From: Nanobdellati archaeon
GTDB lineage: Archaea; Nanobdellota; Nanobdellia; Woesearchaeales; JAADFO01
Length of the DNA: 55,942 nucleotides
Direction: 5' to 3'
Assembly (NCBI GenBank): GCA_013152815.1
Contig: JAADFO010000044.1
Coordinates: 1-55,942 of the forward strand
Shown one piece after another: positions 1 through 55,942 of the stretch (positions are counted from its first letter, which is position 1; each line of letters begins with the position of its first letter). Under the pieces are notes generated by a model. The model ran no database searches, was not told the DNA's origin, and saw only the letters and a list, made by a program, of their open reading frames with translations. The translations under genes and the position numbers were made by a program.

Positions 1-1628
1 TTCTCTTTCCCGATCGTTAAGATAAAGCCCGCCAGCTTCGGTCCCTTCTCCTTGTTGATCAGCACCCGGTATGCTGCCGTATAGAAATCCCTGGGTGACA
101 GGTTGTTCCTGTTGATGATCGCATAGGTCGCGTCGAACAGCTCCTGCTCTTCCCAGTCCTTCTCTGCCAGTGTCTTGGCGAGCTCCTTCAACGCTTTCTT
201 GACAGGCTCGCTGATCACGATGCCTTCTGCCACCTTGTCCTGGACCGTGAACCTGAACTGCTCGTCAGCATGGGTGTCTATCCAGTGCTTCGCAAACCTC
301 AGTCTCTCCTGGATGTACGCTTCGCCTGCAGCGTCGAGCTTTTGCGGTATCTGGCCGTATTTCTGCAGCAGGGAGATGGCCTTCTCAATATTTCCCAAGG
401 CAGCCTGGATCACCACAGAGCAGGAGAGGAACGGCACCTGCGGAGGCATCTTAGAAGGAACCTTTCCCACGTTGGACAGCTCATAGATGCGTCGGTGCTT
501 CTGCACCTCATGCTCGTTCTCAGGCTGTTCCTTGCCGAAATAGATGCGCTCTGTCCTGTCGAACCGTTCATAGAGCAGGATGAGGTCGTTCTTGCCCACG
601 GGGTCGAAGTCGATGACCGCGTGGGGCCTGGTGGCGATGAGCAGATAGCGGAGCATCTCTGCAGGAGCATAGTCTGTCGATTCTGCAAACCCGATGCCTC
701 TGCCCTGGGAGGTGGACATCTTCTTGCCGCCGATGTTGAAGAACTCATAGCCTTTCCCTGTCTTCTTCCGGGTGGACGGCCAGGGAGGAGGGAAGTCATA
801 GACTGCATCGGCGATGGCGATGGATACCTCTCTTGAACCAGAATGGGAGAAGTGGTCCTTGCCTGCCCATTCGCAGACGACGCCGAAGACCGGCCACTTG
901 GCTGCCCATTCGACCTTCCAGGGAAGCTTGCCTCCTCCTTTGTAGGGGCTTCGCTCTCCTTCATGGCCGCAGCCTTTGGCCCATTTGACCAGGTTTTCCT
1001 CGCACCTGTATCTTACCATCTCTTTTTCAGGATCCCAGGAGATGGCTCTCGTCGTGCCGATCCTGCCGCACTTTTCGCAGACCGGGTTGAACGGCAATTT
1101 CTTTGGAGCAGAGCCATAGATACGTTCATACACAGCATCTATTTTCGCTGATTCGTCCAATGCCTTCTTGATGGCCCGGTCGAAGTCTCCGTCGATATAG
1201 TGCCTGGCCGTGCTGTCCAGCTCTGCCTCGATGCCGAACTCCTTGAACTTGTCGGTGCTCTGCCTGAAGTAGTAGTCGGCAAAGCTCTCATACCCCTCGA
1301 CAGGGGAAGGGATGTCCCTGAAGGGCATGCCCATGTACTTCTCATATGCGGGGGGAAGGTCTGCGTTCATCTTGTCGAAGGGGTCGAAGTCATCGGCAGA
1401 GAGGATGAACCGTCCCTTCAATCCTCTAGCCCGCAACGCCTTGGCGATGGCATCATGGATGATCCAGCCCCTTCCTGAGCCGATATGGATCTTTCCAGAG
1501 GGGGTCTTCTCGTCCAGGACGATGTATCCTTTCTCCTTCACGATGCGCTGGAGATCTGGTTCCCTTGCGACCCGTTCCTCGACCTCCTTGGCTATCTGGT
1601 CAGCCCAGTGGATGCCCTGATTTTCCAT
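1..1628 (-). CDS. lysS: Class I lysyl-tRNA synthetase (3' end runs off the window; absent from the ORF track)
   Basis: Manual translation from ATG at 1628: MENQGIHWADQIA...KTPSGKIHIGSGRG (HIGH-like), CEKCG zinc motif, KLPWKVEWAAKW, GKDH, KKMSTS (KMSKS-like), GPKLA near the edge. Confidence 0.95.
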   Translation of the reverse strand, partial: MENQGIHWADQIAKEVEERVAREPDLQRIVKEKGYIVLDEKTPSGKIHIGSGRGWIIHDAIAKALRARGLKGRFILSADDFDPFDKMNADLPPAYEKYMGMPFRDIPSPVEGYESFADYYFRQSTDKFKEFGIEAELDSTARHYIDGDFDRAIKKALDESAKIDAVYERIYGSAPKKLPFNPVCEKCGRIGTTRAISWDPEKEMVRYRCEENLVKWAKGCGHEGERSPYKGGGKLPWKVEWAAKWPVFGVVCEWAGKDHFSHSGSREVSIAIADAVYDFPPPWPSTRKKTGKGYEFFNIGGKKMSTSQGRGIGFAESTDYAPAEMLRYLLIATRPHAVIDFDPVGKNDLILLYERFDRTERIYFGKEQPENEHEVQKHRRIYELSNVGKVPSKMPPQVPFLSCSVVIQAALGNIEKAISLLQKYGQIPQKLDAAGEAYIQERLRFAKHWIDTHADEQFRFTVQDKVAEGIVISEPVKKALKELAKTLAEKDWEEQELFDATYAIINRNNLSPRDFYTAAYRVLINKEKGPKLAGFILTIGKE

Positions 1629-1752
1629 GACCGGGAAGGTGCACAGGACCTTTTTAAAGCTTTGTGCCTGCTTCCGGGGCGTGCTGGGCGGACCATAACA
1701 AAAAATTATTAAACCCGACCTCGCATTCTGTCTCGTCAGTCGAGGTTACAGG

Positions 1753-2124
1753 ATGGCAAAAGAGACGAAGACAGAGAAGACCCTCATCGGTGTGGTCGAG
1801 GATGTGGTCATCAACGGCGACAAGGAGCGGCAGAGGACGCTCTATGCCCGTATCGACACCGGGGCCTCCAAGAGCTCCATGGACTCGAAACTGGCTGCAG
1901 AGCTCCATATCGGTCCCATCAAGCGCACCAAGATGGTCAAGAGCGCATCGGGAAACCGGCTGCGTCCCATCGTCGACGCGGTCGTCATCCTGGCGGGGAA
2001 GAAGATCCGTTCGGAGTTCACCCTGGCGGACCGTTCCCATATGCGTTTTCCGATCCTCATCGGCAGGGACATCCTGAGCCACCATGGATTTCTCATCGAT
2101 CCTGACAGGGAGGCGAAGAGATGA
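1753..2124 (+). CDS. RimK-associated retropepsin-like aspartic protease (RimB-like)
   Basis: ARIDTGA and RSHMRFPILIGRD motifs; overlaps the start of the RimK gene (ATGA). Confidence 0.85.
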   Translation: MAKETKTEKTLIGVVEDVVINGDKERQRTLYARIDTGASKSSMDSKLAAELHIGPIKRTKMVKSASGNRLRPIVDAVVILAGKKIRSEFTLADRSHMRFPILIGRDILSHHGFLIDPDREAKR

Positions 2125-3209
2125 AAGCTGCCATCATATCCCAGGGAAGCACCTCTTCTCAGTGGACCGCCAAGGCCATGAGCAAGTATTTCGACGAGGT
2201 CGATGAGGTCAGCATCAACCGCATCGAGATAAACCTGGGCGGCAAGGACACCGAAGTGCTCTATGAGGGGAAGCCTCTTCCTGACTATGACTGCATCTAT
2301 GCCAAGGGTTCGTTCCGCTATGGCCCCCTCTCCCGCGCCCTGACCGCTGCGCTCTGTAAGAAGAGCTATATGCCCATCAAGGCCTCAGCCTTTACCATCG
2401 GCCACGACAAGCTTCTCACCCAGCTCAAGCTCGACCAGTTCAAGATAGCGACTCCGAGGACCTATCTCTCCGCCTCCATCGAGGCCGGGAAGAAGATCCT
2501 GGAGAAGATCAACTACCCCATCGTCATGAAGTTTCCCGACGGCACCCAGGGGAAGGGCGTGATGTTCGCCGACTCCCTCTCATCGGCGAGCTCGTTCCTC
2601 GATGCGCTCACCGTCCTCAAGCAGCCCTTCATCATCCAGGAGTACGTGGATACCGACGGCGTGGACATCCGGGTCATCGTCGTGGGCGACCGTTGCGTGG
2701 CTTCCATGAAGCGCAAGGCCGTCAAGGGCGAGAAACGTTCAAACATCCATGCAGGAGGGACAGGAGAGCCCTTTGTCATCGACGAGAAGCTGCGGAAGAT
2801 ATCCCTCGCGACAGCAAAGGCGCTGGGGGCGGAGATCTGCGCCGTCGACATCATGGAGGGAGCGAAAGGCTATCTGGTCATCGAAGTCAACCTGTCTCCT
2901 GGCCTGCAGGGCATCACCAAGGTCACCAAGATCGATGTGGCCGACAGGATAGCGCAGTTCCTCGCAGCCAAGACCAAAGCGCTCAAGGAAGGCAGCAAGG
3001 AAGAGGACACGAAGAAGATCCTGGAAGAGGTCGGCATCGACAAGGACGGTTCGTTCAAGGAGGTCATCACCAACCTCGATTTCCGCGGCCCCAGGATACT
3101 CCTGCCTGCAGAGGTCTCCAGGGTCATGAAACTCAACGAGAAGGATGAGGTCATCCTCAAGGCAGAACGGGGCAGGCTCGAGATCCGAAAGATGGACATC
3201 GGCGAGTGA
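2121..3209 (+). CDS. rimK: RimK-family ATP-grasp alpha-L-glutamate ligase with C-terminal AbrB/SpoVT-like extension
   Basis: DKLLT, GTQGKGV, IIQEYV, DIRVIVVG, RSNIHAGG, EVNLSPG ATP-grasp motifs. Confidence 0.88.
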   Translation: MKAAIISQGSTSSQWTAKAMSKYFDEVDEVSINRIEINLGGKDTEVLYEGKPLPDYDCIYAKGSFRYGPLSRALTAALCKKSYMPIKASAFTIGHDKLLTQLKLDQFKIATPRTYLSASIEAGKKILEKINYPIVMKFPDGTQGKGVMFADSLSSASSFLDALTVLKQPFIIQEYVDTDGVDIRVIVVGDRCVASMKRKAVKGEKRSNIHAGGTGEPFVIDEKLRKISLATAKALGAEICAVDIMEGAKGYLVIEVNLSPGLQGITKVTKIDVADRIAQFLAAKTKALKEGSKEEDTKKILEEVGIDKDGSFKEVITNLDFRGPRILLPAEVSRVMKLNEKDEVILKAERGRLEIRKMDIGE

Positions 3210-3278
3210 AGGGCCATATCGGTCGGCTGTTTCTCTCTGAACAAAAGATTTATTATCTCTCTGTCATCCTATGCTTCC

Positions 3279-3434
3279 ATGAGCATCCTCAAAGGCATAG
3301 GTATCGGCCTGATGATCGGAGGACTCTGGAGCTATCTGGGCGTCATCCCTGTCCTGGGCGGCTATCTGGTGTCCAACGCGACCCCGGTCATGGTGGTCCT
3401 CGGGCTTGTCCTCTTTTTCGTGGGCCAACGCTAA
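3279..3434 (+). CDS. Small 51-aa two-TM membrane protein (below the ORF-track cutoff)
   Basis: MSILKGIGIGLMIGGLWSYLGVIPVLGGYLVSNATPVMVVLGLVLFFVGQR*; BRE/TATA-like AAAAGATTTATTA about 25 bp upstream. Confidence 0.7.
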   Translation: MSILKGIGIGLMIGGLWSYLGVIPVLGGYLVSNATPVMVVLGLVLFFVGQR

Positions 3435-3518
3435 TCAATCAGGGCAGCGGATCGACCGGAAGATGCGGTATGGTCCAGGTCCGGCAGGGCTGCAGCGATA
3501 TTCTGCCCGGCCTTCTTC

Positions 3519-5093
3519 TCAGCAGGAAGTATCCCGGGATGTCCTGTCGACAGATCCTTTTCCACGTCGCTTCTCTGCAAGTCGGTGGAGCTTCTTGCCC
3601 CAGGGCGTAGGATACTTGCCCGTTACGCAGGCAAGGCAGAGGTCGTTCTTCGGCAGACCGATGGCCTTGACCAGGCCGCTGACCGTCTGGTATCTGAGCG
3701 AATCGGCTCCGATGTCCTTCGCCATCGTCCTGAGCGTCTCCTGGGGCAGGGCATTCATGCCGAGCCTGTCGGAGAATTTCCTGGCGAAGAGCTCGCTGAC
3801 GGTCGACATGTCGATGCCATAGAAGCAGGGAGCGATGATGGGCGGGCAGGAGACCCGGACGTGGACCTCCTTGGCTTCTCCTTCTTCCTTGAGGTATTTG
3901 ACGATGTTCTTGGTCGTGGTGCCCCTGACGACAGAATCGTCGACGATGATGATCCTCTTGTCCTTGACCACTTCCCTGAGGACGGCGAACTTGTTCTTGA
4001 CCTTCTCGAACCTTCCCCTCCCTTCGATGAAGGTCCTGCCGACATAGCGGTTCCTGATGAGCCCTTCGACCGACGGCAGCCCCAGGGCGTAGGCATAGGC
4101 GTCCCCTGCCGGCTTGGCGCTGTCCGGCACCGGGATGACCAGCGTATCCTTGTCGAGCTTCAGGGTCTCCTGCTTGGCGAGCTCCTTTCCCAGGCGTTCC
4201 CTGACGAGATAGACAGACTTCTCCTCCATGACCGAGCTGACGCTGGCGAAATAGACCCACTCGAACATGCAATGGGCCGGCTTTGCCCTGGCGAATCTGC
4301 ATATCCGCGGCTTTTTTCCGTTGATGTAGAGCATGCATCCCGGGGGGACGGTCTTGATGGTCTTGACTCCGACATTGGAGAGTGCGTTCGATTCAGACGC
4401 CACGAACGTGATGCCGTCCTTCTCCCCGTAGACCAGCGGACGTATGCCGCTGGGGTCCCTTGCGGCCACCATCTCTCCGCGGGCGTTGAGATAGGTGAGC
4501 GACCATGAGCCGTCGAACACATCGGCAAGGTTGCGGAAGACCTCGACGAGGTCAGGTGCCCTGGAGTGCTTGCCGAGCTCCCTGGACAGATAATGCATGA
4601 TGATCTCGGTGTCGACGTTCTGCACCAGATGATAGTCTGATTTCTTCAGGAGCTTCTCCCGCAGCTCTGAGAAGTTGGCGATGTTGCCGTTGAAGCCGAA
4701 GGAGAACCATTTCCATTTCCGGCCGTGATGCCGCTCGAAGGGCTGGGCGAAAGATTTGTCGTCCTTTCCGCAGGTCGCATATCGCACGTGGCCGATGCCC
4801 TTGTTGGCTGCGTATCGCTTGAAGATCCTCGCAGACAGGAGAGGGAAGGAGGTCTTGAACACCTCATTGACCATGCCCAGGTCCTTGTAGGTGTCGATGA
4901 GCTGGGTCCTTTTCGGATTATAGGTGGTGATGCCTGCGCTCAGCTGGCCTCTGCCCTGCATGTTGAGAAGGAGCTTGTAGAGGTACTTGACGACGTTTCC
5001 TTCTTCAGGATGGCCGTCGGGTATGTTGACGAGAGCAACTCCGCAGTTGTCGTGGATGTCGTCAAGTCCCATGATGATGGGCTTGTTCTCCAC
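3519..5093 (-). CDS. purF: Amidophosphoribosyltransferase
   Basis: Propeptide then CG (Ntn nucleophile), RGQ, GHVRYAT, FNGNIAN, VDDSVVRGTT PRPP loop, Fe-S-type cysteines (CMFE, CFYGID, CLAC). Confidence 0.96.
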   Translation of the reverse strand: MENKPIIMGLDDIHDNCGVALVNIPDGHPEEGNVVKYLYKLLLNMQGRGQLSAGITTYNPKRTQLIDTYKDLGMVNEVFKTSFPLLSARIFKRYAANKGIGHVRYATCGKDDKSFAQPFERHHGRKWKWFSFGFNGNIANFSELREKLLKKSDYHLVQNVDTEIIMHYLSRELGKHSRAPDLVEVFRNLADVFDGSWSLTYLNARGEMVAARDPSGIRPLVYGEKDGITFVASESNALSNVGVKTIKTVPPGCMLYINGKKPRICRFARAKPAHCMFEWVYFASVSSVMEEKSVYLVRERLGKELAKQETLKLDKDTLVIPVPDSAKPAGDAYAYALGLPSVEGLIRNRYVGRTFIEGRGRFEKVKNKFAVLREVVKDKRIIIVDDSVVRGTTTKNIVKYLKEEGEAKEVHVRVSCPPIIAPCFYGIDMSTVSELFARKFSDRLGMNALPQETLRTMAKDIGADSLRYQTVSGLVKAIGLPKNDLCLACVTGKYPTPWGKKLHRLAEKRRGKGSVDRTSRDTSC

Positions 5094-5164
5094 AATATAT
5101 AAATATTTCTATGCTCCTGGCGGTTCCTGACAGTCCGTCTGCCCGAAGAAAAAAGGAAAAGCAC

Positions 5165-5177
5165 AAGCCATTTATAC
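5165..5177 (+). promoter_or_regulatory. TATA-like element of the purD-fau-glyA unit
   Basis: AAGCCATTTATAC in the purF/purD divergent intergenic region. Confidence 0.5.
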
Positions 5178-5275
5178 CGGTAACCTCTTCATTCTGCCGG
5201 GCGGCCGGCAGGGGAGGCTGCTCGAAGCATCAGCTGTCCGGAAAAGCGCCAAGGGGGGATACTATGGGGGGTACT

Positions 5276-6592
5276 ATGGATGAAACAGTCAAGGTTCTTC
5301 TTATCGGAAATGGAGCGAGGGAGCATGTCCTGGCGAAGACGTTCATGAGGGCTCCTGAAAAGGTCGCACTCTACGGGGTCATGGCCGCTAAGAATCCGGG
5401 CATCGGAGAGTTGTGTGAGGAAAGCTTCATCACGCCGCTGGACGATCTCGCTTCCATAGTCGCCTTTGCCAAGCGTTCAGGCGTCGACTTCGCCGTCATC
5501 GGGCCGGAGAAGCCTCTCGCAGACGGCATCGTGGATGCGCTTGCAGAAGAAGGCATCCCCTCTGTCGGACCGACCAGGGAGCTCGCCCAGCTGGAATCCT
5601 CCAAGGGTTTCACCCGTTCCCTGATGGAGCGCTACGGTGTTCCGGGCCTGCCCCGATTCATGATCCTCAAGACCGAGGAGAACCTCCAGAAGTTCATCGA
5701 CGGGCTGGAACAGATCGTGGTGAAGCCCGACGGGCTCACCGGCGGCAAAGGCGTACAGGTCCAGGGCGACCACTTCCAGACCAAGGAGGAAGGTCTCGCC
5801 TACGCGAAGAAGCTCATCGAACAGGACGGCAAGGTCGTCATCGAGGAGAAGCTCGTTGGAGAGGAGTTCTCGCTCATGACCCTGACGGACGGACGGACCA
5901 TCCGAGACTGTCCTCTTGTCCAGGACCACAAACGGGCTTTTGTCATGGACAAAGGACCGAACACCGGCGGCATGGGTTCCTACTCTGAAGCCGACCATTC
6001 GCTCCCGTTCCTCACTGCTGCCGATGTGCGGAAGGCCCGCAGGATAAACGAGAAGATGGTCGAGGTCCTCTACCGGGAGACCGGGAAGTATTTCAAAGGT
6101 GTCCTCTACGGCGGGTTCATCGCCACCAAGGACGATGTGAAGCTCATCGAATACAATGTCCGTTTCGGAGACCCTGAAGCCATGAACGTGCTTCCCTTGC
6201 TCAGGACGAGTCTCGTATCGGTCTGCCGGGCCATCATCGACGGGACGCTCAGGGACCTGGAAGTGGAGTTCGACCATCGGGCGACGGTCTGCAAATACAT
6301 CGTTCCCGAGGGCTATCCAGAACACCCGGTCAAGGGCGAGACCGTCACCATCGGTCCCCATGATGCAGACCTTTACTTCGCGAGCGTGGAGAAGAAGGAC
6401 GGTCATCTTGTGATGCTCGGCAGCAGGGCGCTCGCCTTCGTGGGGGTAGGTGCGACGCTCGAAGAGGCCGAGAGGATCGCGCAGGCCAGTGTCGAAGGCG
6501 TGAAAGGGAAGGTCTTCTTCCGGCAAGACATCGGCACCCAGAAACTGATCGACCGCAGGATAGCTCATATGCAGGAATTACGGGGGGAATGA
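5276..6592 (+). CDS. purD: Phosphoribosylamine-glycine ligase (start revised from 5111)
   Basis: IGNGAREH, IGPEKPL, LESSKGF, KPDGLTGGKGV, QDHKR, GPNTGGMG, EYNVRFGDPE. Confidence 0.96.
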   Translation: MDETVKVLLIGNGAREHVLAKTFMRAPEKVALYGVMAAKNPGIGELCEESFITPLDDLASIVAFAKRSGVDFAVIGPEKPLADGIVDALAEEGIPSVGPTRELAQLESSKGFTRSLMERYGVPGLPRFMILKTEENLQKFIDGLEQIVVKPDGLTGGKGVQVQGDHFQTKEEGLAYAKKLIEQDGKVVIEEKLVGEEFSLMTLTDGRTIRDCPLVQDHKRAFVMDKGPNTGGMGSYSEADHSLPFLTAADVRKARRINEKMVEVLYRETGKYFKGVLYGGFIATKDDVKLIEYNVRFGDPEAMNVLPLLRTSLVSVCRAIIDGTLRDLEVEFDHRATVCKYIVPEGYPEHPVKGETVTIGPHDADLYFASVEKKDGHLVMLGSRALAFVGVGATLEEAERIAQASVEGVKGKVFFRQDIGTQKLIDRRIAHMQELRGE

Positions 6593-7200
6593 TGAAACAG
6601 CGTTTACGGAACGCATCGCGGCAGCGTCGCATCAGACGGTCGCGGCAGCAGCTGGTGCAGTTCAGCCGTGCCATCTGTCATCGTCTGGAGGCTCTCCCTC
6701 TCTATGCCGATGCCACAAGCGTGTTGTTCTATGCCTCCAAGGAGGATGAGGTCCAGACCCATGAACTCATCCGTCGGGCATCGACGAGCAAGCAGGTCCT
6801 GCTGCCCCGTGTCCTGGGAAAGCACGGTCTGAGCATCCACAGGATATCCTCCTTCGACGATCTCACTCCCGGAAGGTTCGGTATCCTCGAGCCTCCCTCC
6901 ATCGGGAAGGTCTCTCCGAAAAGCATCGGTCTCGCGCTCATTCCGGGGTTTGCCTTCGACCGGGAGGGCCACAGGATAGGCTACGGGCTCGGCTATTATG
7001 ACCGCCTTCTTCGGCAGTTCAAGGGGACCACCATCGGACTCTGTTTCGAGGCCGACTTGCATAGGCGCGTCCCCTGTCAGGAGCATGATGTGCCGGTCGA
7101 CCTGGTGGTCACCGAGGAAAGGGTGATATGGACCGGCAAGAAGAAGAGACCCGGCAAAGGACAGGACCGGGCAAAGGACGGCTCTGGTCCAGGAGCATAG
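6589..7200 (+). CDS. 5-formyltetrahydrofolate cyclo-ligase
   Basis: FGILEP, LIPGFAFDREGHRIGYGLGYYDRLL, HDVPVD. Confidence 0.93.
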   Translation: MMKQRLRNASRQRRIRRSRQQLVQFSRAICHRLEALPLYADATSVLFYASKEDEVQTHELIRRASTSKQVLLPRVLGKHGLSIHRISSFDDLTPGRFGILEPPSIGKVSPKSIGLALIPGFAFDREGHRIGYGLGYYDRLLRQFKGTTIGLCFEADLHRRVPCQEHDVPVDLVVTEERVIWTGKKKRPGKGQDRAKDGSGPGA

Positions 7201-7251
7201 GACAAACAAGAGCATGCATATGAAAGCATTATATCGATGAGGTGGTAAGGA

Positions 7252-8592
7252 GTGGTTGCGCTCAAGGATGCTGATAAGGAAGTTGTGGAGATCATCGAAC
7301 AGGAACGGCTTCGTCAGGAGTCTTCTTTGGAGATGATCCCTTCAGAGAATTTCACCAGCCGTGCGGTGATGGAAGCGAGCGGCTCGGTGCTCACCAACAA
7401 ATATTCAGAAGGCTATGCCCACAGACGCTACTACGGCGGCAACGAGCATATCGACGAGGTGGAGGACCTGGCCATCGCCAGGGCAAAGGAACTCTTCAGG
7501 GTCGAGCATGTCAATGTGCAGCCCTATTCAGGCAGTCCGGCAAACCTTGCGGTCTATCTGGCCACCTGTAAGCCGGGCGATGCATTCATGGGCCTCAACC
7601 TCCTTGATGGAGGCCATCTCACCCATGGATGGAAGGTCTCTGCCTCTGCCCTGTTCTATCATTCTGTCCCTTATCATGTCCGGCCTGACGGCTATCTGGA
7701 CATGGAGGAGGTCAGACGTCTTGCGCTGGAGCATCGGCCGAAGCTCATCTGGTGCGGCATCACCGCCTATACGCGTGAAGTGCCCTTTGCAGAGTTCGCG
7801 AAGATTGCCGATGAGGTCGGTGCCTACCTCGTTGCCGACATCGCCCACATCTCCGGATTGGTGGCGACCGGTGCCCATCCTTCGCCTGTTCCCCATGTCC
7901 ATCTTGTAACGACGACGAGCCATAAGACCCTGCGCGGTCCCCGTGGCGGCATGATCATGGTCACTAAGAAAGGGCTTGAGAAGGATCCTGACCTGGCCAA
8001 GAAGGTCGATCGGGCGGTGTTTCCCGGGCTTCAGGGCGGTCCTCATGACCATACGACGGCAGCGTTGGCCGTGGCCCTCAAGGAAGCGCTACAGCCGGAT
8101 TTCAAGGTCTATATCGCGCAGGTGGTGAAGAACTGTCAGGCGCTCGGAATGGCGATGGCTGCCAAGGGCATTACGTTGGTGACCGGCGGCTCGGACAACC
8201 ACATGCAGCTCATCGACCTCACTCCCTTCGGCAAAGGAAAGGGCCTGTATGTGCAGGAAGCCCTGGACATCGCAGGCATCACCGTCAACAAGAATACGGT
8301 CCCTGGAGAGCCTTCTTCACCGTTCTATCCCAGCGGCATACGTCTGGGGACTCCTGCCCTGACGACCAGGGGCATGAAGGAGCAGGAGATGGAACAGATA
8401 GGCGGGTGGATCGCAGAGGTCATCGGGCTTGTCAAGGATTTCGGGATGCCGGACGACAAGGCAGAACGAACAGAGGCCATCACGCATTTCCGGAAGTGGC
8501 TGGAGGGGGATGCTCGTATCAGGGAGATCCGTGAAGAGGTGAGAGCGTTGGCAGGTCGTTTTCCGCTCTATCCCGGCCTGACCTACCGGTGA
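7252..8592 (+). CDS. glyA: Serine hydroxymethyltransferase (bacterial type)
   Basis: LEMIPSEN, NKYSEGY, GGHLTHG, TTTSHKTLRGPRGG, FPGLQGGP, GIRLGTPA. Confidence 0.97.
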   Translation: MVALKDADKEVVEIIEQERLRQESSLEMIPSENFTSRAVMEASGSVLTNKYSEGYAHRRYYGGNEHIDEVEDLAIARAKELFRVEHVNVQPYSGSPANLAVYLATCKPGDAFMGLNLLDGGHLTHGWKVSASALFYHSVPYHVRPDGYLDMEEVRRLALEHRPKLIWCGITAYTREVPFAEFAKIADEVGAYLVADIAHISGLVATGAHPSPVPHVHLVTTTSHKTLRGPRGGMIMVTKKGLEKDPDLAKKVDRAVFPGLQGGPHDHTTAALAVALKEALQPDFKVYIAQVVKNCQALGMAMAAKGITLVTGGSDNHMQLIDLTPFGKGKGLYVQEALDIAGITVNKNTVPGEPSSPFYPSGIRLGTPALTTRGMKEQEMEQIGGWIAEVIGLVKDFGMPDDKAERTEAITHFRKWLEGDARIREIREEVRALAGRFPLYPGLTYR

Positions 8593-8643
8593 GGGCGATC
8601 GGCGATCTTGCCTTTGCGGGTTCATCCTCTCTGCACGGCTGTT

Positions 8644-8693
8644 ATGTCCTGTGATATATAATGTCCTGTGATATATATCTTCTGAGATATAAA
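8644..8693. repeat. 17-bp tandem repeat ATGTCCTGTGATATATA x2 plus a degenerate third copy
   Basis: Perfect copies at 8644-8660 and 8661-8677, then TCTTCTGAGATATAAA. Confidence 0.85.
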
Positions 8694-8812
8694 TATTTAT
8701 ACAGATATCTCCGTATGAACACCGGAACAGAGAGAACGTTCGGCTGTGTGTTAAGGGACCTGCTCTTCCGGTAGGGAAAGCAGAGAAAAAGCAGTGATGC
8801 ACATAGTGATAA

Positions 8813-9568
8813 GTGATGACGCCAAACTGGAATATTGACAGTAAAGACCCCTTAGTTCTTTCTCCTGCAGATATGCCTCCTCTTGAGCATCTTGTCAAGA
8901 ACATGGAGACCTATGGCTTCCAGTCCCCTGATTCTGGTCCGCCTATCGGAGGAGACCCTCTCAAAGGAGACCGTTTCACCAGCAAAGCGATCTATAACCT
9001 TCACGAGCTCCTCAATCTTCTCGACGGAAAATACCAGACCCATGACAGCACCCTGCTATCCCAGGCCATCATCAAAGAGGATCCCCCTGATAGGACGCAG
9101 GAGAGCGAGCGGCTCCTCTCCTATATCCTGCGCCCTCAGCAGATCTTTGACCATCCGGATGACCATGACCTTCTTGTCATCAAAAGAAAGACAAGCGGTG
9201 ACAAGACCTGCTTCCTCATAGCCTATGACCGTCAGGCAGAGCCCTCCTCTGCTACGTCGATGGCACCACCTCCTTTCTTCAAGACAAACTATGCGATCTT
9301 CCAGAACGGAAGCTTCATCCAGGTCCTTCTGAAAGAGCTGGAAAAGAGCCCCTCTGGTGGAGAAAGCAGATACAGCCTCATCGTCATGCACGATCAGGAA
9401 AAGATTTATGACGATCAGTTGGTCATGTCCAATCCGCAGGCCACGGCCTTCATCCCTCTGCTTTTCCGTCAATATGTGGTCTCTTCAGCGACCACAGACA
9501 ATCAGGCGTTCCTAAACACATATATATTGCCCGCACTCTCTCAGACCCATGCCAGCAGAACTTCTTGA
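8813..9568 (+). CDS. Hypothetical protein (251 aa)
   Basis: Fills the glyA-folD gap and overlaps the folD start; no motif recognised. Confidence 0.7.
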   Translation: MMTPNWNIDSKDPLVLSPADMPPLEHLVKNMETYGFQSPDSGPPIGGDPLKGDRFTSKAIYNLHELLNLLDGKYQTHDSTLLSQAIIKEDPPDRTQESERLLSYILRPQQIFDHPDDHDLLVIKRKTSGDKTCFLIAYDRQAEPSSATSMAPPPFFKTNYAIFQNGSFIQVLLKELEKSPSGGESRYSLIVMHDQEKIYDDQLVMSNPQATAFIPLLFRQYVVSSATTDNQAFLNTYILPALSQTHASRTS

Positions 9569-10385
9569 AGGGAAGATCGTCGCAGAGAAGGTCCTCCGGG
9601 AGCTTTCCACAGCCCTTTCTTCATTGGTGCAGAGACCAGGGCTGGCCATCATCCAGGTCGGTGAGGATCCTGCATCCCTGATCTATGTGCGGAAGAAGGT
9701 CGAGGCCTGCGCCCGGTGGGGGCTGAAGGCGGAACGCATAGGTTTCCCCCTCGACGTGACCATCAGGACTCTGCAGGCGAAGATAGAAGAGCTTAACGCC
9801 CGGGAGGACGTCGACGGCATCATCGTGCAGCTTCCCCTGCCTCTCCATCTCGATGTGGAGGCCATCGTCAGGGTCATCAGTCCGGACAAGGATGTCGACG
9901 GCTTCCATCCTCTCAACATCGGTCTCCTGACCAGGAAAACGCCACGCTTCATCCCCGGGACGCCTCTCGGCATTCTCCATATGCTCAAGCACCATCATAT
10001 CCCTGTCGCAGGAAAACATGCGGTCATCGTGGGACGGAGCAACATCGTCGGCAGGCCCCTGGCCCAGCTTCTCCTCAACCATGATGCGACGGTCACGGTC
10101 TGCCATTCAAAGACAAAAGAGCTTGCCTCCCTGACTGTCCAGGCCGACATACTCATCTCTGCAGTAGGGAAGCCCGGTCTCATCACCTCTGCAATGGTGA
10201 AGCAGGATGCCGTTGTCATCGATGTGGGGACCTCACGGGTTGACGGAAAGCTTCGGGGTGACGTGGATTTTGAAGAGGTCAGAAAAAAGGCCTCTTTCAT
10301 CACTCCTGTTCCCGGAGGCGTCGGTCCCATGACCGTGGCCATGCTCATGAAGAACACCGTCGATGCCTATCGAAGACGGCATTGA
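9549..10385 (+). CDS. folD: Methylenetetrahydrofolate dehydrogenase/cyclohydrolase
   Basis: GIIVQLPLP, KDVDGFHP, GRSNIVGRP, TPVPGGVGPMTVAML. Confidence 0.97.
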   Translation: MPAELLEGKIVAEKVLRELSTALSSLVQRPGLAIIQVGEDPASLIYVRKKVEACARWGLKAERIGFPLDVTIRTLQAKIEELNAREDVDGIIVQLPLPLHLDVEAIVRVISPDKDVDGFHPLNIGLLTRKTPRFIPGTPLGILHMLKHHHIPVAGKHAVIVGRSNIVGRPLAQLLLNHDATVTVCHSKTKELASLTVQADILISAVGKPGLITSAMVKQDAVVIDVGTSRVDGKLRGDVDFEEVRKKASFITPVPGGVGPMTVAMLMKNTVDAYRRRH

Positions 10386-10489
10386 ACGCTTTTTCTGTTC
10401 GTTCTGTCCTGCAGAAAACACTGTCAAGACACTATCGATACGCATATGCACATCACGAGAAAACAGAAGAACAGGGATCTGGAACCTGT

Positions 10490-11074
10490 TCAGTCTTTCT
10501 TTTCTTTCTTGTCGTCGGGCTTTGCATCCTTGGCAGGGGATTTCTCTTCCTTCCCGGCAGGAGGTGAAGTTTCCTTGTCTTTCTTCTCTTCCTGCTTCTG
10601 GACCTTATCTTCTTTTTTCTTTTCTTCTTTTTTCGGCCCTTCTTTCTTTTCCGCTGCCTGCCCTTTGGTCTCTTCCTTGGTCTGTTCCTTGGGCTCTTCG
10701 GCAGGTTTCTCTTCGAGGGGAGCCTTACCTACCTTGACGACCTTGAGGTTCACCTGCGCAGTCTTGGTGTAGATCTGGTTCCCTGCGACGGTCTTCCGCT
10801 GCTTTATCCCCTTGTCTTTCCGCTTGAGACCGATGCCCTCGACAGCGAGGATCTGTTTCTTCTGGTTGCCGTCCACATCCCATCTCATGGGGAATCCGGC
10901 AGCATCAGAACCGCCGGTGATCAGGAACTCATAGCCCTCCAGTCCGAAGGCATCCCCTTTGACCGTCTCCTTGATCTTCTTGCCGTAGAGAGACCTGCTC
11001 TGGGTCTCGTCCAGGACCTTCTGATGGCTCTTTCCGGTCTTGGGATCGCTGATGATGATTTTCAGTTCTGCCAT
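10490..11074 (-). CDS. rps6e: 30S ribosomal protein eS6 with Lys/Glu-rich C-terminal tail (start revised)
   Basis: MAELKIIISDPKTGKS, ITGGSDAAGFPMR, RKTVAGN. Confidence 0.95.
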   Translation of the reverse strand: MAELKIIISDPKTGKSHQKVLDETQSRSLYGKKIKETVKGDAFGLEGYEFLITGGSDAAGFPMRWDVDGNQKKQILAVEGIGLKRKDKGIKQRKTVAGNQIYTKTAQVNLKVVKVGKAPLEEKPAEEPKEQTKEETKGQAAEKKEGPKKEEKKKEDKVQKQEEKKDKETSPPAGKEEKSPAKDAKPDDKKEKKD

Positions 11075-11197
11075 ATTATGCACCCTCCGAGTATGTCGAT
11101 GGTTCCTGAAATCCTGTTCCATTTAAAAAGGTTTGCTTCCCGTGCAGGGCCATCGGGAAAGAAGCATTTATATATGGACTGCTCTGCTCCATTCCCC

Positions 11198-12163
11198 ATG
11201 AACTTCCAGGATCTCCAACGGGTCGAGACCTTCCAGACCTATCTGGACCTTGCCCTTCGGAAAGGGCGAGAGTCTCGTGCAGGCATGAAACGGCCAGGAC
11301 GGAAAGTGGCTCCCATCGACGTCATCAAGAACAAGGAGCTGCTGCGTCTTTCTACCGTCAACAAGACCATCAGCCGCGCTTTGAACAGGATATTGACCCG
11401 GTTCCCGACCCTCGACCACCTCCCTCCCTTCTATCTGAGCCTCCTCAAGGCGACGCTGGAATACTCCCAGGTGAAGAAGAGCCTGGGGGCGTTGAACTGG
11501 GCGGTGGGGAAGGTCAACACGTTCACGACGCTCTACACGGTGAAGCTGAAGAAGGCGCGTGAGCTTTCCCTTGTCCATCATCTGCCCAAAGAGTATGTGG
11601 GCAGGATATCGTCGGTGATGCGTCAGATAGCAGATCCTCTGATCTATCTGGAAGAGGTCAGGAAGGTCATGAAACGCTATCCTGCGATAAAGACCGAGCT
11701 TCCCACGGTGGCCATCTACGGCTTCCCGAACGTCGGCAAGACCACCCTGCTGACGAAGCTCACCCGGTCGACGCCGGAGATCAATTCCTATGCATTCACC
11801 ACGCGAAACATCAACGTGGGCAACATCAGAATGGAGAACAGGACGATACAGGTGGTGGACACGCCGGGAATTCTTGACAGGGAGAAAAAGATGAACAGCA
11901 TCGAGATGCAGGCAGAGCTCGTCCTCAAGCACGTTGCCAATGTCATCGTCTATGTCTATGACCTCACTGAACCCTATCCTCTGAAGGACCAGAAGAAGCT
12001 CTATGCACGGGTGCGCAAGCAATATCCTGCCCTCCCGATCATCCCCTATCTGAGCAAGGTCGATATCCTCGAAGCAGGCAAGATAGCAGCTTCAGGATTG
12101 AAATGCCTTACCGATTATAAGATGGTAGAAAAAGAGATTCTCAGGCGGCTGCGCGTTCGATGA
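11198..12163 (+). CDS. NOG1-like (OBG family) GTPase (start revised)
   Basis: GFPNVGKT, YAFTT, DTPG, SKVD, with an N-terminal helical region (FPTLDHLPPFY). Confidence 0.92.
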   Translation: MNFQDLQRVETFQTYLDLALRKGRESRAGMKRPGRKVAPIDVIKNKELLRLSTVNKTISRALNRILTRFPTLDHLPPFYLSLLKATLEYSQVKKSLGALNWAVGKVNTFTTLYTVKLKKARELSLVHHLPKEYVGRISSVMRQIADPLIYLEEVRKVMKRYPAIKTELPTVAIYGFPNVGKTTLLTKLTRSTPEINSYAFTTRNINVGNIRMENRTIQVVDTPGILDREKKMNSIEMQAELVLKHVANVIVYVYDLTEPYPLKDQKKLYARVRKQYPALPIIPYLSKVDILEAGKIAASGLKCLTDYKMVEKEILRRLRVR

Positions 12164-12665
12164 CCTGGCAGGCGCAGGGAAGCTTGTAGGCTGCCTTCTT
12201 GAGCGCCTGCTTGGCGAGATTGATGTTGCTCTTGTCCACCGACGCTGTGAAGAGCACCTGTCCTTCCTTGACCCTGGCTGCCGAGCCTATGGGCTTGCCG
12301 AAGCTCATCTTCATCCCGGTGCTCATACGGTCTGCTCCTGCTCCTGATGCCAGCGGGTTCTCACGGAGGATATGATGAGGATAGATCCTGATGCGAAGGT
12401 TGAAGCCGACCTTGCTGACAGCCCCTTCAAGCACCCTGTTGGCTGCGAGCCTTGCCGATTCGATGGCGTTGTGCCGTATCTGCAGGCTATCCTTGGACAC
12501 CAGGTCGATGGTGTGAGCGAATCTCTTGGAGAGGTTGCCCATGTCATAGCGGACTACCTTGCTGTTGGGCATCGCCTTGATGTAGGACTTCTCACGGAAC
12601 TTGGATCTCCTGGTATAGGGCCGTTCGATGCTCCTGTAGGCGCATGCTTTCCTCAGTTTTGCCAT
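12141..12665 (-). CDS. rpl10e: 50S ribosomal protein uL16 (L10e)
   Basis: QIRHNAIESAR, YPHHILREN, GAGADRMSTGM, FGKPIG. Confidence 0.97.
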   Translation of the reverse strand: MAKLRKACAYRSIERPYTRRSKFREKSYIKAMPNSKVVRYDMGNLSKRFAHTIDLVSKDSLQIRHNAIESARLAANRVLEGAVSKVGFNLRIRIYPHHILRENPLASGAGADRMSTGMKMSFGKPIGSAARVKEGQVLFTASVDKSNINLAKQALKKAAYKLPCACQVIERAAA

Positions 12666-12831
12666 CTTCTCGAGTGATTATGAGCTGTTTATAAAACTTT
12701 CTTTTTGCTTCCCAAAGCAGAAACAAAAGGCCAAAAACAAAAGGTTTATAAAGAAAAAGTTCCAAGGAATATCTAGATTAGTCACAAGTTGGTTATGAAA
12801 TCCGTATCCTGTGAAAAGAGGTGTTGATGCA

Positions 12832-13410
12832 ATGGTTCACTCTATCTGGAAAAAAGGTTCATTGAATCTTTCTATAGAAGCTATCGTCATCCTCATCATG
12901 GCCATCACCATGCTGGGCCTTGGCTTGGGTTTTATCCGGGACAAGTTCGGGAACGCGGGCAATCTCATAAGCGATGTGCAGCAGAAGGTCCGTGAGGATG
13001 TCCAACGGGACCTCTCCAATTCCAACAAGAAGGTCTCCTTCCCGAAGACCGAGTTCAAGCTTGCGTCAGGAGACTCTGAGGTTGCCCTGGTCGGCATCAA
13101 GAACGATGGAGACGCGAAGCAGGATTTCTTTGTTTCCATCGAGATGCAGGATAGCAGTGGAGACATGGTTTCCTGGGATAACCCGTCCCTTGGAACGCCT
13201 CTGCCTGGTGATTTCACCTTCTCTTCAACCTATGACCAGATCGCTCCTGGAGCTATCCAACTGATACCCATAAAGATAAGAGCCAATCCCAATCCTGCCA
13301 CAACAAAAGCATCTTACATATACAAGCTTTCCTTGTGCACTGGAGATCCATGTGGCACATCCAACAGCAAGGTTTTTGCCACTAAGAATTTCTTTCTGAA
13401 GATAATCTAA
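12832..13410 (+). CDS. Class III signal-peptide pilin-like protein
   Basis: KKG|SLNLSIEAIVILIMAITMLGLGLGFI followed by a beta-rich domain with a Cys pair. Confidence 0.82.
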   Translation: MVHSIWKKGSLNLSIEAIVILIMAITMLGLGLGFIRDKFGNAGNLISDVQQKVREDVQRDLSNSNKKVSFPKTEFKLASGDSEVALVGIKNDGDAKQDFFVSIEMQDSSGDMVSWDNPSLGTPLPGDFTFSSTYDQIAPGAIQLIPIKIRANPNPATTKASYIYKLSLCTGDPCGTSNSKVFATKNFFLKII

Positions 13411-13419
13411 GGTGATCCC

Positions 13420-14061
13420 ATGAAACGAACCATCCACCGGAAAAGAAGGAAGAAAGCATCCCTCAACATCGCGATCAATGCCATCGTCATCCTCGTCATG
13501 GCCATCACCATGCTAGGCCTTGGCCTGGGTTTCATCCGGGACAAGTTCGGCAGTGCAGGCGACCTTCTCGACGATGTGCAGCAGAAGGTGAAAGAAGGCA
13601 TCATCGAGGATTTCTCCTCAGGACCATCCATAATCTCCTTTCCTAAATCGACCTTCAAGATTTCCGCAGGGGATTCTCTTGTGATTGCAGCAGGCATAAA
13701 AAATCAGGAAGAGACAGCGAAAAACTTCGGTGTCGAACTTATCGCTTTAAATCAGGATACAGTTGATGCAGCAGGAGTAAGTAATGCTGGTGACCCCATC
13801 GATTCTGATGCTGATCAGGCATTGAGTTTCCAGTATATCTATGGTTATGATGATATCGCTCCCAATGATTATCGCATCGTACCCATAAAGATCATGACCA
13901 AAACAGGAACCGCTGTTCTGAATAAAGGCCAAACATTCTTTGTCCGTTTCCGGGTCTGTGATGAAGGCGCTGCGACTACTGGTGTGCCTGCTGAACAATG
14001 CAGCAAATCTGGTTCCTATACGACCTATGCACAGAAGGAATTTTTCATCGAGATAATATGA
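13420..14061 (+). CDS. Class III signal-peptide pilin-like protein, paralog of the previous gene
   Basis: KKA|SLNIAINAIVILVMAITMLGLGLGFIRDKFG; GGTGA SD upstream. Confidence 0.82.
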   Translation: MKRTIHRKRRKKASLNIAINAIVILVMAITMLGLGLGFIRDKFGSAGDLLDDVQQKVKEGIIEDFSSGPSIISFPKSTFKISAGDSLVIAAGIKNQEETAKNFGVELIALNQDTVDAAGVSNAGDPIDSDADQALSFQYIYGYDDIAPNDYRIVPIKIMTKTGTAVLNKGQTFFVRFRVCDEGAATTGVPAEQCSKSGSYTTYAQKEFFIEII

Positions 14062-14086
14062 TACGAGGGATACGAGGTGTTTAATC

Positions 14087-14320
14087 ATGGCTAAAATGAA
14101 GAAGAGGCTCACACAAAGCGAAGAGTTCGAGATCATGAAGCTGGTCCTGGACAAGTTCCTCTGGCTCGGCTTCGCCATCATGACCTATGGGTTGTGGGCG
14201 ATGATCTCTGACAATGTCACCCATGGCATCATGCGGGGATTGTCCTTCATGATCGCGGGCGCCATCGTCCTGATACTGTTCATGATGCTCCTGGTCAAGG
14301 AGTATGAGATCCTCAAATGA
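14087..14320 (+). CDS. Small two-TM membrane protein
   Basis: EEFEIMKLVLDKFLWLG plus two hydrophobic segments; GAGGTG SD; T-rich tract downstream. Confidence 0.8.
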   Translation: MAKMKKRLTQSEEFEIMKLVLDKFLWLGFAIMTYGLWAMISDNVTHGIMRGLSFMIAGAIVLILFMMLLVKEYEILK

Positions 14321-14439
14321 GCGGTCTTTTTTTCTTTTTCCATAACTTTTCTTTTTCCCATAACTTTTATATATGAGCGTGCCTGATCTTCATCCATGCT
14401 GAGGGACCATCCAAGAAACCATAGAAAAGGTGATAGAGG

Positions 14440-15888
14440 ATCAGACGTCTGCTATTAATTCTCATCGTCTTGTCGCTTGTTGCAGCCATCGTGCTGACCG
14501 CCTGTTCGTCTCCCCAGTGCGAGGCCGACAGCGGCTGCAATGACCAGAACGCCTGCACCATAGATAAATGCAATGCAGAGGGGCTCTGCGCCCACCGGAA
14601 GATCGCCGGCTGCACCTGCGGCGACCAGACCTGTGACCCGAAGATAAACGAGAACAGCTGCACCTGCCCTACTGACTGCGGTCCCTGCACCGGTGCAGAG
14701 AATCCCTATGTGGAGAAGTACTGCGCCGACGTCAACGGCAAGCAAACCTGTGTCTCTGGTGTTCCTCCCTCGAAGATCGATCAGAAGAGCATCTCTGACA
14801 AGATAGACACACGGAAGTTCGTCATGACCGCAACCTACTACTACGACAATCCCTTCGACGTCTCCCGCGCGGTCTTCAACGTGCACATCGTGCTCGACAA
14901 GCTCAACACCGGCGTCAAGCAGCCGAAGATCACAAAGATCAAGGTCCTGGAGAAGCTGGACCGGAGAGGACGGGAGCTCAACATCCTGGGCGAGAAAGAG
15001 GTCGATAAGGTCCTCTGGAGCAAGGATACCACCATCGACGAGGACATCATCCTCGACAAGGTCTCGGCCAACATGACCCCTGCCGAAAAGAGCCTGACCG
15101 TCAAGATGTCCTATGAATACCTGACGACCGTCCGGGGAGAGGACGTGGTGAACACCGGCGACTATGAGAAGCAGCTCTCTGACCCCATCACCCTGCTCGG
15201 CTCAGGACCCCCGAGCGTCTGTCCGTCGAGCTGTGATGACCAGAACTCCTGCACCCGGGACTACTGCCAGGCATCGACCGACTATTTCTGCGCCCATGAC
15301 CTGCTGAACAGGGCATGCTGCGGGAACAACGTCTGTGACGCAGGGGAGAACACCTGTCTCTGTCCAGAGGACTGCGGCTCCTGCGACCAGCTGGTCGGCG
15401 AGTATGTGGAATACGCCTGCGTCGACGATGCCTGCGTCACCAGGCTCCGTGATGCTGCGGTGGTCGAACCCATCACCCTCATCGACTCCAACCTGTGGAG
15501 CGACTTCAAGATCGACACCAAGACGACCTTCAACAAGCCTTTCAGCATCAAGGACGATGTCTTCACCATCGGTTTCGAGCTCATCAACAAGAAAGAAGGT
15601 GTCCGGGACATCCTCATAAAGAAGGCCCAGATGACCGACGGCAACGAGCTTCTCGGTGAGATAACCTTTGCCAAGGCCATGGATACGGTGGGGACGATCC
15701 AGATAGTAAAACTGCCCATGAACTTTGTCAAGAACATCGCTGACGAAGAAGAGAAGAACCTCCGGCTCAAGATCTACTATGACTATCAGCCGCCTCCGAA
15801 CAGCAAAGGAGAATACGGTCCCAAGCGCATCAACCAGATCTACACCATCAGCTACAGCAAGGTCATCTTCGTCAATCCCGAGGTCTGA
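14440..15888 (+). CDS. Cys-rich surface lipoprotein with two [Cys-repeat + beta-sandwich-like] modules; probable ATC start
   Basis: (M)RRLLLILIVLSLVAAIVLTA|C lipobox; CNDQNACTIDKC / CDDQNSCTRDYC and CG(D/N)xxCD..ENxCxCPxDC modules each occur twice. Confidence 0.85.
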   Translation: MRRLLLILIVLSLVAAIVLTACSSPQCEADSGCNDQNACTIDKCNAEGLCAHRKIAGCTCGDQTCDPKINENSCTCPTDCGPCTGAENPYVEKYCADVNGKQTCVSGVPPSKIDQKSISDKIDTRKFVMTATYYYDNPFDVSRAVFNVHIVLDKLNTGVKQPKITKIKVLEKLDRRGRELNILGEKEVDKVLWSKDTTIDEDIILDKVSANMTPAEKSLTVKMSYEYLTTVRGEDVVNTGDYEKQLSDPITLLGSGPPSVCPSSCDDQNSCTRDYCQASTDYFCAHDLLNRACCGNNVCDAGENTCLCPEDCGSCDQLVGEYVEYACVDDACVTRLRDAAVVEPITLIDSNLWSDFKIDTKTTFNKPFSIKDDVFTIGFELINKKEGVRDILIKKAQMTDGNELLGEITFAKAMDTVGTIQIVKLPMNFVKNIADEEEKNLRLKIYYDYQPPPNSKGEYGPKRINQIYTISYSKVIFVNPEV

Positions 15889-15890
15889 AG

Positions 15891-16478
15891 ATGCAGAAGA
15901 AGGCAGCCATCGAGCTCTCCATCAACTTCATCGTCATCATCGTCATGTCGGTGGTCATCTTCGCCGGCGGCATCTTCATCGCGCAGAAGATGTTCAGCGG
16001 CGCCGACGATGTACTCAACGACCTTGACCAGCAGTCTGTGGCTCGGATAGAGTCCCTTCTCGACGATGGCGCACGAGTGGCCATCCCCTTCAAGACCAGG
16101 CAGGCTTCCCGGGGCGAGTCTGCGGTGTTCGGCATCGGCATACTGAACATACTAAAGACGCCCACTGATTTCACCATCGAGGTGGAATTCGACAGCGCCT
16201 ACGACGGAGACACTCTTCTCTGCGACAGCAGCAGCAATCCGACAGGCTGCACTCCTGCTGCAACATCATGGAACACTCCTGACGATTGGCCCATCTATGA
16301 TACCCAGCCGCACACGCTGAAGACCAACCAGAAGGATGTCTATCGCATACTCGTCAAAGTTCCTGACGATGCCACGAGCGGGACCTATATCTTCAATGTC
16401 AAAGTAACTTATGAAGATTCCCCCGGTAATCCCATCTCCTACGACCCGCTAAGAAAGCTTCTCGTCAATGTGCCCTAA
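15891..16478 (+). CDS. Class III signal-peptide pilin-like protein
   Basis: MQKKA|AIELSINFIVIIVMSVVIFAGG. Confidence 0.82.
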   Translation: MQKKAAIELSINFIVIIVMSVVIFAGGIFIAQKMFSGADDVLNDLDQQSVARIESLLDDGARVAIPFKTRQASRGESAVFGIGILNILKTPTDFTIEVEFDSAYDGDTLLCDSSSNPTGCTPAATSWNTPDDWPIYDTQPHTLKTNQKDVYRILVKVPDDATSGTYIFNVKVTYEDSPGNPISYDPLRKLLVNVP

Positions 16479-17191
16479 AGACGGCACAACGCCGCAAACT
16501 GTTCAGGATCCAATGATGCCCCGCCTACCAGGAAGCCGTCCACATGCTCCTGTGCAAGCAGGTCCTTTCCATTGTCGGGCTTCGCGCTCCCTCCATAGAG
16601 CACAGGAACCTGCTTGCTGAAACGTTCAGCAAGCCACGTCTTGATCCTCTTCTGCACCTGCTCAGCATCGGCAGGCTGGGAACATCTTCCTGTCCCGATG
16701 GCCCAGACCGGTTCGTAGGCGATCATGAGCCTGTCTGCATCCTTGACCTGGTCAAGCCCTCTCTCCAGCTGCGTCCTCACCACATCCCAGGTCTTCCCTG
16801 CTTCATGTTCCTTGAGCTGTTCGCCGACGCAGAGGACGACATGGAAACCTTGCCCGAGACCTGCGAGGACTTTCCTGTTGATCAGCCTGTCATCCTCGCC
16901 GAAGAGATGCCTCCGTTCAGAATGGCCTGCCAGGACATGGGTGCATCCCAGTTCCCGGAGCATCGGCAGGGAGATCTCGCCGGTAAACGCCCCTTTCTCC
17001 TCTGGATGGAAGTTCTCTGCCCCGAAGGTGTAGCCTGCATCGGTGAACACATCCAGGACGGTGTAGGGGACGAAGAAGATGATGTCAGCACTTCCCTTGT
17101 CCTGTCGTGCGAACGCTTCCAGATACGCGCGTGCGTCCTTCCGGGTCTTGTGCATCTTCCAGTTCGCTGCGATGATGGTCATGGGATGCAT
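16475..17191 (-). CDS. tpiA: Triosephosphate isomerase (bacterial type)
   Basis: ANWKM, GAFTGEIS, GHSERR, AYEPVWAIGTG, LYGGS, LVGGASL. Confidence 0.97.
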   Translation of the reverse strand: MHPMTIIAANWKMHKTRKDARAYLEAFARQDKGSADIIFFVPYTVLDVFTDAGYTFGAENFHPEEKGAFTGEISLPMLRELGCTHVLAGHSERRHLFGEDDRLINRKVLAGLGQGFHVVLCVGEQLKEHEAGKTWDVVRTQLERGLDQVKDADRLMIAYEPVWAIGTGRCSQPADAEQVQKRIKTWLAERFSKQVPVLYGGSAKPDNGKDLLAQEHVDGFLVGGASLDPEQFAALCRL

Positions 17192-17378
17192 CCGCTTATC
17201 AGAACTTATATACTTTTCTGTTCAGGCGATCCCCGACGCTGCGTCGCTATCCTTCTCGATGGCTGCTCCTTCCATCGACGAGAAAATAGAAAAGTATTTA
17301 AACTTCCGGGCTCCATTCCTCGACGACAGGTCTACAGAGACCCGCACATCTTAACAACAAAAGAGGGGGTAACCCACC

Positions 17379-17741
17379 ATGGCTGAGAAAGTAGCAAAAG
17401 TTGGAATTAAAAAAGAGGGCGGAAAGCTCTACTTCGTCGATAAGCACGGTGACATCTCATCTGCCACCATGGCACGAGGCGGTGGAAAGGCCAAGAGAGG
17501 CGCCAAGAAGGTCGCCAAGGTCGGCATCAAGAAGGTCAAGGGCTATCTGTATTTCGTCGACAAGAAGGGAGACATCTCCAGGGCCAAGATGGCCAGGGGC
17601 GGTCGGAAGAAGAAGGCCAAGAAGAAAGCGAAGAAGAAGGTCGTGAAGAAGAAGGCCAAGAAGAAAGCGAAGAAGAAGGTCGTGAAGAAGAAGGCCAAGA
17701 AGAAGGTCGTGAAGAAGAAGGCCAAGAAGAAGCGACGATAA
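17379..17741 (+). CDS. Small very basic protein: duplicated ~40-aa domain plus histone-H1-like KKKA/KKKVV tail
   Basis: Two copies of KVAKVGIKK..G.LYFVDK.GDIS.A.MARGG; own TATA, GAGGGGG SD and poly-T terminator. Confidence 0.85.
   Translation: MAEKVAKVGIKKEGGKLYFVDKHGDISSATMARGGGKAKRGAKKVAKVGIKKVKGYLYFVDKKGDISRAKMARGGRKKKAKKKAKKKVVKKKAKKKAKKKVVKKKAKKKVVKKKAKKKRR
17607..17732 (+). repeat. Coding tandem repeat (39-bp unit x2 plus shorter derivatives)
   Basis: AAGAAGAAGGCCAAGAAGAAAGCGAAGAAGAAGGTCGTG repeated. Confidence 0.9.
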
Positions 17742-17790
17742 TCCTTTTTTTCTTTTCTTTCTTTTCTTTCTTTTTTTTCTATTCTCTTTG
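17742..17790 (+). terminator. Archaeal oligo-T terminator tract
   Basis: Several T4-T8 runs directly after the stop codon. Confidence 0.65.
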
Positions 17791-17852
17791 CTGTTGCTGG
17801 TTACCGTGATGTTGATGCTGTCCTAGTTCTGGTCGGATCATGCTCAGTGAGA

Positions 17853-18869
17853 TCAGTGAGAAGGAGCAATCTTCGTCTTGTACGCATCGATCCTATCGGT
17901 CGTGGTGGGGTCGGTGTGGTACCTGAGAGCGAGCCAGTAGCTCACCCAGTCGCCGATGGCGATCGCGGTGAAGAGCTTCTGGAACCTGCTCCTGCCCCGT
18001 ATGTTGATCTCGGCCACGAGGACTCCCTGCTCCTTGAGCACCTGTTTGGTCGCCTCCATGGCCTTCTGGACAGGCCGTTCCTCTTCGTCGTCCCGGAGGA
18101 TGATGCAGTAGGTAGCGGCGTTCGCATTGGTGAAACCGTTGATGCCATTATGGCAGAATTCAGGCAGGGTGTTCACACAGGCAGGGGTGTCGGCGTTCTC
18201 GTTGAGGTTGATCTTCCACTTGTAGGCTGCTGCCGAGAGCCGCGAGGATGAGAGGATGAGCGGGATCCTTCCATGGAGCTTGTTCGCGAATATCTGGCCT
18301 AGTTCTTCATGCTCTTTCTTCTTCAGGTTCTTGACAAGGTCAGGTATGTCCTGGGAGAAATCCTCGATGAGATTGAGGTTCCTGAGGATGATGAGCAAGG
18401 GAAGCGTCAGGTAGGTGTAGGCCATCCTCGGCGGAAGATAGGGAGGCAGCAGGATGTGCGGAGTCTTGTTCATGCGGCATATCTCCTGCAGTTTTCCTCC
18501 GGAAGAGACCGATATCAAGGTCTCGTTGATCTTGTATGCCTGACGGTACATGGCCAGGGTCTCCTCGGTATCGCCGGAGTAGGAGACCACAAAGACCAGC
18601 GAATGTCGCGACAGGCTGGGCGGTATGCTGAAGTCCCGTTGGACGATGATGGGTATCTTGCTCCGGGACAGGCAGCCGATGATGCTGCCGGGGATGGCGC
18701 TCCCTCCCATGCCCATGATGATGATCTGGTCGGGCCTTCCTCCTATCTTGAGGTCCTTACCAAGCTTCATCGCCTTCTCGTAGGAGTCGGGGAGTCCCTT
18801 GAGGACGGCATACATGTCCTTGCGGTCGAACTCCTTCTTCAGTTCCTCATAGTCGATCTCGTCTTCCAT
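17853..18869 (-). CDS. Bifunctional phosphoglucose/phosphomannose isomerase (start revised)
   Basis: GMGGSAI, SYSGDTEET, SSGGKL, PPRMA, INLNENA, PEFCHN. Confidence 0.9.
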   Translation of the reverse strand: MEDEIDYEELKKEFDRKDMYAVLKGLPDSYEKAMKLGKDLKIGGRPDQIIIMGMGGSAIPGSIIGCLSRSKIPIIVQRDFSIPPSLSRHSLVFVVSYSGDTEETLAMYRQAYKINETLISVSSGGKLQEICRMNKTPHILLPPYLPPRMAYTYLTLPLLIILRNLNLIEDFSQDIPDLVKNLKKKEHEELGQIFANKLHGRIPLILSSSRLSAAAYKWKINLNENADTPACVNTLPEFCHNGINGFTNANAATYCIILRDDEEERPVQKAMEATKQVLKEQGVLVAEINIRGRSRFQKLFTAIAIGDWVSYWLALRYHTDPTTTDRIDAYKTKIAPSH

Positions 18870-18967
18870 GCTGTTCCTCTGCGGTGTCTGTGTGATGCAG
18901 GTGCTGGCACAATATTTATGTCTTTCCACTGTCCTGTTCAACAACGCTCCTTTGATGCCGACTTAGC

Positions 18968-19108
18968 GGGCTAAGTCAAGTTAAGTGGGACTGCGTCATC
19001 CGTCATCAGGATCAGCGTTTGCAGATGCAAACCTGATCGACGATGACAAGGCGGGGGTCCCTGCGGGGTGCCTTGTAGCAGTCTCATCATCACAAACTTG
19101 ACTTAGTC
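18968..19108. mobile_element. MITE-like element, family A, copy 1 (~141 bp)
   Basis: TIR GGCTAAGTCAAGTT...AACTTGACTTAGTC; flanking direct repeat GACTTAGC (18960-18967, 19109-19116); near-identical to 22559-22703. Confidence 0.9.
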
Positions 19109-19116
19109 GACTTAGC

Positions 19117-19130
19117 AAAAGCTTTTTAAA
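19117..19130 (+). promoter_or_regulatory. BRE-TATA of rpl15e
   Basis: AAAAGCTTTTTAAA. Confidence 0.7.
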
Positions 19131-19216
19131 TGACTCCTGGTCACCGGGATTCGACGGAGATGTGGGCCTGGCTTGCCTGAATCCGTCCTGGAAGAAGAAC
19201 AACGGAGGCTAACACC

Positions 19217-19774
19217 ATGGGACTCTATAAGTATCAGAGAAAATTGTACCAGCAGCCCAAGAAGAATCTTGGGGAGATCTGGAAAGAACGTCTTGTCCGC
19301 TGGAGACAGGAGCCTGTTTCTGTGAAGATCGATCGTCCTACCCGTCTTGACCGGGCTCGTTCGCTGGGCTACAAGGCCAAGCAGGGCATCATCATGGTCC
19401 GTCAGCGGGTCATACGCGGAGGTCGGATGCGGCCCAAGGCATCCATGGGAAGACGACGGCCGAAAACGTCCCGTCGCACCCTCATCCTGGATAAGAGCTA
19501 CCAGCAGGTCGCTGAGGAGCGCGCCCAGAGGAACTACAAGAACCTGAACGTCCTCAATTCCTACGAGATAATGAAGGATGGAAGATATTACTGGTTTGAG
19601 GTCATCCTTTTCGACCCTTCCCATCCGTCGATCAAGAAGGATAAGCAGCTGGGCAGGCTCTGCACATCCAAGCACACCGGACGGGTCTTTCGAGGTCTTA
19701 CTGCTTCAGGCCGAAGGAGTCGCGGTCTCCTGAAGAAAGGGAAAGGTGCTGAAAAGATCAGGAAACATCATTGA
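19217..19774 (+). CDS. rpl15e: 50S ribosomal protein eL15
   Basis: RPTRLDRARSLGYKAKQG, AEERA, VLNSY, FEVIL, GRVFRGLTASG. Confidence 0.97.
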   Translation: MGLYKYQRKLYQQPKKNLGEIWKERLVRWRQEPVSVKIDRPTRLDRARSLGYKAKQGIIMVRQRVIRGGRMRPKASMGRRRPKTSRRTLILDKSYQQVAEERAQRNYKNLNVLNSYEIMKDGRYYWFEVILFDPSHPSIKKDKQLGRLCTSKHTGRVFRGLTASGRRSRGLLKKGKGAEKIRKHH

Positions 19775-19804
19775 TTTTTTTAATCTTTTTTAATCTTTTT
19801 TTTA
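19775..19804 (+). terminator. Oligo-T terminator tract
   Basis: T runs directly after the rpl15e stop. Confidence 0.6.
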
Positions 19805-19911
19805 CTGTTCTGAAAAGAGCAGCCTGCAGAGCTCTCTGAGGATTCTTCAGGGCCTGCATTGAAACGCGAACATTCGTAAATTTTATAAAGGACCGTCTTC
19901 CGTATAGCATC

Positions 19912-20070
19912 ATGACAAAGTTCGTCTGTAAAGGCTGCGGGTACAAGGTCGACAAGGAGAAGGCTCCTGCACGATGCTCCTATTGCGGCAAGGACGGTTC
20001 ACTGATCCGGGAGAAATCTGCTCAGGACATCCTCGATGAGGTGTCGAAGAACTCTGCAGACTTCGACTGA
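19912..20070 (+). CDS. Small zinc-ribbon/rubredoxin-like protein, 52 aa (not in ORF track)
   Basis: MTKFVCKGCGYKVDKEKAPARCSYCGKDGSLIREKSAQDILDEVSKNSADFD*; TTTTATAAA about 25 bp upstream. Confidence 0.82.
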   Translation: MTKFVCKGCGYKVDKEKAPARCSYCGKDGSLIREKSAQDILDEVSKNSADFD

Positions 20071-20087
20071 CGGCGTGTTCTCTTCTC

Positions 20088-22463
20088 TTATGCTCTTTCT
20101 GTCTTTCTCTGTCTTTTCTTCTGGAGAAAGAAGGATAGCCTTTCCTGGTCTGCGTTGAAGATCTCTTCGATATCGATGCCGAGAAGGGTGAGCACATCGT
20201 CGAGCTGTGGCAGGATCTGGTTGTAGAGATAATACTGCAGGTCGATGTCGTACTTCTCCCGCGGAAGCCGGACACGGCTGCTGATCCTGTCTTTGCCCGG
20301 GCTGATGAAGAACCGTATCTCCATCCCTTTCTTGACCGCGTGGCCCTGCTGCTTCATCCGGAGGGCTGCAGCCACATGGGGCGGCGTCGATTCATATTGG
20401 TCGAGCTCTTTCTGGAGACGGGCATGGAAGACGAGGTCCTCTTCAGGGATCCTGCCATCGGTCAGGTCCTCCAGATGCTTGAGCAACGCGATCCTGATGG
20501 CATTGGGGGATTCTCCCCTGACTGCCCGTTCCACGATGTCCTTGATGACCCGGTCAGAATAGTTCGCGAAGAGGGTGTTGGGCAGGCCGAAGCGCTTCGC
20601 GACCAGTCGGCCGTCCTTGAGGAATGCGTATTTCCTCCTCTTCCTGCCGCGGTAGTCTTCCGTCGCTATGAAGATGACCCGGTCGTAGGGACCGGTAAGG
20701 TGCAGGTCGAGCCGATGGCCCAGGAGCCGGTTGATGGTCTCTTCGGTCTCCTCCCGGGAGCGTTCAGGTTCCTGGTCTGAGAAGAAAAGATGTTGCTGGT
20801 CAGCCATGATGAGCTCGATGCCGCTCTGAAGAGCCCCTCCTGACATGCGTCGTAGCTCTCTCCTGATGATGTCCTTGAGGACCTCTGCGCAGACCAGGCT
20901 CGCATAGCGTTTCTTCTTCGCTGAGAGATACGTGAGGAAGCGGTCGGTGAGGAGGTTGAGGGCCTTGAACCTGGCCTCGAGCTTGGTCAGCTCCTTCTCT
21001 TCTGTCTTGATGCTCCGTATGCGTTCCATACGCTGGATCAGGTCGCCATAGATGCGTGGCATGATTCCTTTCTTCTGCCTGCAGAACCAGATGGGATAGG
21101 GGATGCTCGGGACGTCGATCTTGGTCGCGCTGTCACGGCAGCAGGAGCACCAGAGGGTCTCTTTGGAGATGTTGTGCTCATCCATGATGCGACGGATGAG
21201 CGGGGCAAGGTCGGTGAGATACACCGTCTGTTTCAGGCAGCTCTTGTTGAGTTCATAGAGCGGCCGGTCCTCTATGCCTGCGATGGTCTGGGATGCCTGG
21301 CGGGTGGGGACGATCCAGGCCGGATCGGTCTCTCTCATGATGTGATGGTCCAGGAATCTCGACCTGGGGACCCGGGTCAGCTCATGGATGAAGAGTCCGG
21401 TTATCTTGCTCAGTTGCCGAAGTATGGGCAGGATGAGCGGTGTCAATGTCGCCAGTTGGTCTATGGGCTCCGGTGTCTGCTTGTCACCAAGGGTCATGGC
21501 ATAGAGCTCTTTCAAGGAGAATGATGGTTCCCGGAAGACCTTGTTCATGACGTTCATGAGATCGACATGGGGTATGCCGGTGATGTCTGCCGAGAGCTCC
21601 CGGTATTTTCCCAGCCTGAGCGGTGAATGGTCGAGTCCCATGTCGATGGTCTGCCCTGTCTCCTGGGCGATGCTCTCGAGCAGGGGAAACCCCTCGAAAT
21701 CCGTCCTCCAGCCGACCAGAAGGTCAGGCTTCCAGGAGGTGATGGTCTCCTTTATCCTGTCGACGACCATGGCCTGGTCGTCGCAGAGTATCTGTTCTGT
21801 GTAGGACCCTGTTTCTGCTTCGGTGGATATGAGCACCCTATCCTTGCTCCGCCGTAGCCATGCTCGTCTGATGCCTGACGGTCCATTGTCCTGCGCACCA
21901 GGCACCGAACCGGCGACGGGTTCGATGATAAGATAGGCGATCTCCAGCTGCTCCTGTTCATCCGCTTCATAGGTCCGGACGGTCTTGGCCTGGATGACCG
22001 ATACCCTGCTCCTGAAATTGATGTACTCTCCCTTGATGAGGAGCGGGCTGTAGGGCCTTAGCCGGTGGGTAAGCGCATAGTGCTGTTCAAAATTGATATC
22101 TCCCTCGAAGACGTTCTCGACCAGGGGGATGTTCTGCAGATGCCTGGCCATGGCATAGGTCCCCCAGGGGTCTTCAAAGATCACCTTCAGAAGCCTCATT
22201 GGCTTTCCAAAGAAGGATTTCTCGACTTCCTGCACGGTGACGACCCGGTTGGTGCGCTCATGCTCGGTGAGCGTCACCTCTCCAAGGTATTGTGCAGCCT
22301 TCCCCATATCCCCTTTCGGAAGCACATAACAGAAAGGCCGGAAGCTCCTGTCCACAGCACAGATGACCCTTCCTTCCTTGTTCTTTCCGTAGATGAGGAT
22401 GATGGGGCCTTCCCGCGTCTGCTTGAAACTGATATAACGGGGATAGAGAATGATCTCGACCAT
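20088..22463 (-). CDS. Family B DNA polymerase homolog, full length, catalytic motifs degenerate (start revised)
   Basis: PolB N-terminus (FRPFCYV, FEGDINF), HNISKETL, thumb (PPHVAAALRM, YYLYNQILP) and PIP-like QERLSFFL; lacks intact DxE, DFxSLYP, KxxxNSxYG and YGDTDS. Confidence 0.88.
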   Translation of the reverse strand: MVEIILYPRYISFKQTREGPIILIYGKNKEGRVICAVDRSFRPFCYVLPKGDMGKAAQYLGEVTLTEHERTNRVVTVQEVEKSFFGKPMRLLKVIFEDPWGTYAMARHLQNIPLVENVFEGDINFEQHYALTHRLRPYSPLLIKGEYINFRSRVSVIQAKTVRTYEADEQEQLEIAYLIIEPVAGSVPGAQDNGPSGIRRAWLRRSKDRVLISTEAETGSYTEQILCDDQAMVVDRIKETITSWKPDLLVGWRTDFEGFPLLESIAQETGQTIDMGLDHSPLRLGKYRELSADITGIPHVDLMNVMNKVFREPSFSLKELYAMTLGDKQTPEPIDQLATLTPLILPILRQLSKITGLFIHELTRVPRSRFLDHHIMRETDPAWIVPTRQASQTIAGIEDRPLYELNKSCLKQTVYLTDLAPLIRRIMDEHNISKETLWCSCCRDSATKIDVPSIPYPIWFCRQKKGIMPRIYGDLIQRMERIRSIKTEEKELTKLEARFKALNLLTDRFLTYLSAKKKRYASLVCAEVLKDIIRRELRRMSGGALQSGIELIMADQQHLFFSDQEPERSREETEETINRLLGHRLDLHLTGPYDRVIFIATEDYRGRKRRKYAFLKDGRLVAKRFGLPNTLFANYSDRVIKDIVERAVRGESPNAIRIALLKHLEDLTDGRIPEEDLVFHARLQKELDQYESTPPHVAAALRMKQQGHAVKKGMEIRFFISPGKDRISSRVRLPREKYDIDLQYYLYNQILPQLDDVLTLLGIDIEEIFNADQERLSFFLQKKRQRKTERA

Positions 22464-22558
22464 GCAGGAGATAATGGTTCTGGCGTATATAAAGATGTCG
22501 GGAATCCTTCTAAAATCCTGCCCGGGATGGTCTCCTGAGAGCATAGATTGAGAGCATA

Positions 22559-22703
22559 GGGCTAAGTCAAGTTAAGTGGGACTGCGTCATCCGTCATCAG
22601 GATCAGCGTTTGCAGATGAAAACCTGATCGACGATGACAAGGCGGGGGTCGCCCCCTGCGGGGTGCCTTGTAGCAGTCCCACCACCACAAACTTGACTTA
22701 GCC
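22559..22703. mobile_element. MITE-like element, family A, copy 2 (~145 bp)
   Basis: Perfect TIR GGCTAAGTCAAGTT/AACTTGACTTAGCC; flanking direct repeat AGAGCATA(G) at 22551 and 22704. Confidence 0.92.
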
Positions 22704-22747
22704 AGAGCATAGAAAGTTTTAAAAATGCCGTGGCGCCACAAAGGGGA

Positions 22748-23689
22748 ATGGCAAAGGTAATGCTCTTGGACGGGCAGGGAAAGGCACGGGAGACTGCCTA
22801 TGCCGACTACAAAAAGCTCCCCAAGAACAGTCTCTCCTGGACCCATCTGGTCTCCTCTGAGGAGAAAGCCGTCGATTTTGTGCTTGACGAGCTTGGGCAG
22901 GACGAAGAGTTTGAAGAAGACATCCTGGAAGACCAGCGTCCCCGTCTCAGTGCAGAGCATTCCTATGATATCATCGTCCTGACCGTGCCCATAAAGAAGA
23001 TAGCCAAGGCCCATGAGAGCGAGGATGCGCTGCTCCAGCTCTCTTTCATCGCTTTTCAGCATCGTCTCATCACCGTCGCTGACATGAAAGCTCCCATCAT
23101 CGACCAGATATTCACCCAACTTGGCAAGAAGGGGCTGGAGACGCCGTCGGTCTCTTCCCTGTTCAATTTCATCGTCAGCGGTGTCGTGGAGAACAGCATC
23201 GACGCCATGGAGCTTGTCGAGAAACGGATCGACCAGATACAATCGACCATCATCCAGGGAAAGACCCTCCAGGAGATGCTGACCCTCTCTGAACAGATCA
23301 AGGAGACCCTCTACTACAGCACCAAGCTTCTGCGGGCCGATCTCGAGGTCTTCTGGGAGATCCTCGCGGGCAAAGCTATTTCAATCAAGGCAGAGCTGTT
23401 CTATGAGCACATCGAAGATCGTGTCCTCTATCTCATCGACCTGTCTGAGGGTCTTCGTGAGAGCCTCCAGAACATCCTCAACCTGTACCTGGCTGCCCTG
23501 TCGAACCGTATGAACCAACATATCTACCGGCTTACCAACATAGGGGCGTTCTTTCTTATCCCGACGATGATCGCGAGCATCTGGGGCATGAACGTGGAGC
23601 TTCCTTTCCATAACTTCTGGTCCATCCTGTTGGTCTCTTTCGGAGTTTCCTTCATCTTTGCCATTTATCTCTGGCTCATCAAGCGATGA
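22748..23689 (+). CDS. corA: CorA-family Mg2+/Co2+ transporter (start 22748 or 22730)
   Basis: QRPR, C-terminal TM pair with the WGMN signature. Confidence 0.9.
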   Translation: MAKVMLLDGQGKARETAYADYKKLPKNSLSWTHLVSSEEKAVDFVLDELGQDEEFEEDILEDQRPRLSAEHSYDIIVLTVPIKKIAKAHESEDALLQLSFIAFQHRLITVADMKAPIIDQIFTQLGKKGLETPSVSSLFNFIVSGVVENSIDAMELVEKRIDQIQSTIIQGKTLQEMLTLSEQIKETLYYSTKLLRADLEVFWEILAGKAISIKAELFYEHIEDRVLYLIDLSEGLRESLQNILNLYLAALSNRMNQHIYRLTNIGAFFLIPTMIASIWGMNVELPFHNFWSILLVSFGVSFIFAIYLWLIKR

Positions 23690-23730
23690 AGCGATGAATA
23701 AGGCACGACCTTTTATGGAGACGACATCCT

Positions 23731-24207
23731 TTGTATCGGACACTCAATCCCTGGGAAGAAGAACTGGACAAGTATTCGTCTGGAAGCGGCAAGGAGAGCG
23801 AGCTCTATCATGCGGACGACGATGCTTCCCCGGGTGATTCCTACCATGCCCGTCCTGACCATCTTCCTGGCGACCCTCTTTCCGAGTCCTATCACCATCA
23901 GGACAGGGAAGAGGAGAAGGATGACAAGAGCGACAAGAGTGACAAGAGTGAGGATGACATCTTTGCCGAAGAGGGAGCGGCAGGAAACTACCAGGCTGAC
24001 GACAAAGCGGTGAAAGAAGACCGGTCCTCAGACAACACAGGCAAGGAACTCACCCTGGACCAGATCAAAGAGACCCTGGAGCGTCCTGCTCCTCTCGTTC
24101 CTCAGGAAGATACACAGTCACAGTCCCTCAAGGATGTGGAATCGCTGCTCGATGACCTTTCACGAAAGCAGAATCGTCGTGAACTCATCAATCTCGACAA
24201 GAGATGA
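23731..24207 (+). CDS. Acidic, probably disordered hypothetical protein
   Basis: D/E/S-rich ORF filling the gap; TTG start with GGAG upstream. Confidence 0.65.
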   Translation: MYRTLNPWEEELDKYSSGSGKESELYHADDDASPGDSYHARPDHLPGDPLSESYHHQDREEEKDDKSDKSDKSEDDIFAEEGAAGNYQADDKAVKEDRSSDNTGKELTLDQIKETLERPAPLVPQEDTQSQSLKDVESLLDDLSRKQNRRELINLDKR

Positions 24208-24263
24208 TGGCTGATGGACGCTCTCTGTTCGCTGCTGCCTGATGACCGATAGTTATAAAAAGG

Positions 24264-25070
24264 ATGCCGGTGAGAATGAACAGGGGGATTAGCGTGAAAG
24301 GACAAAAAAGACCAGCACTCGTCATCTTCGGCAGCCAGAGCGATGCATCAATCTATGAGCGTGTCATCGCACGTCTCCATGCGGAAGCGGTCTCTTCGGT
24401 GTTCCGGATATGCAGCGCCCATCGGTCTCCTGGCTACCTTTCTGAGATTCTCAAGAACGAGGAATACGGTCTGGTCATCGCCGGAGCAGGACTTGCAGCA
24501 CATCTTCCTGGTGTGGTCGCCTCGCAGACCATCCGGCCTGTCATCGGTGTTCCTGTCTCTTCATCGCTGGGCGGCCTTGATGCGCTGCTTTCCATCATCC
24601 AGATGCCTCCGGGCATCCCTGTCCTCTCTGTCGGCATCGATGCGGCAGAGGAGGCAGCACGTCACGCAGCCCTGATGTCCAGGTCTTACGATGAGATATG
24701 CATCGTCACCAATGGCCTGCTCATGGAGCGTTTCGAGAAGGCCCGCGTGTGGCTTCAGGAACGTAACATCCCTCATGTGTTCTCTGATGAGCCGTTGAAG
24801 GAGAAAGTCAACGTGCTCGCCTTTTCGCTTTCCCGGCCCGCCTCTTTTCCTGGTGAACTCTTCATCATCCGCGTTCCTGTGCTTTCTGAGGGGACGCCTG
24901 AGGATGCCCTGCTCCTTGCCCGGACGACATCCGAAGGGCTTTTCGTGGGTCTCAACAGGGTCGAGAACGCAGTCATCGCAGCTGCCCAGATACTCAGCAT
25001 GGACGGTTCTTTCGACGACCAGCACCATCAGTATCGGAAGGACATGGAAAAGGCCATACGACTGCTCTGA
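24264..25070 (+). CDS. purE: AIR carboxylase / N5-CAIR mutase with a second, degenerate PurE-like domain (start uncertain)
   Basis: GSQSD, SAHRSP, AGAGLAAHLPG, PVIGVP, DALLSIIQMPPGIPV. Confidence 0.92.
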   Translation: MPVRMNRGISVKGQKRPALVIFGSQSDASIYERVIARLHAEAVSSVFRICSAHRSPGYLSEILKNEEYGLVIAGAGLAAHLPGVVASQTIRPVIGVPVSSSLGGLDALLSIIQMPPGIPVLSVGIDAAEEAARHAALMSRSYDEICIVTNGLLMERFEKARVWLQERNIPHVFSDEPLKEKVNVLAFSLSRPASFPGELFIIRVPVLSEGTPEDALLLARTTSEGLFVGLNRVENAVIAAAQILSMDGSFDDQHHQYRKDMEKAIRLL

Positions 25071-25137
25071 GCGCCGGGACATTGGCCTGCCGATTATGAT
25101 GAGCGGTCTCGTGCAGGAAAAAGACGGGTACGAAAAA

Positions 25138-26154
25138 ATGAAGGGAACAGACGAGCATCATGTTTCTCCATCTTCTGGCCAGGATGAGAAACAATCGGGC
25201 CTGGATGAGAAACAAGTCTTGGAGAACATCGATAATACGCTGAAGGATACCGATTTTCCCATAGGCAAGCAGTATAAGGGAAAGGTGCGTGACAATTACC
25301 TGCTGGGAGACCGGCGTCTGATCGTGGCGACCGACCGGCTGTCTGCCTTCGACAGGATCATCACTGCCCTTCCTTTCAAGGGGCAGATGCTGAGCCAGAT
25401 GTCAAACTATTGGTTCGGCAGGACCAGGCACATCATCAGGAACCATCTCCTCGACATCCCTGACCCCAACGTTGTTGTCGTCCATGAATGCAAGCCACTC
25501 CCGGTCGAGATGGTGGTGAGAGGGTATCTGACCGGTTCGCTCTGGAGAGCCTATGCTGAAGGACAGCGCTTCCTCTACGGCATGAAATTCAATGCCGATC
25601 TGCGGAAGGACCAGGCCTTTGACCATCCGCTGATAACTCCCACCACCAAGGCTGCCTATGGCACCCATGACACTCCCATCTCCAGGGAGAAGATCATCTC
25701 TGAAGGTCTTGTCGAGAAGAACGTCTATGAGCAGATGGAGGAGGTCTCCCTCAAGCTTTTCTCCTTCGCGACCAGGGAGCTGGAGAAGAACGGTCTCCTT
25801 CTGGTGGACACCAAATATGAGTTCGGCATCCATGAGGGACAGCTCATGCTGATGGACGAGATCCATACTTCCGACTCTTCCCGTTTCTGGGAAGAAGAGT
25901 TCTATGAGCGACGTTTCGAGGCAGGCCAGGACCAGGAAGCGCTGGACAAGGAATATGTGCGTCAATGGCTGCTCTCCCAGGGCTTCAAGGGCGATGGTGA
26001 GCCGCCGACCCTCCCGACAGAGGTCATCGTCAAGGCGGTGCTGAAATACCACACTGCCCTCGAACGCATCACCGGAGAGCCTCTTGCGGTCCGGCAGGGA
26101 GACGTGCTCGAACGGATAACAACGAATCTGAAGAACAAGGGCTATCTCCCATGA
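25138..26154 (+). CDS. purC: SAICAR synthetase (start revised; 25096 also possible)
   Basis: GKVRD, TDRLSAFD, EMVVRGYLTGS, TPTTKA, DTKYEFG, DEIHTSDSSRFW, LDKEYVR. Confidence 0.95.
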   Translation: MKGTDEHHVSPSSGQDEKQSGLDEKQVLENIDNTLKDTDFPIGKQYKGKVRDNYLLGDRRLIVATDRLSAFDRIITALPFKGQMLSQMSNYWFGRTRHIIRNHLLDIPDPNVVVVHECKPLPVEMVVRGYLTGSLWRAYAEGQRFLYGMKFNADLRKDQAFDHPLITPTTKAAYGTHDTPISREKIISEGLVEKNVYEQMEEVSLKLFSFATRELEKNGLLLVDTKYEFGIHEGQLMLMDEIHTSDSSRFWEEEFYERRFEAGQDQEALDKEYVRQWLLSQGFKGDGEPPTLPTEVIVKAVLKYHTALERITGEPLAVRQGDVLERITTNLKNKGYLP

Positions 26155-26774
26155 TCAGGGCGGTCTTCTTCGATTTCGACGGTGTCCTGGTGGATTCCTT
26201 CTCCTTCTGGTATGGGCTCTTCAACGATGCCCTGCATCGGTTCCAGAGAAAGCCCATGTCTGAAGAGGAGTTCCGCAGGCTGGCCTGGGGAATCTCATCG
26301 CGCGACAATCGGGAGAGGTTCTTCAAAGGGACCTCTTTCGAGGAGCTTGTCGCACTCTACAGGAAGACCTATGCAGGGTTCCTCGACAGGATACGCATCA
26401 TGCCCCACGCGAAAGAGGTGCTTGCCTCCCTGAAACAGCAGGGTCTCAAGATAGCGCTCATCACCAACAGCCATGACTACATGCTCCCTCAGATCCTGAA
26501 GGGTCTCGGTCTCTTCTCCTATTTTGACCATATCGAGAGCTTCCGGCAGGGGATAGAGCCGAAACCACATCCCATGATGCTCAACAATGCCCTCTCCCGG
26601 CTGGGGATCGGCAAGGAAGAAGCTATCTTCATCGGCGACACCAAAGTCGATGCCGAGGCAGGGCGGCGGGCAGGCATCTTCACCCTCTGTATCGGCTTTC
26701 CCTGTGATGGAAAGATTGATAAATTGGAAGACATCCTACCGATCGTTGAGGAGAAAGGGCAGACAGGCCCTTGA
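26151..26774 (+). CDS. HAD-superfamily hydrolase
   Basis: FDFDGVL, ITN, KPHP, IGDT..D motifs. Confidence 0.92.
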   Translation: MIRAVFFDFDGVLVDSFSFWYGLFNDALHRFQRKPMSEEEFRRLAWGISSRDNRERFFKGTSFEELVALYRKTYAGFLDRIRIMPHAKEVLASLKQQGLKIALITNSHDYMLPQILKGLGLFSYFDHIESFRQGIEPKPHPMMLNNALSRLGIGKEEAIFIGDTKVDAEAGRRAGIFTLCIGFPCDGKIDKLEDILPIVEEKGQTGP

Positions 26775-26777
26775 ACG

Positions 26778-28175
26778 GTGACCTATACGATGGACATCTT
26801 CGACAATATCAACCCTATGGACTTCCGCTATTATGGGCGGAATCCTGACCTCTTCTCGAAACTCCAGCCATATCTCTCCGAGTCTGCCACCATCAGATAT
26901 ATGGCTCGCGTAGAACTTGCTCTGGTGAATGCCCTCGCCAGACGGAAGATCTGCAGCAAGGACGACCTGAAGGAGATCATAACAGCCATCGAGAAGGTCA
27001 GGGCAGGGAACGTCTATGAAGAGGAGGACAGGATAAAGCATAATGTCCGCGCCCTCGTCAATCTCATCAGGAAGAATGTTTCGGACAGAGCAAAACCCTT
27101 TGTTCATTTCACCGCGACCTCCCATGACATCATCTGCACAGCAGATGCGCTACGTCTCAAAGAGGTGAGCGAGAAGGTAGTCCTGCCGCTCATGAAGACG
27201 CTCATGGTGGATCTCATCGACCTTGCCATGAAAGAGAAGGACACCGTCCAGATAGGCCGTACCCACGGCCAGCATGCCGATCCCATCACCTTCGGATTCA
27301 CCATGACAGAGTATGTGTCACGTCTCGGCCGGCGTATCCTGAGGGTCAAACACGCTGCAGGCAACTTTCGGGGCAAGCTCTCCGGTGCGGTCGGAGCGTA
27401 TAATGCCCAATCCCTGTTCTTCGATGATCCTATGAAATTCGAGAAAGAGGTGCTCAGGGACCTCGGCCTCAAGCCTTCCACCCATTCGACGCAGATCGTC
27501 GAGCCGGAATTCGTCCTGGACTATCTCCATGCCATCATCTCCACCTTCGGCATCCTGGCCAACATGGCCGACGACCTCCGTCATCTGCAACGGAGCGAGA
27601 TAGCAGAGATATCAGAGGCGTTCGCCAAGAAACAGGTGGGCTCATCGACCATGCCGCACAAGCGGAATCCCATCAACTTCGAGAACGTGAAGAGCATGTG
27701 GAAAGCTTATATGCCCCGCATGACCACCCAATACATGGACCAGATATCCGAGCACCAGCGTGACCTGACCAACTCGGCATCCCAACGATATGTTCCTGAG
27801 ACCATCGCTGCCCTCTGCTCGGTCATGATGCGGCTGGACAAGGCCATCAAGAACCTGGTGGTGGACAAGGAGAACCTCAGGAAGAACTTCAACATCACCA
27901 AGGACATGATCGCTGCCGAGCCGCTCTACATACTCCTGGCTTCCTATAACCATCCGGATGCCCACGAGAAGGTGCGAGAGCTCACCCTGCTCGCCGAAAA
28001 ATCAGGCAACAGGCTCCTCGACATCGCGTTCCGTGACGATTCCTTGCAGCCTTACTTCAAGAAGATGACCAAACGGCAACAGGACATCCTCAAGAATCTG
28101 GAGCAGTATACCGGCATGGCGTCCAAGAAGACCGAGGACTGCTGCAAATTCTGGAAGAAGAAGCTCAAGTTATGA
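26778..28175 (+). CDS. purB: Adenylosuccinate lyase
   Basis: ATSHD, GRTHGQHA, GAVG, GSSTMPHKRNP, HQRDLTNS. Confidence 0.96.
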   Translation: MTYTMDIFDNINPMDFRYYGRNPDLFSKLQPYLSESATIRYMARVELALVNALARRKICSKDDLKEIITAIEKVRAGNVYEEEDRIKHNVRALVNLIRKNVSDRAKPFVHFTATSHDIICTADALRLKEVSEKVVLPLMKTLMVDLIDLAMKEKDTVQIGRTHGQHADPITFGFTMTEYVSRLGRRILRVKHAAGNFRGKLSGAVGAYNAQSLFFDDPMKFEKEVLRDLGLKPSTHSTQIVEPEFVLDYLHAIISTFGILANMADDLRHLQRSEIAEISEAFAKKQVGSSTMPHKRNPINFENVKSMWKAYMPRMTTQYMDQISEHQRDLTNSASQRYVPETIAALCSVMMRLDKAIKNLVVDKENLRKNFNITKDMIAAEPLYILLASYNHPDAHEKVRELTLLAEKSGNRLLDIAFRDDSLQPYFKKMTKRQQDILKNLEQYTGMASKKTEDCCKFWKKKLKL

Positions 28176-28192
28176 AAGTCAAGTTAGGAAGC

Positions 28193-29332
28193 TCAAGTTA
28201 TGTTCCCTGCGTGTTTTCCGCTCCGCAACGTCTTAGTCCTGTCCGCTCCCCTGCGGAACTTCCACATCGCTTTCCATTCGACGAGGGGCTTGAGCAGCGC
28301 CGGGATGATGCCTGTCATCACCAGTCTGCCCCAGACGAAGATGCCCTGTCTCTTGCCCATGCTGATGACCATCGGTCTCTTTTTCGGCCTGTACGCCATG
28401 AGCTTCTCTTGCTGTCCCTGCTCAAGCAGCCTGATGTTCTTACAGATGATTTCTGCATGCTGCTCTGCGCTCTGGGCAAGCTTTTCCTCTTTGATGTCGG
28501 TGATGTCCCCGCCTGCGAACATATGAGCCTGTCCTCTGACCTGCAGATGCTCATCCACCTTTACCCTGCCTTGTCCATCAAGGATGTCAGCGAGATGTTT
28601 TCGCAGGGCTCTGCTGTTGGGCCTGATGCCGGTGCAGAGGAACGCCACGTCTGCTGGTATGTTGTTCCCTGTTCGTGTGTAGAACCCTTCGTCTTTCTGT
28701 TCAGTGACGTATTCGTTGAGGATGATCTTCACCCCGCTCTTCTGCAGGACATGGAGCGCATACTCCCTCGCCTTTTCCGGCAGGCGGGGCATGAGGCGGT
28801 TCCCTCCATGACAGAGCGTGATCTTTCTGTCCTGGTAATGGTCGCAGAGCTCTCCGGTCATCTCGATGCCGACGATGCCGCCACCGATGACCAGCAAGGT
28901 GTTTGCCTCCTCGCAGCGTTGATGAGCCTTCTGGAGGTTCTTTGCTCGGGAAGAGAGGATGACATCCTGCTCCTTGAAAGGCGCTTCATAGGACGATCCC
29001 AAAGAGATGACCAGATAATCGAAGCTGAACGCCCTTCCGTCGACATTGACCTGGCTTGAGGTAACATCGCGTACCGTCCCTTTCACGAATCGGGCATGGT
29101 CGATGATCCTCTCATAGGGCGCCTGCAGCTTCTGCGCATGGCTCGGCTCGACGATGCTTCGGAGTATCCCCGGAGTGAACTCGAAGAAGTCCTTGCTGTC
29201 GATGAGGGTGACAGAAAAATCGTCGGCAAGCTCCCTCGCGACCTTGGTGCCGCAGAATCCTCCTCCCAGGATGATGACTCTCTTCTTGCCTGGGGCATGC
29301 TCCCTGTCCGTGCCTGCGTCGACCATGGTCAT
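28193..29332 (-). CDS. FAD/NAD(P)-dependent oxidoreductase (NDH-2 / AIF-M2-like)
   Basis: GGGFCG and GGGIVGIE Rossmann motifs, FAGGD. Confidence 0.9.
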   Translation of the reverse strand: MTMVDAGTDREHAPGKKRVIILGGGFCGTKVARELADDFSVTLIDSKDFFEFTPGILRSIVEPSHAQKLQAPYERIIDHARFVKGTVRDVTSSQVNVDGRAFSFDYLVISLGSSYEAPFKEQDVILSSRAKNLQKAHQRCEEANTLLVIGGGIVGIEMTGELCDHYQDRKITLCHGGNRLMPRLPEKAREYALHVLQKSGVKIILNEYVTEQKDEGFYTRTGNNIPADVAFLCTGIRPNSRALRKHLADILDGQGRVKVDEHLQVRGQAHMFAGGDITDIKEEKLAQSAEQHAEIICKNIRLLEQGQQEKLMAYRPKKRPMVISMGKRQGIFVWGRLVMTGIIPALLKPLVEWKAMWKFRRGADRTKTLRSGKHAGNIT

Positions 29333-29412
29333 TTCTTTCTTCCTCGTCGCTATTTAAACCTTTTCCCAATTCATCTGCAGGACGTCCTCTCTGGAGGCTA
29401 CCCCTGACCAAT

Positions 29413-29636
29413 GGCTGTTATGAGACCCTGCAAGAACATGCCAAATGCATGACCTACTCCATCGACGATGCTCAGCAACAAGTTGCTGGCACCAAAGGGA
29501 ACCGTATACGTTGCATACGAACCTCGTCGATTACGTCTGGCCAGCCATCATTGTCCTCCTTTCAGTCGGAAATGCTGACATTGATGGCGCAGACGATCAT
29601 GCATTTGGCAAAAAAGCAGAGGATTTCATAATGGCC
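29413..29636. mobile_element. MITE-like element, family C, copy 1 (~224 bp)
   Basis: Imperfect TIR GGCTGTTATGAGACC.../...GGATTTCATAATGGCC with subterminal IR TGCCAAATGCATGA; flanking direct repeat CTGACCAA (29404-29411, 29637-29644); homologous (inverted) to 48806-49030. Confidence 0.85.
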
Positions 29637-29644
29637 CTGACCAA

Positions 29645-29660
29645 GGAAATCTTTTTATAC
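29645..29660 (+). promoter_or_regulatory. BRE-TATA of the 6-phosphogluconolactonase gene (leaderless spacing)
   Basis: GGAAATCTTTTTATAC ending about 22 bp before ATG 29682. Confidence 0.7.
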
Positions 29661-29681
29661 TCTGCCAGAGAATGTGGGATC

Positions 29682-30380
29682 ATGGATGGACCAAACGCAT
29701 CGCCTGTATCGTACGCATCACGCCAGGCTGCGGACGCAGCTGCCTCGGCATGGCTGCTGGAGCGGCTCGAACGCATCCTTGCAGAGAAGGATCATGCGGT
29801 CTTCGGGGTCGTCGGAGGAAGGAGCGTGTCAGGCATCCTTTCCCTGCTGGTCCAGGAACAGCTCCCCTGGGAGCAGGTCCATGTCTTCCTCCTGGACGAG
29901 CGCCTTGTCGAGAAAGGAAGCGCAGAGAGCAATGCCACAGCCATCGCCCCGCTCTTCAGCAGAGCACGGTTCCATCCTTTCCTGGTCGACGGTACCGAGC
30001 AGGCATCTCCTCTCCCTGCGTTACATCGCTATGAAGCCGAGCTTGCCCAGGTCGGCAGACGCTTCGACCTTATCCTCCTGAGCGCAGGGGAAGACGGGCA
30101 CATCGCTTCGCTCTTTCCACGGCATCCTGCACTCTCTGATCAGCATCAGGGGTTCATCCTCGTCGAGCATGCGCCGAAGCAGCCTCCAGAGCGCATGTCT
30201 GCCTCTAAAAGCCTGATCGCATCGGCGACCGGAGGGCTGCTGCTTTTCTATGGTGAAGGGAAACGTCATGCCCTGGAGATGTTTGAGGATCCTTCGGTGC
30301 CGGAAGACGACTGTCCGGCAAAGATCGTCCTTTCCCTGCCCTGCCGCAGGGTGGTCACCGACCTTCAGGAAAGAAACTGA
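29682..30380 (+). CDS. pgl: 6-phosphogluconolactonase (start revised from 29445)
   Basis: GGRS, DERLV, SN, GEDGHIASLFP, PKQPPERMS. Confidence 0.88.
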   Translation: MDGPNASPVSYASRQAADAAASAWLLERLERILAEKDHAVFGVVGGRSVSGILSLLVQEQLPWEQVHVFLLDERLVEKGSAESNATAIAPLFSRARFHPFLVDGTEQASPLPALHRYEAELAQVGRRFDLILLSAGEDGHIASLFPRHPALSDQHQGFILVEHAPKQPPERMSASKSLIASATGGLLLFYGEGKRHALEMFEDPSVPEDDCPAKIVLSLPCRRVVTDLQERN

Positions 30381-30451
30381 AAAACACGTCCATTCAAAGA
30401 GCGGGCTGTGAGCTGTCTTCTGTTTCTGTGGATGTTCTTTGTGGATGAGAA

Positions 30452-31693
30452 CTATATCTTCTCTATGATGCCGTAGCCGATGAGCCTGAACCGGTTGCCT
30501 ATCCGTCGGGAGATGGTGACACGGTCGCCGACATCTGCACAGATGGGCAGCTGCAGCGTCGCATCGAACTCGTCCTTGCCGAGCTTCTGGATGATGCCCA
30601 CCGTCGCGGCCGCGTTCACGTTGAGCATGAGCGTCTCCCCTTTCTTCAGAGGGTCGACGACCAGGTTGTCCTTGGTCCCGACGACCCGTTCCAGGAGCTC
30701 TATCTTGAGCCGTAGCCTTGACCAGACAGGAGGCAGCTTTCCAGGATGGCCGACGATGTTGCCCGAGAGCTTGTCGGATTTCACGATGGACGGATCGAGC
30801 AGGGTCATGACCCCGATGGAGCCTCCTGGCCCCAGCTCCTTGGCAGGGACGCTTCCGCTCATGAGGTTGACGATCCTCGTCGTGATGGGCTTTGCCACCA
30901 GCTGGTTCTGTTCCTCGATGATGTGTCCTGGCCGTATCTCGATGTCCTCACCCTCCTTGAACTTCCCCTGTTTCAGCGTGCCGCCGAGGACCCCTCCCCG
31001 GAAATCCTTGAAGTCGGTTCCGGGCTTGTTGATGTCGAAGGAGCGTGCCACGAACATCAGCGGTTCGAGTTTTGGATCGCGTTTCGGCGTGGGCATCTGC
31101 TCCTGGATGGCCGTCAGGAGGACGTCCACATTGACGCCGTACTGGGCTGACATGGGGATGATGGGTGCGTCCTCGAAATCCGTCCCTTTGAGGAACTCCT
31201 TGACCTGTTCCCTGTTCTTCTGGGCTTTCTCGTCGCTGACCACGTCTATCTTGTTCTGGATGATGATGATCTTCTTGATGCCGATGATGGACAGGGCCAT
31301 GAGATGCTCCCGCGTCTGAGGCTGGGGGCAGGATTCGTTGGCGGCGATCATCAGCAGGGCGCCGTCCATGATGGTGGCGCCGGAGAGCATGGTGGCCATG
31401 AGCGATTCGTGTCCCGGGGCGTCCACCAGGCTGATCTTCCGGACGAGCTTTCCTTCCCCTTCCCATTTGTCTGATTTCTCGGTCGTCGCGTAGGGGAAAT
31501 CATCCTTGCATTTGGGTGACGTATAGATGGAGAAGTCTGCATAGCCGAGACGTATGGTGATCCCTCGCTTAAGCTCCTCTGAATGGGTGTCTGTCCATTT
31601 CCCGGACAGGGCCTTGACCAGCGTCGTCTTGCCGTGGTCGACGTGGCCGACCAGTCCGATGTTCATCTCTGGTTGCACATATTTCTCAGTCAT
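30452..31693 (-). CDS. eif2g: Translation initiation factor aIF2 gamma subunit
   Basis: GHVDHGKT, HSEELKRGITIRLGYA, DAPGHE, PQPQTREH, QNKID. Confidence 0.97.
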   Translation of the reverse strand: MTEKYVQPEMNIGLVGHVDHGKTTLVKALSGKWTDTHSEELKRGITIRLGYADFSIYTSPKCKDDFPYATTEKSDKWEGEGKLVRKISLVDAPGHESLMATMLSGATIMDGALLMIAANESCPQPQTREHLMALSIIGIKKIIIIQNKIDVVSDEKAQKNREQVKEFLKGTDFEDAPIIPMSAQYGVNVDVLLTAIQEQMPTPKRDPKLEPLMFVARSFDINKPGTDFKDFRGGVLGGTLKQGKFKEGEDIEIRPGHIIEEQNQLVAKPITTRIVNLMSGSVPAKELGPGGSIGVMTLLDPSIVKSDKLSGNIVGHPGKLPPVWSRLRLKIELLERVVGTKDNLVVDPLKKGETLMLNVNAAATVGIIQKLGKDEFDATLQLPICADVGDRVTISRRIGNRFRLIGYGIIEKI

Positions 31694-31698
31694 TGGTC

Positions 31699-33615
31699 TC
31701 ACTCCAAGGAGAGGTTCAGTTCCCTTCGTTCGATGTTCTCTCTGACACGCGTAATGAACGTGTCTATATCTACGCCATAGGTGACCTTGCCGTCCGGCGT
31801 ACGGACAGCGAGGGTGTTGGAGGTCTTCTCCTTATCGCCGATGGTCAGCATGAGCGGCACCTTGTCGAGCTGTGCCTGTCTGACCTTCTTCTGGATGGAC
31901 TCTGCCTTGACGTCATAGTCGACCCTGATGCCTGCCTCTTTGAGCCTGTTGCCTATGCTCTCTGCGAAATCGATGAGCGAATCGTTCATGGTGAGCATCC
32001 GTACCTGTCGTGGAGCTATCCAGAGCGGGAACTTTCCGGCGAAGTGCTCGATAAGGATGCCGATGAACCGTTCGAAGGATCCGAGGATGGCCCGGTGTAT
32101 CATGACCGGCCGGTGCTTGTTCTCTCCGTCCTTTCCCATGTAGAGCAGGTTGAAACGCTCTGGCATGGAAAAATCGACCTGGATGGTGGCGCACTGCCAG
32201 GTCCTGCCGAGACAGTCCTTGATGTGGAAATCGATCTTCGGTCCATAGAACGCACCGTCGCCTTCGTTGACGGTATACGGTTGTTTCTGCTGGTCCAGGG
32301 CGTTCTTGAGTGCTGTCTCTGCATGGTCCCATACCTCTTTGGATCCCATGGCCTTCTCCGGCCGGGTGGACAGTTCGATGTGATAGGAGAATCCGAACCT
32401 GCGGTAGACCACATCGACCAGGTCGATGCAGCCGATGATCTCCTGCTCGAGCTGTTCAGAGGTGCAGAAGATGTGGGCATCATCCTGGGTGAACTTCCTG
32501 ACCCTGAAGAGTCCGTTGAGCACGCCTGACATCTCATGCCGGTGGACCATGCCAAATTCGGCCATCCGGAGAGGAAGCTCCCGGTAGCTCCTGACCTTTG
32601 AGCTGTAGATGAGCGCATGGCCAGGACAGTTCATGGGCTTGATGGCATATTCCTGGTCATCGATGGTGATGAAATACATGTTCTCCTTGTAATGGTCCCA
32701 ATGCCCTGACTTGAGCCAGAGCTCCTTGTTCATGATGAGCGGGGTCTTGACCTCAAGATACTGCCTCTTCTGGAGCTCTTCACGCAGGAAGCCTTCTATC
32801 GCATTCCAGATGATGGTCCCCTTGTCTGAGAAGAAGGGCATGCCCGGCGCTTCGGGAAAGAGGTTGAACAGCTCCATATCCTGTCCTACCTTCCTATGGT
32901 TGCGTTTCTCTGCCTCTTCGAGGATCCTCAGATGCTCTTTCAGCTGCTCCTTGTCCGGGAAGCTGATGCCGTAGATCCTCTGGAGCTGTTTTCTGGAGGC
33001 GTCTGCCCGCCAGTAGGCTCCTGCGATCTTGGTGAGCTTGAAGGCCTTGAGCATCCCGGTGTTGGGAACATGGGGTCCTCTGCAGAGGTCGGTGAAATCA
33101 CCCTGTGAATAGACTGAGATCTCCTGGCCCTCGAATTCATCGATGAGCTCCTGTTTGTAGGGATTGTCCTTGAACAGCGCCTTTGCCTTCTCTTTGGAGA
33201 GCACCTCTCTGCTGATGGGCAGCCTCTTCTTCATGAGCTCGTGCATCTTCTTCTCGATGCGCAGCAGATCCTCGGGATGGATGGTCTGGGGGATGTCAAA
33301 ATCATAGTAGAATCCTTCTTCGACCACCGGGCCTATGGTCGGTTTGGCCTCTGGAAACAATGCCATGACCGCCTGGGCCATGAGATGGGCTGAGCTGTGC
33401 CGGAAGATATCCCTGCCTTCTTCATCATCGAAAGTGAGGAAGATGACCTTTGCGTCCTTCGTGAGGGTCGTGGAGAGGTCTTTCGGGATGCCATCCACCT
33501 TCATCCCAAGGACAGCGGAACGGTCCTTCCTGTCTGACTGTTTGAGGAGTTCGAATCCTGAGACAGATTTCTCTGCTTTGGCCTTCTGCCCGTCTGCCAG
33601 CTCTACGGTTATCAT
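31699..33615 (-). CDS. thrS: Threonyl-tRNA synthetase (bacterial type, TGS plus editing domain)
   Basis: HSSAHLMA, DLCRGPH, GAYWR, KPMNCPGH, FTQDDAH, AFYGPKID, HRAILGSFERF. Confidence 0.97.
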   Translation of the reverse strand: MITVELADGQKAKAEKSVSGFELLKQSDRKDRSAVLGMKVDGIPKDLSTTLTKDAKVIFLTFDDEEGRDIFRHSSAHLMAQAVMALFPEAKPTIGPVVEEGFYYDFDIPQTIHPEDLLRIEKKMHELMKKRLPISREVLSKEKAKALFKDNPYKQELIDEFEGQEISVYSQGDFTDLCRGPHVPNTGMLKAFKLTKIAGAYWRADASRKQLQRIYGISFPDKEQLKEHLRILEEAEKRNHRKVGQDMELFNLFPEAPGMPFFSDKGTIIWNAIEGFLREELQKRQYLEVKTPLIMNKELWLKSGHWDHYKENMYFITIDDQEYAIKPMNCPGHALIYSSKVRSYRELPLRMAEFGMVHRHEMSGVLNGLFRVRKFTQDDAHIFCTSEQLEQEIIGCIDLVDVVYRRFGFSYHIELSTRPEKAMGSKEVWDHAETALKNALDQQKQPYTVNEGDGAFYGPKIDFHIKDCLGRTWQCATIQVDFSMPERFNLLYMGKDGENKHRPVMIHRAILGSFERFIGILIEHFAGKFPLWIAPRQVRMLTMNDSLIDFAESIGNRLKEAGIRVDYDVKAESIQKKVRQAQLDKVPLMLTIGDKEKTSNTLAVRTPDGKVTYGVDIDTFITRVRENIERRELNLSLE

Positions 33616-33721
33616 GGGGTCCGATGAAAGGAATCGGCTTTATAAAGATTGTGGTGGCCTGTATCCGAAGAAATCGTCTTTTTCCGAGGAGGATCCGCTG
33701 CTTTTCTGCTCTGAGAAGGGC

Positions 33722-34651
33722 TTACTTTTCTACGGTGAGCAGGGTCTTCATGGCCCTGATGGCCACCTCTATCTGGTCATCATCCGGCCGGGCAGTGGTA
33801 AGGTTCTGCATCCAGATGCCCGGAAGGATCAATGCCTTGAACAGCATGTTATGGCGGTATCGGAAACTCAGCTTGAGCAGCTCGTAGGCGATGCCTGCGA
33901 TGGGGAGAAGCAGGGGGATCCTGAGCGCAAGCAGGAGCAGGAACGGCAGGTCGATGGGCACCACCGAGAAGATGAGGATGGCTATGATGAGCGTGATGAA
34001 GATGAAGGAGGTGCCGCATCGGGGATGCTGGGGAGGATACTTCCTGACGTTCTTGAGGGTCAGAGGAAGGTTGTCCTCATAGGCATAGACCGTCATGTGC
34101 TCTGCACCATGGTACTGGAAGAGCCGTTTCACATCCGGTGTCAATGAGATGAGCAGGATATAGCCGACGAAGATGAGGATGCGGATGATGCCGTCCACCA
34201 GGTTGAACAGCAGTTGGTTTGCCTTGAAGAACGGCAGCGAGAAGAGGAGTTTCGTCGCTCCCAACGGGATGAACTTGAAGAGCAGGAAGGCGAAGAGGAG
34301 AGAGATGATGATGGTGATGGTCATGGTCGAGGAGCTTATCTGCTCCTGTTCTGCCTCATCTGCCTGCTGGTTCGCAGACCAGATGAGGCCTCTCATGCCG
34401 AGCACGAGCATCTCGTAGAGGATGATGGGTCCGCGAATCAGCGGAAGGCCCCATATCTTCGATCGTCTGGTGCGTGACGGCGCATCGATGATGTCGGTGA
34501 CGATCTTCCTGTCCGGCTGGCGGACCGCTATGCCGATATGCTCTCTTCCCTTGATCATGACCCCTTCGATGACCGCCTGTCCACCCACGAGCCGTTGTTC
34601 TTTCGGCGCTTTCCGGTGTAGTCGTCGCTTCGGGTGTTTGGGCTTTGGCAT
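33722..34651 (-). CDS. DUF1385-like membrane protein
   Basis: GGQAVIEGVM, YHGAEH, HPRCGTSF. Confidence 0.88.
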   Translation of the reverse strand: MPKPKHPKRRLHRKAPKEQRLVGGQAVIEGVMIKGREHIGIAVRQPDRKIVTDIIDAPSRTRRSKIWGLPLIRGPIILYEMLVLGMRGLIWSANQQADEAEQEQISSSTMTITIIISLLFAFLLFKFIPLGATKLLFSLPFFKANQLLFNLVDGIIRILIFVGYILLISLTPDVKRLFQYHGAEHMTVYAYEDNLPLTLKNVRKYPPQHPRCGTSFIFITLIIAILIFSVVPIDLPFLLLLALRIPLLLPIAGIAYELLKLSFRYRHNMLFKALILPGIWMQNLTTARPDDDQIEVAIRAMKTLLTVEK

Positions 34652-34664
34652 GAACAGGATCCTC

Positions 34665-35114
34665 CTAGGGACCGCCGCAGGGCATGTTTGAGATGTTCAG
34701 TCGAGAACTTCCGATGCCGGGGTTTGGTTTTCCCGTTATCTTGGAGATATTAATAAGGTTTCCGTTTTTGTCTTCGAAGTAGATGCAGAAGTCGCTCGTG
34801 AGGCCGAGCATGTTCTTGATGTCTGTATAAGAAAGGTTGGCGAAGGCATGCAGCCGGGCCGTATCCACCTTGTTGTCGATGATGAAGATGACCCTGGAGT
34901 TCTCTCCATCGCCTGAGATGAGTTTCAGAGGGAGGAGGTTGCTCTCCTCTTTCAGGTTTTTTAGGTTGGTATCTGACGAGCCGGTCCCGAGGATATAATA
35001 GAATACGGCGAAGGTGAGCAGGAACAGTCCTGCTGCGAGAAGGAGGTCGGTGGACCATGTCTGGCCTGTGCGAGTGCGATGCAGCTTTTGTTGTCGTTTC
35101 ATGCCCTGCCGCAT
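34665..35114 (-). CDS. Class III signal-peptide pilin-like protein
   Basis: RTG|QTWSTDLLLAAGLFLLTF; shares DFCIxFEDKxGNLIN and GIGS with its neighbour. Confidence 0.85.
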   Translation of the reverse strand: MRQGMKRQQKLHRTRTGQTWSTDLLLAAGLFLLTFAVFYYILGTGSSDTNLKNLKEESNLLPLKLISGDGENSRVIFIIDNKVDTARLHAFANLSYTDIKNMLGLTSDFCIYFEDKNGNLINISKITGKPNPGIGSSRLNISNMPCGGP

Positions 35115-35506
35115 GGTCTTCCCTCCACTTGCATCCTCGGGCTTCCGATGCCGTAGTTCGGAGAGCCGATGACCTGGGTGAGGTTGATGAGATTGCCATC
35201 CTTGTCCTCGAATATGATGCAGAAATCGTTGGTCACTCCGATGGCGTTCTTGATGCTGGTGTAGCCTCGGTTGCTGAGCTCCTTCAGCTTTGTGGTGTCT
35301 ACCACATTGTCTACGATGATGGCAAGGGTGTCGTTGTCTCCGGTCATGACAAGCCTTGTCGGGATGAGGACAGACTCGGCCTCCAGCCTTCCGGTCCTCT
35401 TCGATTCTGATACTGAGAGGAAATTGAAGAAGATGATGAAAGTGAGAAGGAAGATGCCTATGGCGAAGAGCAGGTCGCTGAGATAGGTCTGGGCTTTTTT
35501 TTCCAT
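35099..35506 (-). CDS. Class III signal-peptide pilin-like protein
   Basis: KKA|QTYLSDLLFAIGIFLLTF. Confidence 0.85.
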   Translation of the reverse strand: MEKKAQTYLSDLLFAIGIFLLTFIIFFNFLSVSESKRTGRLEAESVLIPTRLVMTGDNDTLAIIVDNVVDTTKLKELSNRGYTSIKNAIGVTNDFCIIFEDKDGNLINLTQVIGSPNYGIGSPRMQVEGRPCGRA

Positions 35507-35507
35507 G

Positions 35508-35948
35508 CTAAGGACAGCTCACGGTGTTGATGCATATGGTGTTCTCGCGTTTGGTGAGATTATTGAATCCCGGGGTGACATTGCCTTTCACCTCCCGGGG
35601 AAGGTTGAGCGAGTAAGGTACCGTCTGGTTCAACGCGTTGGTGTAGAATATCTGGATGGTGCTCTTGTTCCTGGTGGCGTCGGCCGGATAGATGACCGTG
35701 CCGAAGGTGTATCCTTCGATGTTGTAGGGGATCCAGAAGCGCCTGCTGAACCCGTCATGCATGGTGTCGGCCAGCTGGATCTCTGAGGCGATGAGCCCTC
35801 CGAGCTGGGTCAGCCGGTTCCAGTTCTTCTCGTCCTGCAGTTCCAGTGTCTTGTTCAGGATGACGACCGAGAAGACCGTGAGGATGAGGAACATGATGGT
35901 GAGCACTCCGATGAACTCTGCAGATACCTGCCCCTTTGTAGGTTCCAT
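35508..35948 (-). CDS. Class III signal-peptide pilin-like protein
   Basis: KG|QVSAEFIGVLTIMFLIL (+5 Glu). Confidence 0.87.
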   Translation of the reverse strand: MEPTKGQVSAEFIGVLTIMFLILTVFSVVILNKTLELQDEKNWNRLTQLGGLIASEIQLADTMHDGFSRRFWIPYNIEGYTFGTVIYPADATRNKSTIQIFYTNALNQTVPYSLNLPREVKGNVTPGFNNLTKRENTICINTVSCP

Positions 35949-35952
35949 GGTG

Positions 35953-36429
35953 CTATGATGTCCAGTTGAGCCAGATGTTGCCCTGTTCGCCGGCGACTGC
36001 CCTGACCTTTTTCAGTCCTGGCGTGCGGGCCCGATCCAGATCAGAAGAGTTGATGACGATGTTGGTGGTGCAGCTGATGTATTGTTTCATGCCCTGCCTT
36101 GACACGGTGAACCGTATCTCTGTGCAGAGGGTGCAACCGCCCGCCGGGTCGTTCCTCGCTATGGTGATGTTCCGTATGCCTTTGGGGAATGTGAATTCCT
36201 TGGTCTGTCTGGCAGGGAACCCCATGTAGTACACCGACTCGGACATGTCCACGACGTCGTGGCATATCTGCTGGAGCTGTGCGTCAGTGATGTCATCGAA
36301 GGTTTCCGAGCCGTACTTCCCCAGAAGGGTGATGGTCATGACCAGGGCAAAGAAGACGAAGCCTGCGATGATGATGTACTCTGTGGCGGCCTGTCCCTTC
36401 CTGCCTCGAGATAGAGCTTTCCCTAGCAT
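35953..36429 (-). CDS. Class III signal-peptide pilin-like protein
   Basis: RKG|QAATEYIIIAGFV (+5 Glu). Confidence 0.87.
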   Translation of the reverse strand: MLGKALSRGRKGQAATEYIIIAGFVFFALVMTITLLGKYGSETFDDITDAQLQQICHDVVDMSESVYYMGFPARQTKEFTFPKGIRNITIARNDPAGGCTLCTEIRFTVSRQGMKQYISCTTNIVINSSDLDRARTPGLKKVRAVAGEQGNIWLNWTS

Positions 36430-36542
36430 GGCCTATGAACAGACGTCACCATTTAAAAAGATTTATCCCTACTTGCTGGTAAAGGAACAGGGTAACCTGA
36501 TGCAGAAGAGATGAACAAAAGGAAAGAAAAAAGAAATCAGCC

Positions 36543-37016
36543 TCACTCGACATCGGTGAGGAGGGGTCCCTGTCATCGAATGGACAAAATTTGACTGGAG
36601 GTCTGTATACACCAGATCCATGCTCCCTTTGAGCCTTGCGCCTTGTTGTGCTGTCATGCCTGAACAGGATAATGTGATTGTCGCTTCTGATCCTGCAAAT
36701 AGTGTTACGGGAGTAAATGACGCATTATTATTGTTACAATCTGCCAGACCATTGTCTGAAGTGAAATTCAGGTTGGTTATCTTTATATCATTGCCCAATC
36801 CATTGCTCAGTTTCAGTTTTAATTGCGCCGGACTTGCGGTGAGCGAGTGATCTGCACACACGATGCCCTGCGAGAAGACGCATTTCCTCGGAAGGAACTG
36901 CTGCGGGTTGAGGACTCCGATGCTAAAGCTCCGATGACGATGAGGACGACGAGAATTGCCCAGCCATAGGTCATCAAGAATTCCATGGCGGCCTGTCCTT
37001 TCTTCTGATTGACCAT
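36543..37016 (-). pseudogene. Major-pilin-type gene with two frameshifts
   Basis: KKG|QAAMEFLMTYGWAILVVLIVIGALA shifts frame near 36922 to IGVLNPQQFLPRKC..., then again at the C run near 36565 to GTLLTDVE*; GAGGT SD upstream. Confidence 0.82.
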
Positions 37017-37143
37017 TGTGTGACCTCCTCTTTTTCATGTACACATATATTAGGATGAACGGGTTTATGGATTCTTATGGACTCATATACATGAATGATT
37101 ATCAATTATGAATGCTGTGCTATTTAAATCTTTCGCTTGCTTC

Positions 37144-37232
37144 AGCTCTGGAGAAAGTATGGTCAGCATCCTTTGCGAGGCCTTACCCTGCTCAGGCGCG
37201 GAAGAGTTCCGGGGCTGGAACGACTGAAGCAG
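37144..37232. mobile_element. MITE-like element, family B, truncated copy
   Basis: GGTCAGCATCCTTTGCGAGGCCTTACCCTGCTCAGG... nearly identical to the reverse complement of about 48690-48796, with the central GC hairpin deleted. Confidence 0.85.
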
Positions 37233-37294
37233 TGTCCTTGCATGTTCCACTTGTCGTAAAAACAATTATAAAGTGCATCCATCTACATCGCTGC

Positions 37295-37786
37295 ATGAGA
37301 AAAAAGGGGTATTTCTTCACCATAGATGCGTTCATCGCGATGGGCATCCTCTCCATAGGATTGTTGCTCGTCATCAGCTTCCGGACCGACACCTCTGCGG
37401 ATCTGCAGACCACCTTCTATTCCAACGACATCAACAACCTCTTCACTTCCACTGAACTCTACACGCTCAACAACCGTTACATCGACCGGCTCCACGATGA
37501 TGGCAACATCACCAACATGCGATATACAGTCCTGGAGCAGGTGGGCGAGTTCTGGTTCAGGAACAAGACCGACCTCGGAAGGACGCTCATCGTGAACCTC
37601 TCCTACGGCAATGTCGGTAAGGCCTTCTCCTTCGCTGTTCTCATCGAGAACGAGACCATCTACAATTCCAGCGATGATTCAGCCACGGCGGCAGACCTGT
37701 TCTCTTCCAAGAAGATCATCTCCGGTGTCTACAATGACACCGTCCTTTGGGGTCCCTATAAAGCAGAGGTGCGTGTATGGCGTTAG
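37295..37786 (+). CDS. Class III signal-peptide pilin-like protein (start revised from 37112)
   Basis: MRKKG|YFFTIDAFIAMGILSIGLLLV. Confidence 0.85.
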   Translation: MRKKGYFFTIDAFIAMGILSIGLLLVISFRTDTSADLQTTFYSNDINNLFTSTELYTLNNRYIDRLHDDGNITNMRYTVLEQVGEFWFRNKTDLGRTLIVNLSYGNVGKAFSFAVLIENETIYNSSDDSATAADLFSSKKIISGVYNDTVLWGPYKAEVRVWR

Positions 37787-38766
37787 GGAAGAAGGGGATA
37801 TTCTTCACCATCATGGCCTTCTTCTTCCTGGGGCTCCTTCTGCTCTATTTCTTCAACCAGCAGCCCGTCCAGATCAGGAAAGCCATCAGCGGAGCAGGGA
37901 AATCGTCGGTCAAGACCCGCATCATCCTGCTCAATGACCATGTGAAGAATCTCGACGAGAGTCTTCTTACCAGGGCCCTGCGGGTGAGCGGAAAGGCAGC
38001 GATGCTCTCTCTCATGGATGATGCTGTCCGGAAAGACAGCTATGTCGTGGACCTGAACCGTTCTTTCACCGAGATCCTCCGCAACGGCACGATCAATGGC
38101 ATCGACCTCACCACTGAGGGCATATTCTACATGGTCAACAACACCTTCGACCAGCATATCAGGGACATCATCAATGCCACCAATGGATTCCTCAATGTGC
38201 AGAGCGATGTTTCCATAGGAAAGGTCTGGCTCTTCCAGGACAACGATACCGGGCCCTGGCAGTACGGGATCATGGTCGACATCAGCTACTGGCTCCGTGA
38301 CGATACCGCCTCCTGGAACTACACCCGGCCCATACTGGTCGCTGAAGACATCCTCGGCTTCCATGACCTTCCCTACCGTCTCGAGCTCAGCTCCAACCGG
38401 AGCATCACCAAGACCAACATCACCTCCTGGAACGTGAACGAGACCAGAGCGTTCATCGGGCAACGCTCCTTCAGGTCAGAGGAGCAGGCGCCATCGTTCC
38501 TCATGCGGCTCAGCGGACAGGCCAACAGCTCGTCCTGCTGCGGCATCGAATCGCTCGTGCCTCCAAATACGCCGCTGGAGAAGAACATGAGCTATGTGGA
38601 CTATTGCTATTTCTTCGAGAGCTGCCCTGGTTCGACCATCACCGGCAACTACAGCCTCTACAATGTCACCTCCATCACCAACAGCAGCTACCATTTCCTC
38701 CTGGAACCGTATCACATATCCCTGGAGAGGTATAATGTGTCTGCCTACGCCTATTCCTGGCGTTGA
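37777..38766 (+). CDS. Large class III signal-peptide pilin-like protein
   Basis: KKG|IFFTIMAFFFLGLLLLYF; many N-x-S/T sequons; SSCCGIES. Confidence 0.85.
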   Translation: MALGKKGIFFTIMAFFFLGLLLLYFFNQQPVQIRKAISGAGKSSVKTRIILLNDHVKNLDESLLTRALRVSGKAAMLSLMDDAVRKDSYVVDLNRSFTEILRNGTINGIDLTTEGIFYMVNNTFDQHIRDIINATNGFLNVQSDVSIGKVWLFQDNDTGPWQYGIMVDISYWLRDDTASWNYTRPILVAEDILGFHDLPYRLELSSNRSITKTNITSWNVNETRAFIGQRSFRSEEQAPSFLMRLSGQANSSSCCGIESLVPPNTPLEKNMSYVDYCYFFESCPGSTITGNYSLYNVTSITNSSYHFLLEPYHISLERYNVSAYAYSWR

Positions 38767-38822
38767 GCCACTCTCCAGGACGAGCAAACCTTTAAATATC
38801 ACCGATGCGAAAGAGGCTACAG

Positions 38823-41519
38823 ATGGAAAAAAAAGAGGAAACCATCACTACGGTAGTTGATGCTCTAGTTTCTTTAGTGCGTAATAGGAAGCGCATATCC
38901 TTCGATGATGCGGCCAAGTCCCTGAAGATACCGGTCAAGACCATCGAATCCTGGGCCACTTTCCTCGAGGAGGAAGGTGAACTGAGCGTCGAATACAAGT
39001 TCACCACTCCTTTCCTTGTGAACAAGAGTTCTCTGGTCAAGGGCATGGTCGAAGAGGAATCCTCGCTCACCGATAGGCTGATGACGCTCAGCCAGCTTCT
39101 TGAACAGGCCGACGCTCATCTGAAGAACAGCAGGTTCTCCGCAGCAGAGGTCGTCTATGGCAAGATACTGGAAGCGGCCCTGCGGCTCTTCCAGGAGCTG
39201 AAGAAGGACCGCAAGGACGAACGGCCCTTTGAGGACCAGGACATCGATTTCAAGCTCAAGGAGCTCGGTGATTATATCAGCAAGGCAAAGGATGCCCTTG
39301 CCCAGAATGCCATGGCAGATACCAAGACGCTCTACGCCCAGATCCGGGAGAAGACAAAGCTCTTGCATAGCAAGTTCCAGGAGATGTCCGGGCTGGTGCC
39401 GGTCTCTCCCAAAAAGAAGTTCAAGGCGCTTCCCAAGCGCAATTATGATACCATCACTGAGGTCGATGTCCTGCTCAAGGAGGCCTACGACAATATGCGT
39501 GCAGGAAATTTCGACACGGCCAACAGGATATATCAACGCATAAATCGCATCTACGAACAGCTCCCCACCGAATATCATCAGAAGAAGAACGCCCTGAAGA
39601 CCGACATCGTGAAACTGAACCGTGACCTCACCGTCAACCTCAAGGAGAACTTCCGTATCCGCATCAACGATGCCCTCAAAAGGGTCGATGAGCTCGTGCA
39701 TCTCATCAACCGTTCTCTTTCCCGGGCAGATTTCGAGACCGCCGAGGCCATCATAAAGAACATGAACCGTCTCTACAACAGGCTTCCTGAAGGATTCCTG
39801 GAGGAACGTATCCTCATCCGCGAGAAGATCCTGAAAGCCCATGAACAGTTCATCGAGATGAAGAAACAGTCCCTCAAACAGAAGACCGCGTCCATGGAAG
39901 GTGAGATGAAGCGTCTTCTCTCTCAATTGGACAAGGCATTGAAAGAGAAGCATCACCGCATGGCAGAGACCCTCTATGAACAGGTCAATGCGCTCTTCAA
40001 GAGGCTGCCGCCCGGTTTCATGCTCGAGGATGATAAGCTCGAGGACCTGCTTATCGATCGCTACCGGAATCTTCTGCGGCTCCGGGAAGCCACCAACAAA
40101 TCAGACCTGAAAGAGAAGACAAGACAGATAGGCGATTGCATCGCCAGGAGCCGTGGACATCTCGGCAAGAACCTGGACCTGGAGGCTGCCATCGCCGCCT
40201 ACAATGATGCGAAGAAGGTCTACGGTGCCTTGCCTGCCGGCTTCCTCGAACAGACATCCGCCCTGCAGGAGGACATCCTTCGCCTCAACGAGGAGATCCT
40301 CCTGAAACAGCGGGAGTATCACAAGACCGCCTTCGGAGAGATGGCGAACACCATCGACGCGTTGCTGGAAAAGATACGCAAGTATCTCAAAGCTGACCAG
40401 GTTGACCTGGCGAACGAGCTTTTCATGGAGATCGAGGACCATTTCAACAGGCTGCCTCCCGGATTCCTCCATGAGAAGACCAAGATCCACAAGCGCATCA
40501 TCGAAGAATACAAGAACATGATGATGAAAAGTGACTGGTCGCTCCTGGAGCATGAGACCAAGGATGTCAAGAAGCAGTACAACGACCTCATAAAGCTCAT
40601 CATCCAGATCCATGTCCACCTTGAGCGGGAGGAGTTCAACCTCCTCGAGCCCAACCATGCCTATGTGAAGAAGATCTTCAATGAACTTCCCCACGGTCTT
40701 GTCATGCAGAACATCCGCATACGGAAAGAGATCGACAATCTGGATGCCATGGTGATGCTCTACCGTCTCATGAAGGAGCAGGAGAAGCTCAAAGGCAGAA
40801 GGATCTCAGCACCCAAGCTCCATGAAGCAAGGAAACTCATCGATCTCCTCTCCAGGGTGTCTCCCCAGTCTTTCAGGCTTGTCAGGAGTGCACGATCGCT
40901 CCTGTTCGGCGAGACAGAGGATATACACGCTCTTTCCAACATGGCAGCCCCCTCCCTGCTGGCACCGGCCCCTCCGCCGATGGACATGGAGCGAACAAGG
41001 CAGGCTCCGCTTTCCCACGAGGCGAAGATGGACGCCCTGAAAGAGATATCGAAAGAACATCTGCAGGGGGACCGCTATTCCATCTTCCAGAAGCTGGAGA
41101 ATTTCGGCCATGAGACCCATGCAAAAGACCTTCACCTGAAGGCTATCCTCGTCCAGAAAGGGCGGGAAGCGGCCAATCTCCTGAGGACCAAGAGAGATAT
41201 CATGGGGGCACTGAGGAAGGTCGAGGAGATCCTTGGCTACCAGCCGGACCATCCTGCTGCATTGCAGCTCAAGGAGAAGCTCGAGAACCTCTCCCTGAAG
41301 ATGCTTCCTCGCCCGCAAAAGACCGCCCGGGAACATTCCTCGGGAAAAGCCAGAGAGGCCCGTTACCATGGCCTGCTCAATGAGGCCCTTTTGCTGATAC
41401 AGGAAAAGCGGCTTGATAAGGCCATGGAAATGCTCAACGAGGCACGTTCCCTGAATCCCAATCCAAAGATAAGAAGGATCATCGAGAATCTTAGCCATAC
41501 CCTGGCCCATGCTCCATGA
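38823..41519 (+). CDS. Large alpha-helical repeat protein: HTH-like N-terminus, six ~74-aa repeats, TPR-like C-terminus (start 38823 or 38805)
   Basis: ISFDDAAKSLKIPVKTIESWATFLEEEG; recurring (Y/F)xxLPxGF motif every 222-234 nt. Confidence 0.85.
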   Translation: MEKKEETITTVVDALVSLVRNRKRISFDDAAKSLKIPVKTIESWATFLEEEGELSVEYKFTTPFLVNKSSLVKGMVEEESSLTDRLMTLSQLLEQADAHLKNSRFSAAEVVYGKILEAALRLFQELKKDRKDERPFEDQDIDFKLKELGDYISKAKDALAQNAMADTKTLYAQIREKTKLLHSKFQEMSGLVPVSPKKKFKALPKRNYDTITEVDVLLKEAYDNMRAGNFDTANRIYQRINRIYEQLPTEYHQKKNALKTDIVKLNRDLTVNLKENFRIRINDALKRVDELVHLINRSLSRADFETAEAIIKNMNRLYNRLPEGFLEERILIREKILKAHEQFIEMKKQSLKQKTASMEGEMKRLLSQLDKALKEKHHRMAETLYEQVNALFKRLPPGFMLEDDKLEDLLIDRYRNLLRLREATNKSDLKEKTRQIGDCIARSRGHLGKNLDLEAAIAAYNDAKKVYGALPAGFLEQTSALQEDILRLNEEILLKQREYHKTAFGEMANTIDALLEKIRKYLKADQVDLANELFMEIEDHFNRLPPGFLHEKTKIHKRIIEEYKNMMMKSDWSLLEHETKDVKKQYNDLIKLIIQIHVHLEREEFNLLEPNHAYVKKIFNELPHGLVMQNIRIRKEIDNLDAMVMLYRLMKEQEKLKGRRISAPKLHEARKLIDLLSRVSPQSFRLVRSARSLLFGETEDIHALSNMAAPSLLAPAPPPMDMERTRQAPLSHEAKMDALKEISKEHLQGDRYSIFQKLENFGHETHAKDLHLKAILVQKGREAANLLRTKRDIMGALRKVEEILGYQPDHPAALQLKEKLENLSLKMLPRPQKTAREHSSGKAREARYHGLLNEALLLIQEKRLDKAMEMLNEARSLNPNPKIRRIIENLSHTLAHAP

Positions 41520-41603
41520 TGGTACGCTCTCCGAGATGTGGAAAGCAGGGGAAAGGTCCGGCCCGATGGTCTGATGTTTGAATGTTTTGGAACCGTTTTG
41601 ACG

Positions 41604-43064
41604 ATGGCACAGACAGGAACTATCCCTCTCGACTCGTACAAGATAACGATAGAGAACGAGATCATCGACATAGACATCTATAGGGATGCCCTGGGCTATG
41701 CGCACTACGACATCTCGGTCCGCAATATATCCAAGCACACCAACATCATCCTCCGGAAGATACGTGAAGAGTTCATCTCTGACATCAACATCACCGATAT
41801 AGCGGTCACCGACAGCGGCAAGTCAGAATCGATAAAGAGCCGTTTCAAGAAAGAGATCCTTGTCCTCATCAAGAAGTACTTTCCCAATACCGATGCCAGG
41901 ACCTCTGATCTTCTGGTCAACGAGCTCATCAGGCAGAACATAGGGCTGGGGGATATCGAGATCCTGCTTCTGGATGATTATCTGGAAGAGATCGTGCAGA
42001 ATTCTGCAAAGCATCCCATATTCGTCTACCACAAGAAATATGGGTGGCTCAAGACGAATATCTTCATCCCCAACGAGGCGAAGACGAGACATTATTCCAC
42101 CATGATAGGCAGGGACATCGGCAAAGAGATAACCCTCCTCAAGCCGCTCATGGACGCCCATCTCCTGACAGGGGACCGGGTCAATGCCACCCTCTCTCCC
42201 ATCTCTTCGGAAGGCAATACCATCACCATCAGGAAATTCTCAAAGAAGCCCTGGACCATCACCGACCTGATACTCAACGGCACCATCTCCTATGAGGCTG
42301 CAGCCATCATCTGGTTCGCCGTGGAGTTTGAACTCTCCATCCTCATCTCCGGCGGGACGGGCTCGGGAAAGACCTCCATGCTCAATGTGGTCGCGTCCTT
42401 CATCCCCATCAACCAACGCATCATCTCCATCGAGGATACCCGTGAGATCACCCTGCCCGACGAGCTCCATTGGGTTCCCATGGAGACGCGTCTCGCCAAT
42501 CCTGAAGGCAAGGGCGAGATCACCATGCTCGACCTGGTCATCAACTCCCTCCGCATGCGTCCTGACCGGATCATCATGGGAGAGATCAGACGCAAACGGG
42601 AGGCAGAGGTCCTTTTTGAGGCGATGCATACCGGCCATTCCGTCTATTCGACCCTCCATGCGAACAATGTCAAGGAGACCTTCCATCGCCTGACCAATCC
42701 TCCCATCGACATCGCCAAGCCGTTGCTCAGCGCCATATCCTTGATCCTCGTCCAGAACAGGAACCGGAGGACCGGCCAGAGGAGGACACTTGAACTTGCC
42801 CAGGTGCTGCCGGACGGGACCCCGGACACGTTCATGTCCTACGATGTGAAGACCGACACGCTCAGGCAGCTGAAGGAACCGACCCAGCTCTATGAGACCA
42901 TCAACCAGTACGCCGGCATGGATAAGGATGAGATCCTCAAGGATCTCGATGAGAAGGTGAAGCTCATCAAATACATGGTCAACAACAATATACGGGACAT
43001 CACCGATGTCGGGAACCTGATGCGCAGATATTACATCCAGCATCTCTCTTTGAACAATACCTGA
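41604..43064 (+). CDS. Type IV pilus assembly ATPase (CpaF/VirB11/ArlI superfamily; start revised)
   Basis: TITIRKF, GGTGSGKT, SIEDTRE, LRMRPDRIIMGEIR, AMHTGH, STLHAN. Confidence 0.95.
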   Translation: MAQTGTIPLDSYKITIENEIIDIDIYRDALGYAHYDISVRNISKHTNIILRKIREEFISDINITDIAVTDSGKSESIKSRFKKEILVLIKKYFPNTDARTSDLLVNELIRQNIGLGDIEILLLDDYLEEIVQNSAKHPIFVYHKKYGWLKTNIFIPNEAKTRHYSTMIGRDIGKEITLLKPLMDAHLLTGDRVNATLSPISSEGNTITIRKFSKKPWTITDLILNGTISYEAAAIIWFAVEFELSILISGGTGSGKTSMLNVVASFIPINQRIISIEDTREITLPDELHWVPMETRLANPEGKGEITMLDLVINSLRMRPDRIIMGEIRRKREAEVLFEAMHTGHSVYSTLHANNVKETFHRLTNPPIDIAKPLLSAISLILVQNRNRRTGQRRTLELAQVLPDGTPDTFMSYDVKTDTLRQLKEPTQLYETINQYAGMDKDEILKDLDEKVKLIKYMVNNNIRDITDVGNLMRRYYIQHLSLNNT

Positions 43065-43109
43065 GCTCATACCTGACCCCATACTCGACGCTCTAGCGCA
43101 AGAGGCACC

Positions 43110-43922
43110 ATGATAAATGTACCCTATCTCCTGCTACGGAAGTTCCCTCAGCTGAAGGCGAACATCATCAAGGCAAGGGTGAAAGAGTCCCCTGAATTCT
43201 TTATCCGCCGCAGCATCAATCTCGCGTTCTATCTCTCGGTGGGTCTCACCATCCTGGTCTTCTTCGTCATCAGCAAGGCCGGAAAATCTCTTCTGTTGCT
43301 TCTTCCTGTGTTTCTTGTCCTTCTCTCCCTTTCACTCCTGTTCTGGTTGAACTCTCCGAAGGGCATCATCAGGAAAAGGGAGCGGGAGATCAACAAGGAG
43401 GTCCTTTTCGCAGGAAGGTATCTTCTGGTCAAGCTCGAGAGCGGAGCGCCGCTGTTCAATGCGCTCATCGACGCATCAAAAAGCTATGGCATCTCGGCAA
43501 AATATTTCAAGGAGATAACCGATGACATCAATCTCGGGACCCCCATCGAGATCGCTCTGGTGAATGCCCGTGAATACGCGTCCTCTGAGAAGTTCAAGCT
43601 CATCCTCTCTGAACTGGTGACGTCGCTCAAGACCGGTGCCGACGTGGTCCCCTCCCTGAAAGAAGTGCTTGCGCAGATCACCAAGGAGCAGCTCATCGAG
43701 ATAAAGACCTATGGGAAGCGGCTGAATGCAGTGATGATGATGTACCTCATCTTTGCGACCGTCATCCCTTCTTTGGGCATGACCATGTTCACGGTGATTG
43801 CGGGTTTCATCTCCATCCAGGTGACGCCCGTTCTCATCATCCTGGCCATCTCTTTCCTGGTCATCATCCAGCTCTCCTTCATCATGATCTTCAAGTCCAT
43901 ACGGCCCATGGTGAACCTATGA
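43110..43922 (+). CDS. TadC / T2SS-F-like pilus platform membrane protein
   Basis: TM pair, LESGAPL..AL / GTPIEIAL helical domain; follows the ATPase. Confidence 0.88.
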   Translation: MINVPYLLLRKFPQLKANIIKARVKESPEFFIRRSINLAFYLSVGLTILVFFVISKAGKSLLLLLPVFLVLLSLSLLFWLNSPKGIIRKREREINKEVLFAGRYLLVKLESGAPLFNALIDASKSYGISAKYFKEITDDINLGTPIEIALVNAREYASSEKFKLILSELVTSLKTGADVVPSLKEVLAQITKEQLIEIKTYGKRLNAVMMMYLIFATVIPSLGMTMFTVIAGFISIQVTPVLIILAISFLVIIQLSFIMIFKSIRPMVNL

Positions 43923-44950
43923 GACTCAACGTCGTCCTGCTGGAGGAGTTCGGGAAGGCCTTCGTCCCTAAACGGTTCAGGCCTTATATGAGAAAATATT
44001 TCCTGAAGGCGGGGATCAACAAGGTACCTTACAACCTCTTCGGGAGCCTCTTCTATCTGACCATCTTCCTCACCGGCTTCATCTATGTCAGCTTCATCTA
44101 TCCTCTGCTCATCAAGAGCCAGGTCAATGTCATCATCTTTCTCCTGACGACCTTTTTCCTCTGGGCAGGCATCCAGCTCTCCCTCGCGGTGGTCTTTATG
44201 CTGCTGATCTACAGCTATCTGGACCAGCGTGTCTACCGGAGGACCAAGAACCTGGAGACGGTGCTCCAGGACTTTCTCCGCTATGTCTCAGAGAACCTCA
44301 AAGGCGGCATGAGTTTCGAACGTGCGCTATGGGATGCCATCCGTCCGAAATTCGGCGTCCTCGCAAGCGAGATACGCCTCGCTGCGAAGCGGGTCATGAC
44401 CGGGCAGGACGTGGACAAGGCGCTCACCGAGTTCACCGAGAAATATCAGAGTCCCATGCTCAAGAGGACGTTCAATCTCATCGTGGAAGGGATGAAAGGC
44501 GGTGATGAGATAGCAGAGCTGATCGACAGGATAGAGAGCAACCTTCGGCAGACCAAGGAGCTCAAGGACGAGATCCAGGCGACGAACTCGACCTATGTCA
44601 TCTTCCTTTCCATCATAGCGACGGTCATCGCTCCTGGTCTTTTCGGCCTCTCCTACAATCTCCTGATCATCCTCAACAGCCTTTCCGGGAAGCTCGGCGC
44701 GGCAGGAAGCTCGGCCGCCCTGCCCCTGTCGATAAATTCATTGAGCGTCAGTCCGGAAAATTTCGCTACATTCACTGTCTACGCCATCCTCGTCACTTCC
44801 TTATTCTCCTCATTGATCATCTCCATCATCCGCTACGGCAACATGAGGCAGGGCATCAAATATGTCCCTTTCTACATGGGCATCTCGGTCCTGGTCTATT
44901 TCATCGTCCGTTACGGCCTGCAATCGGTCTTCGGCGGCATCATCACCTGA
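43919..44950 (+). CDS. TadC / T2SS-F-like pilus platform membrane protein
   Basis: LQDFLRYVSENLKGGMSFERAL, FGVLASEI; multiple TM segments. Confidence 0.9.
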   Translation: MRLNVVLLEEFGKAFVPKRFRPYMRKYFLKAGINKVPYNLFGSLFYLTIFLTGFIYVSFIYPLLIKSQVNVIIFLLTTFFLWAGIQLSLAVVFMLLIYSYLDQRVYRRTKNLETVLQDFLRYVSENLKGGMSFERALWDAIRPKFGVLASEIRLAAKRVMTGQDVDKALTEFTEKYQSPMLKRTFNLIVEGMKGGDEIAELIDRIESNLRQTKELKDEIQATNSTYVIFLSIIATVIAPGLFGLSYNLLIILNSLSGKLGAAGSSAALPLSINSLSVSPENFATFTVYAILVTSLFSSLIISIIRYGNMRQGIKYVPFYMGISVLVYFIVRYGLQSVFGGIIT

Positions 44951-45017
44951 GCTGTTCTCCTGCCTTCTTCTTCATGATGCGATACATTTATAAACGGGTC
45001 ATTGTTCCTGAGGTTCC

Positions 45018-45395
45018 ATGGCTGTAGCACAAGGAAGGCCGCGGCGGACTGCGACCGGCGGACGCTATAAGGACTATCGGAAGAAGAGGGACCATGAGAC
45101 TGGAAATGTCCCCGCCCTGACCAAATTAGGTCCTGTCCGGAAGAAGAATGTGCGCATGCGTGGCGGCCATGAAAAGAAAATCCTTCTGAGTGTAGAGGCA
45201 CTCAACCTCTTTGATCCAAAGACCAAGAAGGCCAGCAGGGCCATCATCAAGAACATCGTCGAGAACCCTGCCAATCGGCATTTCGTCCGAAGAAACATCA
45301 TCACAAAGGGAACGATTGTCGAGACAGACAAGGGCAAGGCCAAGATAACGAACAGACCTGGTCAGGAAGGGACGGTCAACGGTGTGCTCATTTAA
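45018..45395 (+). CDS. rps8e: 30S ribosomal protein eS8
   Basis: TGGR, RMRGG, NPANRHFVRRNIITKG, RPGQEGTVNGVL. Confidence 0.97.
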   Translation: MAVAQGRPRRTATGGRYKDYRKKRDHETGNVPALTKLGPVRKKNVRMRGGHEKKILLSVEALNLFDPKTKKASRAIIKNIVENPANRHFVRRNIITKGTIVETDKGKAKITNRPGQEGTVNGVLI

Positions 45396-45476
45396 GGATT
45401 CTCTTTTAAATGAAGATGCTCTTCAACCCATTTCTTTATAAATCATCCAGATTAGTGTCACCTTGTAGTAGTGTAA

Positions 45477-46583
45477 ATGAGAAAACTATTTAAACGCTGT
45501 GTTCATTGTTTATTCATGGTCCGGAAAAACCCTGAAGACCTGGATGATTTTTCCAAAGGTAATATTTTTCTTTTCAAGAGACCTCCCCGGAGAAAGGAGA
45601 AAGATATCGTTCCTGACAAGGAATACTTCGAGAAGCATGCAGATCTGTTTGACAAACTGATGGGAGCCGGTTCTGGATCACCATCCGCAGATGCTCCTGC
45701 AGGTTCACCGGACGGGTCTGTGGGCGGGTTGACCATCATCACGCCAAGGATGCGGGGGAGATTCGTGGAGCAGAAGGAGCATGCTCTCGATTATCTTTCT
45801 GATAACGTCGTCGCGAAACAGATCCATCGTGAGCATGACATGCTCCTGGTATCCACAGGCAAAGACGTGGACTATGCTCTCATCCCCTTTGTCCATCAGA
45901 GCGAGCTGGACATCATGGTGCCGAAGGATGCGACCCTGTTCGATGCCAGAGGACGACACATCAAAGCGTTGGGTTCTGCCCTTGAGGAGCGGATGGCCGA
46001 CTACAACAGCAGAGGGCTTTCTCCTGTCTTCCTCTTCCGGAGAGCGAAACTTGTCAGCGGGAGATATGACGGTCCCTTCGGAAGGAAAAAACGGGCATCG
46101 GTCCTCGACCCTGAACCGTCCAACAACAAGATCATCCTTACTGACCTGGAACTGGCTGTGGAGGAACTCATCCGCAGGGCAAGCCATAATGCAGGAAGGA
46201 ATGTCCTCCGCAATTTTCAGGAATACCGTCCTTCATTGACGTATCTCATCGATGATAAGAGGGGAAAGCTGCAGGTCTTCTACACGAGATCAGCGCTTTC
46301 CGGAAGAGACTATGCCTTTGATGACTGCCCTGTCTGCGCAAGACCGGAAGGGATGGACCATGGCGTCTGCAAGAAGGAGAAACCCTATCAGGAGATGGCC
46401 TGGAAACGGGATGAGGTGCGGGCAAGCAGGCTGTTCACCATCGTCAAAGAGAGGAAGCAGCGCAGGGAAGGACACGCTTCAGGAACCTATGGGGGGATCC
46501 GCCTGGTCCGCTCTGTACTCCAGGATAAACAGGAATCAGGAAGGACAGGGGATATCACCTATACGCTCGGTCTTGTCAGGTAA
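45477..46583 (+). CDS. Hypothetical protein (start 45477 or the downstream MVRKNP)
   Basis: Long ORF with AT-rich 5' region and a CPVC...HGVC motif. Confidence 0.75.
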   Translation: MRKLFKRCVHCLFMVRKNPEDLDDFSKGNIFLFKRPPRRKEKDIVPDKEYFEKHADLFDKLMGAGSGSPSADAPAGSPDGSVGGLTIITPRMRGRFVEQKEHALDYLSDNVVAKQIHREHDMLLVSTGKDVDYALIPFVHQSELDIMVPKDATLFDARGRHIKALGSALEERMADYNSRGLSPVFLFRRAKLVSGRYDGPFGRKKRASVLDPEPSNNKIILTDLELAVEELIRRASHNAGRNVLRNFQEYRPSLTYLIDDKRGKLQVFYTRSALSGRDYAFDDCPVCARPEGMDHGVCKKEKPYQEMAWKRDEVRASRLFTIVKERKQRREGHASGTYGGIRLVRSVLQDKQESGRTGDITYTLGLVR

Positions 46584-46652
46584 GGGGTCGGGCAAGGTGG
46601 TTGGTCCTTGCCTCTCTGTCTCTCTTTCTGCTTGGAAAGGCCAGGATGCCCC

Positions 46653-47723
46653 TCATGAGAATTCCCTGAGGACGACATGGCCGATGCGATTGTCTGCAAT
46701 CTTCAGATAGCCGGTCTTCCTGTTGAACCGGTCGATGACGCCAAGGGGAAGCGTGGTGACGAACTTTATCTTTGTCGCATCATGCCTCTGTTGGTTGATC
46801 TCGTGCAGGGGGACAGCATCCAATCTTCTGGTCTCCTTGTCGATGATGAACTGTCCTGGAACGTGGAGGTGAGAGCTGATGACCAGAATGTTCTTTTTGG
46901 AGGCCATAAGGATCTCGAGGAACGGCTCGACATTGCGCGCGAACATCCCCGATGAGAAGCTGGAATAGGCCAGCCTGCGGAAGATCTTTCCTTTCTGCAG
47001 CACCATCGATGCATGAGGGTCTCTGCTGAAGAACGGCGGGCAATGGAGGAAGAGGACGATCTGTCGCTCCCTGCTGTCCTGGAGCTCTTTCCGGAGATAG
47101 GCAAGTTGCTTATCCTGAAGGCCGTAGGACGGCGTCGAAAGGACATGCCGGATAATGGGCCAGTATTTAGGGTTGAAGAAGATTTCCGGCCGGGAGAAGG
47201 CATCTGGTCCTGTGCTGAGAAACAGGAGCCTTCTTCTGTCGAGCGTGACAGCATAGTCCTTCTGGAGGAATTGGCTCGACACCTTGTCATCCTTCTTGAG
47301 AAAAAGGTTTATGGAACGCAATTCATCGAACCATCGGAAACGATGGAACCCGAACCTTTTCCTGAAGCGCAGGCGTGTCGCTCTGCTGATGTTCACATGA
47401 TGGAGTCCGTAGAAGGAGAAGTTATAGGCAAATGACCTGAAATCATGGTTTCCCACATTGATATACGTCAAGCCATCGAATCGCGAGAGGATATCGTCTG
47501 CATAGTCCAGGTTCTTCTTGGCAGAGGGCCCATAGTCCGCGTAATGATAGTCGACGAGGTCACCGTTGATGATCAGGGCATCATCCTCCGTGAGGATGCG
47601 CATCATCTTCTGGAGCTGACCGTTGGGGTTGAGGAACCCAATCTCCTTCGGCAGGACCTTCGCTATCTTGTTCCATATCCTGGCCACATGCACATCACTG
47701 ATGACGACAAGGTTTTTCGGCAT
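46653..47723 (-). CDS. Calcineurin-like metallophosphoesterase
   Basis: SDVH, NGDLVD, GNHD, LHCP, SHLH motifs in order. Confidence 0.88.
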   Translation of the reverse strand: MPKNLVVISDVHVARIWNKIAKVLPKEIGFLNPNGQLQKMMRILTEDDALIINGDLVDYHYADYGPSAKKNLDYADDILSRFDGLTYINVGNHDFRSFAYNFSFYGLHHVNISRATRLRFRKRFGFHRFRWFDELRSINLFLKKDDKVSSQFLQKDYAVTLDRRRLLFLSTGPDAFSRPEIFFNPKYWPIIRHVLSTPSYGLQDKQLAYLRKELQDSRERQIVLFLHCPPFFSRDPHASMVLQKGKIFRRLAYSSFSSGMFARNVEPFLEILMASKKNILVISSHLHVPGQFIIDKETRRLDAVPLHEINQQRHDATKIKFVTTLPLGVIDRFNRKTGYLKIADNRIGHVVLREFS

Positions 47724-47890
47724 TCGTCCACCACGGGATCATTCTTCGTGTTCAGGTACAGCAGGATCTCCTACAGTCATCCTCTGCTTAAAAAATCTAC
47801 CTTTCAGAGGTCCACGAAAGACAGGATATCGTCAGAAAGTTTCCCGAAGGATGACAATGCATATGGTACATGCATAGGTGGGGGTTCTCA

Positions 47891-48583
47891 TCAGCTATGC
47901 TCGACCTTATGGTCCCTCTCGGGCGGAGCGGGTTTATGTTCGAGAGAATCCAATGCTTCCTGGGACGGGGTCACAAGACCGACACCTCTCTTGTTCTTGT
48001 CGATATTGATGACCTTGATCTCGAAGTTCCGGAGAGGTGCGATCTTTGCCATCCTGCCTCGGAGGAGTTTCTGTACCTTGTTGAAGATGATGTCCTTGAA
48101 GACGTTCTCCAGCGTCAGCTTAGAGAAGATCGCCGAGATGAGGTCGGTGGATGACTTCCGAAGTGCAGACTGGGTGGATTTGTTGACCTTGAAACGGGTG
48201 ATGAGAATGAACTTCACACGGACCGTTATGCCGTCGTTGGTCCTGCAGAGGAAGCTATGGTCGACCCGGTCCCTGTTCCGTCTCACGAGCCGCTTGAAAT
48301 GTGCAGGGATGATCTCGTACTTGAAGACCTGGGTCTCTGCTGTGGTACCGACAATCTTGTCTATCTTGAAGGTGATGTTGACATGTTGGCCTCTTGGGTC
48401 GTTGGTGAGGTTCATGAGGTTGACCTTGACGGCCCGACCGGGAAGGTTGCTCGCCTCGAAGGCAGAGGTCTCGCCGATGGATACGGCATTGAAGCCTTTC
48501 GGCGATATGATGGAGAACCAGAGCTTCTTCTTCGCTCTGGAGCTTTTCTTGCCTTTGGATGTCTTCTTAGGATTTGGAGCCAT
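47891..48583 (-). CDS. rps3ae: 30S ribosomal protein eS1 (S3Ae) (start revised from 48943)
   Basis: KKLWFSIISPKGF, GRAVKVNLMNLTND, KRLVRR, KIAPLRNFEI. Confidence 0.93.
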   Translation of the reverse strand: MAPNPKKTSKGKKSSRAKKKLWFSIISPKGFNAVSIGETSAFEASNLPGRAVKVNLMNLTNDPRGQHVNITFKIDKIVGTTAETQVFKYEIIPAHFKRLVRRNRDRVDHSFLCRTNDGITVRVKFILITRFKVNKSTQSALRKSSTDLISAIFSKLTLENVFKDIIFNKVQKLLRGRMAKIAPLRNFEIKVINIDKNKRGVGLVTPSQEALDSLEHKPAPPERDHKVEHS

Positions 48584-48604
48584 ATTCTCGATAGTGGCAG
48601 TGAA

Positions 48605-48621
48605 CCCTTTAAAAAGATTTC
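48605..48621 (-). promoter_or_regulatory. BRE-TATA of rps3ae
   Basis: Minus strand GAAATCTTTTTAAAGGG about 24 bp before ATG 48583. Confidence 0.7.
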
Positions 48622-48630
48622 CATTTGCCC

Positions 48631-48796
48631 GGCTTTGTAGAAAGTTACGCTTACGCGTGGTCAGCATCAGGCTCGGCCACCGCGACGACTCCTGCTTCTG
48701 CCGTTCCAGCCCCGCGGGGGCCCACCCCCGGAACTCTTCCGCTCCTGAGCAGGGTAAGGCCTCGCAAAGGATGCTGACCTCACTTTCTACAAAACC
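48631..48796. mobile_element. MITE-like element, family B, intact copy (166 bp)
   Basis: 15-bp TIR GG(C/T)TTTGTAGAAAGT, inner IR GGTCAGCATC; flanking direct repeat CATTTGCCC (48622-48630, 48797-48805). Confidence 0.92.
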
Positions 48797-48805
48797 CATT
48801 TGCCC

Positions 48806-49030
48806 GGCTATCATGGAACCCTCTGCTTTTTTGCCAGATGCATGACCGTCTGTGCCATCACGGTAAGCATTTCCGAATGAAAGGAGGACGAAGGAGGAAG
48901 ATGATGGCGTGGGCCAGGCGGCATCGACGGGGTTCCCATGCATCTATGCATCGTAGAGGGTCCTCCTCGATGGAGCAGGGCAGGCATCTGGCATCTCTCT
49001 GCAGGAGTTCATACTAGCTGCATACTAGCC
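48806..49030. mobile_element. MITE-like element, family C, diverged copy
   Basis: Aligns by eye to the reverse complement of 29413-29636 (CCTCTGCTTTTTTGCCA.ATGCATGA.CGTCTG.GCCATCA...AGCATTTCCGA.TGAAAGGAGGAC); no clear TSD. Confidence 0.85.
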
Positions 49031-49107
49031 GCAGATACCCTTTAAAGCGCCCTGATTCTCTTTCCCTGAAGTAACCTTTATAAATGGTTCTTGCTTGCTG
49101 AAGGACC

Positions 49108-50463
49108 ATGGTGCTCGACAAGCTCTCGGATTCACTGAAGAACACGCTGAAGAAGATAGCAGGCTCGATGTTCGTCGATGAGAGACTCGTCAATGAGCTC
49201 GTCAAAGACATCCAACGGGCATTGCTCCAGGCAGATGTCAATGTCCAGCTCGTCTTCTCGCTGACGAAGAAGATAAAGGAAAGGGCATTGAAAGAGGATG
49301 CTCCGGCAGGCCTCAGCAAACGTGAATTTCTCATCAACATCGTCTATGAAGAGCTTGTCGCCTTCCTCGGCGGAGAACCCGCCAGGATACAGCCTGACAG
49401 GAAGCCCTATATCATCATGCTCGTCGGTCTTTTCGGTTCAGGGAAGACGACCACCTCGGGAAAACTGGCGAAGTTCTTCACCAAGCGGGGGAAGAAGGTG
49501 GCCCTTCTGGGCCTTGACGTCCATCGGCCTGCAGCCATGGACCAGATCAAACAGGTAGGGGATGCGCTTGGCGTTCCTGTCTTCATCGACAAGACAGGGA
49601 AGGATCCCTCGGCAATATACGACCATCACAAAGAGACGCTCAAAGGCTTTGATGTGGTCATCGTCGATACGGCAGGGAGAGATGCGCTCTCGGAGGACCT
49701 GATAACCGAGATACGCGACCTCACCGAGCTCATCAGGCCGCACCAGAGGTTCCTCGTCATCTCTGCCGACATCGGACAGGCTGCACAGACGCAGGCAGAA
49801 GAATTCCACCGGAGCTGCCAGATAACAGGGGTCATCGCCACCAAGATGGACGGGACGGCCAAGGCAGGAGGCGCACTGACCGCCTGCGCTGCAACGGACA
49901 CCCATATCATCTTCCTGGGAACAGGAGAGAAACCAGACGATCTCGAGGAATTCAACCCCAAGGGGTTTGTCTCACGGTTGCTCGGGATGGGAGACCTGGA
50001 GCTTCTTCTGGAAAAAGCGAAGGATGCCATGGAAGGGCAGGATACGGAATTATTGTCCAAAAAACTCATGAAGGGCGAATTCTCCCTGAGCGACCTCTAT
50101 GAACAGATGGCAGCCATGAGAAAGATGGGGCCGCTCAACAAGATCATGGAGATGGTCCCTGGTTTCGGGCAGATAAAACTCCCCAAGGAGGCGCTTCGTG
50201 TCCAGGAAGGCAAGCTGGACACCTGGAAGATCCTCATGGACTCCATGACCGTCGAGGAGAAAGAACATCCTGACATCATCACGGTCGACCGCATCGACCG
50301 CATCGCCAAAGGATCCGGCAAGAAAGCGTCTGATATCCGGGAGCTTCTCAAACAGTATAGGCAGAGCAAGAAGATGATAAAGATGCTCAAACCCGGGAAG
50401 GCGAAGAACATGGAAGGGATGCTCAGGAAGATGAAAGGGTTCTCCGGCATGAAACTCAAATAG
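49108..50463 (+). CDS. srp54: Signal recognition particle protein SRP54
   Basis: ALLQADVN, GLFGSGKTT, DVHRPAA, DTAGR, TKMDGTAKAGGA, Met-rich M domain. Confidence 0.97.
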   Translation: MVLDKLSDSLKNTLKKIAGSMFVDERLVNELVKDIQRALLQADVNVQLVFSLTKKIKERALKEDAPAGLSKREFLINIVYEELVAFLGGEPARIQPDRKPYIIMLVGLFGSGKTTTSGKLAKFFTKRGKKVALLGLDVHRPAAMDQIKQVGDALGVPVFIDKTGKDPSAIYDHHKETLKGFDVVIVDTAGRDALSEDLITEIRDLTELIRPHQRFLVISADIGQAAQTQAEEFHRSCQITGVIATKMDGTAKAGGALTACAATDTHIIFLGTGEKPDDLEEFNPKGFVSRLLGMGDLELLLEKAKDAMEGQDTELLSKKLMKGEFSLSDLYEQMAAMRKMGPLNKIMEMVPGFGQIKLPKEALRVQEGKLDTWKILMDSMTVEEKEHPDIITVDRIDRIAKGSGKKASDIRELLKQYRQSKKMIKMLKPGKAKNMEGMLRKMKGFSGMKLK

Positions 50464-50567
50464 CGAATGTTTAATAGCGAATGTTTAAAACCCTTCTTTC
50501 CCCTCAATCTCTCTCAGCTCCACCGTCCAGGGGGAGGGGGTAAGATGCTTGCAGAAGGTGACCGACC

Positions 50568-51668
50568 ATGTCCCTCGATTCCGTACAAAGATACCAACTG
50601 AAGAGCTTCGTCAGAAGCCTGAAAGATTATCGTGGCAGACATACCGAGCTGGTGTCGGTCTATATCCCTGCCGGCTATGAGCTGAACAAGATCATCAACC
50701 ACCTGGCCCAGGAACAGGGGACCGCATCCAACATCAAGTCCAGCCAGACAAGGAAGAATGTGCAGGATGCCCTCGAACGCATGATCCAGCATCTCAAGCT
50801 CTACACGAAAACACCGGAGAATGGACTTGCCGTCTTTTCGGGGAACGTCGCCGAGCGGGAAGGCCAGAGTGATGTAGAAGTCTGGAGCATCGAACCGCCG
50901 GTGCCTCTCAAGACCCGTCTCTACCGCTGCGATAAGCAATTCCAGCTCGAACTCCTTTCGGACATGATGGAGATCAAGGAAGTCTATGGTCTCGTGGTCA
51001 TGGACAGGAGAGACGCCCACATAGCCTTGCTCAAGGGAAAGGCCATCATTCCGCTGCTGAGCGCCTCCTCAAATGTCCCGGGGAAGACCCGGGCAGGAGG
51101 CCAGTCGGCAGCCAGATATATGCGGCTGCGGGAAGATGCGGCGAAGGACTTCTACAAGAAGATAGGCGAGATGATGAAAGATCAATACCTTCATCTGGAA
51201 TCGCTCAAAGGCATCATCGTCGGCGGACCAGGTCCCACCAAATACGATTTTGTCGAAGGAGGGTACATCACCGCAGATGTCAAGAACAAGATCATCGCCA
51301 TAAAAGACCTGTCGTACACAGGCGAATTCGGCCTCCAGGAGCTCCTCGACAAGTCCCAGGACGTGCTCGCCAAGGAAGAGGTGGCCGAAGAGAAGAAGAT
51401 CCTCCAGAGATTCCTCTCTGTGCTCGCGACGAAACCAGACCTCATCGCCTATGGCGACGATGCCACCATGAAAGCGTTGACCATGGGAGCTGTCGATATC
51501 CTGCTTCTCAGTGAGAGCCTGGAAGACCCTGTCATCCGCCGCTATGAAGAAGAGGCCGAGAAGGTGGGCACAGACATCCGTATCATCTCGGTGGAGACAC
51601 GGGAAGGCACACAGCTCAGGGAGCTCGGCAAGGTCGGAGCCCTGCTGCGCTATCCTGTCAGGACCTGA
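50568..51668 (+). CDS. prf1: Peptide chain release factor aRF1
   Basis: TASNIKS, YRCD, GGQSAAR. Confidence 0.97.
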   Translation: MSLDSVQRYQLKSFVRSLKDYRGRHTELVSVYIPAGYELNKIINHLAQEQGTASNIKSSQTRKNVQDALERMIQHLKLYTKTPENGLAVFSGNVAEREGQSDVEVWSIEPPVPLKTRLYRCDKQFQLELLSDMMEIKEVYGLVVMDRRDAHIALLKGKAIIPLLSASSNVPGKTRAGGQSAARYMRLREDAAKDFYKKIGEMMKDQYLHLESLKGIIVGGPGPTKYDFVEGGYITADVKNKIIAIKDLSYTGEFGLQELLDKSQDVLAKEEVAEEKKILQRFLSVLATKPDLIAYGDDATMKALTMGAVDILLLSESLEDPVIRRYEEEAEKVGTDIRIISVETREGTQLRELGKVGALLRYPVRT

Positions 51669-51779
51669 CGAAGTACCTGACGATAGCGTCTTTGTTTCAT
51701 GATGCAACCCGCAACTCCCTTCTTTGGAGCTTCATGCTTCCTATCGCGTTCCAACGGAGCATAAACCCGTTGCACCGTT

Positions 51780-51872
51780 GCAGGGCCGGAACGGTAGAAG
51801 CAGCGTCATCGTGGTCATTGCCGTGGCCAGGCCTGATGACGGCCACGCGTCAGCGTGACTTTTCACAGGACC
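51780..51872. mobile_element. MITE-like element, family B, degenerate partial copy
   Basis: GGAACGGTAGAAGCAG...GTGGCCAGGCCTGATG..GCCACGCGTCAGCGTGACTTTTCACAGGACC aligns to the reverse complement of about 48631-48715. Confidence 0.75.
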
Positions 51873-51915
51873 AGGGAACCTAACATTTTTAAATGGCCCG
51901 GACTTCTGGCCGTCC

Positions 51916-53670
51916 ATGCTCCGACAGCCCATCGTCACTGTCGTCGGTCATATCGACCATGGAAAGACTTCGCTCCTCGACAATATCCGGAGGACCGCTC
52001 TTATAGCGGCAGAGGCGGGCGGCATCACCCAATGCATCTCCTGTTCTGCCGTGCCTTTGCCGACCATCAAGAAGATCTGCGGTCCCATGCTCTCGAGCCT
52101 GAAGATGGACTTCACCGTTCCAGGGTTGCTTTTCATCGACACGCCGGGCCATGCCGCCTTCAACAACCTGCGCAAAAGAGGAGGGAATCTCGCCGACATC
52201 GCCATCCTTGTCGTCGACGTCAACGAGGGGTTCATGCCTCAGTCATTGGAATCCATCGAGGTCCTCAAGAGCTACAGGACTCCTTTTATCGTCGCCGCCA
52301 ACAAGATCGATCTGGTTCCCGGATTCCGGGCCGAGGGCAATGATGTGCTTCCTGCAATAAAGAGCCAGCCGGATGCGGTCAGGCAGGAGATCGACAGGAG
52401 GATCTATGGACTGGTGGGCAGCCTCCACGAGAAGGGCTTCCCTTCAGAACGTTTCGACCGTGTCTCTGACTACACCAAAGAGATCGCCATCGTCCCGCTT
52501 TCAGCAAAGACAGGCATGGGGATAAATTCATTGCTCATGGTCCTGATGGGCCTCGCCCAGCGTTTTCTCGAGTCTGACCTGGTCTACGACGCCCATGGCC
52601 CTGCCCGCGGGACCGTCCTGGAGGTGAAAGAGCAGAAAGGTCTCGGTATCACCATGGACGCCATCATCTATGACGGCAGGCTTGCCGTGAATGACACGCT
52701 GATCATCGGCGGGCCCGACCGTCCCATACGGACGAAAGTGCGGGCGTTGTTCGAACCGTCGCCCGAGAAGGACATCACCGACAGGAAAGCCAACTTCTCA
52801 AGCGTCCGGGAAGTCTATGCAGCGACAGGCGTGCGCATCTCTGCTCCTGACATCGACCAGGTGATATCAGGGGTCCCCCTGAGGGTGGCACCGCCGGGCA
52901 AAGAAGAGGAGATCGAGCGTTCGATAAAAAAAGAGGTCGATGAGGTCATGATCGAGACCGAGCATCAGGGTATCGTGGTGAAGGCCGACTCACTGGGCTC
53001 TCTTGAGGCCCTGGTCAATATCCTGAGAGGGAAGGGCTTTCATATCAAACGCGCGTCGGTCGGGAACATCTCGAAGAAGGACATCAATGAGGCGTCCGCA
53101 TCCCTCGAACACCATCCGGAGGACGCGGTCATCCTCGGATTCAATTCCTTCCTTGAACATGATGTGGACCCCGGCATGGTGAAGGTCATATCCGACAGCA
53201 TCATCTATAAGCTGGTGGAATCCCTGGAAGCTTTCCTCTCAGAACAGAAAAAGAGACGGGCTGCCGAGGGTCTGGACAACCTCGTCCGGCCCTGCAAGAT
53301 AGAGGTGCTCAGGGGGTATGTGTTCCGTCAGAACAATCCTGCCGTCTGCGGCGTCGAGGTGCTTGCGGGCACGCTTCGGACGAACACCCCTCTCATGAAA
53401 GACGGCAAGCGGCTCACCCGTGTCAAGAGCATGCAGCTCGAGAAGGAGACGGTGCAGAAAGCAGGACGGGGGAAACAGCTGGCCGTCTCCCTGCCTGATG
53501 TCACCATCGGTCGGCAGATCCAGGAGGGGGACATCCTGCTCAGCGCGATACCTGCCGAGGACTTCAAGAGGCTCAAGGCATTCAAGGACGTGCTCTCTGT
53601 GGAAGAGAAGGGTGTGATGAGAGAGATAGCGGCCATGATGAGGAAGAGCAATCCTGTCTGGGGGATCTGA
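51916..53670 (+). CDS. infB: Translation initiation factor aIF5B (IF2)
   Basis: RQPIVTVVGHIDHGKTSLLD, EAGGITQ, DTPGH, NKID, KADSLGSLEAL. Confidence 0.97.
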   Translation: MLRQPIVTVVGHIDHGKTSLLDNIRRTALIAAEAGGITQCISCSAVPLPTIKKICGPMLSSLKMDFTVPGLLFIDTPGHAAFNNLRKRGGNLADIAILVVDVNEGFMPQSLESIEVLKSYRTPFIVAANKIDLVPGFRAEGNDVLPAIKSQPDAVRQEIDRRIYGLVGSLHEKGFPSERFDRVSDYTKEIAIVPLSAKTGMGINSLLMVLMGLAQRFLESDLVYDAHGPARGTVLEVKEQKGLGITMDAIIYDGRLAVNDTLIIGGPDRPIRTKVRALFEPSPEKDITDRKANFSSVREVYAATGVRISAPDIDQVISGVPLRVAPPGKEEEIERSIKKEVDEVMIETEHQGIVVKADSLGSLEALVNILRGKGFHIKRASVGNISKKDINEASASLEHHPEDAVILGFNSFLEHDVDPGMVKVISDSIIYKLVESLEAFLSEQKKRRAAEGLDNLVRPCKIEVLRGYVFRQNNPAVCGVEVLAGTLRTNTPLMKDGKRLTRVKSMQLEKETVQKAGRGKQLAVSLPDVTIGRQIQEGDILLSAIPAEDFKRLKAFKDVLSVEEKGVMREIAAMMRKSNPVWGI

Positions 53671-53676
53671 GGAAGC

Positions 53677-54144
53677 ATGGTACAAAAGCTCGACCTGCAG
53701 AACAGCCGTGAGATCAAGAAGATAAAGAGGATGCTGGAAGATCAGTTCGGATTCTCCGGCCCCCTCGACTACGCATTCCTGAAGAACCATCAGCAGAAGC
53801 TCTTCATCATCAATCCGGAAGTCTTCAGGCTGAATCTGGACGATCTTCGTGTCGACAAGATAGGGCTCTACTTCGGTGAGGTGAAGGATGACACCCTCCG
53901 TCTGTCCATAGAAGGGAGCCAGCTTGTCGGACCCCATGCATCGAAGAACATCGTCGTGCTCGATGACCCTGCGGTCAGGCAATGGATGGCCGGTGAGACG
54001 GTCGAGCGGGCCATCCCTGGCAATCCCTATGTCCTGATCAGGAACAGCAGAGGCGATTTCCTCGGCTGCGGCAAGGCTTCAAAAAGAGGAATACTCAACT
54101 TCTTCCCGAAGACGCGGCGGATAAGCTTCTCGAGCTCTTCATAG
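53677..54144 (+). CDS. NIP7/PUA-like RNA-binding protein
   Basis: IGLYFGE..LRLSIEGSQLVG, W..GE, LGCG, ILNFFPK. Confidence 0.75.
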   Translation: MVQKLDLQNSREIKKIKRMLEDQFGFSGPLDYAFLKNHQQKLFIINPEVFRLNLDDLRVDKIGLYFGEVKDDTLRLSIEGSQLVGPHASKNIVVLDDPAVRQWMAGETVERAIPGNPYVLIRNSRGDFLGCGKASKRGILNFFPKTRRISFSSSS

Positions 54145-54193
54145 GCACTTAATGTTGGCCTGCTGTCTAGGGCTGTTCCACCGGTTCTTAGAC

Positions 54194-55942
54194 CTAGACC
54201 TTTCCTGCCGGGTCACCTTCCCTTCTTTCTTCCCTTCCTCTTCTTTCTTCTCCTCTTCCTGTTTTCTGGAAGTGGAGGCTGAGCTGGGTGCCTTCCCATG
54301 CATAGCGCACAGCGATATAGGTGGAGATGGCTTGGGCAAAGGGTCCCTGCGCTGTCGGAGGCCTGTTCTGGAAGACGTCGAGGATACGTCCCTTCTCCTG
54401 GGGCGTGAGATATTGGGCAGCATGTCTCGCCCTGATGGTCTGGTCCCGTATCCAGAGCTCCACCGGTCCGAGGATCGTCTGAAGATCATGGTGCTCCTGG
54501 AAATCCACGAGTTCCTGGGGGAACGATGCGTGCTCCAGTGCATAAAGTGCGTCCTGGGCGAAATACTTCTCGACGCTGTCCAACACCCTGGTCATGCTAT
54601 GTGGTTTTTTCGTGATGTCATGCTGCAGGAGCCTGGTGACCAGGTCTCTGGTCCGTGTCTCTTTCATCGCCAGGTGGGGCGCTTCCACCTTCTCATGATA
54701 GAAGCTCAAGGGCGTGTGGATCTGGAGCTCCCGGGGAAGGTTGCCGTCGGGCAGGACGTCCTCGTCCAGGGATATCTTCAGGTCGTAGTAATAATTGCCA
54801 GACTCATAGGTCTTCACTTTCTCGAACCGGTCTTTATGGAACATGCTGTCTGTTGAAAAGTTGTCTGTGGAAAACCCCGTCCCCTGAGGACGCTCTTCTT
54901 CACTCTCCACGACCCGAAGGTCGAAGGAGGCAGGCAGATGCCTGGCATAATCGATGGCATGGAGGAAGGTCGTGTGTCGTGAGATGTGTTCATGGATCCA
55001 CCCCCCGGGAAGATCTGCTGCTGATCCCTGCAACTGGTAGGGTTTCATGGCCCGGAACGCAGCCTCATAGTTCTCCTTGGTCACCAACGAGCTGAAAAGC
55101 TGTCTGATATCATTGCTGAATTCTAGATAGATCTCCTCCTGCAAGTCATTGGTCTCTTTCCCTTCACCGGACGCATAGTTGATGCCGTCGATAAAGAAGA
55201 AGGCGTTCTTGTAGCGCACGATGGCCTTGGGTATTCGGTTGTGTCGGTAGATGTTCGTGGAAAGGAACCGTATCCCTTCCATCTCGCTGTTCTTGAAGTC
55301 TATGTGCGGCGGAAAGTAGGTAGGTATTCCTCGCTTCCGCAGGGCATCATCATTCTTGAACTCAGACAGGATGCTCGCATAGAAGCTGTTCGCCTTCTTC
55401 TCTTCAGAAAGGAGCATGATTGTCCGTGCAAGGGCGCGGCGGGAGCCAGGGGGCAGGATGTCCGGTGCGTCATTATTCGTCCCTGCCTTCGACCCTGTTC
55501 TTTGCTTCCTCTTCGGGTTCCCTGCCTTCTTCCTGTTCGTCCTCTGATGCTCAGAGAAGAGCTTGTATAACGTATCGAAATAGATGCTGACCGGGTAGGT
55601 CTCAGGGATCTCGATATCAAAATGACGTTTGATGGTCACCTTCCGTTCAAGGTTCCATGTGACCTGCATGTCTTTCACGGGGAGTCTGTGGTCGGCGTAG
55701 CGGTTCATAAGATCGTCGAGGACGAGATGGGCGGTATCTGCCTGGATGCCCTTGATCCCCCTGATCCTGTCATGCTCGTCATAGGTCGCAAACTCCAGAC
55801 GATGTTCATTCTCTGGCGAGCGGTATATCCTGAGGATCTTATCCCAGATCCTCTGTTTGTTCTTCTCGAAGTCCCTGAAGAGGTTCTGGAAATTATTCTC
55901 GAAATCGAAGAGGTCATCATAACACAGGAGGATGTTCTGAAG
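54194..55942 (-). CDS. Large hypothetical protein; 5' end lies outside the window
   Basis: The 54194..55708 frame stays open for 78 more codons to the window edge (LQNILLCYDDLFDF...). Confidence 0.8.
   Translation of the reverse strand, partial: LQNILLCYDDLFDFENNFQNLFRDFEKNKQRIWDKILRIYRSPENEHRLEFATYDEHDRIRGIKGIQADTAHLVLDDLMNRYADHRLPVKDMQVTWNLERKVTIKRHFDIEIPETYPVSIYFDTLYKLFSEHQRTNRKKAGNPKRKQRTGSKAGTNNDAPDILPPGSRRALARTIMLLSEEKKANSFYASILSEFKNDDALRKRGIPTYFPPHIDFKNSEMEGIRFLSTNIYRHNRIPKAIVRYKNAFFFIDGINYASGEGKETNDLQEEIYLEFSNDIRQLFSSLVTKENYEAAFRAMKPYQLQGSAADLPGGWIHEHISRHTTFLHAIDYARHLPASFDLRVVESEEERPQGTGFSTDNFSTDSMFHKDRFEKVKTYESGNYYYDLKISLDEDVLPDGNLPRELQIHTPLSFYHEKVEAPHLAMKETRTRDLVTRLLQHDITKKPHSMTRVLDSVEKYFAQDALYALEHASFPQELVDFQEHHDLQTILGPVELWIRDQTIRARHAAQYLTPQEKGRILDVFQNRPPTAQGPFAQAISTYIAVRYAWEGTQLSLHFQKTGRGEERRGREERREGDPAGKV

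Follow-up and report, generated by a model that had tools for sequence, protein, structure and literature searches.

We found that short mobile elements of three families in the genome of a Nanobdellati archaeon end at a nearly constant distance upstream of gene promoters, and their insertion is very probably aimed at a fixed promoter position. The window analyzed here, the whole 55,942-bp stretch of contig JAADFO010000044.1, contains six sites at which a MITE adjoins a BRE and TATA box, all found where a preliminary description of this DNA had placed them. It also contains a C-family element that the description had missed (48806 to about 49030). The features are listed below, with position 0 referring to the promoter matrix.

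18969..19108: MITE A1, 140 bp, with 14-bp terminal inverted repeats; strongly self-complementary (folding z, -7.4)
18960..18968 (+) and 19109-19117: left and right copies of the A1 target duplication, 8/9 match
19116..19131 (+): BRE and TATA box for rpl15e (19217-19774); matrix position 0 at 19124, 17.0 bits
22560..22703: MITE A2, 144 bp, with a perfect 9-bp duplication (22551-22559 and 22704-22712)
22711..22726 (+): BRE and TATA box for a corA-like gene; position 0 at 22719, 14.5 bits; ATG 29 bp downstream
29413..29636: MITE C1, 224 bp; duplication 29404-29412 and 29637-29645, 8/9 match
29645..29660 (+): BRE and TATA box for a 6-phosphogluconolactonase-family gene; position 0 at 29653, 15.2 bits; ATG 29 bp downstream
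37144..37241: partial B element with a single intact terminal repeat
37120..37135 (-): BRE and TATA box facing a gene near 36469-37044; position 0 at 37127, 16.7 bits
48631..48796: MITE B1, 166 bp, with a perfect 9-bp duplication (48622-48630 and 48797-48805)
48607..48622 (-): BRE and TATA box for rps3ae (47891-48583); position 0 at 48614, 15.4 bits; ATG 31 bp downstream
48806..about 49030: C-family element adjoining the distal duplication of B1, with which it has its target in common
51778..51872: degenerate partial B element
51879..51894 (+): BRE and TATA box for infB (51916-53670); position 0 at 51887, 14.0 bits; ATG 29 bp downstream

Measured to matrix position 0, the gap between element end and TATA box is 15 bp for A1 and A2, 16 bp for C1, B1, and the B element at 37144, and 14 bp for the B element upstream of infB. 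The description had given 14 to 17 bp from a less fixed reference point; the geometry is identical. Its gene labels are supported for rpl15e, rps3ae, infB, pgl, and corA (the last by a match below the cutoff), whereas "pilin," applied to the gene near 36469-37044, was without any match. The promoter spacing that it reported for the B copies ending at 37144 and 51872 was also confirmed, although these elements are partial or degenerate: a search for the other end and the target duplication of the former found neither, and no duplication was found for the latter. When B1 is taken out, the end of the neighboring C element lies 16 bp from B1's TATA box; the element's own distal duplication is not recognizable. 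One site was used repeatedly here by B1 and the C element, as was also the case for L253 and L265. The 9-bp target of A2 occurs a third time at 22538-22546.

Using family models, we called 5 A, 20 B, and 17 C loci across the genome. These are short (55 to 296 bp for two-ended copies), multicopy, bounded by terminal inverted repeats, and devoid of a transposase, as MITEs are. We then scored promoters with a matrix trained on 925 upstream regions with elements masked, counting as a match a score of at least 7 bits at 14 to 17 bp from an element end. With the three families taken together, a BRE-TATA lay in this interval from one end in 37 of 42 loci, or 36 of 42 if the end of C28:34936 is not moved 9 bp outward past a tandem copy of its terminus; 5 of the 42 missed the register. 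The comparison with random intergenic positions that had been suggested as a check gave an expectation of about 0.85 loci (0.83 to 0.87 of 42 across four placement nulls), with 2.0 to 2.1% of intergenic positions scoring as promoter matches. Among all matches at offsets of 8 to 40 bp from any end (n = 44), 41 were at 14 to 17 bp and 36 at 15 to 16 bp, while offsets of 8 to 13 bp held one and offsets of 18 to 40 bp held two.

Target duplications were mostly 9 bp long. Of 27 two-ended loci that had a promoter, 15 showed 9 bp (with two or fewer mismatches), 5 showed 8 bp, and 7 showed no recognizable duplication. Irrespective of that length (8 or 9 bp), the distance from the end of the duplicated target to the TATA box is 6 bp in family A and 7 bp in B and C. 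Among B and C copies, a 9-bp duplication was always accompanied by an offset of 16 (11/11) and an 8-bp duplication by an offset of 15 (5/5). Because the offset tracks duplication length, the promoter-near cut is the fixed point. The earlier claim that the targets lack a consensus, and that position beside the BRE-TATA is conserved instead, is supported, the position being a fixed register. The register is one-sided, with no AT-rich mirror motif in the distal flank. The BRE dinucleotide AA was seen at 31 of the 36 targeted sites versus 758 of 3,061 other intergenic TATA-like cores. Both orientations to the promoter occurred in each family (A, 3:2; B, 10:7 with one unassigned; C, 7:7). Targeted sites had a median promoter score of 14.0 versus 12.9 (P = 0.009), a difference that we left unused because the threshold biases the score.

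The three families had been described as unrelated. This fails for B and C, because their ends are those of IS5-family elements; family A, with its different, 6-bp register, may be unrelated to them. The search for transposases with matching ends yielded partners for B and C in related genomes, but none in the archaeon's own genome and none for A. Specifically, a 943-bp insertion sequence (L027), bounded by perfect B-type ends and flanked by a 9-bp duplication, encodes a PF01609 transposase that scored 107 bits against NF033579, below the cutoff of 140. C-type ends were found on four IS5 elements of ~1,020 bp, with an offset of 16 in three of the four, and the C partners L152, L154, and L164 were above the NF033579 cutoff. 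The B and C partner transposases are 29% identical and share one supported tree branch; many homologs read through a B-type end at their C terminus. Of 25 full-length IS5-type elements found in 16 genomes of the order, 21 lay at 14 to 17 bp versus 1.58 expected (14 by the right end, 6 by the left, and 1 by both), and 4 missed. Loci with B-type ends in the order missed the register in 10 of 29 cases. Judging from their matching ends, the B and C MITEs are linked to IS5-family (NF033579-like) elements; the match, which is weak, covers the terminal 16 to 25 bp and is joined by duplication length and register. Comparison of MITE bodies with IS5 element interiors gave no match, and a closer parent may be unsampled.

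In the archaeon's own genome (90.8% complete), neither profiles PF00872, PF13610, PF12762, NF033579, and NF033572 nor tblastn with the L027 protein gave a match; PF06782 gave none either, in a search run without a positive control. The ends, together with L014, in which a 51-bp MITE end follows a truncated gene, had first pointed to an IS6 partner for B, an idea dropped once L027 was found. The ends of A, B, and C bound none of the IS6-like genes examined, and the duplications are mostly 9 bp, against the 8 bp expected of IS6. For family A, we searched with end patterns in 401 genomes, with DNA queries in 301 genomes of the class, and in viral contigs, as well as with IS6, ISKra4, and ISH6 profiles in five genomes each, and found no partner. 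A-type ends in relatives were on register in 26 of 46 matches (23 at exactly 15 bp), at least 7 of the 46 looking like chance matches inside reading frames. Positions 7 to 14 of the A end have an 8-base core in common with one ISLre2-family end in the portion of Table S1 of PMC3942029 used here.

Beyond the order, thaumarchaeal relatives with the ends that link MITEs to IS5 elements were on register in 9 of 63 loci with the full matrix and 20 of 63 with the TATA core, and the sequence next to the duplication was A/T-rich at both ends. This pattern is consistent with an intrinsic preference at the DNA level, or with a matrix ill-suited to those hosts. A metagenome scan returned one match, which we did not take for a MITE.

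We propose that these nonautonomous MITEs would be moved in trans by DDE transposases, which for B and C may be IS5-family (NF033579-like) enzymes. The complex of transposase and element ends would be set from the promoter side, likeliest by docking on TBP-TFB at the BRE-TATA. The promoter-near cut would then fall a fixed 7 bp (6 bp for A) upstream of the TATA box and the far cut 8 to 9 bp further out, with insertion in either orientation. Such a site would be a safe harbor in a compact genome because the gene and its core promoter stay intact. As the whole explanation, placement guided by TBP-TFB seems to us somewhat probable; the contact with TBP or TFB is one that we infer. A fold search of the transposase returned general DDE matches alone (Tn5 transposase and integrases), and the complex predicted for it and the TFB core from its host scored zero, which is evidence neither way.

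An identical fixed register would arise if the transposase alone read the sequence or shape of the BRE-TATA, on one side only and without a host factor. IS903 belongs to the IS5 family too and shows a preference in the DNA flanking its target, which we count in favor of such direct readout, as we do the A/T-rich flanks of the thaumarchaeal copies and a structural model in which the 288-residue transposase appears to have no obvious extra targeting domain. However, the motif is one-sided even though the ends are near-identical and both orientations are found, and the sites have a full BRE and TATA box, which is more than an AT patch. Moreover, one window is common to transposases less than 30% identical with different ends, and to family A. 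We therefore consider direct readout possible but doubtful. It is less probable still that transposases, making no specific protein contact, merely insert into the closest DNA that is accessible or bent where the TBP-TFB footprint ends. Passive positioning of this kind could explain why different transposases converge on a narrow window, displaced by 1 bp depending on the family; yet such an edge would impose a minimum distance and no single base, and only 2 of 44 matches were at 18 to 40 bp.

The preliminary description had named purifying selection alone as the alternative. The genome is compact and every site is a survivor of selection, with neither fresh insertions nor empty alleles among those seen, and the far less strict thaumarchaeal copies imply that selection may sharpen the pattern in this genome. 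But the 28 two-ended loci had 8 to 245 tolerated positions each (more than 40 in 22 of them), a range overstated where our purpose-made gene caller placed starts late. Computed locus by locus, the selection-only null predicted 2.65 loci at the register, and we observed 27. An insertion at an offset of 8 to 13 bp would likewise restore the BRE by way of its duplication, but such offsets account for 1 of 44 matches, and other intergenic repeats of the genome, whose ends are approximate, were at 14 to 17 bp in 0 of 13 cases. Later trimming of the spacer is countered by the intact duplications, because of which we regard the junctions as original. A random insertion process with later purifying selection or trimming is accordingly strongly disfavored, and we hold it to be very improbable.

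The closest published case, going by the portions of PMC3942029 (Guerillot 2014) used here, is bacterial: TnGBS, ISLre2, and ISKra4 (p-MULT 3/4) insert at 15 to 17 bp from a core promoter element, on its upstream side, with 8- to 9-bp duplications, and a contact with the initiation complex (RNA polymerase), unproven, was proposed there along with a safe-harbor logic. Like these, the archaeal elements keep a constant spacing to the core promoter downstream of them, here BRE-TATA rather than the sigma-A -35 box, and take either orientation when the two ends are near-identical. Unlike the Mutator-like transposases of that group (~360 to 480 residues in the table rows used), the B and C partners are IS5-family enzymes of ~290 to 320 residues, and PF00872 and NF033572 detected no transposase of the ISLre2, ISKra4, or TnGBS type in the archaeon's own genome. 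ISLre2 and TnGBS (p-MULT 3) are described in those portions as having a fixed orientation to the promoter, whereas A, B, and C occur in both. For archaeal ISH6, the same source suggests a possible promoter preference through an AT-rich duplicated motif; in contrast, the duplication here has no consensus. Our elements resemble prokaryotic MITEs in general in being short and noncoding, with terminal repeats and duplications, and moved in trans (PMC10969869); the text of that review used here contains no "TATA" and describes no promoter-register insertion. With the IS5 family, the partners share a DDE_Tnp_1 transposase, a length of ~0.9 to 1.05 kb, short terminal repeats starting GG, and 8- to 9-bp duplications. 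The nearest named members are ISHma13 and ISH19 (~26% identity), the subgroups compared being ISH1 and IS903. Our literature search found no report of promoter-register insertion for the IS5 family or for Archaea.

In eukaryotes, Ty3 and Ty1 are LTR retrotransposons at RNA polymerase III genes for which protein contacts have been shown, and the insertion point of Ty3 is the start site, on the downstream side of the factor. The archaeal elements are similarly positioned relative to a TBP-containing initiation complex without a target-sequence rule; unlike Ty3 and Ty1, they are DNA transposons inserted upstream of the BRE, with a factor contact that is deduced. Ty3 is targeted by TFIIIB in yeast (parts of PMC3942029 used here). 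We judge it an even call whether archaeal transposases, those of a widespread IS5 clade and perhaps also of a second superfamily responsible for family A, dock on TFB-TBP and integrate base-exactly upstream of the BRE. If they do, prokaryotes would have an equivalent of the TFIIIB-guided integration of Ty3, one that relies on the machinery from which eukaryotic TBP/TFIIB descends, and both Archaea and the IS5 family would join the groups in which promoter-aimed transposition is known. A small enzyme (~290 residues) and a two-factor promoter would offer a reconstitutable system for how elements find promoters, and the insertions could indicate where promoters lie in uncultured archaea. Such targeting would also account for the tolerance of compact DPANN-type genomes toward dozens of mobile elements.

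Using family profiles, we identified 42 MITE loci in the genome assembly (1.49 Mb, 76 contigs, 90.8% complete), which belong to families A (n = 5), B (n = 20), and C (n = 17, merged from 22 profile matches). A few degenerate matches with an end alone were excluded from this set. Five element ends were placed manually; the end at C28:34936 was shifted 9 bp over a tandem copy of the terminus, which turned a miss into a match. The six elements previously reported are all present at their given positions. Identity among aligned copies was 94 to 99% in A (5 copies), 80 to 94% in B (8 of 20), and 75 to 98% in C (8 of 17). The gene content of the window (contig C44) is archaeal, and close relatives of the transposases tied to these elements carry Woesearchaeota labels. 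These labels, together with the small genome size, suggest a DPANN host akin to Woesearchaeales.

The preliminary description had placed MITE ends 14 to 17 bp upstream of TATA boxes. A custom script called 1,347 genes, and 925 upstream regions served to train a BRE-TATA matrix after the elements, along with 80 bp of flanking sequence, had been masked. The matrix comprised AA at −5/−4 and a TATA core, and its matches peaked sharply 28 to 32 bp before the start codon. Across the genome, 37 of the 42 loci had a promoter of at least 7 bits at 14 to 17 bp from one end. The offset from the element end to position 0 of the matrix was 15 in all five A loci, 16 (14 loci), 15 (3), or 14 (1) in B, and 16 (7 loci), 15 (6), or 17 (1) in C. 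Nearly all promoter matches at offsets 8 to 40 from any end (41 of 44) fell within 14 to 17. Of the five misses, two belong to B: a 53-bp fragment lying between convergent genes and a copy in which only the far end was recognized. The other three belong to C, namely the element stacked behind B1 and two copies with scores of 4.9 and 6.2; the copy scoring 6.2 also lies between convergent genes. Targeted sites carried the BRE AA in 31 of 36 cases, versus 758 of 3,061 other intergenic cores, and ATG or GTG at 28 to 33 bp in 26 of 36, versus 949 of 3,061. Elements occurred in both orientations, and no mirror motif was found in the far flank.

Random intergenic placement does not account for these distances. 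Such a site lies at 2.0 to 2.1% of intergenic positions, whether or not promoters and terminators are protected, so that 0.83 to 0.87 matches were expected among 42 loci. Under a locus-wise null in which an element may sit anywhere from the BRE up to the next gene or promoter, 28 two-ended loci yielded 27 matches versus 2.65 expected (P about 6e-31). The gene caller places some starts too late, which overstates the free room, though by too little to account for this difference. No match at 14 to 17 was obtained for 13 copies of other intergenic repeats in the assembly, whose ends are approximate.

Target duplications in the 27 two-ended promoter loci were 9 bp (n = 15), 8 bp (n = 5), or unrecognizable (n = 7). 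In B and C, the offset was 16 in all 11 loci with a 9-bp duplication and 15 in all five with an 8-bp duplication; in A, it was 15 in all four with 9 bp. Because the offset tracks duplication length, the promoter-near cut stays fixed, at 7 bp upstream of the TATA box in B and C and at 6 bp in A, and the far cut varies. We infer that the promoter side anchors the transposition complex. In the window, B1 is flanked on one side by the rps3ae promoter and on the other by a C element starting directly beyond the far duplication of B1; the two families thus inserted at the same base. Two loci in relatives (L253 and L265) show similar stacking.

The same register was found in related genomes. Ends and duplications could be resolved in 25 full-length IS5-type elements from 16 genomes, and 21 of these, across several end types, had a promoter at 14 to 17 (1.58 expected); kin are not independent in this count, and the other 44 of 69 loci, lacking a duplication or resolved ends, are left out. 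Of 80 loci kept from 534, seven were close or DPANN-labelled elements in which both ends could be resolved, and six of these matched. Across the order (401 genomes), B-end loci matched in 19 of 29 cases; A-end matches in relatives had a promoter in 26 of 46, 23 of them at exactly 15. In thaumarchaeal elements with B-like ends, 9 of 63 loci matched the full matrix (10 matches versus 0.73 expected) and 20 of 63 the TATA core (31 versus 3.0). These counts argue against a strict rule, as the register is the same and much looser; either the matrix is unfit for those hosts or compact genomes owe their sharper pattern to selection. In one Nitrososphaeraceae assembly (L078-L127), a full-length IS5 element with B-like ends has recently expanded to more than 30 nearly identical copies.

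A transposase with matching ends, supposed earlier to act in trans, was found in relatives for B and C; profile and protein searches of the contigs of the 90.8% complete assembly recovered none. The B end is present in 92 of the 401 genomes, with a reversed control near zero. At locus L027, an IS of 943 bp has perfect B ends and is flanked by a 9-bp duplication; its 295-codon reading frame matches PF01609 and, at a score under the cut-off, NF033579. Its transposase has ISHma13 and ISH19 as nearest named relatives (about 26% identity), and its predicted structure (pLDDT 88.7) resembles Tn5 transposase and integrases. Four elements of about 1,020 bp among the 69 loci examined have C-type ends. 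The B- and C-type transposases are 29% identical and share one supported 36-row branch, so B and C are relatives, contrary to the initial view of three unrelated families. Shared ends, duplication length, and register underlie the proposed MITE-IS5 link; no match was seen between the element bodies. NF033579 matches occur in 113 of the 401 genomes, a tally that includes two unpublished genomes, G315 and G134, which enter this count alone. IS6-like DDE genes in relatives (L011:1321-2463, L013:1090-1998, L268) have N-terminal zinc-binding motifs and no recognizable terminal repeats, which many 350- to 430-codon NF033579-like genes also lack; both are possibly domesticated or use other ends.

A-type ends occur in 45 of the 401 genomes, and no full-length partner was found in genomes of the order, profile searches, or viral contigs. 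An 8-base core of the A end recurs in one ISLre2-family end (Table S1 of PMC3942029, as available in part), a sequence likeness that is a lead only. The A elements in the window (18969-19108, 22560-22703) each form a single long stable hairpin (folding z about −7.5) and, lying upstream of the promoter, may work as a terminator or an insulator. A third occurrence of A2's 9-bp target, 4 bp further out (22538-22559), is possibly the footprint of prior insertion and loss at one site; the A copy at C73:11973 is flanked by partial repeats resembling those at A2. The A1 duplication (18960-18968, 19109-19117) closely resembles the final bases of the A terminal repeat and could be a remnant of an earlier A end there. 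Also in the window, a 120-codon gene (17379-17741) with a repeated lysine-rich tail perhaps encodes a histone-H1-like DNA-binding protein.

A fourth repeat family in the assembly (C15:5127-5276, C43:16688-16878, C33:578-720, C51:32127-32370, and others) forms hairpins without terminal repeats and resembles IS200/IS605-type ends or REP elements; the TATA register was not seen in it. A fifth family of small intergenic repeats lies at C58:3371-3486, C71:11884-12005, C72:4626-4811, and C15:1061-1227.

That insertion is aimed at promoters is well supported and, in our judgment, very probable. The BRE is the binding site of TFB. Because the target directly abuts the TFB-bound BRE, our leading model is that the transposase complex would dock on TBP-TFB, which we consider somewhat probable. 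A transposase that reads BRE-TATA directly predicts the same genomic pattern, and we regard this as possible but rather unlikely. Passive use of the footprint edge fits the data more poorly than either and seems improbable; selection alone, also a poorer fit than both, is very improbable.

The available portions of PMC3942029 describe bacterial TnGBS, ISLre2, and ISKra4 elements 15 to 17 bp upstream of sigma-A −35 boxes, propose polymerase contact for them by analogy with Ty3, and treat archaeal ISH6 by speculation only. Whereas those elements adjoin sigma-A −35 boxes, the MITEs described here adjoin archaeal BRE-TATA. The available portions of PMC7986276, PMC6807381, PMC10969869, and PMC9208149 describe no such register, although the last places IS often <100 bp from genes. 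In a literature search with thin coverage of subscription journals, we found no account of elements inserting in a fixed register at the TATA boxes of archaea. The insertion pattern is real, base-exact, and promoter-adjacent, and its novelty, as far as that search reaches, lies in the host domain and the transposase family.
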